A DNA stretch of 64,000 nucleotides. Source: Octopus sinensis. Lineage: Eukaryota. The translations under genes and the position numbers were made by a program. The notes beneath the pieces are model-generated. The model worked only from the letters and a program-made list of their open reading frames with translations, searched no databases and was not told the DNA's origin. The stretch is taken from NCBI RefSeq assembly GCF_006345805.1, contig NC_042997.1, positions 134,478,001-134,542,000 of the forward strand, written 5' to 3'. Of the stretch, positions 1 to 64,000 are shown one piece after another (position 1 is the stretch's first letter; each line of letters begins with the position of its first letter).

Positions 1-3000
1 CAAGAATAACAATCGGGAGGTACGTACTTTAAACTTAAAACACAAAATGTACGAAAAACTACACGTGCAAAACAATGTGACAACAGAAATGAACGGACCG
101 GTACCCTACGAAAATGACGACCGTCAAAATAATGGGCCGGACGTTGTTCTTCATGTCCCGCAAATAAAACCCAAAAGACATGAATGAACACGTGAGGAAT
201 ACATTTCTATCCTACACGCATACTTCACAGCAGTGCTCTACCCAAAAAGTGAAAACACCACAACACATACATAAAAAATATGGAAGGAAAATAACATAAA
301 TATAGACTTGGATACAGCAATGAACCCTAATAAACTAGCTAACGTACGAAGATACATTTTCAACGCAAAAAAATATCAGAAATAGAAATAGAACATCTAA
401 AAGAAAAAATACACCAGGAAAATGTAGATAGAAGCCACACAACAATGCCCGATAATATAAACACTGAAACAGTAAAACACGAAGACAAACGTAACATTTC
501 CAACAAACACGATGTAAACAAAAAACAACAACCCAGACCGTAAGGATGCATAATAATACACGACAAACAGCAAGCCAAAACACGGCAAACAAACATATAA
601 ATAAGAAAGAAAGCGACACAAATCTAAAACCTGGAAACAACGAAGGGGAGCCTAATGATTATGATAATATAAAAAGTAGAATAATCAAAGAACTGAAAAC
701 CACAGAGCTCAAAATGGACCACCGACCATACCTCCCAAAAATCAAAATAGACGAAACGACAACACCAATTATAAACAGCATAAACCTAACCGTCACGGAA
801 CTAATAGCCACTGACACAAAAAGCGATATCACTGAGCTTAATGACTTAGTATACGCAGCAGCCACTGCAGCCACAAAAGAAGCTGGATACTCACTCAAAC
901 CCATCCAAACAGGAGTACCACCACCCAAACAAACCCTGTGGATAAATAACATCCAAAACAAAATACAAAAAAATGAGAAAAGATCTGTCGATTCTTAATG
1001 AAATCAGTAGACAATCAACGCTACTGAGCAACAGAAAGAAAACAAAAATACTCCGCAAATATAACATCACAGAAAAAGATTTACCTGAGATAAAAGAAAA
1101 GCTGAAGCAAGATATCCTTGCCAAAGCACAAAGGATCCGCCGGTACGAGAAACGCCAGCGCTTCTTTGAACAAAACAAAAAGTTCAACTCCAACCCCAAA
1201 AGGTTCTACCAAGAACTTGGCAAAAATAAAATAGAAATCACTGCAGCACCAACGGCAGAAGAAGTGGAAGAATTCTGGAGAGAAATATGGTCGGCGAACG
1301 AACAACCAAAAAAAAGGAGTATCAAAACAACAAACACAGCATCTGAGCAACTTTGAACCCCCATAACAGCTGAAGAGGTCACCCAGGCACTGCAAAGACT
1401 AAGCAACTGGAAGACACCTGGACATGACAAGATTCCCAACTTCTGGTTGAAATATCTAACAGGAAAGCACAAAAAGCTGGCTGAAAATTTAACAACATAC
1501 TAGCAGAGCCAGAGACAATGCCTGAATGGCTCACGAAGGGGAAAACCATCTTAATTCCCAAATCAAATGAGACAGCAAAACCAGAAAACTACAGACCAAT
1601 AACCTGTCTCCCTACTATGTACAAGGCATTTACTGCAGTGATATCGCAATGGTTGAACAAGCACCTGGACGAAAACCACATGTTTCCAGGAGAGCAGAAA
1701 GGATGCCGCAAAGGCTCATATGGCTGTAAAGATCAACTAATGATTAATAAAGCCATAACTGAAGACAGCCACAGAAAGAAGAAAGGCCTCAGTATGGCCT
1801 GGATCAACTACAAAAAGGCGTTTGATAGCATCCCCCACACATGGATCCTCGAAACACTAGCCATTAACAAAGTAGCACCAACAATTATAAAATTCATAGG
1901 GCACTCTATGAATAAATGGCAAACAGTGCTACACCTCCAAACAAAAAAGGGACTCATGAAAACAAAAGACATCCCCATTAGAAGAGGAATATTCCAGGGA
2001 GACACGCTCTCTCCACTCCTTTTCTACTTGGCACTGTCACCTCTATCTGATATGCTAAATAGAACTGGATGCGGATATAAATGCTACGGCAAAACGATCA
2101 GCCACCTTTTATATATGGATGACCTAAAACTATACGCTGCAAATGACAAACAGCTGGAAACACTATTAAAGACAGTTCATGCATTTACCAAAGAAATAGA
2201 TATGAAATTTGGATTAGAAAAATGCGCCAAAGTAACCATGAAAAGAGGAAAACTAGTTAAGAGTAGCGACATCACTCTAGATAAAACCAATGAAATAAAA
2301 GAATTAGACCAAACCAAACTTACAAATACTTAGGAATCCATGAACTAGATAAGACACAACACACACAAATGAACGAGAAAATAAAAAAAGAATATTATAG
2401 ACGAGTTAGATCAATACTAAAAACAGAGCTCAATGCTAAAAACAAGATAATAGGTATTAACACTTTAGCTGTCCCAGTTATAAGTTACAGCTACAATATC
2501 CTTAACTGGACACTAAATGAACTGACCAAAATAGATAGGAAAACAAGGAAAATAATGACAGGATCTAGGATGCATCACCCAAAATCTGACATAGAAAGAC
2601 TATATATACAACGTATAGAAGGTGGTAGAGGCCTTATACAGCTGGAAAACTACTGTAAAATAACCATCATAGGACTGCAAAAATATCTACTTCAGAAGGA
2701 AGGAAATCTGATACAAATAGCGGCAAAACACGAGCAAAACAAAAAACTGTTCTCAGTATTTAAGGAAGCTGACAAATACAAACAAGAAATCATACCACCT
2801 AATAAATATGAAGAAGAAGAAGAAGAAGAAGAAGAAGAAGAAGAAGAAGAAGAAGAAGAAGAAGAAGAAGAAGAAGAAGAAGAAGAAGAAGAAGAAGAAG
2901 GAGAAGAAGAAGAAGATAAAGAAACAACAAAAGCTATAAAACAAATGAAATCCAAACTAAAATTAGAACAGCAATGAACCATGATAAAACGATGGCAAGA

Positions 3001-3783
3001 AAAGCCCCTTCATGGTAAATACTGGACTAAACTAAACGCAAAAGAAATAGACAAAGAAAAATCCCAGCAATGGTTGAGAAGCTCAGGACTCAAAGCAGAG
3101 ACAGAGGGATTTTTAATTGCAGCACAAGACCAAAGCCTCCCCACCAGAAATTACCAAAAACATGTAATGAAGAGAAATATAACAAGTAACTGCAGAATAT
3201 GTGGAGATGGACAAGAAACAATAAATCATATTATCTCTGGCTGCCCAGTCCTGGCTAAGAAGGAATATATTCACAGACATGACAGAGTTGGAACCTACAT
3301 ACACTGGAAGCTATGCCAACATTATGGAATAACAACAGAAAAAAGATGGTATAGGCACACACCAGAAAAGGTCTCAGAAAACGAGAAAGCAACCATACTC
3401 TGGGATATGCCGATACACACAGATAGAGAAATTAAGGCCAACAGACCAGATATAGTTGTCAGAGATCATGAAGAAAAAAAATGCATTCTAATTGATGTAT
3501 CAATACCGGCAGATGACAACATGTCTCTAAAAGAAATGGAGAAACTTTCAAAATACAAAGACCTGGAAAAAGAGGTAACCAGAATGTGGAATCTAAAAAC
3601 AGAAACAATTCCTATCATAGTAGGTGCATTAGGCATGATAAAAAAATATTCAGACAAATACTGGGCACTGCACACATCCTACGCAGAACACTTTCCATAA
3701 AATAACCATCAGAGCATCACAACAAATCACAGCACATACCTAAGGCACACAGACCTTTTCTCGGTATTGAAGTGAAAGCACGC

Positions 3784-3785
<2 letters not shown>
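1..3785 (+). mobile_element. R4/Dong-clade non-LTR retrotransposon (RT plus C-terminal CCHC and restriction-like endonuclease), frameshifted, 5' part extends beyond the window
   Basis: ORF pieces 546-998, 973-1356, 1518-2333, 2369-2977 and 2981-3700 read as one broken ORF. RT motifs NYRPITCL, QKGC, GIFQGDTLSPLLF and YMDD; zinc knuckle CRICGDGQETINHIISGC; RHD; REL core RPDIVV...IDVSIP...K..KY. The element ends in a (TAA)n tract. Confidence 0.9.
2810..2917 (+). repeat. In-frame (GAA)n microsatellite inside the LINE ORF (E30-G-E4-D)
   Basis: GAA x30, GGA, GAA x4, GAT read directly from the sequence. Confidence 0.95.
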
Positions 3786-3845
<60 letters not shown>

Positions 3846-3964
3846 TAATAATAATAATAATGATAATAATGATAATTATAATAATGATAATGATAATAAT
3901 GATAATAATGATAATAATAATAATAATAATAATGATAATAATAATAATAATAATAATGATAATA

Positions 3965-4005
<41 letters not shown>

Positions 4006-4006
4006 A

Positions 4007-4095
<89 letters not shown>

Positions 4096-4121
4096 GATGA
4101 TGATGATGGTGGTGGTGGTGG

Positions 4122-4188
<67 letters not shown>

Positions 4189-4226
4189 GATGGTGATGAT
4201 GATGATGGTGGTGGTGGTGGTGATGG

Positions 4227-4299
<73 letters not shown>

Positions 4300-4340
4300 G
4301 GTGATGGTGATGATGATGATGGTGGTGGTGGTGGTGATGG

Positions 4341-4398
<58 letters not shown>

Positions 4399-4411
4399 AA
4401 TAATAATAATA
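3785..4411. repeat. Compound trinucleotide microsatellite (AAT)n-(GAT)n-(GGT)n at the LINE 3' end
   Basis: Direct reading; it produces the poly-H, poly-N/D and poly-M ORFs in the track. Confidence 0.97.
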
Positions 4412-4479
4412 CGTTGGCAAAAGAATCATAAAAATAATGATACTTTGGCCAATGTATTATGTTATTATTATTATATAAA

Positions 4480-4680
4480 GATTTGCTAATCGAAATCGAA
4501 AAGATGTGTCATCTCAAGACGGTTAAAATATCAGTGGTTGTAAGAGCACTTAGCATCATCAAAAAAGAAGCTGAAAATCATTTGAGAATCATCCCTGGCT
4601 TACCATCCATGCAGGAAGTGCAACATATTGTCCTAAGTGGTGCGTCACACGTATTGAGAAAAGCATTTTCCCTGGATTTT
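4480..4680 (+). mobile_element. 3'-terminal fragment of a second R4/Dong-like LINE
   Basis: EIEKMCHLKTVKISVVVRALSII...PGLPSMQEVQHIVLSGASHVLRK resembles the C-terminus of the upstream LINE (EVTRMWNLKTETIPIIVGALGMI). Confidence 0.7.
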
Positions 4681-5289
4681 CTTTCCCTTTCCCTCTTTGT
4701 TTTCTGTTTACTTTTTTTATTTTTATGTTTTCTTTTTCTCTCTGTCGTTCTTCCCCTTTTTCTGTACCAGATGACTTTGTAAAGGAACAATGTAGTATGT
4801 TTATTTTTATGGCCTACAGTGAGTTTCTCTGGTCTAGGTGTCAGGAAGACACTCGGCAAGAAAAAGAAACAAAACTGAAAGAAGATGATAATGAAAATAA
4901 TAAGAGAATTCAGAGAGTGCAAACCTCCGCCAAAGGAAACACTAACGTTCTCTCAACGATTAGCCGGAGATGATTTTTAAAATGAGAATATCTTAAATAA
5001 CTCGACTGCTCTCAAACGAAATTATTAAAAATGAATCCGACTGCTCTCAAAAATTAACTTTAAAAAAAGCGGAAAAAATAACCCAGAAACCTTATCCGTT
5101 TTAAATGAATAAAGTGAGACCCTTTGGTTTGCTCTTCTCTTAAATACTGGGCTCCTTTTATTAATCCTGTTGTTTTAGATCGATGCATAGAATTATGTAT
5201 ATATGTATGTATACTGTAAAGTATTAATATGTATGTATAATATATAACATAAGGGAGATAATATAATATATTATTATATAAGGGAGATA

Positions 5290-5515
5290 ATCAGACAAAA
5301 ATTTGAAAGACCATCTAAAGTAAAGTAAATATAATCCAGAATCCTTTTCCGGTACCGGATCAAGCCCAAAATCTAATCAGACCGTACCAGTCACGAGGCC
5401 AAGCATCCCTGAAAGTTTCATCCGAATCCCTCCAGCAGTTCTTGAAATATCCTATCTAAGGACAAACAAACGCGACCGAAACAACACCTCCGCCTTCGCT
5501 AAGGCGGGGGTAGTA
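5290..5515 (+). mobile_element. Possible Helentron/HINE-like non-autonomous element 3' end
   Basis: Terminal GC-rich hairpin ACCTCCGCCTT-CGCT-AAGGCGGGGGT (5486-5511), preceded by a GACAAACAAAC repeat and followed by AGTAATAAT. Confidence 0.4.
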
Positions 5516-5579
5516 ATAATACCAGGATGATAAGTGCGTCTGACATCCTTGTTACTTATTTGGATATCGCAGTTCCAGC

Positions 5580-8500
5580 TACACTGATCGCATATTGCAG
5601 TTCCAGTAAAACCGGTTATTCTCAAATAACCAGAGGCAGTTTTTTAAGAGCTTAGGAGAAAATACAGCTCCTGAAGCAGAAGAAATCTGCCAAATTTGGA
5701 ATAACATCTGGAAGCAAGAAGTTTAGCACAACCACAGTGCTGAGTGGATTAATTCCGTGAGATCCGAACTCAATCACCCGGAGGCTCCACGCGGTAGGAC
5801 CAGACGAAATTCAAGGATACCGGATCACGTGATTTAGGTCAACACATTAGAGAATTACGTTGCAATTAGACGATTGCCTACAGAGCGGTGCAGCTCCAAA
5901 GTGGATGGTAGAGGGAAAACAGCATTGTTAATGAAAGAATAACAGAGTATGTGTGCACTGATTAAGAACAGCATGCCTAGTTGGAAAACACGTCTTTCCT
6001 GCAACAACCAGCACTTAGCTAGGGTAACAATCAAAAGAAGTATCTTCCAAGGAAACTCTTGTTCACTTCTGTTATTTGTTATGGCTTTAAACTTGACTGC
6101 CATCAACACATGTGCGGTTGCTGTAGATTTAGTTCAAGGGTACTGGTTAAAGATATTTAGTAGTTTTCATGGAGGGTGAGAGAACAGCTTCAGGATTGCC
6201 TTAATGGAGGAATAATACCAGATTGGATGATTAGGGGTAGGACAATACTCATTATGAAGGATAAGAGCAAGGGTAATACAGCTTGCAACTATAAACCAAA
6301 TACTTGCTTATCATTAGTGTGGAAGTAGTTAACAGGAATGCTAACAGAAAGCATTTATGAGGACAATGACAACCAGAATTTACTATCAGAAGAACAGAAA
6401 AGTTGAAAGGAGAAAGCTAGAGGAACGCATAATCTATTATGTATATAGACAAAGGAGTTCTAAATGAAGTAAATGCTAGAAAGAAAAATCTACATGGATG
6501 ATCTGATTCTTTTTAGTAAGAATGAAAAAGAGAAAGATTCCTTAATACGTACTGTAAGAGTCTTCGGCAAAGATATAGGCATGGAATTTGGCATAGATAA
6601 GTGTGCAATATTAGTCATGAGAAGGGGACAGGTAGTCAAATGTGAAGGCATCGAATTACCAGAGGGCCAGAAATTAAAATCATTAAAAGGAGGAGAGAGT
6701 TATAAGTATCTAGGAGTATTAGAACCTGACAGAGTACAAACTACAGAAAAGAAACCGAAAATTGAGAAGGAGACATCAGAAGGGTGAGGAAGTTAATGAA
6801 GTCAAAGCTAAATGGTCCAAATCTAGTGAAGGCTGTAAATACTTGGGCAGTATCATTACTTGTATATTCAGCAGCTTTTGTAAATTGGACAAAGACTGAA
6901 TTCACAAAGCTAGACAGAAGAACTAGGAAGGAATTCAATATGAATGGAGGACTCAAAGAGCAGGAGTAGCAAGATTATACCTACTTACACACGAAAGGAG
7001 AAGAGAATTAATATCAGTAGAAGAATGTATGGAGTTAGCTAGAGTATATATAGACTTCTATGTAGGTAATAGCGAAGAAAGTTTATTAAAAGCTGCTAGA
7101 GTCACATCAAGACATAAAGAACTCACCCACCCACCAAAAAACAAACGAAATCTAAAACCATAAAAAGAACAGAAATTATCTGACTTGGAGGAGAAGGCGT
7201 TGCATGGTAGATTCCTCAAAATAGTTGCAGCAAATAGTAGTAGTGTGACTTGGTTATGGTTTCAGAAAGGAAAGCTGAAGAGGGGGACAGAAAATTTGTT
7301 AGTAGCTGCGCAAGGTCAAGCATTAAGGGCTAATTGGATAAATGTCAAAATAGACAAAAATCAAGTAGATTCTCAAAGTAGATTATGCAAATCCAAAGAG
7401 GAAATTACTATCAGGAGGAATTGCAGAAAACTATAAATTTCTTGATGAGAACGATATATTAGTGCCCGAACAAAAAGGCTGTAGAAGGAGATGCAGATAC
7501 TTCCAAAGACTAAGATTGGTATTGCGCTCAAAATTGATGGATGGAATATAGTCCAAGCAGTTAATACATGAGTGATACCAACACTTCGGTATGGAGCGAG
7601 ATTTATAAAATGGTAAAAGAGAAAAGGGAAGAAAATGGACACCTAGACCAGAAAAATGTTTACAGTACACAGAGACTTCCACTCTAAGAGTGATACCGAT
7701 AGGCTCGTCTTAGGCATAAAAACGGGTGGGAGAGTTTAATCAGCTGCCAGGACTGTATCGAAGCGAAAGTAAACAGCTTAGAGTGATATATAAAAAATGC
7801 TGTGGAGCCGTTGTTAAAATATATGAAGACGGTCAGCGTCATCAAAACTGGAAATTGTGTAACTAAAGAAAAATTTAAACAAGAAATGAACACACACACA
7901 CACACACTCACACACAAAGAAAAAGCATGGAAGGAAAAAATGTTACGGTCAGTCTGCAAGAGATGTAAACTCAAAGACTGATAGAGAGGACTACTGGTGG
8001 CTATGGATGAGGAGGAATGACCTGAAGATACAGACAGAAGCACTCATGTGCACAGCTCAAGAATAAGGGTTAAGGACGAATTATGTGAAATATAGAATTG
8101 GCAACACTACCGACTGCAACAAATACAGAATGTGTGGTGGGAGAAGTGAAACGGTATGGCACATCGTTAGCGAGTGACCGAAATTGGCACATCGCGAAGA
8201 TAAAAGACACCATGACAATGTGACAAGAATGATCCATTGGGAGCTCTGTAGAGATCACGGCCTACAAAGAGCAAAGACATGGAATGAGAAAGCTCCAGAA
8301 GGAGTCACCGAGAATTGCAAAATCCTGTAGGATACAATGATGCAGTACGAGCACTTGATCAGACATCGGAAACCGGACATTGTTGTGGTGAATAAAAAAG
8401 GAAGAACATGTATCATAATAAACATAGCATGCTCCGGTGACAACAGGATCAATGTGAAAGAAGAAAAATAAACAACTGTGACGATTCCAGGATCCTAAAG

Positions 8501-8660
8501 AAAAAAAAAAGAAGAAAATACATTCCCTTAAAATTTGAAATAGGAAGAATTTAGAGCATGTGAACAGTAAAGGTCTTGCTTATATTAAATGGTGCGTTGG
8601 GAACCGTAAGCCGAGATATATAGACTAATTGTTGAAGGAAATTGAAATAGAATGTTCTCG
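5580..8660 (+). mobile_element. Stack of degraded R4/Dong-like LINE fragments
   Basis: IFQGNSCSLLLF (~6045), IYMDDLILF (~6490), KYLGVLE, CRMCG...ETVWHIVSE (~8125), IHWELC and KPDIVVV. The RT N-terminal region recurs near 5900, 6220 and 7440, implying several truncated copies. Confidence 0.8.
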
Positions 8661-8853
8661 ACTGACATTTTGTTCTAAAGCATACATTTATTGAGTTCTA
8701 ACACAAAGTTATTAGTATCACTATGTCTAAGTGAAATGATAATACACATACACACAAACACACACACATATATACACACATACATGCGTACATATGTACA
8801 TACATACATACATACGTACATACATACATACATACATACATATATTTTTATGT

Positions 8854-9012
8854 AGGCGCAGGAGTGGCTGTGTGGTAAGTAGCTTGTTTACCAGCCACAT
8901 AGTTCCGGGTTCATTCCCACTGCCTTGGGCAAGTGTCTTCAGCTATAGCCTCGGGTCGACCAAAGCCCAGGGAGTAGATTAGGTAGACGGAAACTAAAAG
9001 AAGCCCGTCGTA

Positions 9013-9055
<43 letters not shown>

Positions 9056-9264
9056 ATGTATGTATGTATGTGTGTGTTTGTGTGTCTGTGTTTGTCTCCT
9101 CGCAATCACTTGATAACCGACGCTGGTGTGTCTCCGTCCCCGTAACCTAGGGGTTCAGCAAAATAGACCGATGGAATAAGTTCTGGAGTTGATTTGTTCG
9201 ACTAAAGGCGGTGCTCCAGCTTGGCCGCAGTCAAATGACTGAAACAAATAAAAGAGTAAAAGAG
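8854..9264 (+). mobile_element. Composite tRNA-derived SINE (octopus type) with internal (TA)/(TG) microsatellite
   Basis: tRNA-like head GGAGTGGCTGTGTGGTAAG...GGTTCATTCCC, body GGTAGACGGAAACT, tail TCAAATGACTGAAACA...AAAGAG. Many copies in the window. Confidence 0.85.
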
Positions 9265-9287
9265 TTATATATATATATTTATATATA

Positions 9288-10062
9288 CAGTAACAATAAA
9301 GGGTGAAATTAATTAATTTGGAATAATTATTAATTACACCAAGTAGATTTCGGCATGTAAAAGCCTCATTCGAGGAAAATTTAAGTAATACTAAGCAATT
9401 AAGGGTTTAGCAACGAATTGCCTCACCACACACCGAATTTAGAAATAGCAGTCAAAGAGTTATAGCTATTCTTTCTACTAAAAGGGAGATCTCAGTAAAA
9501 ATACAGCACTTGAATGGCAAACACAGACAGGTAAGAGAGAATGAAATGACGGCAATCTATCATACAATTTTAAGTCACCTACGGACGTACGTTTCGAAAT
9601 CAAGTTTTAGGAAAGCATAAGAATTAGATAATTCTACCTTACCCAAACTTCTTTTCTCATCAGCGTAGGATACTACAGTTATGAATAATTGTATATTAAA
9701 TTTTGAGATACTAGAAGGCATCATCTCAACTCAGTGTCAGAGCGAGCCAAAGCATTACCAGTACCACAAAATTCAAAGTGTGAATGAAAGTTTGTGTCAC
9801 CAGCCCCTTTCCACCCGCGTGTAGCCAAGACAAGATGCTGTGGTCATTTACTGGGATAAAATATGGTTATCAGTAACAATAAAGGGTGAAATTAATTAAT
9901 TTGGAATAATTATTAATTACACCAAGTAGATTTCGGCATGTAAAAGCCTCATTCGAGGAAAATTTAAGTAATACTAAGCAATTAAGGGTTTAGCAACGAA
10001 TTGCCTCACCACACACCGAATTTAGAAATAGCAGTCAAAGAGTTATAGGTATTCTTTCTACT
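9288..10062 (-). mobile_element. Penelope-like/retrozyme-like element: 192-bp direct repeats (9288-9479 and 9871-10062) around a ribozyme-bearing core
   Basis: The two repeats differ by one base by eye, the element is flanked by (TA)n tracts, and a hammerhead motif lies in the core. Confidence 0.7.
9578..9669 (-). ncRNA. Type I hammerhead ribozyme with extended stem II
   Basis: Minus strand reads CCUACG-CUGAUGA-G(long stem II)C-GAAA-C-GUAC-GUC-CGUAGG. Stem I is a perfect 6 bp, the catalytic core is complete, the cleavage triplet is GUC, and stem III ACGUACGU is palindromic. Confidence 0.85.
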
Positions 10063-10098
10063 TATATTCTTTCTATTTATATATACACATACATATAT

Positions 10099-10173
<75 letters not shown>

Positions 10174-10179
10174 CATACA

Positions 10180-12035
10180 AAATGGGACAAGAACGCAAAA
10201 CATCCAGATAGACGATACAAAGAAAACAAGGACGGGTCATTCGGAGTTTTCTGTCCTCAGTCGAGATCCAGATTATCTTTTCAATTTCGGCTCGTTATAC
10301 TCGAGAGTGCTCCAATCCGGCCGGCCCCAGGGAAAAACTAAGGTAAGAGCATTAGATTCGTTGGAAAAAAAGCAGCGAATGTAAACGAAAACAAGGACGA
10401 AAAAATACAAATACAAATAAAATACAAATAACAGGACAAAGCAACTGGTGTCTTTCGACTAAGGACAAATTAAATTAAGCTGGCGTGTGTGGAAGTAAAG
10501 CTTTACGGCATGGATACAAGATTTCACAGGCACAGGGAAGAAAATAGATGTTGCACGGACAGCGGCCGAACCAAGAAAGAAAGGTCATTTATATATATAT
10601 ATATATATATATAATAAATTAATAAATAAAATAAAACATATGCATATATACATACATATATGTACGCACCTACCTCTACATGTATATATACATGCGTATT
10701 TGGTTACAGAACACCAAAAAAACGTCGAACACATTTTTCTTAAAAAACGAAAAAATAGAGTACAGGACATACAATACAAGGAAAATTCCCCTTCTTCAGT
10801 CGCCTTTGTTTCATCTACTCCGCGTTTCGAAGGTCAAGCGAGACACGTCTTTAATGAAACTTTCCTTCTCGCGAAAAACAAATTAGATAAAATTTTGAAT
10901 TTTTTTGCGGATGGGTAAAAATGGTAACAAAAACAGGACAGTAACGACAGTACAGAATATAAACAGTAAAAGACAGGACAAGGAAAATAACAGTAACACA
11001 GACAAGAAGGGCTATTAAGCTGAACGAGATAAAATATTACGAACGCTATATTTGAGAACGGCGATGGATCCACAGAAAATGCCGTCTACACTTGAAGGAA
11101 GCCAGGTTAGAAAGACAGTAGCAGAGTTCTTGTCGCGGGTCAACGACGGGAGGGAGGAGGAGGAGCAAGAGAAAGGGAGAGAAAAAAGGGAATGGATATA
11201 TACATGTAGAGGTAGGTGCGTACATATATGCATGTTTATTTTATTTATTAATTTATTATATGACGGAACGCACGCATCCATTTCTAAGTAAGATTGTTCT
11301 TAATATTAATAATGATGCGCACTCTTAACCTTTCTGTTCCCCCTCCCTTTCTCAGCTTTCATTCTTTCGGGTTTCTTTTCTTCTACCTTACTGTCTCTCG
11401 CTCCCTCTCTCTCTCTCATTCTTCATTCTTTCTGATTTTCTCTACAACCATTCCCTTTTTTCTCTCCCTTTCTCTTGCTCCTCCTCCTCCCTCCCGTCGT
11501 TGACCCGCGACGAGAGTTCTGCTACTGTCTTTCCGACCTGGCTTCCTTCAAGTGTAGACGGCATTTTCTGTGGATACTTCACCGTTCTCAAATATAGCGT
11601 TCGTAATATTTTATCTCGTTCGGCTTAACAGTCCTTCTTGTCTGTGTTACTGTTATTCTCCTTCTCCTGTCTTTTATTGTTTATATTTTGTACTATCATT
11701 ACAGTCCTGTTTTTGTTACCATTTTTACCCCTCCGCAAAAAAATCTCAAATTTTATTTAATTTGTTTTTCGCGGGAAGGAAAAGTTCACAAAAGACGTGT
11801 CTCGCCTTGACCTTCGAAACGCGGAGTAGATGAAACAAAGGCGACTGAAGAATGTCCATTTACTTGGTTTTGTGTTTATGTTTTCGTTTCTCATTGTTTT
11901 CCTGTACTCATATATGCATGGATATATTCATGTAGAGGTAGGTGCGTGCATATATGTATGTATATATGCATATGTTTTATTTTATTTATTAATTTATTAT
12001 ATGACGGACGCACGCATCCATTTCTAAGTAAGATT
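10180..12035. repeat. Rearranged repeat with ~400-bp inverted duplication (10790-11185 vs 11455-11850) and a short module present three times; probable Penelope-like remnant
   Basis: The arms are reverse complements. The module TACATGTAGAGGTAGGTGCG occurs inverted near 10660-10685 and direct near 11200 and 11930. Confidence 0.6.
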
Positions 12036-12238
12036 GTTCTTTATATATATATATATATATATATATACGTGTCACTGAAGTGTCAAGGAGTGCAACGTGG
12101 TACCGGCATGGCAAGAAATAAGAGTCAAAACATTCGATAAGCACAAATGCACTACCATTTTGAAATCAGCGTATGAGTTCAACGGTTTTCTTATAAGCTG
12201 ACAAGGTGAATTGAATATAAATCAAGACGTGGTAAGGG

Positions 12239-12288
<50 letters not shown>

Positions 12289-12368
12289 AATATTAGGGAA
12301 TAAATCCAAATTTACAGGGAAAAAATCAGATTTAGGATTAAATCCAATTTTATAGTAAAATATTATAT

Positions 12369-12532
12369 AATATTAATTAGAGACAAAACCACTATTTTGT
12401 AAAAAACAAGGAAAGACTTAATCAATACATAAAATTTTAATAAAATTTTTTATTTTTTACTTTTTATTAAAATTTTATGTATTGATTAAGTCTTTCCTTG
12501 TTTGTTTTACAAAATAGTGGTTTTGTCTCTAA

Positions 12533-12540
<8 letters not shown>
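12369..12540. repeat. AT-rich foldback (~78-bp arms) within a (TA)n-embedded insert; copy at 31149-31320
   Basis: AATATTAATTAGAGACAAAACCACTATTTTGTAAAA... versus ...TTTTACAAAATAGTGGTTTTGTCTCTAATTAATATT. Confidence 0.85.
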
Positions 12541-12563
<23 letters not shown>

Positions 12564-13105
12564 GGACCTTATAACGCTTTTGTTGAACGCATACATAATA
12601 GTTACTTTACAGTTATAGATCTAGGCTATCACTGACATGCTAAAGAACATATGAAATATATCGTCATAATATTCCTTGTGAAATATGATTATTGAAACTG
12701 AAGAAGTGTAGAACAATATCATTCTGTTGAGGCAAACGCCTAGTTTGAAAGCGTCAAGGCGAGGTAGTATTAGTCGTAACACCATCGTCATGGCTTTAAT
12801 ATTTGCGTTATTCAAATTATGTAAAACTCACAAAGCAATATACATTTACAATAGAATAATAAATAAATAGCCATATTATTTCTACTTTCCCTGAATGAAT
12901 AGTTCTAGAGAAATCGCGAGCCATGCACACCAGAATGGTCGTCACATTGACTTACTTTATGTGTATAAAAAACGTCACAACCTATTTCTTCTCCTAACTT
13001 ACAACGAGTTGAGCAAAATATTGAAATATTCTTGCTAGATGTTTGATATAAATCTATATATTATGTCTTAATATAAAAACCGAATAGTATATACACTTAT
13101 GATTA

Positions 13106-13139
<34 letters not shown>

Positions 13140-13598
13140 TCATTAGAATAAGTATAATTATAATAAAGTGAGCATTTTATTGACAAAACTTTAACTACAA
13201 ACTACAAATAATAGTAAATATTTCTGTAATTATAATGAAATACTTTAGATAGAAATACTAGAAAAAAATAGAAAATAAAAAGCATAGAAAGATGTTACTC
13301 ATATTGGACAGTAGTTATTCGGGAAACCTGTGGAAATTGAGAGACATTATTAATCTAATTACATTGATGTCAATAACAATTAATGAATGACATCATTTGA
13401 GCCAATAGTTACGTATTCGTAAAGAGAAGTCTGCATGTTTACGCTTAAGTGGCGCTTGGACATCCTACTATATGTAAGTCTAGGATGTAAATATTTCCGT
13501 TGTGATTTGTTATTCTACCGTCGTTTTATGCCTTTAACCCCCGAACATTAGGCATGATGTTTCCTTGTGAGTAGTTTTCGGTGTGATATATATACATG

Positions 13599-13637
13599 TA
13601 TATAAACAAACACATGCATGCAGGCTAATATCATTCC
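13599..13637 (+). promoter_or_regulatory. Core promoter of IL17-a1 (TATA box plus initiator-like motif); duplicate near 32381-32419
   Basis: TATATAAA at 13599-13606, TCATTCC at 13631 (~30 nt downstream), ATG 132 nt after the TATA start. Confidence 0.6.
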
Positions 13638-13730
13638 AAATCTGTACTCCACTGCGGAACGAACACATCTCATTTGTAATATATCTTACTGTTGCCGTCT
13701 CTTTTTCTTTCCAAGTGAACTAACAACGCA

Positions 13731-15166
13731 ATGAAGATAACTAAGGTAAGTCAACTTAAATTAATATCAATTATCATATTATCTGTGTATGTGTGTATGT
13801 ACTTCTAAATACATTATTTCTTACATATATTCAGCAAATAAAGGCGGCGATGTAATCGACTTAATCCGTTTGTCTATCCTTGTTTGTCCCCTCTATGTTT
13901 AGCCCCTTGTGGGTAGTAAAGAAATATATATTCAGCAACTTAAATTTGGTGGTTCAACAAATCAGAAGTCGAAACTTGATATCCAGTTATTTTGATCTCA
14001 GAAAATCTTAATTTAAGTATGAGTATAGAATCGCGCCTCCAATATATATTGCACTGTTGTCCTTAAGAGTAATTATAAATTAATAACAATTTCTTAACAT
14101 TTACGTACATATAAACTTATTTCCAGAAGCTATTGTTGTGAAACACTCGCTCTAAACACAAGTAGTTTCAGATTTAGTCTAGCTGCGTGGCACACTGGGC
14201 TGGTGATTTCTACTGACCCAGGTAAGCTGACATCTGGTGAGCGAACTTAGTAGAGGGAAACTGTGAAGAATCTCGTCATATATATATATATATATTGTTT
14301 CTTATTAGGATTTTAATGCTCACTAAAATCATATATGAATAAAAATTCTTGAATGTGTTGTGTATTGTAAGCATGTTATTTAATTTATACATCATTTCAT
14401 TATATTTCACCGTTCATAATTTTCAGTGATGTCTAGTAGTAATTGTAAATATATCAAGCATATCATAAATAAGGTATTAACTATTTTCATTGACATCTGA
14501 TTCGATATTCTCTACAACTTTCTGCTTGTAAGAATTCAGTCTTTTGTATAAAATCTAGTTTTGGGGGGGATTAAAGGATGATAAATACATTACAAATACA
14601 TATTTATTTACGCTATTTGAGCTTAATTCTTCTTTCTCTTATAGATGCTCCCCCAGATTGTAATCTTCCCAGCCTTCAATGTCATCTTGTTCGTCGCCTC
14701 GGCGTCAATTCCAAGCCAATGTGAAATACCAACATCTCTGAAAGTTCATTTCGAGAGTCTGCCCAGAGCAGACATGGGTAATAATTTTTTTCTACCAGTG
14801 GAATTTCTTCGAGCCGAAAAGATCTTGACCCCACTAAGCGATGGAAATCAAACTAGTCCAGAATCTAATGATTCTTCCGGTAACATACGTGAAAGTTCAA
14901 CCTCTCCTTGGTACCTGAAAACTACCTATAATTCAACACTTTACTTTCCAACACATACTGAAGCTGTGTGTCCTTGCAATAATTGTCAGGACAGTAACCA
15001 CAATCATCATTGTGCTAAAATTTTTTCTAAAATAACTGTCCTCAAACGTACACGTGAATGTGTTGGTGAACTGTGTGTATATAAACCAATTGTAATTGAT
15101 GTAGCAACAGCTTGTGTATGTGCACGGAAAGTCAGATTCACAAATAAAGGAAATGAAAAACTATGA
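13731..15166 (+). CDS. IL17: IL-17-like cytokine, type a, copy 1 (exon 1 13731-13745, exon 2 14645-15166; 178 aa)
   Basis: ATGAAGATAACTAAG|GTAAGT and TTTCTCTTATAG|ATGCTC give a phase-0 intron and signal peptide MKITKMLPQIVIFPAFNVILFVASA. IL-17 cystine-knot motifs STSPWY, EAVCPC..C and ACVC. Confidence 0.88.
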
Positions 15167-15761
15167 GGAAAATGAACAATGCTCAAATGGAGAGTTATTC
15201 AAGATCGCTTAAGTAGAGGACTATATGCTTAGTATATTTTGTACACATACACACACGCACACACACGCACGCATGTATGCGCACACATACATACATGCAT
15301 GCATACGTACACACACATTATATATGAATATATAAAATTACCTAATTACATACACGTAACATATATGTACACAAAACACATGTATACATATACGTGCATA
15401 TATACATACATGCACACGCATACATACATAGAGGCATACATACATATATACATACATACATACATATACGTACACTCACTCGTATATTATACAATGTTAA
15501 ACCATTGTTTATAATGATTTCCCTCTCCTTAGATCCGATGCAATAGTAAGTACCAGTGATATACTACGACTGATTCAATCAAATATATTGTACTCGGTTA
15601 AATTTTTATCATCGTATCAGTGTATGAAACTATAATTATCCGGTGACTCAAGTTATTTGTCAGAACCACGGTAGGTTTCTTACATCGAGGTTTCCTACAT
15701 CGAGCTGATATGTCTGGTTGGTTCGTGTCACAAATCCTTTTTACTCTACTCAACTATATAA

Positions 15762-16020
15762 AATAAATAAATGCGCCCTTTTAATGCCTAGCCAGGCTCA
15801 TGGGCCCGCTTTCCCGGTTTCAATGGCGTATGTATTTCCCAGCTGGACGGGACGCCAGTCCATCGCAGCGTTACTCATTTTTGCCAGCTGAGTGGACTGG
15901 AGCAACATGAAATGATGTGTGTTGCTCAAGAACACAACGCGTCGCCCGGTCCAGGAATCGAAACCACAATCTTACGATCATGGTGCTAACACCCTAACCA
16001 CTAAGCCTCCACACTCAACC
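15762..16020 (-). mobile_element. tRNA-derived SINE, second family; copies at 34543-34800 and 54150-54435
   Basis: Minus-strand head with TGGTTAGGG...GGTTTCGATTCC and tail GGGCGCATTTATTTATTT. Confidence 0.75.
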
Positions 16021-16530
16021 ATATACGCATTCTTAAAATATGTGTTTTCTTCAAGACAAATTTTTTTCTACGTACGCTGGTTTATTTATGATCTAAACCC
16101 CTTTGTACCAACATACCTGTATCCGTCCGTATTTCTCTGATACAAATTTCTATCGAAATTTCATGTTCCAAAGTGCGGAAAATTATGATAGCCTTTTCTG
16201 AAGATCTTTTCATTATTTTCAGTATTGACACGCAGTCAATCAATTTCCACAGAAATATGCTAACCGAATTGTTAATATGATAACAAGTTTTAATTCGTGA
16301 ATATATAGGAGTGTCTTGAACTGCAACAAGATAGACTGTATATCCGATTTGGACCACCAAGAGTTGCAGTTAAGTTCTGATCTTTGTGGATCTTAAAATG
16401 TCTTTTGAGTCCTCCGTTACATTGACAGACCTTCTGGCATACATTGCATTGAAAGGTGTGCACCGACATTTAGGCAGAATATTTTTTTTTATTATACATA
16501 TCCTTAAAAGTATATAAATGTATATTTTTA

Positions 16531-16589
<59 letters not shown>

Positions 16590-17519
16590 TATATGTAAAT
16601 CTTATTTTATTTATATTCTTTAATTACAGATCTTTTACTTCTTATAAAAATATATATACATATATATTTATATATATAAAACACAACGCACGTGCATACA
16701 AGCACTCATACTTTTTACAATCGTATTCTCATTTTTTATAGCATGTTTATTTATATATATTTTTTATATATTTGAAATTCATATTTTGTTCATGGTAAAT
16801 ATTCACTTCTACTTCAATATTTATTTATTTCTTATGTAATATTAATTTTTTTTATTATTTATAACAATTTTGTATAGCCGAATGTCAATTGTAAATATAT
16901 CTAAATGCATTTTATATCTCTATCAGATGCTTTTTATAATTCGTGAAACAAGAAGAGATAGTTATAAATTTGTACTATATTGTAATTTAATTTATCATTA
17001 AATGCAGCTTTCTTTGTAACCAATAAAATACATTATTAAATCAAATCTTATTTCTTTGTATTTTCACTTCAGCATGTTTTTCTTGAACTTGTTATAGTAA
17101 TCTAAACTGTACCCTACTTAACTCGATGATTCGATTTAGTAATGGGCTACCAGATGTCTGAATGAATCCTTTTAACTCGTTTTATATATTTATATCATTA
17201 AGATTTTAAAATTTGTTTACATTGTTGGTGTAATAAATACATACATTTGGAAATTTTACCTCTCCTGTCCTAGAAACCTGTCCAAACGAAGTTAACCATC
17301 ATCTGATAACCGCAAAAATTATATTTATGTATAATCGTTTGTAGCGATTCTAAATATGTCGACACCTTGTTTAGGTGTGATATGATTTCACAAGGAGTAA
17401 TTCACCGGTAGAGATGAAAAAAAAATAATGGCGAGGAACAACGAAATCGATGAGTGTATGTAACCAAATAGATTTTAAGTATCCATTAACATAGGTTTAA
17501 AATATTTGCACATGTTCAG

Positions 17520-17780
17520 CAATGTCGGTATTAAATCGACCCCAGTGCTCAACGGGTACTTAACTTATCGATCCCAAAATGATGGAAGGCAAAGTTGACG
17601 CCTGTGGTATTTGAACTCAGAAAGTAAAGACGACGAAATGTCACTAAGTATCTTTGCCAGCGTGCTAATGACTCTGCCAGCTCACCATTCTAAATTTCAA
17701 TCATTGACACAGCTAGTAACATCGGGGGTAGGAGCTAAATCGATTAGATCGACCCCAGTGCTCAACCAGTATTTATTTAA
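17520..17780 (-). mobile_element. Degenerate SINE fragments (third family); copy at ~36300-36560
   Basis: ATCGACCCCAGTGC...AAGGCAAAGTTGAC...TTTGAACTCAG, the reverse complement of the element at 49745. Confidence 0.65.
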
Positions 17781-18181
17781 TCGACACCAAAAGGATGGAA
17801 GGCATTTTGGGGTTCATGAACTTTCAGTTGGCTGGTTTACCTAATCCGCGTACGTTGTCACGCCTGATAATTTAGTTCTCTCTATAGCACTATGATTCTC
17901 TATACAGGAAATTAGTTTAATTAAAATAAAGAATAGAGAATATCATTTTTTAAATTATTATTTACGCAGTCATTTAATTTCCTATATTTTTCGTCTACGT
18001 GACGTTTCCACCGCTATCAGGGCGCACCTTATAATACATTATGATGCTACAATCAATCAAGGGCTTCTTCGGGATATTTTGACCGTAGGCATCAAATATA
18101 AGAAGTTAAATGACTGCATAAATTATAGTAAAAAATTGGATATTCTCTATTGTGTTTTCCTTAAACTGATACATTATTGTA

Positions 18182-18279
<98 letters not shown>

Positions 18280-18505
18280 TGCGTGTGTGTAATGAATACA
18301 TGTATATATAATTTAGAGAAAAAAATTTTTTTAATCAATAAAGTACAATAAATAGTAAATAGTAGTATTTACTATATACTAGTTATTGTACTTTATTGAT
18401 TTTTAGAATAAGATTTTTTATAGTATGTTTTATATATGGTGTGAATAACATCTTTCTTTATTGAATTGTTTAATAGAGGTTTTCCTCTAAACTATATACA
18501 TGTAT

Positions 18506-18563
<58 letters not shown>

Positions 18564-18729
18564 ATGTATGATACAAGTCTTTGGTGTAGCAATTGCACGC
18601 GGCTGAAGAAGGCTTTTGAACTATTTGTTATGTCGATTATGCATTGATGTAAGAATAAGTTGTTCTATAAAGCCCGAAACATATGTACCGCAACATCCTT
18701 TGTGTCCTGTTTTTTATTTATTTCATTTG

Positions 18730-18772
<43 letters not shown>

Positions 18773-18933
18773 CGACGGGCTTCTTTCATTTCCTGTCTAC
18801 CAACTCCACTCACGACGCATTAGTCCGCCCAAGGCTATAGTAGAAGACACTTGCCCAAGTTGCCACGCAGTGGGACTGAACCCAGAACCATGTAGTTGGG
18901 AAGCACGTTTCTCACCATACAGCCACGCCTGCG

Positions 18934-18996
<63 letters not shown>

Positions 18997-19100
18997 TCAA
19001 ATATGAATTAGAATCAGTTAGAGGTATATGACCAAAATCGAACACTTATACACAAGATGTGTGTGTGTGTTGTTAGTTCGTAGGTTTGTATTTCGTTTTA

Positions 19101-19335
19101 GGTGTTAAAAACACCTGAAAGTAAGTCATAGGTAGGTCCCTTTTCCGGAGCAACATACATCGATGCGTATACGATTTTGCTTATATACTTCGAACATTAA
19201 ACAATATACAGTTAGGCGATTTGAGAATATATTCTCTAATCGCCTAACTGTATACGCAAAATCGTATACGCATCGATGTATGTTGCTCTGGAAAAGGGAC
19301 CTACCTATGACTTACTTTCAGGTGTTTTTAACACC
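19101..19335. repeat. 235-bp foldback/MITE-like element with nested inner hairpin; copy at 37856-38090
   Basis: ~80-bp arms (GGTGTTAAAAACACCTGAAAG...CGATTTTGC) with one mismatch, plus an inner stem TATACAGTTAGGCGATT / AATCGCCTAACTGTATA. Confidence 0.9.
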
Positions 19336-19394
19336 AGGCACATTCAGCTCTATTTATACAGCTGATGAGGAATATGTTGTCTTTTAGTGAACAA

Positions 19395-20189
19395 CTAGCA
19401 GCATAGCCCGGCGTTGCCCGGGTATGTAAGAAACTTTGTCGATAAGCAATGTCCTTTACCTTTTTACCCTTTTTTGTACTCATTGAACCATTATTTTGTA
19501 AAATGAAGCCTAAAAGGCATTAAGGCATTCAAGGCACCGTTTCCTTGCATGCATGAAGAAAATCTATGACAGTCAAAGTGCATTTTCTCGTTTTGCTTAG
19601 CACACCCAATCCAGTTCTTAAAATATCGCAGAAAAATCGGTTTGCTATATGATGTAATTAACCGATTTTTTCCAGTAATAACGTATCCTATTGGAATTAA
19701 AAGGGCCATATAGCTCCTTGGAGCAGACATGATGCTCGCTGTGAATTTCAAAAAAATTCCTGCCAATTTGTTAAAGATATTGTCGAAAATATGTCATCTT
19801 GAATTTGAACGCGATTTCCCAAAATGGCAGGATTTTATCGATTTTTTCTGATGGTAAGGTATTGCATGGAAAACTAACGTTAGAATTAAGTTCCTTAGGG
19901 TAACATTAAGTTTCCCCATCAGTTTGGTGAAAATCGATTGCAAGTTGCGAAAACTACAACGGAAAATGTGTTGCATAGGATAAGCTTAGATTCCCGACCC
20001 CATGTCGAATTTATCGATTTTTTCAGAACTGGGGAACTTTTCAAAATTTTCGATGAGTTAGTTTTGAATTATGACATTGGGCTATGTGTGTGTCAAGTTT
20101 CATCAGAATCGGTTCAAAGCGGTAGTCAGGGTGAGAGTACAACCTGATAGACACACAGACAGACAAACTGCCTTTTATGTATACAGAGA
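19395..20189 (-). mobile_element. Non-autonomous Helitron, 795 bp
   Basis: Minus strand A|TC ... CCCGG-GCAACG-CCGGG hairpin ... CTAG|T. Inserted at AT with no TSD; GACA repeats near the 5' end. Confidence 0.8.
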
Positions 20190-22087
20190 TTACTGCACAC
20201 TTCTGGCAACAGTAACACTTGTGTATGAAATTCGAAAATGGCGATTGATGAAAGTTAAAAATTTATCAATAAATACGTGATTCGCTTTTCATGCTGGCAC
20301 TGTGTTGTCTTTTCGAGCATGGTTGTTGTTTTCCTTTACATGATATTTATAGATCTTCTTACGACCCTTTCTAATGATTCTTTATATCTTAGTTGTAAAG
20401 GTAACACAGATGTACCAGAAAAGACCTGAACATCTTCACATTCACGAAAACCTCCTGCAAAAAAATAAGAAAGAAAATTTTCTTCTTTGAAACATAGAAG
20501 TGCAAATGAAGAGCAAAAATTCATCCTCTAATTATTTCCGACGGAAAGGAGTGTGGACAATATTTTACCAATGCAAACTGCGATCGTTTTTCAGTGTGAT
20601 ATATATTCCTAATATCTACACAGGTATTCTAAATATACTAGACAACAGTTACAGGACTGCATGGATATTCTACATATTGGAAAGTAAATAAAATTATTTT
20701 AAAAATACAAACTGACAGAACTAGCAACAGCATCTAGGCTATCTCCCAGTGAGATAATGAGCCTAGCAGTGCATAATTATCTTGACTTGTGAAAGAAAAT
20801 AAATAATGCTAGATGGTCCCGGTGTGCTCAAGATAAACTCCGGTGTTCTCTCATTAAGCACCCCCTCCAATGTTCTCTCAAAATGGTCCAATGTTTACTC
20901 TTTAAATATTCTCCAGACTCCTTTCGTTAAATGACTTCACCCCCCGGTGATCTCGTGTTAAACTTTCCCGCGGTGAACTCTAGTTAAACGTTCTTTGGTG
21001 TCATTTTTATTATTTATGGTTCAGGAGGTATAATGAGTGTTTCTTTCCTTAAAACACCGTGGAGGACATGACCAAGAATTTTCAAGCTCAACAGATGATG
21101 AACAACATACATAATATGAACAAAAATGTCCTAGATTAGCATGGGATGTATGCAGATCTAAAGTTTTCGTTGGAACAAAAATGCTGTAAATTTAAAGCAT
21201 CATATGTCCAAGCGATCTAACAATAGGCAGACCTTAAAAAAACAACAAAAATGGAGGCTTAAGAAAATTCGACAAAATGTGTGAATAAAATCTGTATCCC
21301 ACTGAAAACATAATGGGTTTCAGAGTAATGTGACCGACTAACGAGTGCAATATACACGTTTATCAGAACGTATTTCAAGATTCTAGGTAAAATATTTTCG
21401 AAAGACTCTCTCAAACCTGCGAATGACAGAGTATGATTGTCGAAGTGCTACAATGAGTTTATTAACAGACGAAAGAAAGTTAATATGAGAGCACACAAAG
21501 ACTTTACTAAGCCACTCAAATTAGTGAATGCTAACAGGTACCGTTAGGTGCTTCAGAACTCAGTAGTTGAGGATGCACATAATATTTTGTCTATATTGGA
21601 GAATATTTTCATATCTCCATTACTGAAATTATTCATTGTTTGACATAAAGTATATAGTTGCTAAGACCATGGTGGTGATGATTAAAAGTAGTGAATGATG
21701 GCATCATTGTCGGTGGAGTATATATGGTTAGTCTTCGTAGAATATCGGTACTCACAACTCTCTCACAGCATATCTTTTCTCGGCAGTTGTCGACTGGAAA
21801 TGCTAACTGCATCAGTCTCAAGAGGAACTCTTCCTGTATGACAATCGCCAGTCTTGGGACGCCTGTGAAGTTTATGGCACGCAGACTTATGAAAATAACG
21901 AACTTGCACTGCTCCACGCTTTACATTTGGAAACAAACACCCGTGCTAGATTATCTACATCCTCTTAATGTAGCTATGGAAAGAATCATAATTTTTCGTT
22001 TCTTGAAATTTCTCATCGTTCCAATAATAACCGTTCGAATTACTCTGACGATCTTGTCTTTTCGAAAACAATTTAAATATTTTAAAT

Positions 22088-22243
22088 GAGTGGCTGTGTG
22101 GTAAGTAGCTTGCGTACGAACTACATGGTTCCGGGTTCAGTCCCACTACGTGGCACCTTGGGCAAATGTATTCTACTATAGCTTCAGGCCGACCAAAGCT
22201 TTGTGAGTGGATTTGGTAGACGGAAACTGAAAGAAGCCCATCG

Positions 22244-22299
<56 letters not shown>

Positions 22300-22528
22300 T
22301 GTGTGTGTATGTCTTTGTATGTCCGTGTTTGTCTGTCCCCACCAACGTCGCTTGACAACCGATGCTGGTGTGTTTACGTCCCCGTAAATTAGCGGTTCGG
22401 CAAAGTGACCGATAGAATAAGTAGTAGGCTTACAAAGAATAAGTTCTGGGGTCGATGTGCTCGACTAAAGGCGGTGCTCCAGTATGGCCGCAGTCAAATG
22501 ACTGAAACAAGTAAAAAAAAAAAGAGTA
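22088..22528 (+). mobile_element. Composite SINE (only in unit A)
   Basis: Same family as 8854-9264. Confidence 0.85.
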
Positions 22529-23126
22529 TTTAAACCAAATTTAGACCTCTCTGATTACAATGAAAAAGGAGGCTCTATATGTATTAATATATTAACTGGT
22601 GACGTATTTTCGGTAGTTATGGTACAAGAAAAACTACGAAGCACATCAGAGATTATGTGTATTAATGATTCTTATATAATAATATATACTTCTAAACTTT
22701 TTCCTAGCAAATGTAGTCGCTGCTCCAAAATCGAAGATGATATTTTGATGAAAAAGAGTTGTAAATTGATATAACTTAAAATGGTTGTTCAACCATTATA
22801 TGGAGATAAAAATGTTTGTGTTTATAAATGGAAAGCTTAGCATGTGACATTTTTACTGCTAAAGAATATGTTTAAAGCTCACTCAACCCTAGGTGTCTGA
22901 TGGATGGTTATAACTGAACGCCTTTGTTTCTATTTCTGTTCCGTCATAACTACCATTGGGTTAAACATGAACGACGTAAACATTCACAACTTAAAAAATG
23001 ATTTGCCTCAGAATTGTACACTCCGTCACGCCCAAACACACACACACACACAAAAGCCACGCGCGCATGCTCATGAAAATGTAAATATACGGCAGAGAAA
23101 GATTAAAGAGTTATAATGTTTATATT

Positions 23127-23544
23127 ACTCTTTTACTTGTTTCAGTCATTTGACGGCGGCCGTGCTGGTGCACCGCCTTTAGTCGAGAAAATCGACCCCA
23201 AGACTTATTCTTTGTAAGCCTACTACTTATTCTATCGGTCTCTTTGCCGAACCGCTAATTTACGGGGACGTAAACACACCAGCATCGGTTGTCAAGCGAT
23301 GTTGGGGGGATAAACACAGACACACAAACATATACACACACATCCATCCATCCATATATATATATATATATACATATCCATATATACGATAGGCTTCTTT
23401 CAGTTTCCGTCTACCAAATCCACTCACAAGGCTTTGGTGGGCCCGAGGCAATAGTAGAAGACACTTGCCGAAGATTTTACACAGTGAGACTGAACCCGGA
23501 ACCATGTGGCTGGTAAGCAAGCTAATTACCATACAACCACTCCA
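23127..23544 (-). mobile_element. Composite SINE (only in unit A), inverted relative to 22088-22528
   Basis: Reverse complement of the 8854 family. Confidence 0.85.
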
Positions 23545-23795
23545 CTCCTATATTACAGTACAAACCGTAGCGACTGTGAACCGTACTGTATCCATTGTTT
23601 TTGGATATAAAGTTGAAACAAATAAACAAATTATAATAGATATTTCTTGCTTACTTTAGGTCCTCCCACTTTGTACAACACGAAACAGTCTTCTCACTTG
23701 TTAGTTCCATCTGTTACAAAGATCAATTAATTTATTCGCTTTACATTGTTTCATGTCATGTCGGATTACCTCTGCCTCTACTGGTTTTCAAGACT

Positions 23796-23803
23796 TATAT
23801 AAG
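23796..23803 (+). promoter_or_regulatory. TATA box of IL17-b1
   Basis: TATATAAG 136 nt before the ATG; the spacing is conserved across paralogues. Confidence 0.55.
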
Positions 23804-23931
23804 TAAATCTAGGACAGCTGATAACATTTGAAAAGGGTATCACTTTGAGGAACGAACCCCCTCGGGTTTCATTCGTAAAATATCGTATTGCTTTCCTCGA
23901 TTTTTCAATTTCCAACTGAACAATCAGTATA

Positions 23932-23994
23932 ATGAAGAAACTAGCAGTAAGTAAACTTAAGCTAATTACCTCATCTTATGCATTTCAGAATATG

Positions 23995-24043
<49 letters not shown>

Positions 24044-26742
24044 GTCATACGTACTCATGCGTTCTCATCAGATGCTTCCTCGACGTCATTTTGTCTAATT
24101 TCATACAGACGTACGGAGTATTCTTTTAAACCCTGTTTTAAAACACCATAGCCCACTCGAATAGGGAGTCGTTGCATACGTTGCCTCCTGTATCCCACGG
24201 TTGCAGGCCTGGCTGTGCAGTAAGAAGCTTACTCCTCAGCCACATAGTTCCGGGTTCAGACGGAAACTGAAAGAAGTTCGTAGTGTATAAATATGTACAA
24301 TATCTATGTGTGTATCTTTGTGTCTGTGTTCGTCCCCGCCATCGCTTGATAATCGGCGCAGCTGTGTTTATGTTCCCATAACTTGGCGGTTCAACATGCG
24401 AGTCCGATAGAATAAGTACGAGGCTAAAAATTACTGTCCTGGCGTCGATTTGTTCGACAAGTACTGCTCAGCTGTATGCCTCAGTATGGCTGAACATTTA
24501 AAAGATAAATAAAAAAAATGCCCAGTTGATGTTTAGAATCCTTTAGGATACTAGCAAATATTGTGTCAGGGCCTGCTGCTAAATCGAATTTAATTTAATT
24601 AATTATCGCAGTGATTTCAGTAGTGCTGAGCGTTATATCTGGGGGGATTTGTTAGGATTTACATAATCAATATGGCCTACTTCAATCTCACCGAAATCAC
24701 TTTAGATCAACCAGTATTGCTTCTGTAAAACTTCCAAAGATTGAGAAAAGAACCTTTTTAGAAAGTCGAAAGACACTAATTTTGGGAAGAGCTTTCACAA
24801 AATATGTGTAGGCTTGCTCTATAAATGTGCAAGCGCTTTCCGTTCTTAACGTTCCAAGCACTTCTAAAAAATGATATTTTCTTAATCTTAACTCTCTGAG
24901 AAAAACATCCTCTCTCCAAATATTATAACTGTATCAAGGAATTTTCAAAACACGCTAAATATACATGTTTATATATATATTTCAACAATTGAGGGCAAAA
25001 TAATTATTAATCAATTTCACCAAGTGTTCAGTATGCAAAGGGACCATTCAAGGCGAATTCAAATTATTACATTATATAAAAGGGCTTAGTAAAATAAATT
25101 ACTTTGCCGCATACTGAACTCATTAGAAATAGCAGCTAAAAAACTTTTAAAGCTATTTCTAATACTTAAAGAGAATCTCTCTCATATATAGTGTTTGCTT
25201 AATTCAACTCACAAAAGTTGGGGGTAAGGACATCGAACCCCCAAACTTTTGTGAGTTGAATTAAGCAAACACTATATATGAGAGAGATTCTCTTTAAGTA
25301 TTAGAAATAGCTTAAAAAAGTTTTTTAGCTGCTATTTCTAATGAGTTCAGTATGCGGCAAAGTAATTTATTTTACTAAGCCCTTTATATAATGTTTATAT
25401 ATATATATATCATATATATATATATACACACACCTGACAAGGAATTTTCAAAACACGCTAAATATGTACACCTGACTAATCACATAAATGTGAAACGAGG
25501 TGGGAACAATCAGTATCCGAATAACAGAGGTCGAGTGATATGGTTTATTATTAAAACTGCAAAAACGGCATTGTTATATTTTGTGATGTTATTGCAGATT
25601 TTTATAACACGCACACACACACACACACACACACATGCACACGCACACTTATACACACACACACACATAACAAATTTAGTCCCTCCTGGTGAATGTAGTT
25701 AGTAGGCTGAATCACACCTACTTGTCTTTGGGTTTATGTTTCTCTCCTACCTCCGTTTGACGACGGGTGTTACTTTGTTTTAGCTTGGTAACTTAGCAGT
25801 TCAACAAAATAAACTTACAAAATAAGTACCAGACTTAAACAAAATAAGTGAAAGTTGATTTGTTCGACTATAGCCCCCAAAGAGGGCTCAGTCCAATGAT
25901 TGAAACAAGTGAAAAATAAGAGATAATAAAAATCGGTTTCGTTTTCCCTTTCTACTTAGAACATATCCCGACTGCTTTACCAATGGACTCATAAAATATA
26001 TTTTAAATATATATTTGTGACATATCTTTTTTCTTTCTGAACTATTTAACTTACCATTGATCATTCATTGCATCCTCAGAGGCAAGTCTCTGTAATGTAG
26101 ACTCTCATAAAATGACTTATGTTTATAAACAACACATTCTTGTTAAGTCTTTTATTTTTCCTTTATCATGATATGGTGTGATATATTTCCTTATCATATG
26201 TATCTTTCGCACAGATTGCTGTCCAGATTGTAATTCTCCTTTTCAACTACAACTTTGATGTATCTGCAAAAAAAATGGTATGTAAAAAATGCGAGAATTT
26301 GTATTATGAACGTCTGTTTATGAAATCCATTGGCCACAATTTCTTTGTACCGCCTTCGATGGTTCCCAACGAATTCTGCGATCCACCAATTAATGCTGGA
26401 ATAAAAACCTGCTCGCGATTTCTCCCTACTAACATAATATCCAGCGAAAGATCAACCTGTCCTTGGTACACGACCATTATTCACGATCCGACAGTTTTCC
26501 CTTCCCGTCGAACTGAAGCAGTGTGTCGCTGTGATGTCTGCATGGACTCCACCCATAATACCGAATGTGTGACTGTGTTCGCTAAAATGACTTTCCTCAA
26601 ACGTTCAGATGAATGTATTGATGGACTGTATTTGTATACCCCATTGGTGATAAACGTGGCCGTTGCTTGCGCGTGCGCGTCGAAAATCGACCAGTTTGAT
26701 AATTCTTCGATGTATGATTATAGTTATGATACTGATTATTAA
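23932..26742 (+). CDS. IL17: IL-17-like cytokine, type b, copy 1 (exon 1 23932-23946, exon 2 26215-26742; 180 aa)
   Basis: ATGAAGAAACTAGCA|GTAAGT and TCTTTCGCACAG|ATTGCT, in frame with the 26275 ATG. Signal peptide MKKLAIAVQIVILLFNYNFDVSA; RSTCPWY, EAVCRC..C and ACAC motifs. Confidence 0.88.
24981..25393. mobile_element. Palindromic Penelope-like insertion in intron of IL17-b1 (absent from unit B)
   Basis: Near-perfect arms 25070-25225 and 25237-25393 with an 11-nt loop. Candidate target duplication ATGTTTATATATATAT. Sequence related to the 9288 repeat. Confidence 0.75.
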
Positions 26743-27215
26743 ATCTGAACAAACGGTATAACGGCTATTCTAAGCTGCGTATAATGCAAAGTTTGTTTAT
26801 CTGATTACAGAGACAGAACGACACACACACACACAGAGGCACACACACACAGACACACACACACACACGTAACTATAATGTATTTGAAACATTTTTGACA
26901 CGTATCAGAAATTATTCTTTTATCACTTCTTCAATGCATGCAAATTGATTTTTAAAACATATTGTCGATATTTTTGCCGTTAGCACGTATCATAAGATGA
27001 AGACTATTCGATAAGAAAAAATAATAATAAAAACAAAAGCCACCACAATTGTTTTGCTCTTGAACACAAATATATTCTCCTTTTCAAAATTGATTTCGGC
27101 TAGTGCAATGGCAGTTGTTTATTACAAATGTAATTTTTTTTTCGAGCAAACTTGCGCTGAAAACTCGGTGATAACAGCTCGCCACAAAAGCAGTTATATA
27201 GAATTCAATAAACTA

Positions 27216-27775
27216 TTGGGTTGTCCGGAAAGTTTGTGCCGATTTTTAAAGGAAAGAAAAAGTTCAATAAATACTTGCCATTACATTTTTAATCAACCAA
27301 ATATGAATCATTTTGTTGCACAATGCGTCTCCATCTTTCCTTAACTTGAAAATACCCTCTGCACAGGACTGAGGTGGTTTCATGGCAAAGAATTCATCAA
27401 GGTATCTTTTTACGTCATCCAAGGAATTGAAATTTTTGCCATTAACACTGTTCTGCAGAGACCTGAATAAACGGAAATCCGAAGGAGCAATATCTGGTGA
27501 ATATGGAGGGTGGGATAACACATCTCAGCCGAGGTGCAGCAACTTTTGTCTGGTTCCCAAAGCATCAAGTGCCGAAAATGCACTTTCTTATCTTTTAAAG
27601 GGTTACAGAATTTACACAGGTTATTGGAACATATATCTTCTTTCACGAAAATATAGCTTAAACTGTGATCTAAATAGAGGTGTAGTCAAATCCTATTTTA
27701 TGGACTCAACCATGTTCTAAAATAAGTCGAAAGGTAAGCTACTATAAATTGGCACGAACTTTCCGGACAACCCAA
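27216..27775 (-). mobile_element. Internally deleted mariner element (560 bp)
   Basis: TA|TTGGGTTGTCCGGAAAGTTTGTGCC ... GGCACGAACTTTCCGGACAACCCAA|TA TIRs with TA TSD; transposase C-terminus HPPYSPDIAPSDFRLF. Confidence 0.92.
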
Positions 27776-28469
27776 TACACTATTTGCCGACAGTTTACTT
27801 CATTGGTGCAAGTGATCAATATTTAAAACCTGAAGGTTACCCAGAAAATCGTTATTCTAAAAATTTTTTTTTTAGAAACTATATTATTTTCTTCGTTTCT
27901 TTAGTTTGCTGAAATTACAGGATTAATTGCATTTCAGAGGTACAGCTTCTAATGTTTAATTAGTGGTATGGACCCAAGTGACCTAAGTGCTATTTATCTT
28001 AATTTAAACCTATCCATCGAGCCGCTTGCGATAATAGCTTTTAGTGTCACTGAAAGACTTGCGCCATTACATTCACTCATGCAGTAATTCTACAAGGCAT
28101 ATTAAATAAATTTCGGCAAGAAAACTATATGGAGCGAATATGTCAAGATACCAATTTACATAAATATATATATCAGCAATAATAATAATGAAAAGGATTA
28201 TTACGAAGTGCCATAGCATTGCCTTTAATTGTTTTTATATATAAATAGCTTTGCACAGACCTACAGGTTTCAACAACACCGATTAGTAAACGTTGCAATT
28301 GCAAGCTTACTATAACACTGGCGCAGTTTCTTCGAGGATCTTTACTTCATATCCTTTGATTTAATCGTTTGAAGTTTTTCATTCATCTACTTTGCGTTGT
28401 ACAATATAGAGTTGCTCGTTGAATTAGACGCGAGCTATCTTCGTTTCAAGTGTTTATTGGACAATTACT

Positions 28470-28850
28470 TTTATTCTTTTACTTGTTTCAGTCATTTAAC
28501 TGCGGCCATGCTGGAGCATCGACTTTAGTCAAGCAAACCGACCCCAGGACTTATTCTTTGTAAGCCTAGTACTTATTCTATCGGTCTCTTTTGCCGAACC
28601 CCTAAGTTACGGGGACATAAAAACACCAGCATCTGTTGTCAAGCGATGTTGGGGGGGGGGACGAACACAGACACACAAACAAATACACACACACATATAT
28701 ATATATAGGTATACATATATACGACGGGATTCTTTCAGTTTCCGTCTACGAAATCCACTCACAATGCTTTGGTCGACCCGAGGCTATAGTAGAAGACACT
28801 CGCCCAAGGTGCGATGCAGTGGGTCTGAACCCGGAACCATGTGGTTGGTA
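28470..28850 (-). mobile_element. Composite SINE; copy at ~45625-46010
   Basis: Reverse complement of the 8854 family. Confidence 0.85.
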
Positions 28851-30814
28851 ACATTATTTCAAAACAATTTGTTGTTTAAATGTTTATCATTAATTAAATG
28901 TGAATTTCCTCGTCTCAAAGTTTGTTCCGTTCTAGAATTTATTACATTACCCTTAGATGGAAAAATTTGGTAAATTTCTTCTAAGCATAAGCCACATATT
29001 TTTGTTCCTGGTCTTTATGGTTTTGCAGTACAAATTCGCAATTAACAGTACAGTCATTGTTTCTGTCTTTAAGAGACCAGGTTAATTTCTTAAGACTTGT
29101 TTTGGAATATTTCATTTTTATCTCTAAAAGATAAGAGCATTAGATTCGTTGGAAAAAAAAGCAGCGTATGTAAACGAAAACAAGGACGAAAAACATACAA
29201 ATACAAATAAAATACAAATAACAGGACATAACAGCTGGTGTCTTTCGACTAAGAACGAATCAAATTAAGCTGGCGTGTGTGGAAGTAAAGCTTTACGGCA
29301 TGGATACAAGATTTCACAGGCACAGGGAAGAAAATAGATGTTGCACGGACAGCGGCCGAACCAAGAAAGAAAGGTCATTTATATATAATAAATTCATAAA
29401 TAAAATAAAACATATGCATATATACATACATATATGTACGCACCTACCTCTACATGTATATATACATGCGTATTTGGTTACAGAACACCAAAAAAACGTC
29501 GAACACATTTTTCTTAAAAAACGAAAAAATAGAGTACAGGACATACAATACAAGGAAAATTCCCCTTCTTCAGTCGCCTTTGTTTCATCTACTCCGCGTT
29601 TCGAAGGTCAAGGCGAGACACGTCTTTAATGAAACTTTCCTTCTCGCGAAAAACAAATTAGATAAAATTTGAGATTTTTTTGCGGATGGGTAAAAATGGT
29701 AACAAAAACAGGACAGTAACGACAGTACAGAATATAAACAGTAAAAGACAGGACAAGGAAAATAACAGTAACACAGACAAGAAGGGCTATTAAGCTGAAC
29801 GAGATAAAATATTACGAACGCTATATTTGAGAACGGCGATGGATCCACAGAAAATGCCGTCTACACTTGAAGGAAGCCAGGTTAGAAAGACAGTAGCAGA
29901 GCTCTTGTCGCGGGTCAACGACGGGAGGGAGGAGGAGGAGCAAGAGAAAGGGAGAGAAAAAAGGGAATGGATATATACATGTAGAGGTAGGTGCGTACAT
30001 ATATGCATGTTTTATTTTATTTATTAATTTATTATATGACGGAACGCACGCATCCATTTCTAAGTAAGATTGTTCTTAATATTAATAATGATGCTCACTC
30101 TTAACCTTTCTGTTCCCCCTCCCTTTCTCAGCTTTCATTCTTTCGGGTTTCCTTTTCTTCTACCTTACTGTCTCTCGCTCCCTCTCTCTCTCTCATTCTT
30201 CATTCTTTCTGATTTTCTCTACAACCATTCCCTTTTTTCTCTCCCTTTCTCTTGCTCCTCCTCCTCCCTCCCGTCGTTGACCCGCGACGAGAGTTCTGCT
30301 ACTGTCTTTCCGACCTGGCTTCCTTCAAGTGTAGACGGCATTTTCTGTGGATACTTCACCGTTCTCAAATATAGCGTTCGTAATATTTTATCTCGTTCGG
30401 CTTAACAGTCCTTCTTGTCTGTGTTACTGTTATTCTCCTTCTCCTGTCTTTTATTGTTTATATTTTGTACTATCATTACAGTCCTGTTTTTGTTACCATT
30501 TTTACCCTCCGCAAAAAAATCTCAAATTTTATTTAATTTGTTTTTCGCGGGAAGGAAAAGTTCACAAAAGACGTGTCTCGCCTTGACCTTCGAAACGCGG
30601 AGTAGATGAAACAAAGGCGACTGAAGAATGTCCATTTACTTGGTTTTGTGTTTATGTTTTCGCTTCTCATTGTTTTCCTGTACTCATATATGCATGGATA
30701 TATTCATGTAGAGGTAGGTGCGTGCATATATGTATGTATATATGCATATGTTTTATTTTATTTATTAATTTATTATATGACGGACGCACGCATCCATTTC
30801 TAAGTAAGATTGTT

Positions 30815-30850
<36 letters not shown>

Positions 30851-31020
30851 GTGTCACTAAAGTGTCAAGGAGTGCAACGTGGTACCGGCATGGCAAGAAA
30901 TAAGAGTCAAAACATTCGATAAGCACAAATGCACTACCATTTTGAAATCAGCGTATGAGTTCAACGGTTTTCTTATAAGCTGACAAGGTGAATTGAATAT
31001 AAATCAAGACGTGGTAAGGG

Positions 31021-31068
<48 letters not shown>

Positions 31069-31312
31069 AATATTAGGGAATAAATCCAAATTTACAGGGA
31101 AAAAATCAGATTTAGGATTAAATCCAATTTTATAGTAAAATATTATATAATATTAATTAGAGACAAAACCACTATTTTGTAAAACAACAAGGAAAGACTT
31201 AATCAATACATAAAATTTTAATAAAATTTTTTATTTTTTACTTTTTATAAAATTTTATGTATTGATTAAGTCTTTCCTTGTTTGTTTTACAAAATAGTGG
31301 TTTTGTCTCTAA

Positions 31313-31367
<55 letters not shown>

Positions 31368-32512
31368 ATATAGGACCTTATAACGCTTTTGTTGAACGCA
31401 TACATAATAGTTACTTTACAGTTACATGCTAAAGAACATATGAAATATATCGTCATAATATTCCTTGTGAAATATGATTATTGAAACTGAAGAAGTGTAG
31501 AACAATATCATTCTGTTGAGGCAAACGCCTAGTTTGAAAGCGTCAAGGCGAGGTAGTATTAGTCGTAACACCATCGTCATGCTTTAATATTTGCGTTATT
31601 CAAATTATGTAAAACTCACAAAGCAATATACATTTACAATAGAATAATAAATAAATAGCCATATTATTTCTACTTTCCCTGAATGAATAGTTCTAGAGAA
31701 ATCGCGAGCCATGCACACCAGAATGGTCGTCACATTGACTTACTTTATGTGTATAAAAAACGTCACAACCTATTTCTTCTCCTAACTTACAACGAGTTGA
31801 GCAAAATATTGAAATATTCTTGCTAGATGTTTGATATAAATCTATATATTATGTCTTAATATAAAAACCGAATAGTATATACACTTATGATTATGATATA
31901 TATATATATATATATATAGTATCATTAGAATAAGTATAATTATAATAAAGTGAGCATTTTATTGACAAAACTTTAACTACAAACTACAAATAATAGTAAA
32001 TATTTCTGTAATTATAATGAAATACTTTAGATAGAAATACTAGAAAAAAATAGAAAATAAAAAGCATAGAAAGATGTTACTCATATTGGACAGTAGTTAT
32101 TCGGGAAACCTGTGGAAATTGAGAGACATTATTAATCTAATTACATTGATGTCAATAACAATTAATGAATGACATCATTTGAGCCAATAGTTACGTATTC
32201 GTAAAGAGAAGTCTGCATGTTTACGCTTAAGTGGCGCTTGGACATCCTACTATATGTAAGTCTAGGATGTAAATATTTCCGTTGTGATTTGTTATTCTAC
32301 CGTCGTTTTATGCCTTTAACCCCCGAACATTAGGCATGATGTTTCCTTGTGAGTAGTTTTCGGTGTGATATATATACATGTATATAAACAAACACATGCA
32401 TGCAGGCTAATATCATTCCAAATCTGTACTCCACTGCGGAACGAACACATCTCATTTGTAATATATCTTACTGTTGCCGTCTCTTTTTCTTTCCAAGTGA
32501 ACTAACAACGCA

Positions 32513-33948
32513 ATGAAGATAACTAAGGTAAGTCAACTTAAATTAATATCAATTATCATATTATCTGTGTATGTGTGTATGTACTTCTAAATACATTATT
32601 TCTTACATATATTCAGCAAATAAAGGCGGCGATGTAATCGACTTAATCCGTTTGTCTATCCTTGTTTGTCCCCTCTATGTTTAGCCCCTTGTGGGTAGTA
32701 AAGAAATATATATTCAGCAACTTAAATTTGGTGGTTCAACAAATCAGAAGTCGAAACTTGATATCCAGTTATTTTGATCTCAGAAAATCTTAATTTAAGT
32801 ATGAGTATAGAATCGCGCCTCCAATATATATTGCACTGTTGTCCTTAAGAGTAATTATAAATTAATAACAATTTCTTAACATTTACGTACATATAAACTT
32901 ATTTCCAGAAGCTATTGTTGTGAAACACTCGCTCTAAACACAAGTAGTTTCAGATTTAGTCTAGCTGCGTGGCACACTGGGCTGGTGATTTCTACTGACC
33001 CAGGTAAGCTGACATCTGGTGAGCGAACTTAGTAGAGGGAAACTGTGAAGAATCTCGTCATATATATATATATATATTGTTTCTTATTAGGATTTTAATG
33101 CTCACTAAAATCATATATGAATAAAAATTCTTGAATGTGTTGTGTATTGTAAGCATGTTATTTAATTTATACATCATTTCATTATATTTCACCGTTCATA
33201 ATTTTCAGTGATGTCTAGTAGTAATTGTAAATATATCAAGCATATCATAAATAAGGTATTAACTATTTTCATTGACATCTGATTCGATATTCTCTACAAC
33301 TTTCTGCTTGTAAGAATTCAGTCTTTTGTATAAAATCTAGTTTTGGGGGGGATTAAAGGATGATAAATACATTACAAATACATATTTATTTACGCTATTT
33401 GAGCTTAATTCTTCTTTCTCTTATAGATGCTCCCCCAGATTGTAATCTTCCCAGCCTTCAATGTCATCTTGTTCGTCGCCTCGGCGTCAATTCCAAGCCA
33501 ATGTGAAATACCAACATCTCTGAAAGTTCATTTCGAGAGTCTGCCCAGAGCAGACATGGGTAATAATTTTTTTCTACCAGTGGAATTTCTTCGAGCCGAA
33601 AAGATCTTGACCCCACTAAGCGATGGAAATCAAACTAGTCCAGAATCTAATGATTCTTCCGGTAACATACGTGAAAGTTCAACCTCTCCTTGGTACCTGA
33701 AAACTACCTATAATTCAACACTTTACTTTCCAACACATACTGAAGCTGTGTGTCCTTGCAATAATTGTCAGGACAGTAACCACAATCATCATTGTGCTAA
33801 AATTTTTTCTAAAATAACTGTCCTCAAACGTACACGTGAATGTGTTGGTGAACTGTGTGTATATAAACCAATTGTAATTGATGTAGCAACAGCTTGTGTA
33901 TGTGCACGGAAAGTCAGATTCACAAATAAAGGAAATGAAAAACTATGA
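32513..33948 (+). CDS. IL17: IL-17-like cytokine, type a, copy 2 (exon 1 32513-32527, exon 2 33427-33948; 178 aa)
   Basis: Protein identical to copy 1, with the same splice sites. Confidence 0.88.
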
Positions 33949-35312
33949 GGAAAATGAACAATGCTCAAATGGAGAGTTATTCAAGATCGCTTAAGTAGAG
34001 GACTATATGCTTAGTATATTTTGTACACATACACACACGCACACACACGCACGCATGTATGCGCACACATACATACATGCATGCATACGTACACACACAT
34101 TATATATGAATATATAAAATTACCTAATTACATACACGTAACATATATGTACACAAAACACATGTATACATATACGTGCATATATACATACATGCACACG
34201 CATACATACATAGAGGCATACATACATATATACATACATACATACATATACGTACACTCACTCGTATATTATACAATGTTAAACCATTGTTTATAATGAT
34301 TTCCCTCTCCTTAGATCCGATGCAATAGTAAGTACCAGTGATATACTACGACTGATTCAATCAAATATATTGTACTCGGTTAAATTTTTATCATCGTATC
34401 AGTGTATGAAACTATAATTATCCGGTGACTCAAGTTATTTGTCAGAACCACGGTAGGTTTCTTACATCGAGGTTTCCTACATCGAGCTGATATGTCTGGT
34501 TGGTTCGTGTCACAAATCCTTTTTACTCTACTCAACTATATAAAATAAATAAATGCGCCCTTTTAATGCCTAGCCAGGCTCATGGGCCCGCTTTCCCGGT
34601 TTCAATGGCGTATGTATTTCCCAGCTGGACGGGACGCCAGTCCATCGCAGCGTTACTCATTTTTGCCAGCTGAGTGGACTGGAGCAACATGAAATGATGT
34701 GTGTTGCTCAAGAACACAACGCGTCGCCCGGTCCAGGAATCGAAACCACAATCTTACGATCATGGTGCTAACACCCTAACCACTAAGCCTCCACACTCAA
34801 CCATATACGCATTCTTAAAATATGTGTTTTCTTCAAGACAAATTTTTTTCTACGTACGCTGGTTTATTTATGATCTAAACCCCTTTGTACCAACATACCT
34901 GTATCCGTCCGTATTTCTCTGATACAAATTTCTATCGAAATTTCATGTTCCAAAGTGCGGAAAATTATGATAGCCTTTTCTGAAGATCTTTTCATTATTT
35001 TCAGTATTGACACGCAGTCAATCAATTTCCACAGAAATATGCTAACCGAATTGTTAATATGATAACAAGTTTTAATTCGTGAATATATAGGAGTGTCTTG
35101 AACTGCAACAAGATAGACTGTATATCCGATTTGGACCACCAAGAGTTGCAGTTAAGTTCTGATCTTTGTGGATCTTAAAATGTCTTTTGAGTCCTCCGTT
35201 ACATTGACAGACCTTCTGGCATACATTGCATTGAAAGGTGTGCACCGACATTTAGGCAGAATATTTTTTTTTATTATACATATCCTTAAAAGTATATAAA
35301 TGTATATTTTTA

Positions 35313-35371
<59 letters not shown>

Positions 35372-36963
35372 TATATGTAAATCTTATTTTATTTATATTC
35401 TTTAATTACAGATCTTTTACTTCTTATAAAAATATATATACATATATATTTATATATATAAAACACAACGCACGTGCATACAAGCACTCATACTTTTTAC
35501 AATCGTATTCTCATTTTTTATAGCATGTTTATTTATATATATTTTTTATATATTTGAAATTCATATTTTGTTCATGGTAAATATTCACTTCTACTTCAAT
35601 ATTTATTTATTTCTTATGTAATATTAATTTTTTTTATTATTTATAACAATTTTGTATAGCCGAATGTCAATTGTAAATATATCTAAATGCATTTTATATC
35701 TCTATCAGATGCTTTTTATAATTCGTGAAACAAGAAGAGATAGTTATAAATTTGTACTATATTGTAATTTAATTTATCATTAAATGCAGCTTTCTTTGTA
35801 ACCAATAAAATACATTATTAAATCAAATCTTATTTCTTTGTATTTTCACTTCAGCATGTTTTTCTTGAACTTGTTATAGTAATCTAAACTGTACCCTACT
35901 TAACTCGATGATTCGATTTAGTAATGGGCTACCAGATGTCTGAATGAATCCTTTTAACTCGTTTTATATATTTATATCATTAAGATTTTAAAATTTGTTT
36001 ACATTGTTGGTGTAATAAATACATACATTTGGAAATTTTACCTCTCCTGTCCTAGAAACCTGTCCAAACGAAGTTAACCATCATCTGATAACCGCAAAAA
36101 TTATATTTATGTATAATCGTTTGTAGCGATTCTAAATATGTCGACACCTTGTTTAGGTGTGATATGATTTCACAAGGAGTAATTCACCGGTAGAGATGAA
36201 AAAAAAATAATGGCGAGGAACAACGAAATCGATGAGTGTATGTAACCAAATAGATTTTAAGTATCCATTAACATAGGTTTAAAATATTTGCACATGTTCA
36301 GCAATGTCGGTATTAAATCGACCCCAGTGCTCAACGGGTACTTAACTTATCGATCCCAAAATGATGGAAGGCAAAGTTGACGCCTGTGGTATTTGAACTC
36401 AGAAAGTAAAGACGACGAAATGTCACTAAGTATCTTTGCCAGCGTGCTAATGACTCTGCCAGCTCACCATTCTAAATTTCAATCATTGACACAGCTAGTA
36501 ACATCGGGGGTAGGAGCTAAATCGATTAGATCGACCCCAGTGCTCAACCAGTATTTATTTAATCGACACCAAAAGGATGGAAGGCATTTTGGGGTTCATG
36601 AACTTTCAGTTGGCTGGTTTACCTAATCCGCGTACGTTGTCACGCCTGATAATTTAGTTCTCTCTATAGCACTATGATTCTCTATACAGGAAATTAGTTT
36701 AATTAAAATAAAGAATAGAGAATATCATTTTTTAAATTATTATTTACGCAGTCATTTAATTTCCTATATTTTTCGTCTACGTGACGTTTCCACCGCTATC
36801 AGGGCGCACCTTATAATACATTATGATGCTACAATCAATCAAGGGCTTCTTCGGGATATTTTGACCGTAGGCATCAAATATAAGAAGTTAAATGACTGCA
36901 TAAATTATAGTAAAAAATTGGATATTCTCTATTGTGTTTTCCTTAAACTGATACATTATTGTA

Positions 36964-37061
<98 letters not shown>

Positions 37062-37508
37062 TGCGTGTGTGTAATGAATACATGTATATATAATTTAGAG
37101 AAAAAAATTTTTTTAATCAATAAAGTACAATAAATAGTAAATAGTAGTATTTACTATATACTAGTTATTGTACTTTATTGATTTTTAGAATAAGATTTTT
37201 TATAGTATGTTTTATATATGGTGTGAATAACATCTTTCTTTATTGAATTGTTTAATAGAGGTTTTCCTCTAAACTATATACATGTATGTACACACACACA
37301 CACACACACACACCACACACACACACACACACACAAACACACATGTATGATACAAGTCTTTGGTGTAGCAATTGCACGCGGCTGAAGAAGGCTTTTGAAC
37401 TATTTGTTATGTCGATTATGCATTGATGTAAGAATAAGTTGTTCTATAAAGCCCGAAACATATGTACCGCAACATCCTTTGTGTCCTGTTTTTTATTTAT
37501 TTCATTTG

Positions 37509-37545
<37 letters not shown>

Positions 37546-37708
37546 CGACGGGCTTCTTTCATTTCCTGTCTACCAAATCCACTCACGACGCATTAGTCCG
37601 CCCAAGGCTATAGTAAAAGACACTTGCCCAAGTTGCCACGCAGTGGGACTGAACCCAGAACCATGTAGTTGGGAAGCACGTTTCTCACCATACAGCCACG
37701 CCTGCGCT

Positions 37709-37751
<43 letters not shown>

Positions 37752-38149
37752 TCAAATATGAATTAGAATCAGTTAGAGGTATATGACCAAAATCGAACAC
37801 TTATACACAAGATGTGTGTGTGTGTTGTTAGTTCGTAGGTTTGTATTTCGTTTTAGGTGTTAAAAACACCTGAAAGTAAGTCATAGGTAGGTCCCTTTTC
37901 CGGAGCAACATACATCGATGCGTATACGATTTTGCTTATATACTTCGAACATTAAACAATATACAGTTAGGCGATTTGAGAATATATTCTCTAATCGCCT
38001 AACTGTATACGCAAAATCGTATACGCATCGATGTATGTTGCTCTGGAAAAGGGACCTACCTATGACTTACTTTCAGGTGTTTTTAACACCAGGCACATTC
38101 AGCTCTATTTATACAGCTGATGAGGAATATGTTGTCTTTTAGTGAACAA

Positions 38150-38955
38150 CTAGCAGCATAGCCCGGCGTTGCCCGGGTATGTAAGAAACTTTGTCGATAA
38201 GCAATGTCCTTTACCTTTTTACCCTTTTTTGTACTCATTGAACCATTATTTTGTAAAATGAAGCCTAAAAGGCATTAAGGCATTCAAGGCACCGTTTCCT
38301 TGCATGCATGAAGAAAATCTATGACAGTCAAAGTGCATTTTCTCGTTTTGCTTAGCACACCCAATCCAGTTCTTAAAATATCGCAGAAAAATCGGTTTGC
38401 TATGTGTGCCACATATGATGTAATTAACCGATTTTTTCCAGTAATAACGTATCCTATTGGAATTAAAAGGGCCATATAGCTCCTTGGAGCAGACATGATG
38501 CTCGCTGTGAATTTCAAAAAAATTCCTGCCAATTTGTTAAAGATATTGTCGAAAATATGTCATCTTGAATTTGAACGCGATTTCCCAAAATGGCAGGATT
38601 TTATCGATTTTTTCTGATGGTAAGGTATTGCATGGAAAACTAACGTTAGAATTAAGTTCCTTAGGGTAACATTAAGTTTCCCCATCAGTTTGGTGAAAAT
38701 CGATTGCAAGTTGCGAAAACTACAACGGAAAATGTGTTGCATAGGATAAGCTTAGATTCCCGACCCCATGTCGAATTTATCGATTTTTTCAGAACTGGGG
38801 AACTTTTCAAAATTTTCGATGAGTTAGTTTTGAATTATGACATTGGGCTATGTGTGTGTCAAGTTTCATCAGAATCGGTTCAAAGCGGTAGTCAGGGTGA
38901 GAGTACAACCTGATAGACACACAGACAGACAAACTGCCTTTTATGTATACAGAGA
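38150..38955 (-). mobile_element. Non-autonomous Helitron (unit B copy, 11 bp longer)
   Basis: Same termini and hairpin as 19395-20189. Confidence 0.8.
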
Positions 38956-41487
38956 TTACTGCACACTTCTGGCAACAGTAACACTTGTGTATGAAATTCG
39001 AAAATGGCGATTGATGAAAGTTAAAAATTTATCAATAAATACGTGATTCGCTTTTCATGCTGGCACTGTGTTGTCTTTTCGAGCATGGTTGTTGTTTTCC
39101 TTTACATGATATTTATAGATCTTCTTACGACCCTTTCTAATGATTCTTTATATCTTAGTTGTAAAGGTAACACAGATGTACCAGAAAAGACCTGAACATC
39201 TTCACATTCACGAAAACCTCCTGCAAAAAAATAAGAAAGAAAATTTTCTTCTTTGAAACATAGAAGTGCAAATGAAGAGCAAAAATTCATCCTCTAATTA
39301 TTTCCGACGGAAAGGAGTGTGGACAATATTTTACCAATGCAAACTGCGATCGTTTTTCAGTGTGATATATATTCCTAATATCTACACAGGTATTCTAAAT
39401 ATACTAGACAACAGTTACAGGACTGCATGGATATTCTACATATTGGAAAGTAAATAAAATTATTTTAAAAATACAAACTGACAGAACTAGCAACAGCATC
39501 TAGGCTATCTCCCAGTGAGATAATGAGCCTAGCAGTGCATAATTATCTTGACTTGTGAAAGAAAATAAATAATGCTAGATGGTCCCGGTGTGCTCAAGAT
39601 AAACTCCGGTGTTCTCTCATTAAGCACCCCCTCCAATGTTCTCTCAAAATGGTCCAATAAATATTCTCCAGGCACTTTTCGTTAAATGACTTCACCCCCC
39701 GGTGATCTCGTGTTAAACTTTCCCGCGGTGAACTCCAGTTAAACGTTCTTTGGTGTCATTTTTATTATTTATGGTTCAGGAGGTATAATGAGTGTTTCTT
39801 TCCTTAAAACACCGTGGAGGACATGACCAAGAATTTTCAAGCTCAACAGATGATGAACAACATACATAATATGAACAAAAATGTCCTAGATTAGCATGGG
39901 ATGTATGCAGTTCTAAAGGTTTCGTTGGAACAAAAATGCTGTAAATTTAAAGCATCATATATCCAAGCGATCTAACAATAGGCAGACCTTAAAAAAACAA
40001 CAGAAATGGAGGCTTAAGAAATTCGACAAAATGTGTGAATAAAATCTGTATCCCACTGAAAACATAATGGGTTTCAGAGTAATGTTACCGACTAACGAGT
40101 GCAATTTACACGTTTATCAGAACGTATTTCAAAATTCTAGGTAAAATATTTTCGAAAGACTCTCTCAAACCTGCGAATGACAGAGTATGATTGTCGAAGT
40201 GCTACAATGAGTTTATTAACAGACGAAAGAAAGTTAATATGAGAGCACACAAAGACTTTACTAAGCCACTCAAATTAGTGAATGCTAACAGGTACCGTTA
40301 GGTGCTTCAGAACTCAGTAGTTGAGGATGCACATAATATTTTGTCTATATTGGAGAATATTTTCATATCTCCATTACTGAAGTTATTCAATGTTTGACAT
40401 AAAGTATATAGTGGCTAAGGCCATGGTGGTGATGATTAAAAGTAGTGAATGATGGCATCATTGTCGGTGGAGTATATATGGTTAGTTAGAAGTTCTTTAG
40501 TGCACAGCAAGTAATGCGATTTGAAATGTTATCACATAAATACCACAAGACAGAGGCACGGGTGTCAACTTAGAAACGTGATGTCTCCTCCTATCTCTGC
40601 TGCTGGTATTCTAACTTAAAAACTAGGACCGTTTCCTCTTTGCTAGGAGCTCTCCGGTTTAGTAACAGCTACACACAAACATTTACATCTGAGTGATTTC
40701 ATCCACTAGATACCACAATAATTGCTATACTGGCAGAATCGGTAGCACGCTAAGCAATATGCCTGGCGGCATTTCGTCCATCTCTACGTTCTGAGCTCAA
40801 ATGCCGCCGGGATCGACTTCATCTTTCATCCTTTCGGGGTCGATAAAATAAGTGCCAGTTGAGTACTGGGCTCGATCTTATCAACTTAGCCGCTCCTCTC
40901 AAGTTACTTGACCTTTGCCAAAATTTAAAACCAATAATTACAACGGCCGTACTCAGTATATTTCTTCGTAGAACATCGGTACTCACAACTCTCTCACAGC
41001 ATATCTTTTCCCGGCAGTTGACTAGAAATGCTAACTGCATCAGTCGCAAGAGGAACTCTTCCTGTATGATAATCGCCAGTCTTGGGACGCCTGTGAAGTT
41101 TATGGCACGCATATAAACCGTAGCAACTGTGACCCGTACTGTATCCATTATTTGTGGATATAACGTCGTTGAAACAAATAAACAAATTATAATAGATATT
41201 TCTTGCTTACTTTAAGTCCTCCCACTTTGTACAACTCGAAACAGTCTTCTCACTTGTTAGTTCCATCTGTTACAACAATCAATTAATTTATTCGCTTTAC
41301 ATTGTTTCATGTCATGTCGCATTTCCTCTGCCTCTACTGGTTTTCAAGACTTATATAAGTAAATCTAGGACAGCTGATAACATTTGAAAAAGGTATCACT
41401 TTGAGGAACGAACCCCCTCGGGTTTCATTCGTAAAATATCGTATTGCTTTCCTCGATTTTTCAATTTCCAACTGAACAATCTGTATA

Positions 41488-41550
41488 ATGAAGAAACTAG
41501 CAGTAAGTAAACTTAAGCTAATTACCTCATCTTATGCATTTCAGAATATG

Positions 41551-41607
<57 letters not shown>

Positions 41608-43931
41608 GTCGTACGTACTGTGTCATACGTACTCAAGCGTTCTCATCAGATGCTTCCTCGACGTCATTTTGTCTAATTTCATACAGACGTACGGAGTATT
41701 CTTTTAAACCCTGTTTTAAAACACCATAGCCCACTCGAATAGGGAGTCGTTGCATACGTTGCCTCCTGTATCCCACGGTTGCAGGCCTGGCTGTGCAGTA
41801 AGAAGCTATCTCCTCAGCCACATAGTTCCGGGTTCAGACGGAAACTGAAAGAAGCTCGTAGTGTATAAATATGTACAATATCTATGTGTGTATCTTTGTG
41901 TCTGTGTTCGTCCCCACCATCGCTTGATAATCGGCGTAGTTGTGTTTATGTTCCCATAACTTAGCGGTTCAACATGCAAGTCCGATAGAATAAGTACGAG
42001 GCTAAAAATTACTGTCCTGGCGTCGATTTGTTCCACAAGTACTGCTCAGCTGTATGCCTCAGTATGGCTGAACATGTAAAAGATAAATAAAAAAAATGCA
42101 AGTTGATGTTTACAATCCTTTAGGATACTAGCAAATATTGTGTCAGGGCCTGCTGCTAAATCGAATTTAATTTAATTAATTATCGCAGTGATTTCAGTAG
42201 TGCTGAGCGTTATATCTGGGGGGATTTGTTAGGATTTACATAATCAATATGGCCTACTTAGATCTCACCGAAATCACTTTAGATCAACCAGTATTGCTTC
42301 TGTAAAACTTCCAAAGATTGAGAAAAGAACCTTTTTAGAAAGTCGAAAGACACTAATCTTTGGGAAGAGCTTTCACAAAATATGTGTAGGCTTTGCTTCT
42401 ATAAATGTGCAAGCGCTTTCCGTTCTTAACGTTTCCAAGCACTTCTAAAAAATGATATTTTCTTAATCTTAACTCTCTGAGAAAAACATCCTCTCTCCAA
42501 ATATTATAACTGTATCAAGGAATTTTCAAAACACGCTAAATATACATGTTTATATATATATATATATATACACACACCTGACTAATCACATAAATGTGAA
42601 ACGAGGTGGGAACAATCAGTACCCGAATAACAGAGGTCGAGTGATATGGTTTATTATTAAAACTGCAAAAACGGCATTGTTATATTTTGTGATGTTATTG
42701 CAGATTTTTATAACACACGCACACACACACACACACGCACACTTATACACACACACATAACAAATTTAGTCCCTCCTAGTGAATGTAGTTAGTAGACTGA
42801 ATCACACCCACTTACACACAGACACACATGCACACATGCACACATACGTATACATATGTATACAAGTATACATGTTATGTATGCGTGCGCGCATATACTT
42901 GTCTTTGGGTTTATGTTTCTCTCCTACCTCCGGTTGACGACGGGTGTTACTTTGTTTTAGCTTGGTAACTTAGCAGTTCAACAAAATAAACTTACAAAAT
43001 AAGTACCAGACTTAAACAAAATAAGTGAAAGTTGATTTGTTCGACTATAGCCCCCAAAGAGGGCTCAGTCCAATGATTGAAACAAGTGAAAGATAAGAGA
43101 TAATAAAAATCGGTTTCGTTTTCCCTTTCTACTTAGAACATATCCCGACTGCTTTACTAATGGACTCATAAAATATAGTTTAAGTATATATTTGTGACAT
43201 ATCTTTTTTCTTTCTGAACTATTTAACTTACCATTGATCATTCATTGCATCCTCAGAGGCAAGTCTCTGTAATGTAGACTCTCATAAAATGACTTATGTT
43301 TATAAACAACACATTCTTGTTAAGTCTTTTATTTTTCCTTTATCATGATATGGTGTGATATATTTCCTTATCATATGTATCTTTCGCACAGATTGCTGCC
43401 CAGATTGTAATTCTCCTTTTCAACTACAACTTTGATGTATCTGCAAAAAAAATGGTATGTAAAAAACGCGATGACTCGAAAGTGTCATATGAACGTCTGT
43501 TTGTGAAATCCATTGGCCACAATTTCTTTGTACCGCCTTCGATGGTTCCCAAAGATTTCTGCGATCCACCTATTAATGCTGGAATAAAAACCTGCTCGCA
43601 ATTTCTCCGTTCTAACAAAATATCCAGCCAAAGATCAGCCTGTCCTTGGTACACGACCATTATTCACGATCCGACAGTTTTCCCTTCCCGTCGAACTGAA
43701 GCAGTGTGCCGCTGTGATGTCTGCATGGACTTCTCCCTTAATGCCAAATGTGTAACTGTGTTCGCTAAAATGACTTTCCTCAAACGTTCAGATGAATGTA
43801 TTGATGGACTGTATTTGTATACCCCATTGGTGATAAACGTGGCCGTTGCTTGCGCGTGCGCGACGAAAAACGACCAGGATGATAATTCTTCGATATATGA
43901 TTATGGTTATGATACTGATTATTATATCTGA
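41488..43931 (+). CDS. IL17: IL-17-like cytokine, type b, copy 2 (exon 1 41488-41502, exon 2 43392-43931; 184 aa)
   Basis: Same micro-exon MKKLA and acceptor CGCACAG|ATTGCT; RSACPWY, EAVCRC..C and ACAC motifs; intact ORF. Confidence 0.88.
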
Positions 43932-44365
43932 ACAAACGGTATAACGGCTATTCTAAGCTGCGTATAATGCGAAGTTTGTTTATCTGATTACAGAGACAGA
44001 ACGACACACACACACACGTAACTATAATGTATTTGAAACATTTTTGACACGTATCAGAAATTATTCTTTTATCACTTCTTCAATGCATGCAAATTGATTT
44101 TTAAAACATATTGTCGATATTTTTGCCGTTAGCACGTATCATAAGATAAATAGTATTCGATAAGAAAAAATAATAATAAAGACAAAAGCCACCATAATTG
44201 TTTTGCTCTTGAACACAAATATATTCTCCTTTTCAAAATTGATTTCGTCTAGTGCAATGGCAGTTGTTTATTACAAATGTAATTTTTTTTTTCGAGCAAA
44301 CTTGCGCTGAAAACTCGGTGATAACAGCTCGCAGCAAAAGCAGTTATATAGAATTCAATAAACTA

Positions 44366-44925
44366 TTGGCTTGTCCGGAAAGTTTGTGCCGATTTTTAAA
44401 GGAAAGAAAAAGGTCAATAAATACTTGCCTTTACATTTTTAATCAACCAAATATGAATCATTTTGTTGCACAATGCGTCTCCATCTTTCCTTAACTTTGA
44501 AATACCCTCTTCACAGAACTGAGGTGGTTTCATGGCAAAGAATTCATCAAGGTATCTTTTTACGTCATCCAAGGAATTGAAATTTTTGCCATTAACACTG
44601 TTCTGCAGAGACCTGAATAAATGGAAATCCGAAGGTGCAATATCTGGTGAATATGGAGGGTGGGATAACACATCTCAGCCGAGGTGCAGCAATTTTTGTC
44701 TGGTTCCCAAAGCATCAAGTGCCGAAAATGCACTTTCTTATCTTTTAAAGGGTTACAGAATTAACACAGGTTATTGGAACATATATCTTCTTTCACGAAA
44801 AGATAGCTTAAACTGTGATCTAAATAGAGGTGTAGTCAAATCCTATTTTATGGACTCAACCATGTTCTAAAATAAGTCGAAAGGTAAGCTACTATAAATT
44901 GGCACGAACTTTCCGGACAACCCAA
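44366..44925 (-). mobile_element. Internally deleted mariner element (unit B copy)
   Basis: Same TIRs and TA TSD; HPPYSPDIAPSDFHLF. Confidence 0.92.
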
Positions 44926-46273
44926 TACACTATTTGCCGACAGTTTACTTCATTGGTGCAAGTGATCAATATTTAAAACCTGAAGGTTACCCAGAAAATC
45001 GTTATTCTAAAAATTTGTTTTTTTAGAAACTATATTATTTTCTTCGTTTCTTTAGTTTGCTGAAATTACAGGATTAATTGCATTTCAGAGGTACAGCTTC
45101 AAATGTTTAATTAGTGGTATGGACCCAAGTGACCTAAGTGCTATTTTTCTTAATCTAAACCTATCCGTCGAACCGCTTGCGATGATAGCTTTTAGTGTCA
45201 CTGAAAGACTTGCGCCATTACATTCACTCATGCAGTAATTCTACAAGGCATATTGAATAAATTTCGGCAAGAAAACTATATGGAGCGAATATGTCAAGAT
45301 ACCAATTTACATAAATATATATATCAACAATAATAATAATGAAAAGGATTATTACGAAGTGCCATAGCATTGCCTTTAATTGTTTTTATATATAAATAGC
45401 TTTGCACAGACCTACAGGTTTCAACAACACCGATTAGTAAACGTTGCAATTGCTAGCGTGTGTGGAACTGGCGCAGTTTCTTCGAGGATCTTTACTCTCA
45501 TATCCTTCGATTTAATCGTTTGAAGTTTTTCATTCATCTACTTTGCGTTGTACAATATAGAGTTACTCGTTGAATTAGACGCGAGCTATCTTCGTTTCAA
45601 GTTTTTATTGGACAATTACTTTTATTCTTTTACTTGTTTCAGTCATTTAACTGCGGCTATGCTGGAGCATCGACTTTAGTCAAGCAAATCGACCCCAGGA
45701 CTTATTCTTCGTAAGCCTAGTACTTATTCTATCGGCCTCTTTTGCCGAACCCCTAAGTTACGGGGATATAAAATCACCAGCATCTGTTGTCAAGCGATGT
45801 GGGGGGGGGGGGTGACGAACACAGACACACAAACAAATACACACACACACATATATATATATATACATATACATAAATACGACGGGATTCTTTCAATTTC
45901 CGTCTACGAAATCCACTCACAAGGCTTTGGTCGACCGGAGGCTATAGTAGAAGACACTCGCCCAAGGTGCGATGCAGTGGGTCTGAACCCGGAACCATGT
46001 GGTTGGTAACATTATTTCAAAACAATTTGTTGTTTAAATGTTTATCATTAATTTATACTGAGCAAATGTGAATTTCCTCATCTCAAAGTTTCCGCATCTC
46101 AAAGTTTGTTCCGTTCTAGAATTTATTACATTACCCTTAGACGGAAAAATTTGGTAAATTTCTTCTAAGCATAAGCCACATATTTTTGTTCCTGGTCTTT
46201 ATGGTTTTGCAGTACAAATTCGCAATTAACAGTACAGTCATTGTTTCTGTCTTTAAGAGACCAGGTTAATTTC

Positions 46274-46567
46274 TTAAGACTTGTTTTGGAATATTTCATT
46301 TTTATCTCTAAATGAACTCAAATGATTTGCTAGTCTCCTCTTGGAAATTATTGATGTCGTACTAATGTAAAAGTATTCATGTACCTCAGATGTAACTCTG
46401 CATCTATATATTATATTTTTAGCCTCACACTTATTTTTCACATTACAAGATTCCCGTTTAGAACAATGAAAAGGCATATTTAAAAAAAATTCTCTCAGGT
46501 TTCCTTTAATTTGATAATTCATTGTAAAATCAAATTCATTGACACCAAGTTCTTTATTACTATTCAC
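46274..46567 (-). mobile_element. Penelope-like element fragment (GIY-YIG endonuclease region)
   Basis: C....CNVKNKCEAKNIIYRCRVT...YFYISTTSIISKRRLANHLSSF matches the PLE pattern C..kNvIY...YIG.T...fk.R..nH..SF. Confidence 0.75.
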
Positions 46568-46859
46568 TGTTAGATAACGTTATCTTTGTTGTATTTCGAG
46601 TTGATTTGTTTTTATTCGATTCAGCGTTACTATGTTAAATTAGGTTGTTTTCCTTTCGGCAACTTTTAAATTGTTAGCGTATACATATATACAAGCTCAA
46701 ACGCTTATATATATATATATACATATATACACATATATCTGTGTATATATTTGTATATGAATTATATGTGTATGCACACAAATTTATATACTTTTTACTT
46801 ATATATACATGGGTATATATATGTGTATATATACAGATGGAATACAAAGGTATTGGCTA

Positions 46860-48420
46860 AAGAACTTTACACAGCTGCATGAAAGAATAGCTGCACAACT
46901 GTATGACTGCCTTCAGCAAGGTCATGTCCCTATCGGATGATAAGCGGACGAACTTTGTTATGTATCAAGAAGTCTTTGAAACTTGAACGGTAACTTGGCA
47001 TCAAACTTTCGACCTATAACTTGTTGACTACTTAAGTGGAAGCTCATGACTGATGTCTTAGCGGAAATGTTATATAATCATCTGAAGAGTAACAATTTAC
47101 ATTCAGAAGAACAGAAAGGTTGCAGAAAAGAAAGTAGGGCACAAAAGACCACGTATTAATTGATAACATGAAAATTAGAACTTGTAGATGCTGATTGATG
47201 GGACTAAACGTAACATGGTTACTGTATAAGAAAGCATATGACATGGTACCGTACAATGAGCATATTTGAAATGGCAGAAAATATGGGAGAAATTGCTGAA
47301 TGAAAGTGTGAACATTGGAATAGTAAATTGATTTTATATATACGACGGGCTTCTTTCAGTTTCCGTCTACCAAATCCACTCACAAGGATTTGGTCGGCCC
47401 GAGGCTATAGTAGAAGACACTTGCCCAAGGTGCCACGCAGTGGGACGGAACCCGGAACCATGTGGTTGGTAAGCAAGCTACTTACTACACAGCCACTCCT
47501 ACGCATGAAAGTGTATACAAATGAAAAAAAAGCCTACTACAATATCTACAGAACAACGCAGAGAAATCACTAAACACTGGTAATAAAGAACAGGTGATCA
47601 AATGTAGAATAGAAGAAACGGTAAAAAAAATGAAATTCAAAGAGAGCATTTTAAACAGATTGCAAAGAAACCTTTGCATAATCAGATTTGGAAAGCAATT
47701 GAGGATGTATGTGAAACAAAACGCTTCACTTCGTTACAGAAAGGACAATTAAAAAAACAAAAAACAAAACAGAAAGCCTAATTATAGCAACGAAAAATCA
47801 AGCGATCAAAATAAACTTGAGAAAATATGAATATAGAGTGAAGATTTCAGAAAAAAGTAGAGTCTGAGGAATTTGGAATGAGACAGTGGCACAAACTGTT
47901 GCAAAATGTCCCAAGTTGGCACAGAGAGAATATAAAAAATGAAGGCATGACCAAGTTGTGAAAATTTCACTCTGGAAGCTTTGTAAGAAATGTGGATTTG
48001 AAGCTGGAACAACATGGTGTATTAATTGAATCGAAAGTTTGATGGAGTTGAAGAAATGCAAAGATCTATGGGATTTTCCTATTCAGACATATAAAAAGAT
48101 AGAAAACCAAAAACCAGACATAACAATAATACACAAAGAAATGTGAAGTTTGCTTACTAATTCAATCCGTCATGTCTGCTTTATTCCGCCATTCTAAAGA
48201 AAGAGTATGAAAAACACAAAAAATGCAATCTCTTAAAATTGGAAATTGCAGGAATTTGGAGAATAAAACCTGTAAATTATGTGCCCGTAATAACTGGTAC
48301 ATTGGTGCAAAGGTATAGACAACGGTTGAATTAGATTGGCATAGGATGTCCTGTAGAGTTTCTATAGAAAGTTTGCCACTTAGCGACAGGAAAGTTTCTG
48401 AGGGCTTTAAGTAATTGAGA
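46860..48420 (+). mobile_element. Degraded R4/Dong-like LINE interrupted by a half SINE (~47340-47500, minus); followed by a (GAT)n tract at 48519-48625
   Basis: NFRPITC, EEQKGCRK and KPDITII remnants. Confidence 0.7.
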
Positions 48421-48562
48421 GATTATTGAACGCTTGTGGATACTTAACGCTACAGGTCGTAACACAGTGCCCACACAATTTCTACCAGGAATAAGAACGA
48501 ACCCGAGTCAAATCACAAATGATGATGATGGTGATGATGATGATAATGATGATGATGACGAC

Positions 48563-48602
<40 letters not shown>

Positions 48603-49744
48603 ATGATGATAGTAATAATAATAACTAGCCGGACCCGTGAAAAATACACGGAAAACAAAAAATGTAAGCATCGGTAAACAGTGTACTGGTACCATGGGAA
48701 CTGTTTGTATATTATGACTGTCTGTCTTTACGTCTTGAGTTCAAATTCTGTCGAGGTCGACTTTGTCTTTCGTCCTTTCGGGGTTGATGAATTAAGGAGC
48801 GGTTGTGTACTGGGGGTCGATCTAATCAACTGCTCCGCCTTCAGGCCTAGAAAATTATATTGTGACAATTACAGAATATAGAATGTAATGTAACACCAAT
48901 GACTATATAATCCAACCAAAATATACAAAGGTAAACGGAATTACTATTCAGCTTTAAAATACATGCAACATATTCAAAGAACCTTCTTGGTTTAGTGGTA
49001 CAGAAAGTTTCTCAGGTATTCTTTTACTTGTTTCAGTCATTTGACGGTGGCCATGCTGGAGCACCACACTTTAGTCAAAGAAATTGACTCCTGGACTTAT
49101 TCCCTGTAAGCCTGGTGCTTATTCTATCCGTCTCTTCTGCTGAACAGCTAAATTACTAGGACGCAAACGTACCAACATCGGTTGCCAAGCAATGGTGGTG
49201 GTGGTGGGACAGACACACACACACACACACACATACATACATACATACATACATATATATGAGGGGCTTGGAGGTAGTGGTGATGCTGGTTGGTGCAATT
49301 TTGTGGTTTGCTGGTATGCCGAGAGAGATTCAGCGGGCCCCAAACTGGTTCCCCGATCTTAAAGGTGTAATATTGATGTGTAATGATGACACATCAACAA
49401 ATGAGCCAGAAATTCTAACTTAAAATATTTAGAAAGTAAAAGACAACGTTGTATTCCGAAGCCAAAAGATGTTTTTTTTAGCGGATATGTAATTTTATAA
49501 TGAAATCGGGAATCCGGGCCCATGAGCCTGGCTAGGCTTTAAAAGGGCGCATTTATTTATTTTATACATTACGTAGATCAGCAAGTTGGATAACACTTCT
49601 AACTACATACATATAAAAATATTTCCATCAATTTTTTTCATACATTCAAAATGCATCAACTGCGGAATATGTACGTAATGGAAACATTTCCTATCGCATA
49701 TTACACAAACCAGAAAGTTACTCATTAAAACTTTACGCATTAAA

Positions 49745-50160
49745 AGGCGGCGAGCTGGCAGAATCGTTAGCACGCCGGGCGAAATGCTTAGCGGTATTTC
49801 GACTGCCGCTACGAGCTGAGTTCAAATTCCGCCAAGGTCGACTGCCTTTCATCCTTTCGGGGAAAATAAATTAAGTACCAGTTACGCACTGGGGTCGATG
49901 TAATCGACTCAATCCGTTTGTCTGTCCTTGTTTGGCCCCTCTGTGTTTAGCCCTTTGTGGATAGTAAAGAAATAGGTATTTCGACTGCCCCTTCGAGCTG
50001 AGTTAAAATTCCGCTGAAGTCGACTTTACCTTTCATCCTTTCGGGGTCGATTAAACAAGTACCAGTTACGCACTGGCGGTTGATGTAATCGACTTAATCC
50101 CTTTGTCTGTTCTTGTTTGTCTTCTCTATGTTTAGCCTCTTGTGGGTAATAAAAAAATAA
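49745..50160 (+). mobile_element. Tandem pair of SINEs (third family)
   Basis: GGCGGCGAGCTGGCAGAATCGTTAG...GAGTTCAAATTCC head; the body repeats at ~49975. Confidence 0.8.
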
Positions 50161-51209
50161 GAAACTTACGCATTAAAATATTTTAAAGTATAAAAACTTG
50201 GTTTGGTTTCATTATTACAGTTATATATATATTAATTGACTCTCTGTCTGATGAAATTCAGATATGAAATTTCTATCTAATTGATATAAGCAGATAAAAC
50301 ATGTGTAATTTCGAAGAAATTGTACCCCATCAAATTCTCTAACTTTCTGTGTGTATGTGTAAAACCATAAAACAATATACAGAGTCCAGAACTTTTATTA
50401 GTTATATGTAATAGCAGCCAAGATAATGCAATGCGTATTTATACAACTGATGCGGAAGGTCTTGGCATCTATACAAAAACTGTCATTGAAGTCACGCAAT
50501 TGCTGTACGTTCATTCGTTCCAAATCTCATGAGCTGTGCTTTGAAGAATGTTAAGATTTTTCTATAAAGGCGGAACTGACTATTACAAACATAAACAATG
50601 CGTTGGCGCCGCGTTGCTTATATCTATGCTTGTTTTTGTCAAGTGTATACAAATTAACGAATATCCTGCATATTTTTAATTGATTCGTTATAATTCGTCG
50701 TTATAGAATAGTGTTTTCGGTATCACAAACAGCAAAATATATCCGAGTTATTTTCACCTTCACTAGACTTTCTCGAAAAATAAGAGAAACATTACGAATC
50801 CGGTTGTCAACTGAGTCTATCATAATGACCAAACCGCTGACATTCGTTGGCACGTGTAGTAGTTTCCTGAACCTGGTGGTTATTGTGAAAGAAGTGGTAT
50901 CGTGGACAAAGTGGAAAATTTTGAGAACAAAGCTTTTCAATACAAGATATACATTCATAGAAAAACTGAGAAGATAAGGGCATCGAAGGAACCGTATTCT
51001 TCCAGTGATGTCCAAAAAGTTGCGCGAAAATTGTGAAATGAAATCTCTACAGATGTGTCAGCCGCAGTTCGTGCCTGCACATCATCTCCCACTGCATCAC
51101 GTGACTGTTCATGGTAAGAATAAATATATGGCATTAAAGTAATTCTAGTTTGTAAATATTGATAAAACTTGCACAGGATCATGGGATTTTTGTTACTCTT
51201 GTTGAATAT

Positions 51210-51861
51210 ACTCTTTACTCTTTTACTCTTTTACTTGTTTCAGTCATTTGACTGCGGCCATGCTGGAGCACCGCCTTTAATCGAGCAACTCGACCCCGGG
51301 ACTTATTCTTTTGTAAGCCCAGTATTTATTCTATCGGTCTCTTTTGCCGAACCGCTAAGTTACGGGGACATAAACACACCAGCATCGGTTGTCAAGCAAT
51401 GCTAAGGGGACAAACACAGATACACAAACACACACACGCATATATATATATACATATATACGACGGGCTTCTTTCAGTTTCCGTCTACCAAATCCACTCA
51501 CAAGGCTTTGGTCGGCCCAAGGCTATAGTAGAAGGCACTTGCCCAAGATGCCACGCAGTGGGACTGAACCTGGAACCATGTGGTTGGTTAGCAAGTTACT
51601 TACCACACAGCCACTCCTGTTCATCAATATGTTCATCAATTTTGTAGACTTTCTTTGACATTGAACATCTTTGTTAGCCACGGACACTGGTGATTTCCTT
51701 CTACGTACTTATTAAACTAAAAAAATTATGTTGATTTTAATAACTTTTGTTTTCCACACACACACACTCTCACATACACACACATATGTTTTATTTGTGA
51801 TCTTTTTAATATATCCAACAATGCGGAGTTGAGTACTCATTTTCATCGTTCCACATTTACT

Positions 51862-51896
<35 letters not shown>

Positions 51897-52290
51897 TCTT
51901 TAACTCTTTTACTTGTTTCAGTCATTTGACTGCGGCCATGCTGGAGCACCGCCTTTAGTCGAGCAAATCGACCCCGGGACTTATTCTTTGTAAGCCCAGT
52001 ACTTATTCTATCGGTCTCTTTTGTCGAACCGCTAAGTGATGGGGACGTAAACACACCAGCATCGGTTGTCAAGCGATGGTGGGGGGACAAACACAGACAC
52101 ACAAACATATACATACACATACATACATATATATACATATATACGACAGGCTTCTTTCAGTTTCCGTCTACCAAATCCACTCACAAGGCATTGGTCGGCA
52201 CGAGGCTATAGCAGAAGACACTTGTCCAAGATGCCACGCAGTGGGACTGAACCCAGAACCATGTGGTCGGTAGGCAAGCTACTTACCACA
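51210..52290 (-). mobile_element. Two composite SINEs (~51210-51620 and ~51895-52290)
   Basis: Near-consensus reverse-complement copies of the 8854 family. Confidence 0.85.
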
Positions 52291-52430
52291 CAGCCACTCC
52301 TGTGTGTCATTGAGACCCAACGGTATCAGGTAATGCTGAATAAGTGCTATAGACAGACAATTGTTAAGTTCTAGATTCGGTGATTTTGCGATTAAGGGGT
52401 TCAACTTTGGTCATGTCAGCGTGTGTGTAT

Positions 52431-52999
52431 ATAAGAATTTTTTGCGTAATGAGATAAAAAAACCAAGGCTGTGTAGATATTAGGACATTTATATATAGAA
52501 GGTCTTAGAGCTGTTTCCAAGATATTTATTCATTATATCCCTTCATCGGAGACGGTGTTAGAGGATGGTTAAGTAATAGTTAATTTAGATAGGATACAAA
52601 ATAGAGAGTGAGGTGGAGGAAAGAAAATAGATGTGAGACATGTAGGGGTATTAAATTTGTAGATTCATTTTATAGGTATATATGTAGGATTCCAATACCT
52701 TATGAATACTGTTGGATTTTTCTCATAGGGTATTGAAATGCTACATATCTACCATTCTGCCTATAAAATGGATCCACAAATTCAATATCCCTACATATCT
52801 CACATCTATTTTCATTCCTCCACCTCACTTTCTATTTTGTATCCTATCTAAATTAACTATTACTTAACCATCCTCTCACACGCCTCCGATGAAAGGATAT
52901 AATTAATAAATATCCTGGAAACAGCTGTAAGACCTTCTATCTATAAATGTTATAATATCTACACAGCCTTGGTTTTTATCTCATTACGCAAAAAAATCT

Positions 53000-53003
<4 letters not shown>
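52431..53003. mobile_element. Imperfect ~280-bp-arm foldback, Penelope-like, with a degenerate hammerhead relic in each arm
   Basis: Arms ~52431-52710 and ~52725-53003 are reverse complements with scattered mismatches. CCGAUGA...GAAAC-AGCU-GUA motif at 52882-52934 (+) and its counterpart at 52501-52553 (-). Confidence 0.7.
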
Positions 53004-53043
<40 letters not shown>

Positions 53044-53519
53044 ATATATCTCAATGACACCGAGTCCACATTTAATGATGAGAAAACAGCGGGAGTGGAA
53101 GTTCCATGGAGGAAAGTTTAACAAGTAGGGAATTTAACGAGACATCAACAGGACGTTTAACATTAACTTCTCCCACTCTGAGTTTCACATGTGGTAATAA
53201 TTACATAGAACTAAACTAGTAATCTCATTATATATAAGAAAACTTTAATGGTGTTCTTAAGTGTATTTATATTTTAAATTCTATTTTCCTCAGGTTAATT
53301 AGCAAAATTCTGCTATCGATGTCTACTATTCTGCACAAGAAAAATTCTTGTAATCCAATGAAATTAAGAAATTGTATCACATTTAAAAAGTGAAGAAGCT
53401 CAGATTTTATTTGTAAAATATTACCGCCTCTTCCGCATAAAAAGGTTTGGATTTTATGCTAATTTAAAAAAAGAAACCAACGTGGTATGTTAGTCGCAAG
53501 AAGAGATTATAAATTCTGA

Positions 53520-55830
53520 GGTGCGACACCAGTTTTTGCTCCTTTATATTGAGAAAAATTGGGAGTGGTTGCTTAAAAAGAGAGCGTTACAGCTGAAGTT
53601 GGACATACCTAGGACATTTGAAATTATTTATCGTCTTTCACATTGCTTTAGACACAGGTCACGATAAATAAGGGCTGCGCAAACAAATACGAACATATTC
53701 GCATACATTAATAAAACATACTTTTCTTCATGTCCATGTCAGTGTCTCTGATCATACTACTAGTGATGAAGATCGAGAGAGGGGAAGAAAAGCTTAAGGA
53801 CTGGGGAAAAAAGAACAAAACAACCCCAGCACCATATCGAGCGCCACTCCACGCACACCAGCAATTTAAAATTTACAATTATTTATCGTCTTCGCATTCT
53901 ATCGGGCACTGGTCGCGATAAGTATGGATAGTTGGACTCCTTATTTCACAGGAATTGATAGCAGATGTTGCCATTTCTGTCAGTTTCTATTTTTTAGAAA
54001 TTCTATTTTCGTTAAAGTAAGTGGAATGTCTGTGGAATGTTGCTACTGGTTTCTCATATTTTTAGGAATCCTGCAGTAGCCTTTGCTTGTCTTGTGTGTC
54101 ACGTGATATACTGGACATATTTCCCTGGCGTCCACGCATCATAAACGATTGTTTGTTCCTTCTCAAGCCATGCCTGGCTTATAGGTCCAGTTTCCCGGTT
54201 TCCTTAGCGTATAGGTTCCCCACCAGGACGGGACGCCGGTCCGTCGCAGGTGAGCTACTAGATGCAGGAGGAAAGAATGAGAGAAAGTTGTGGCGAAAGA
54301 GTCAGCAGAAGTTCGCCTTTACCTTCTGCCGGAGCCGCGTGGAACTTAGGTGTTTCACTCATAAACGCACACATCGCCCGGTCTGAGATTCGAACCCACG
54401 ATCCTTCGACCGCGAGTCCGATGCTCTAACCACTGGGCCACGTGCTTCCACATCATAAACAATACATATTCCCAATTTTCTTCAACCCATAGAGTAACTT
54501 TTGTCATATGAAAGAAAAGCATTATATTGCTCAAAGTGATGAAACGGGCTAAAAGTCAGAAAACTAGCTTGGACGGCTAGGCCAATCTTATGAAATTGCT
54601 TTAGACAGGCAAATGGTTAAGGAAGTATATTCCATTGTGCAGTATAACGAACATAACCTGTATCCATTTGTGAAATATAATCCCCTTTTTCCATCAGAAA
54701 TAATAAGTGGTAGGATTTTCGTTTTCCACTTGGAAATATACATTTGAGACAAGACCATTTTTGTTTCTCTTATTTCTTGAGAAATTCTAGTGAGGGGAAA
54801 ATAACTCGGATATATTTTGCTGTTTATGATAACGAAAACACTAAGATATAACGATGAATTATAACGAATCAATGAAAAATATACAGGATACTCGTTAATT
54901 TTTATACACTTGATAAAAACAAGCATGGATACATGCAACCTGACACCAACGCGTTTGTAACAATCAGTTCCGCCTTTATGGAAAAATCTTAACACTCCTC
55001 ATAGTACAGCTAGTGAGATTTCAAGCAGATGTACGGCCATTGTGTGACTTCAATGGTAATTATTGTATATGTGCCAAGGTCTTCCGTAACAATTGTATAA
55101 ATATGTATTGCAGTTAGCAAAACCATTATCTTGGTTGCTACTATATATAAATAATAAAAAGTTCTGGACTATGTATAGTGTTTTATGTTTACGCACACAC
55201 ATACACACATGCGCGACACCAGTTTTTGTTCATTTATATTGAGAAAACTTAGGAGTGGTTGGGTTGCTTAATAAGAGATCGCTACAGTTGAAGTTGGACA
55301 TACTTAAGATATTTGAAATTATTTATCGTCTTTCACATCACATTAGACAACGGTCACGATAAGTAGGTTTTGCACAAGCAAATACGAACATATTCACATA
55401 CATTAATAAAACATACTCTTCTTCCTGTCCGTGTCAGTGTCTCTGATCATATCCCTAGTGATAAAAATGGAGGGAGGGGAAGAAAAGCTTAAGAACTGGG
55501 GAATACAGAAAAAAGAACAAAGCAATTGCAATACCATATCGAGCCCCCACCCCACGCACATCAGCAATTTAAAACTTACAATTATTTATCGTCTTCGCAT
55601 TGTATTGGACACTGGTCACGATAACATGGATAGTTGAACTCCTTATCTCACAGGAAGATAACACAGATGTTGCCAGTTCTGTCGGTTTATATTTTTAAGA
55701 AATTCTGTTTTCGTTACAATATTCAAAATGTCTGTGGAATGATGATGCTGGTGTCTCATATTTTTAGGAATCCGGCAGTAGCCTATTTGATTAACCCTTT
55801 GCTTGTCTTGTGTATCACGTGAGATACTAG
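53520..55830 (+). repeat. Old ~600-bp local direct duplication (~53520-54120 and ~55210-55830)
   Basis: Both copies start GCGACACCAGTTTTTG and end TCACGTGA.ATACT.GACATAT; visibly diverged. Confidence 0.8.
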
Positions 55831-56289
55831 ACATATATATCCACCACGACTATCTGTCTGATAAGGGTACACCAGGCACATGCATCACAGCCATATTTGC
55901 GCGATATGGTGATCTTATATCATAATTAAAAAGCGCATGACCTTGTAGGTAAAAGGTTTGTTTAAGCAAGATGGACGAAACACCCATGTTTCCAAAGGAG
56001 AATTATTAAAACCCCAAAGAATTCCTCTCAATACTTGGCTATAATGCTCCCTCACTACTTCTACTCGTCATCAGTGATGCACATATCGTCCGCCACCAAG
56101 TGGGTAAGGTCAAACAACTGACAAACAAATCTGTGGTATTGAGCAGAATATATACTGTAGCCCATCTTTTATACCAAGGCAAAATAATATACATGATAAC
56201 ACTTCCAATCAGTTAAGATCAGAAACCATGAGAGCCACTGCCTGGTACTGCATCAGATCATTTATCATCATCATCATCATTTTTATCAT

Positions 56290-57050
56290 TATCAAAAGTC
56301 ACAGCTTATTTTGCTGGGTATGATGGAAAGTGTCAGCTGTCCACAGCCGGCAGACTGTTTACTGGTCATGCTTCAAGAAACGTGCGAAAAAATATTGTAG
56401 TTCCAAGTAATGCTGATTTTTGTAGGAGTTCTACCTTCACATTTACACCTGCCTTTTTCAGCCATATTCAAGATTGAGTGCTGATACTTCCAAGTGCACC
56501 AATTACTACTGGTATCACGTTTACTCTCTTCACTGACCACAGCCTTCGTATTTATCACTTCAAATTGTGATAGTTGTTTATTTTTACTTCTTTCATATTG
56601 ACACGGTTGACAACGGGGCATGATATGTCAATTATCATACATGTTCTTACCTTTTTTATCTACCACAACAATGTTCAGTTTCAGATGTATGGTCAAGGGA
56701 TCGCACTCGATCATTGCATCCCACAGGATTTTGCAATTCTCAATTTCGGTGACTCCTGGAGTTTGTTCATACCACGTCTTTGCTCTTTGTAGACCGTAGT
56801 TTCCACAGAGCTCTCAATGGATTATTCTTGCCACATTGTCATGGCATCTTTTATATTCGCGTTGTACCAATTTCGGGCATTCGATAACGATGTGCCATAC
56901 CGTTTCTTCCCTCTTACCACACATTCTCATTTTTCGCTATCGGTAGGGTTGTTTATTCTACACTATATAGTTATTCATATAGTTATTCCTTAACGCTTGT
57001 TCCTGAACTGCGCTTATGAGTGCTTCTGTCTCTATCTTCAGGTCACTCCT
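56290..57050 (-). mobile_element. 3' fragment of R4/Dong-like LINE with (GAT)n tail
   Basis: Minus strand HDNVARIIH.ELCGNYGLQRAKTWYEQTPGVTEIENCKILWDAMI; CAT repeats at ~56263-56280 on the plus strand. Confidence 0.75.
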
Positions 57051-57094
57051 CCTCATCCATAGCCACCAGTCCTCTGTATCTGTCTTGGCGTTCT

Positions 57095-57326
57095 CATCTC
57101 TTACTCTTCTTTACTTGTTTCAGTCATTTGACTGCGGCCATGCTGGAGCACCGCCTTTAATCGAGCAACTCGACCCCAGGACTTATTCATTTGTAAGCCC
57201 AGTACTTATTCTATCGGTCTCTTTTACCGAACTGCTAAGTAACGGGGACATAAACACACCAGCATCGGTTGTCAAGCAATGCTAGGGGGACAAACACAGA
57301 CCCACAAACACACACGCATATATATA

Positions 57327-57371
<45 letters not shown>

Positions 57372-57573
57372 AGACAATAAAATGGAGAAATACATCTAAA
57401 TCAAATATCAATTACCAGATAATACTCAATCACATACTTTATTAAACCACCACATAAGAGACTGTAGGGTTAAACATAAAAAAGCAGGACAAATCAGTGT
57501 ATATAAAGGAATGTACATAAAAAAGTGTACATAAAAGAGTAATGTTGTATAATAAGAAACCCCTATCTCAATT

Positions 57574-57651
<78 letters not shown>

Positions 57652-57830
57652 CATACATACATATATACAACGGGCTTCTTTCAGTTTCCGTCTACCAAAT
57701 CCACTCACAGGGCTTTGGTCGGCCCGAGGCTATAGTAGAAGACACTTACCCAAGGTGCCACGCAGTGGGACTGAACCCGGAACCATGTGGTTGGTAAACA
57801 AGCTATTTACCACACAGCCACTCCTGCGCC
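57095..57830 (-). mobile_element. Composite SINE split by a ~200-bp insertion in its internal (TA)n
   Basis: Tail half ~57095-57310, head half ~57660-57830, with non-SINE AT-rich sequence at 57371-57575 between TA tracts. Confidence 0.75.
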
Positions 57831-58399
57831 TATGTTCTTGCAGACTGACTGTACATTTTATTTTCTTTCGATGTTTTTTGTCTTTTTTGTGTTAATTTCT
57901 TATTTGAATTTGTCTTTAGTTACACAATTTTCAGTTTTGATGACCCCGGCTTTCTTCGTGTGTTTGAACAGTGGCTCCACGGCATTTTTATATACCACGC
58001 TAAGCTGTTTTCCTCTGCCTCGATACAGTCCTGGCAACTGGTTAAACCTCTCCCGGCCTTTCTTCTAGACAAGTACACCCTATGGGTGTCACTCTAGAGT
58101 AAAAGGCTCCGTGTACAGTCAACATTTTTCTAGTCTTGTGGTTAGCACGCCGGGCAAAATGTTTAGCGGTGTTTCCTTTGTTTTTACGTCCTGAGTTCAA
58201 ATTCCGCCGAGGTCGACTTTGCCTTTCATCCTTTCGGCGTCGATAAAGCAAGTACTAGTTGCGTACTGGGGTCGATCTAATCGGCTGCCCCCCCCCCCCG
58301 AAAAAAAACAATGTCAGGCCTTGTGCCTAGAGTAGAAAAGAACATTCTTCTAGTCTTGGTATCCATTTTCTTCATTTCTCTCTTTTCCCATTTTATAAT

Positions 58400-59060
58400 T
58401 CCCGATCCTTACCGAAGTAATGCTATCGCTCGCGTATTAACTGTAGATTTTATTCCATCCAGTCAGTTTTGAGCGCAGCACTAGCCTCAGTCTTCGGAAA
58501 TACTCCATCCCCATTTTCTCTTTCATTTCCTTCTCCATTATCTCGCTGAACTCTAGTACGCCAAGGCATATGTAGCCTTCCGTTTCAGTTTGTTTAATCA
58601 AGTCCCTGTTCGGTAATTCTATGCCTACTAGGGACTGTAAATTGCCTCTTTTTAGATAGATTATTCCGCTCTTATTGAGTCCAAATTCCATTCATATATC
58701 TGTACTAGAACAGTGAAGCGTGTTCACCAAGGAACTCACTTGTGTCTCATCCTTGCCATACAGTTTCAAATCATCCATGAAGAGGAGGCGTTTGATTGTT
58801 TGGAACTTTTTCTTTAGATGGTACCCCAGGTTCATTTTCCTAAGTACCAAGGTCAGGGGTATCACACAGAGAACAAAAAGCAACGGAGATGGGCTATCAC
58901 CCTGGAAAATTTCTCTTCTGATACCCAGGGCGCCTAAGCCTTTCCCGTTAGATGTCAGTTCAGTTTTCCATCCCACCATACTTCTCTTCAAGCAACATGT
59001 TACAATTCTCGCAATTTCAAACAGATCTAAACATTTGATAATCCACGAATGTGGAGCCAT
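58400..59060 (-). mobile_element. LINE RT fragment (R4/Dong-like)
   Basis: IFQGDSPSPLLF, LLFMDDLKLY, MEFGLNK, YICLGVLE. Confidence 0.85.
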
Positions 59061-59068
59061 ATCATATG

Positions 59069-59107
<39 letters not shown>

Positions 59108-59455
59108 TGTGTGTGTGTGTGTGGTGTGTGTGTGTGTGCGTATGTTTGTGTCTGTGTTTGTCCCCCCAACATCGCTTGACAACCGATGCTGGTGTGTTTA
59201 TGTCCCCGTAACTTAGCGGTTCGGCAAAAGAGACTGATAGAATAAATACTAGGTTTACAAAGAATAAGTCCTGGTGTCGATTTGCTCGAGTAAAGTCGGT
59301 TCTCTAGCATGGCCACAGTCAAATGACTGAAACATATAAAAGAATAAAAGAATCATTTTGTTGGCTCTGACAAGGCTTATAGCGTGTTGCACAAGTAATC
59401 ACCTTTTAGTACACTACTCCAATGAATGTAATTACGTAACTCCTGTTTACCATTC

Positions 59456-59499
<44 letters not shown>

Positions 59500-59879
59500 A
59501 TACATACTAAACTACAAAAGAAACGTCTCACTGTAAAAAATTATTTGTTTCACACACGATATTGGGATTATATGAATTTTATCACGTTTCTCTCTAATTT
59601 GACACCAGGAAGATGTCACTGACCCTCAACACCACTCTCTTTTGAAAACGCAAGGATTACATGTAGGGTTCGAACTCGCTCACCTTTCGTGAACATGGTA
59701 ATGCTTGCAAATGCATCTTTATGAAAAGCATGATGCACGTACAAAACGTTGACTCAAAATGTATAAAAGGCACCTAAATTTACCAACCTGTCATTCGTTC
59801 CCCCAAGGCTGACATGAAATCAGGGAGCAAGCCATCGGTCGTCTCTAGGCTGGGAAACTTCAATAGGTAGTTGCTAATG

Positions 59880-60711
59880 ACTTGAACTGCTCGGACAATT
59901 GAGCGGCTTAGGGAACGATGCAATGTAACAAACAGCACGGACGGTCATCCATGCAGTGGCCAACCAAGGATTACAACTGCATATCAAGATCGCCCCTGCA
60001 CCGACAGCACTTGCAGGACCAATTCCAGAGGCAACGGAATCAATGAGGCAGACCATAGGGTCTCACCACAGGCCCATTTGGGCAGAGACAATTCGCCGCT
60101 GGCTGAGATCTTGCAATCTCTCGTGACGACGTCCAGTTAGATGCGCCATTATCACAGATCGTCATCGACGGGCAAATCTGCAGTGTGCTCAGAAACGTCA
60201 GAACTGGTGATATCAGCAGTGGAGGACTGTAGTCTTCTCTGCCGAAATTCGATATCGCATTTCTGTGGTAGATGGCAGAGTTAGGGTTTAGAGAAGAAGG
60301 GGTGAAAGTCATGCCGATGGCTCTGTGGTGGAAAGGGACTTAAGAGGAGGACAGAACATCATGGTATGGGCGGGATTGAAACTTGGACCAGTGGTCTTCC
60401 AAAACATCGGCCAAGGTCGGAGTAATGGAGTAACTACTGCTCAATACATCGACCAGATGTTGAGGCTCCACCTTTGTTATACTTTGCTCGTAATCGGAAT
60501 CCGTACAAGAACAATTCGTTCCCGGTTATTTCGTCGTCGGTTAATTTGTCCCCGATCAACTTGTCGTTGATCAGTTCATCCCCGGTCAATTCGTCGCTAG
60601 CCAATTCATCCCCAAATACTCTTAAATGTGATTGTCGAGAATAAGTTTGGAACAATCAATTTAGAATTAAAATTGTCGTCGGACGGTTTTAGATATTTTT
60701 CCTTCCTTAAA

Positions 60712-60750
<39 letters not shown>

Positions 60751-62757
60751 TCTCTCACACTCCCCCTCTCCCCTCTCTCTCTCAAGCATCTGCGCTGAAC
60801 CTTTTACGAACAAAGATTTTCAAGCAAATCGAATTAAAGTTGTTCAATACGCCTACCCATCAACATGACTACCTGCAAGATCATAACTTCAGAGAAAGGA
60901 AAAATCAAAGGGGTCGATCAAGAAAATTTTATATGCACAAAAAATAACCAGAATGCAGATGAATTGAAGAGATTCTGGAGCTGCGAAAATCATGTGTGCA
61001 AGGCGAGACTGCAAACAGATGAAAATCATAAAGAGCTTAAGAAGATTGGGGTCCGTAATCACGCTTTATCTGCTGCAGAGCTAAATGCAAAGACTATTAA
61101 ACTATTAAGTTTCAAATGTTAAAGTAAAGTCTGTTTCATTTCGTGATGCCCCTCGCTCTTAATTACCGCGAGCAAAGTTCAGATTTTAAACGACTGTACA
61201 TTGTCACAAATACCTCTGTTTGCACAGCTTAATAGGAATATTAGACGTTGGAGGTAAGCTGATTCCAACTCTCCTGCCACCCCACTTACAATTCTTGGGT
61301 TTTCCATTCCAAGTGAATATTCTTACCTTGACAATGATGACACGTTTTTACTGTATGACAGCAACATAAAAGATTTAAAACGAATACTTATACTGGCAAG
61401 TGACGAAACACTTTGACAGTTAAAACAGTACAAGAACTGGGCAGCAGATGAAACATTTAAGTGCTGCTCTATTATATTTTTTCAGTTATATATACTTCAC
61501 ATTGATAATTTTAATCCTCCACCATTGTTCGCATTGCTCTCTGACGAAAGTCAAGACCCATATAGTAGTCTTTTTGCCAAAATAAATGAATTACTGCAGA
61601 ATGAAGGACTTGATAATATAATTATGGATTTCAAAAGAGCAGCCTCTAACAGATTTCAGTAATCGTTTCCTGGGTCAAATTTGTCATGATGCTTGTTTCA
61701 TTTAGGACAAAATGTGTACAAGCCTGTTGTGCAAGGACTAAAATGCAGATGTCACGAAAGATGAGAGTTTTAGTCTAAAAATGCGGGATTTTTTTGTTGC
61801 TCTTGCCTTCCTGCCAGTTGATGATGTAGATGGATATGAACAACTTGCAGATGACGATATTCCTCACTCAGTTGTTTCCTATTTTGAAACTAATTATATA
61901 GGACCACTTAGAGAAAGAGGACAGAGGAGGCGACGCTTTGAACTTCCATTTCCAATAACTATATGGAATGTTTGGGATCGATGTATGACGAGGATTGCTC
62001 GTACTATAAATAGTTTAGAAGCCTACCACAGCGCGCAGAAAAACAGTGAATATTAGTCATCCAAATATTGTGAAACTTACTGATGTGATTAAATGTGAGG
62101 AAAGGTGTGCTAGTATCAAACTGCAGAAGTTTATGCAAGGATAACCAAGCCAAAAGAAAAAAATACAAAGATAGAAATCTGCGTATAAAAAATATTATGG
62201 AAAAATATGATCCAAATCAAAAACTTATTTTTCTAAAAACAATTGCACACAATCTACAATGGCAAGAAAAAATAAATTTGTAAGACAGCAAACCTTAGAA
62301 TAAAGGTTTTTTACAAAAAAAGTTTTAGACATTTGTTTTCCATTGTTCCTAGGATCTCGATGAATTGACTGACGATGAATTCACCTGGGGACGAATTGAC
62401 CACCTACGAATTAACTGGAGACAAATTAAACGACGACAAATTACTGTCGACGAGTTGACCGGACATCATGTCAATACTGCCAGGTTGACAAAAGACTTCC
62501 TCCAACAGCACATCATCCAGACACTGCCATGGCCCGCCCTAAGTCTGGACTTGAATCCCATAGAACATTTGTGGAACGAAATTCAAAGAAGGCTAAATGA
62601 CATCCGTCCAAGGTCGATAACTGCGGTACAACTCCCTGCAAGTTTTAACAGTGTGTGGACTGCTATCCCCATGGTCTTCATCAGTCGTTTGGTTTATTCA
62701 GTGCACAGAAGATACCTGGCAGTAATCTAGGCTAACGGTGGTCACACGAGATATTGA
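59880..62757 (+). mobile_element. Degenerate Tc1-like transposase split by a nested MULE
   Basis: 5' half: RRPVR...WRTVVFSAEIRY...DGRVRV.RRRGE...GGQNIMVWAG. 3' half: WPALSLDLNPIEHLW...ANGGHTRY. Confidence 0.85.
60501..62462 (+). mobile_element. Mutator-like (Phantom-type) transposon: FLYWCH domain, decayed DDE transposase, repeat-structured TIRs
   Basis: FWSCENHVCKARLQT...VRNH (FLYWCH-like); WAADETFKCC..FFQLY and MDFKRAA...FPG...CLFHLGQ (MULE motifs). Both ends are inverted arrays of ~15-bp units such as GACGAATTGACC. Confidence 0.8.
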
Positions 62758-63484
62758 GTTCATCTCTTCGGATCCATGACACTCTGTCATCACGTGACAC
62801 CATGATACCATATGACGTCAAACCTGTTTCAGGAAATGACGTTTTATCCTTAGGAAAGAACGGTTTCCTAGGGGATTTAGGCCCGTAAGGTTCATTTTTA
62901 TCTGCTAAATTATATATATTTGATAATTCCTCTAGCTTGCAGGTTAAGTTGTGTAAGGTTGTTAGGATTCGAGACCTTATAACTTTTAGTTATTTTTTTT
63001 GTTATTTTCCTTTTGGTAGTGCACAGTAATGGCATTGGATTAAACGGTACAAGTTACTCGTTTTATCCGCGTGCACTGAAAGTCCTTTTTTTCTTAAGCT
63101 CCTTAGTATTGGAGTGTAGTTTCTGGAGGCGTTTATTTCTTCTTAGTGAGAATTTACGGAATTTAAAATTCCTAACAATATTCCATAGCTCATCTTCGGA
63201 GGCGGCTAGGTATAGTTTTGGGGATGGACATTTCCTGGTTTTAAAAATATGAGTTATACTCTGACGTGACTGTGTATCAATAGCAGCGATTAGTATTTAA
63301 CTGTACTATCGTTTGTGGATGTAAGCAAATAAACAATTATCTAAAAAGGTTTCTTAGTTACATATATGAAAACAATCATCCTTGTTGCTAGCTCCATCTG
63401 TTACCAAATTCACATAATTGATTTACTTTACTTTCTGTTTAATATCACCCTGGGGTTTCTTTGCATGTACTGATCTTCAGTATT

Positions 63485-63492
63485 TATATAAG
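63485..63492 (+). promoter_or_regulatory. TATA box of fifth IL17-like gene
   Basis: TATATAAG 131 nt before the ATG; upstream sequence homologous to the IL17-b promoter. Confidence 0.55.
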
Positions 63493-63615
63493 AAAATCTA
63501 AAGCATTAAGATTACAAAGGATATAGCATTAAGACACGAACATAGCCAAGCAGAAATGTAAAATATTTTACTGTTTTCCCTCTTCTTTTCCAATTCAAAG
63601 TGAACAAGCGTTATA

Positions 63616-63630
63616 ATGAAGATAACTACA
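63616..63630 (+). CDS. First coding micro-exon (MKITT) of a probable fifth IL-17-like gene; exon 2 would lie beyond the window
   Basis: TATA-ATGAAGATAACTACA|GTAAGTAAA, homologous to the micro-exons at 13731 and 23932, with matching 5' UTR and promoter. Confidence 0.7.
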
Positions 63631-63649
63631 GTAAGTAAATGTATATTCT

Positions 63650-63895
63650 TTTGTTTTTTTACTCTCTTTTTTACTTGATTCAGTCATTTGACTGTGGCCA
63701 TGCTGGAGCACCACCTTTTGTCGAGCAAATCGACCCCAGGATTTATTCTTTGTAAGGCTGGTACTTATTCTATTTGTCCCTTTTGCCGAACCGCTAAGTT
63801 ACGGGGACGTAAACACACCAGCATCGGTTGTCAAGCGATGTTGGGGGACAAACACAGGCACACAAACACACACATTCACACACAGACACAAGCAC

Positions 63896-63964
<69 letters not shown>

Positions 63965-64000
63965 CGACGGGCTTCTTTCAGTTTCCGTCTACCAAATCCA
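63650..64000 (-). mobile_element. Composite SINE, truncated by the window end
   Basis: Reverse complement of the 8854 family. Confidence 0.85.

What the first reader, a model, noticed from the sequence alone, without database searches (positions are those of the whole stretch)
12850..37480. A ~6 kb core around IL17-a is essentially identical between units while both flanks have diverged
Seen: I found no substitutions by eye between ~12850-18700 and ~31630-37480 other than microsatellite lengths, and the IL17-a proteins are identical. Segments 10344-12700 and beyond ~18800 carry many substitutions and indels. A single duplication event should give uniform divergence. Inference: a recent gene-conversion or unequal-crossover tract homogenised IL17-a (dosage), while its neighbour IL17-b diversified. 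The alternative is a polishing or collapse artefact.
Basis: partly seen in the sequence, partly recalled or inferred. Interest (0 to 1): 0.7.

Follow-up and report, generated by a model that had tools for sequence, protein, structure and literature searches.

The report
Homogenised IL-17 core in octopus duplication
Two tandem 18-kb copies of an octopus IL-17 cytokine gene pair differ by about 2% at their edges but are virtually identical over a central 6.7–9.6 kb around one gene, which is the ordinary signature of recent gene conversion between neighbouring duplicates (provided the assembly is correct).

Summary
The window is Octopus sinensis chromosome CM016859.1:134,478,001-134,542,000, inside a large IL-17 gene cluster. 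It holds a direct tandem duplication: unit A 10340-29127 and unit B 29128-46315. Each unit carries IL17-a and IL17-b.

- There are no substitutions across A 12078-18803 (6.7 kb).
- There are only 4 substitutions across A 11320-20916 (9.6 kb).
- Non-coding DNA outside this tract differs by 1.98%. The chance probability of such a run is about 1e-34.

The real boundaries are about 10.9-11.3 kb and 20.9 kb.

The tract is internal, bounded on both sides. It nearly fills the longest uninterrupted homology block, and its divergence is nested in tiers. The best explanation is recent, possibly repeated, non-allelic gene conversion or a double unequal exchange.

IL17-b did diversify. Its exon 2 differs by 5.9%, with 26 nonsynonymous and 5 synonymous changes that avoid the cystine-knot core.

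"Dosage selection" is untested. An assembly artefact is less likely but not excluded without reads. Arguments against it: no gap between the units, a blunt repeat-free junction, and flank divergence at or above the O. sinensis–O. vulgaris divergence.

This is an ordinary phenomenon in a known tandem family, of modest interest.

The parts
10340..29127 (+). Tandem-duplication unit A (18,788 bp): IL17-a copy A followed by IL17-b copy A
   Evidence: Self-BLAST and MAFFT. The left end lies inside a repeat copy (10308-10588) that is truncated in unit B.
29128..46315 (+). Tandem-duplication unit B (about 17.2 kb): IL17-a copy B followed by IL17-b copy B. The A|B junction is at 29127|29128. It is blunt (...TCTCTAA|AAGATAAGAGC...), with no shared repeat at the boundaries and no N in the window.
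12078..18803 (.). Zero-substitution core, copy A (6,726 bp). Within it, 12793-18803 differs from B only at 3 of 10 microsatellites.
30860..37576 (.). Zero-substitution core, copy B
11320..20916 (.). Whole low-divergence (homogenised) tract, copy A: 4 substitutions in 9,528 ungapped columns. The left edge is fuzzy (10899-11320). The right edge is sharp, marked by an 11-bp indel at 20892 and then dense substitutions from 20917.
30096..39671 (.). Whole low-divergence tract, copy B
10340..11319 (.). Diverged left flank of the unit: 14 substitutions in 964 columns (1.45%), partly clustered at 10439-10471 and 10896-10898. B equivalent is 29128-30095.
20917..21732 (.). Diverged right margin of the 11.4-kb homology block: 15 substitutions in 815 columns (1.84%). 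B equivalent is 39672-40486.
21884..23558 (.). A-only 1,675-bp segment holding two inverted copies of a ~420-bp dispersed repeat (22088-22532, 23115-23543). Together with the B-only segment it ends the uninterrupted homology.
40487..40962 (.). B-only 476-bp segment
13731..15166 (+). IL17-a copy A. Exon 1 is 13731-13745 (MKITK, GT donor). Exon 2 is 14645-15166, stop included. The product is 178 aa and equals XP_029649312.1/XP_029649528.1.
32513..33948 (+). IL17-a copy B (exon 1 32513-32527, exon 2 33427-33948), identical to copy A in exons and intron
23932..26742 (+). IL17-b copy A. Exon 1 is 23932-23946 (MKKLA). Exon 2 is 26215-26742. The product is 180 aa and equals XP_029649403.2.
41488..43931 (+). 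IL17-b copy B. Exon 1 is 41488-41502 and exon 2 is 43392-43931. The predicted product is 184 aa, with intact frame and splice sites, and differs from copy A at 29 aligned positions including a 2-codon indel and a stop shifted by 2 codons. It is not present in the protein databases searched.

Best explanation
An 18-19 kb segment carrying two IL-17 genes (a, b) was duplicated in tandem by a blunt, non-homologous junction. Judged by about 2% non-coding divergence, this happened at roughly the time of, or somewhat before, the O. sinensis/O. vulgaris split.

Much later, non-allelic homologous recombination between the misaligned units overwrote one copy with the other. The mechanism was long-tract gene conversion during break repair, or equivalently two unequal exchanges. 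The overwritten stretch was about 9.6 kb of the 11.4-kb uninterrupted homology block. A second, still younger event, or patchy mismatch repair at the ends of a single event, left an inner 6.0-6.7 kb with no substitutions at all.

IL17-a lies inside the tract and is therefore present as two identical genes. IL17-b lies beyond a block of large insertions and deletions that interrupts homology. It escaped homogenisation and diverged quickly at the protein level.

Shown here: the duplication structure, the tract, its two boundaries, the divergence tiers, and the fast evolution of IL17-b. Inferred: the recombination mechanism, the timing, and the reality of both copies in the animal.
For: 1. Divergence is 0 in 6,687 columns in the core and 4 in 9,528 in the tract, against 124 in 6,275 (1.98%) in non-coding DNA outside. 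The permutation maximum run was 1,405 columns and analytic P is about 1e-34.

2. Both sides are diverged. The left flank has at least 7 independent events in 964 bp, where 0.4 are expected at the tract rate (P = 2.5e-7). The right side runs at 1.8-2.3%. The patch is therefore internal, as conversion predicts and a single crossover does not.

3. The tract sits inside the longest uninterrupted homology block (10340-21732). It leaves margins of about 0.6-1.0 kb on the left and 0.8 kb on the right. The block ends at the duplication junction and at A-only and B-only indels. This is the geometry expected of homology-dependent repair.

4. Divergence is tiered. All 4 substitutions and all non-microsatellite indels of the tract lie in its outer 2.8-3.6 kb. 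P(0 substitutions in the core at the shoulder rate) is 8e-5, and P(all 4 substitutions in the shoulders) is 0.008.

5. The duplication looks real. The junction is blunt with no repeat that could mislead an assembler. The window has no N. The unit start is a repeat copy that is complete in A and truncated in B.

6. A/B flank divergence (2.0%, plus kb-scale indels) is at or above the orthologous O. sinensis-O. vulgaris non-coding divergence measured about 210 kb away (328/25,429 = 1.29%). That is hard to reconcile with A and B being two alleles.

7. The core holds no other recognisable gene or RNA and is not a dispersed repeat. Constraint or transposition therefore does not explain its identity.
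Against: - No reads, read depth or second assembly could be consulted. The existence of two copies in one haplotype, and the exact zero in the core, rest on a single PacBio-era assembly.
- Seven of ten long microsatellites in the inner core have identical lengths in both copies, including (TA)37, (TG)33 and (CATA)17. This implies either an extremely recent event or consensus and polishing from pooled reads.
- A 6.7-9.6 kb tract is long compared with typical meiotic conversion tracts in animals (my knowledge).
- The phylogenetic test (core grouping by species, flanks by position) could not be run. No O. vulgaris ortholog is annotated in the searched databases.
- Half of the left-flank substitutions sit in two small clusters, so the left boundary rests on fewer independent events than the right.
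Confidence: 0.62

Rival explanations
1. False (heterotype) duplication. A and B are the two haplotypes of one a-b locus that the assembler laid end to end. The identical core is a stretch where the two alleles coalesce recently. The diverged parts are ordinary heterozygosity in a polymorphic immune locus.
For: - Uneven divergence along two alleles is normal and would need no conversion.
- False duplications are common in long-read assemblies built without haplotig purging, and they inflate gene families (PMC9516828).
- O. sinensis-O. vulgaris orthologous divergence is itself patchy, 0.3-3.2% per block, which hints at high ancestral polymorphism.
- IL17-b copy B is absent from the protein databases searched.
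Against: - There is no assembly gap between the copies (no N in the window). Gaps are the usual hallmark.
- The junction is blunt and has no repeat to create a spurious overlap.
- Flank divergence of 2.0%, three kb-scale indels and 14-17% protein divergence of IL17-b are at or above the between-species level of 1.29%.
Confidence: 0.13
2. Consensus or polishing homogenisation. Both copies are real, but read correction or short-read polishing with multi-mapped reads erased true paralog-specific variants in the middle of the repeat. The core is then less identical in the animal than in the assembly.
For: - Identical lengths at 7 of 10 long microsatellites are what pooled-read consensus would give.
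- The erased zone is the centre of the longest homology block, where reads are hardest to assign.
Against: - The same assembler kept about 2% divergence in the 0.8-1 kb margins of the same block and in the rest of the unit.
- At 2% divergence, reads are assignable to a copy. Erasing about 190 expected variants completely, with a sharp right edge at 20916, is implausible.
- Pooled polishing presupposes near-identity, so at most it turns 'very low' into 'zero'. That leaves the heterogeneity, and hence the conversion inference, intact.
Confidence: 0.1
3. Two ages of duplication without conversion. The core is a younger segment, either a mobile or secondarily duplicated 9.6-kb piece carrying IL17-a, that arrived at the same relative position in two older units. 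Alternatively, the flanks were made divergent by ectopic conversion from other IL-17 paralogs.
For: The locus lies in an IL-17 supercluster of at least 650 kb with many paralogs. Differences in IL17-b exon 2 are clustered.
Against: - The core has no terminal repeats and no other copies in the window.
- Collinear insertion at two homologous sites is improbable.
- The nearest annotated paralogs are at most 60% identical in protein, far too distant to donate sequence that is 95-98% identical. Flank divergence also extends evenly through non-coding DNA.
Confidence: 0.05
4. Purifying selection keeps the 6-9 kb identical.
For: None beyond the identity itself.
Against: About 85% of the tract is intron and intergenic DNA, AT-rich and full of microsatellites. 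It has no Rfam, tRNA or Pfam feature apart from IL17-a. Orthologous non-coding DNA between the two sister species differs by about 1.3%.
Confidence: 0.01

Closest known systems
Interlocus (non-allelic) gene conversion between young tandem duplicates, the classic case being the human fetal globin pair HBG1/HBG2 (from my own knowledge, not checked here)
   Same: Both are direct tandem duplicates with an internal patch of near-identity flanked by older divergence. In both, the patch is limited by the extent of homology and has an edge next to a simple-sequence repeat. Here the innermost differences lie 10 and 35 bp from (TA)n arrays (post hoc chance about 0.01).
   Different: The tract here is much longer (6.7-9.6 kb against about 1.5 kb). 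The two-tier pattern suggests repeated events. No population or outgroup data support it yet.
Tandem IL-17 arrays of marine invertebrates: 31-36 genes in Octopus bimaculoides, and 11 sea-urchin SpIL17-1 genes that are 87.1-99.8% identical (PMC8353272; PMC5457136)
   Same: The gene family, the tandem organisation and the lineage-specific expansion are the same. The gene structure also matches: two exons, with a first exon of five codons, as reported for SpIL17-4.
   Different: In the passages I read, those papers describe duplication and similarity, not a mapped conversion tract. A search for 'gene conversion' in PMC8353272 found no occurrence. Here one unit shows homogenisation of one gene and accelerated divergence of its neighbour.
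False heterotype duplications in genome assemblies (PMC9516828)
   Same: Both show two adjacent, similar copies of a gene-family member in a non-phased long-read assembly of an outbred animal, with uneven similarity along the copies.
   Different: This case has no gap between the copies, a blunt unique junction inside a contig, and divergence at or above the species level. Read depth and k-mer criteria could not be tested.

Membership tests
IL-17 cytokine family (Pfam PF06083) | IL17 domain scoring above Pfam's gathering score | tested here: met
   IL17-a scores 38.7 bits, IL17-b copy A 51.5 bits and IL17-b copy B 48.8 bits, against a cut-off of 24.
IL-17 cytokine family (Pfam PF06083) | Sequence-profile relationship to solved IL-17 structures | tested here: met
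   A profile of 14 octopus IL-17s matches human IL-17F (E = 2.7e-8) and IL-17A (E about 3e-6). No other molecule appears in the list.
IL-17 cytokine family (Pfam PF06083) | Cystine-knot-like beta fold | tested here: inconclusive
   The AlphaFold model of IL17-a has mean pLDDT 60, with 65-85 in the C-terminal beta core. All top Foldseek PDB hits are IL-17A/F, but TM-scores are only 0.33-0.62.
IL-17 cytokine family (Pfam PF06083) | Conserved cysteines of the C-terminal knot | tested here: met
   C114, C119, C128, C144, C162 and C164 are invariant in the 14-sequence alignment. IL17-a lacks two other conserved Cys (KTC, and STCPW changed to STSPW) and gains one (GLYVY changed to ELCVY).
IL-17 cytokine family (Pfam PF06083) | Secretion and signalling through an IL-17 receptor | not testable with these tools
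   The only indication is a hydrophobic N-terminal helix (residues 8-24 of the model).
Interlocus gene conversion / concerted evolution | Internal tract of significantly lower divergence, bounded by higher divergence on both sides | tested here: met
Interlocus gene conversion / concerted evolution | Tract confined to uninterrupted homology between the paralogs | tested here: met
   The tract 10899/11320-20916 lies inside the block 10340-21732.
Interlocus gene conversion / concerted evolution | Both copies are true paralogs in one haplotype | tested here: inconclusive
   Indirect evidence only: no gap, a blunt junction, and divergence at or above species level. No reads were available.
Interlocus gene conversion / concerted evolution | Phylogenetic incongruence: the tract groups by species while the flanks group by position | not testable with these tools
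   No O. vulgaris ortholog of IL17-a or IL17-b is in the databases. O. bimaculoides is alignable only in the coding sequence, at about 70%.
False heterotype duplication | Assembly gap or depth gap between the copies | tested here: not met
   There is no N anywhere in the 64-kb window. A depth gap could not be tested.
False heterotype duplication | Haploid read depth and single-copy heterozygous k-mers | not testable with these tools
   No read data were available.
Positive (diversifying) selection on IL17-b | dN significantly above dS | tested here: inconclusive
   By the Nei-Gojobori method, dN = 0.066 and dS = 0.046, a ratio of 1.44 with Fisher p = 0.65.
Positive (diversifying) selection on IL17-b | Nonsynonymous rate above the local neutral (non-coding) rate, with the fold still constrained | tested here: met
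   Nonsynonymous differences are 26/412, against 124/6275 in non-coding DNA (p = 1.2e-6). Residues 89-118 and 125-162, the knot core, are identical. Outgroups show derived changes in both copies.

The most novel reading that the evidence does not exclude
The two-tier tract may record repeated long-tract conversion that selection maintains, because two identical doses of IL17-a are advantageous. IL17-a is an unusual IL-17 that has lost a conserved cysteine pair and gained an odd ninth cysteine. Meanwhile the neighbouring IL17-b pair, shielded from conversion by indels, is driven apart by positive selection. Concerted and diversifying evolution would then be partitioned within a single duplication unit of an invertebrate cytokine array.
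Probability: 0.12. Interest if true: 0.5.

Novelty: new member of a known kind. Interest (0 to 1): 0.3.

Why it matters
Counts of IL-17 genes in cephalopods and other marine invertebrates are used as evidence for adaptive expansion of innate immunity. This locus raises three practical points:
- Identical paralogs may reflect recent homogenisation rather than recent duplication, so ages inferred from paralog divergence are unreliable.
- Within one unit, one gene can be homogenised while its neighbour evolves faster than neutral DNA.
- Such pairs are exactly where assembly artefacts must be ruled out before gene-family counts are trusted.

The phenomenon itself is textbook, so the value is local: annotation, dating and choice of validation targets.

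Tried and rejected
Cross-species test:
- I looked for O. vulgaris or other orthologs of IL17-a and IL17-b to build segment-wise trees. None is annotated.
- The nearest O. vulgaris gene I could fetch (CAI9715943.1, L004) is orthologous to a gene about 210 kb away (L005). It served only to calibrate species divergence.
- The O. bimaculoides locus L002 aligns only in the coding sequence, at about 70%.

Independent read-derived evidence:
- Exact look-ups of the three window ORFs in the 15-billion-protein collection found nothing beyond RefSeq.

Reaching the locus through a spanning gene:
- The opposite-strand gene model that spans the region (P0016) covers 205 kb, and no DNA is returned for it.

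Other IL-17 paralog pairs:
- Two other IL-17 loci looked up (P0019 and P0008) are not adjacent duplicates within the fetched loci. I did not pursue them.

Other content in the core:
- Rfam, tRNA and Pfam scans were negative.

Transposon explanation:
- The core has no other copies in the window, so I rejected it.

Assembly methods:
- The original genome paper is not in the held library. Statements about PacBio assembly and polishing are from my own recollection.


Full report
**Identity of the window.** The IL17-a ORF is 100% identical to a RefSeq protein of Octopus sinensis. The locus fetched for that protein, from GCA_006345805.1 chromosome CM016859.1, is an exact substring of the window. The window is therefore CM016859.1:134,478,001-134,542,000. 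It has 35.9% G+C and contains no N. It lies inside an IL-17 supercluster that spans at least 134.18-134.83 Mb. Tandem IL-17 arrays in octopus and other marine invertebrates are already described (PMC8353272; PMC5457136).

**Anatomy.** Self-BLAST shows one direct tandem duplication. Unit A is 10340-29127 and unit B is 29128-46315.
- Each unit carries two two-exon IL-17 genes on the + strand. In each gene, exon 1 encodes only five residues.
- IL17-a is at 13731-13745 plus 14645-15166 in A, and 32513-32527 plus 33427-33948 in B.
- IL17-b is at 23932-23946 plus 26215-26742 in A, and 41488-41502 plus 43392-43931 in B.
- All four exon-2 ORFs pass Pfam's IL17 threshold. A profile of octopus IL-17s matches only human IL-17F and IL-17A among solved structures. 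A low-confidence model of IL17-a finds only IL-17A/F folds.
- The A|B junction is blunt, with at most 1 bp of microhomology. Only microsatellite matches exist between the sequences around the three boundaries.
- The unit begins inside a repeat copy that is complete in A (10308-10588) and truncated at the junction in B.

**Check of the observation.** The table gives substitutions per ungapped column.

| Segment (A coordinates) | Substitutions / columns | Rate |
|---|---|---|
| 10340-11319 | 14 / 964 | 1.45% |
| 11320-12077 | 2 / 757 | 0.26% |
| 12078-18803 | 0 / 6,687 | 0 |
| 18804-20916 | 2 / 2,084 | 0.10% |
| 20917-21732 | 15 / 815 | 1.84% |
| 23559-24980 | 31 / 1,415 | 2.19% |
| 25468-26214 | 10 / 731 | 1.37% |
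| IL17-b exon 2 | 31 / 528 | 5.87% |
| 26743-29127 | 54 / 2,350 | 2.30% |

- Non-coding DNA outside the tract therefore differs at 124 of 6,275 sites, or 1.98%.
- The longest substitution-free run in 20,000 permutations was 1,405 columns, against 6,687 observed. The analytic P is about 1e-34.
- The best two-rate model puts the low-rate interval at 10899/11320-20916.
True divergence starts left of about 11.3 kb and right of 20.9 kb.

**Fine structure.** Three further patterns bear on the mechanism.
- From 12793 to 18803 the only differences are three microsatellite length changes. Seven other long arrays are identical in both copies, including (TA)37, (TG)33, (AT)14 and (CATA)17.
- The shoulders (11320-12792 and 18804-20916) hold all four substitutions of the tract, five 1-bp indels, one 20-bp indel and two 11-bp indels.
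- If the four substitutions were post-event mutations spread evenly, all four would miss the central 70% with P = 0.008. At the shoulder rate, a clean core has P = 8e-5. Either two nested events of different age occurred, or one event had patchy repair near its ends.
- The innermost differences lie 10 and 35 bp from (TA)n arrays. The chance value is about 0.01, but this was noticed post hoc.
- The tract occupies the longest uninterrupted homology block (10340-21732). It leaves 0.6-1.0 kb on the left and 0.8 kb on the right. The block is ended by the duplication junction on one side and by a B-only 476-bp segment plus an A-only 1,675-bp segment on the other.

**What it most likely is.** An internal patch of near-identity, bounded on both sides and confined to continuous homology, is the signature of non-allelic homologous recombination. 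That means long-tract gene conversion or, indistinguishably, two unequal exchanges.
- A single duplication predicts uniform divergence.
- A single unequal crossover predicts one boundary only.
- Constraint is excluded. About 85% of the tract is AT-rich, microsatellite-laden non-coding DNA with no other recognisable feature.
- Transposition is excluded because the core is unique within the window.
- For calibration, an orthologous 25-kb O. sinensis/O. vulgaris comparison about 210 kb away gives 1.29% divergence, ranging 0.3-3.2% by block. The duplication (about 2%) is thus roughly as old as, or older than, the species split.
- The 95% upper bound on core divergence is 0.045%. The last homogenisation therefore falls within the most recent 2% or so of that time.

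**Artefact rivals.**
- A false heterotype duplication, with two haplotypes laid in tandem, would explain uneven divergence naturally. Such errors are common (PMC9516828).
  - Against it: there is no gap between the copies, the junction is blunt and repeat-free inside a contig, and flank divergence with kb-scale indels is at or above the between-species level.
- Consensus or polishing homogenisation could explain the exact zero and the identical microsatellite lengths.
  - It presupposes near-identity, however. It cannot explain why the same assembler kept 2% divergence in the margins of the same block.
- Neither rival can be closed without reads. Together I give them about 0.2-0.25.

**The neighbour gene.** IL17-b did diversify.
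- Exon 2 differs three times more than the surrounding non-coding DNA (p = 7e-7).
- There are 26 nonsynonymous and 5 synonymous differences. dN/dS is 1.44, which is not significantly above 1. The nonsynonymous rate is nevertheless above the local non-coding rate (p = 1.2e-6).
- The copies also differ by a 2-codon indel and a stop codon shifted by two codons.
- The changes avoid the knot core: residues 89-118 and 125-162 are identical. By comparison with O. bimaculoides and another octopod sequence, derived changes occur in both copies.
- Both copies have intact frames and splice sites. This fits two functional genes under diversifying or relaxed selection outside the fold core.
- Ectopic conversion from another paralog is unlikely. 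The nearest annotated relatives are at most 60% identical.

**What is not supported.** Nothing shows that IL17-a or its dosage was the target. The gene's coding span occupies 1.4 kb of a 9.6-kb tract whose limits track homology, not gene boundaries.

**Verdict.** The gene-conversion reading is the best explanation (about 0.6), but the boundaries need correcting and the dosage inference has no support. The phenomenon is a familiar one in a family already known to be tandemly expanded. Novelty is 'new member of a known kind' and interest is about 0.3. The decisive tests are read-level validation and the orthologous O. vulgaris locus.

Noticed in passing
window 13731-15166 and 32513-33948 (IL17-a protein): IL17-a is an atypical family member. 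It lacks two cysteines conserved in 12-13 of 14 octopus IL-17s: KTC is changed to QTS, and STCPW to STSPW, the latter being the vertebrate-like 'SPW' state. It gains a cysteine at a nearly invariant tyrosine (GLYVY changed to ELCVY), giving an odd count of nine. It also has VCPC in place of VCRC. This may mean loss of one disulfide and a free or inter-chain cysteine.
   Followed up: partly
window 41488-43931: IL17-b copy B has an intact two-exon reading frame (184 aa predicted). It is absent from RefSeq and UniRef as represented in the searched collections, so it is an apparently unannotated gene.
   Followed up: partly
window, whole length, minus strand: A RefSeq isoform (XP_036360761.1, 177 aa IL-17-like 'isoform X2') is modelled across 205 kb on the opposite strand, with the entire a-b-a-b cluster and other IL-17 genes inside one intron. 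It is probably an annotation artefact caused by a far-upstream first exon.
   Followed up: no
window 546-3700 (+) and 3740-4490: A non-LTR retrotransposon remnant, with RVT_1 at E = 1.5e-28 and zf-RVT. It is followed by a ~650-bp triplet-repeat tract that reads as poly-His, poly-Asp or poly-Met in different frames.
   Followed up: partly
window 8859-9287, 22088-22532, 23115-23543, 28463-28851, 45614-46009, 51206-51620, 51885-52303, 57097-57371, 59059-59351, 63657-64000: A ~420-bp dispersed repeat family, 75-93% identical among copies and carrying an internal dinucleotide microsatellite. At least ten copies occur in both orientations. Two inverted copies make up much of the A-only segment that ends the homology block. 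No tRNA-like head was detected.
   Followed up: no
window 10609-11195 / 11448-12002, and 29383-29970 / 30225-30778: A pair of 588-bp inverted repeats, about 86% identical, sits at the left edge of the homogenised tract in both units. A 235-bp self-complementary segment lies at 19101-19335 / 37856-38090. Such structures could promote breaks, but this was not tested.
   Followed up: no
L004 (O. vulgaris OX597814.1:131,858,410-131,885,830) vs L005 (O. sinensis CM016859.1:134,241,026-134,269,031): Orthologous divergence between the two species varies from 0.3% to 3.2% between adjacent kb-scale blocks of another IL-17 locus. A neighbouring O. vulgaris gene model, CAI9715942.1 (604 aa), is a chain of five nearly identical IL-17 N-terminal halves. 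These could reflect further homogenised or duplicated IL-17 segments, or assembly and annotation errors.
   Followed up: no
window 27267-27524 (-): The ORF fragment reading ...HPPYSPDIAPSDFRLF... looks to me like the C-terminal part of a mariner/Tc1-type transposase. Pfam gave no hit at E <= 0.01, so this is my reading only.
   Followed up: partly
window ~63616-64000: By coordinate transfer, another 178-aa IL-17 gene begins at about 63.6 kb on the + strand and continues beyond the window end. No IL17-domain exon of it lies inside the window.
   Followed up: no
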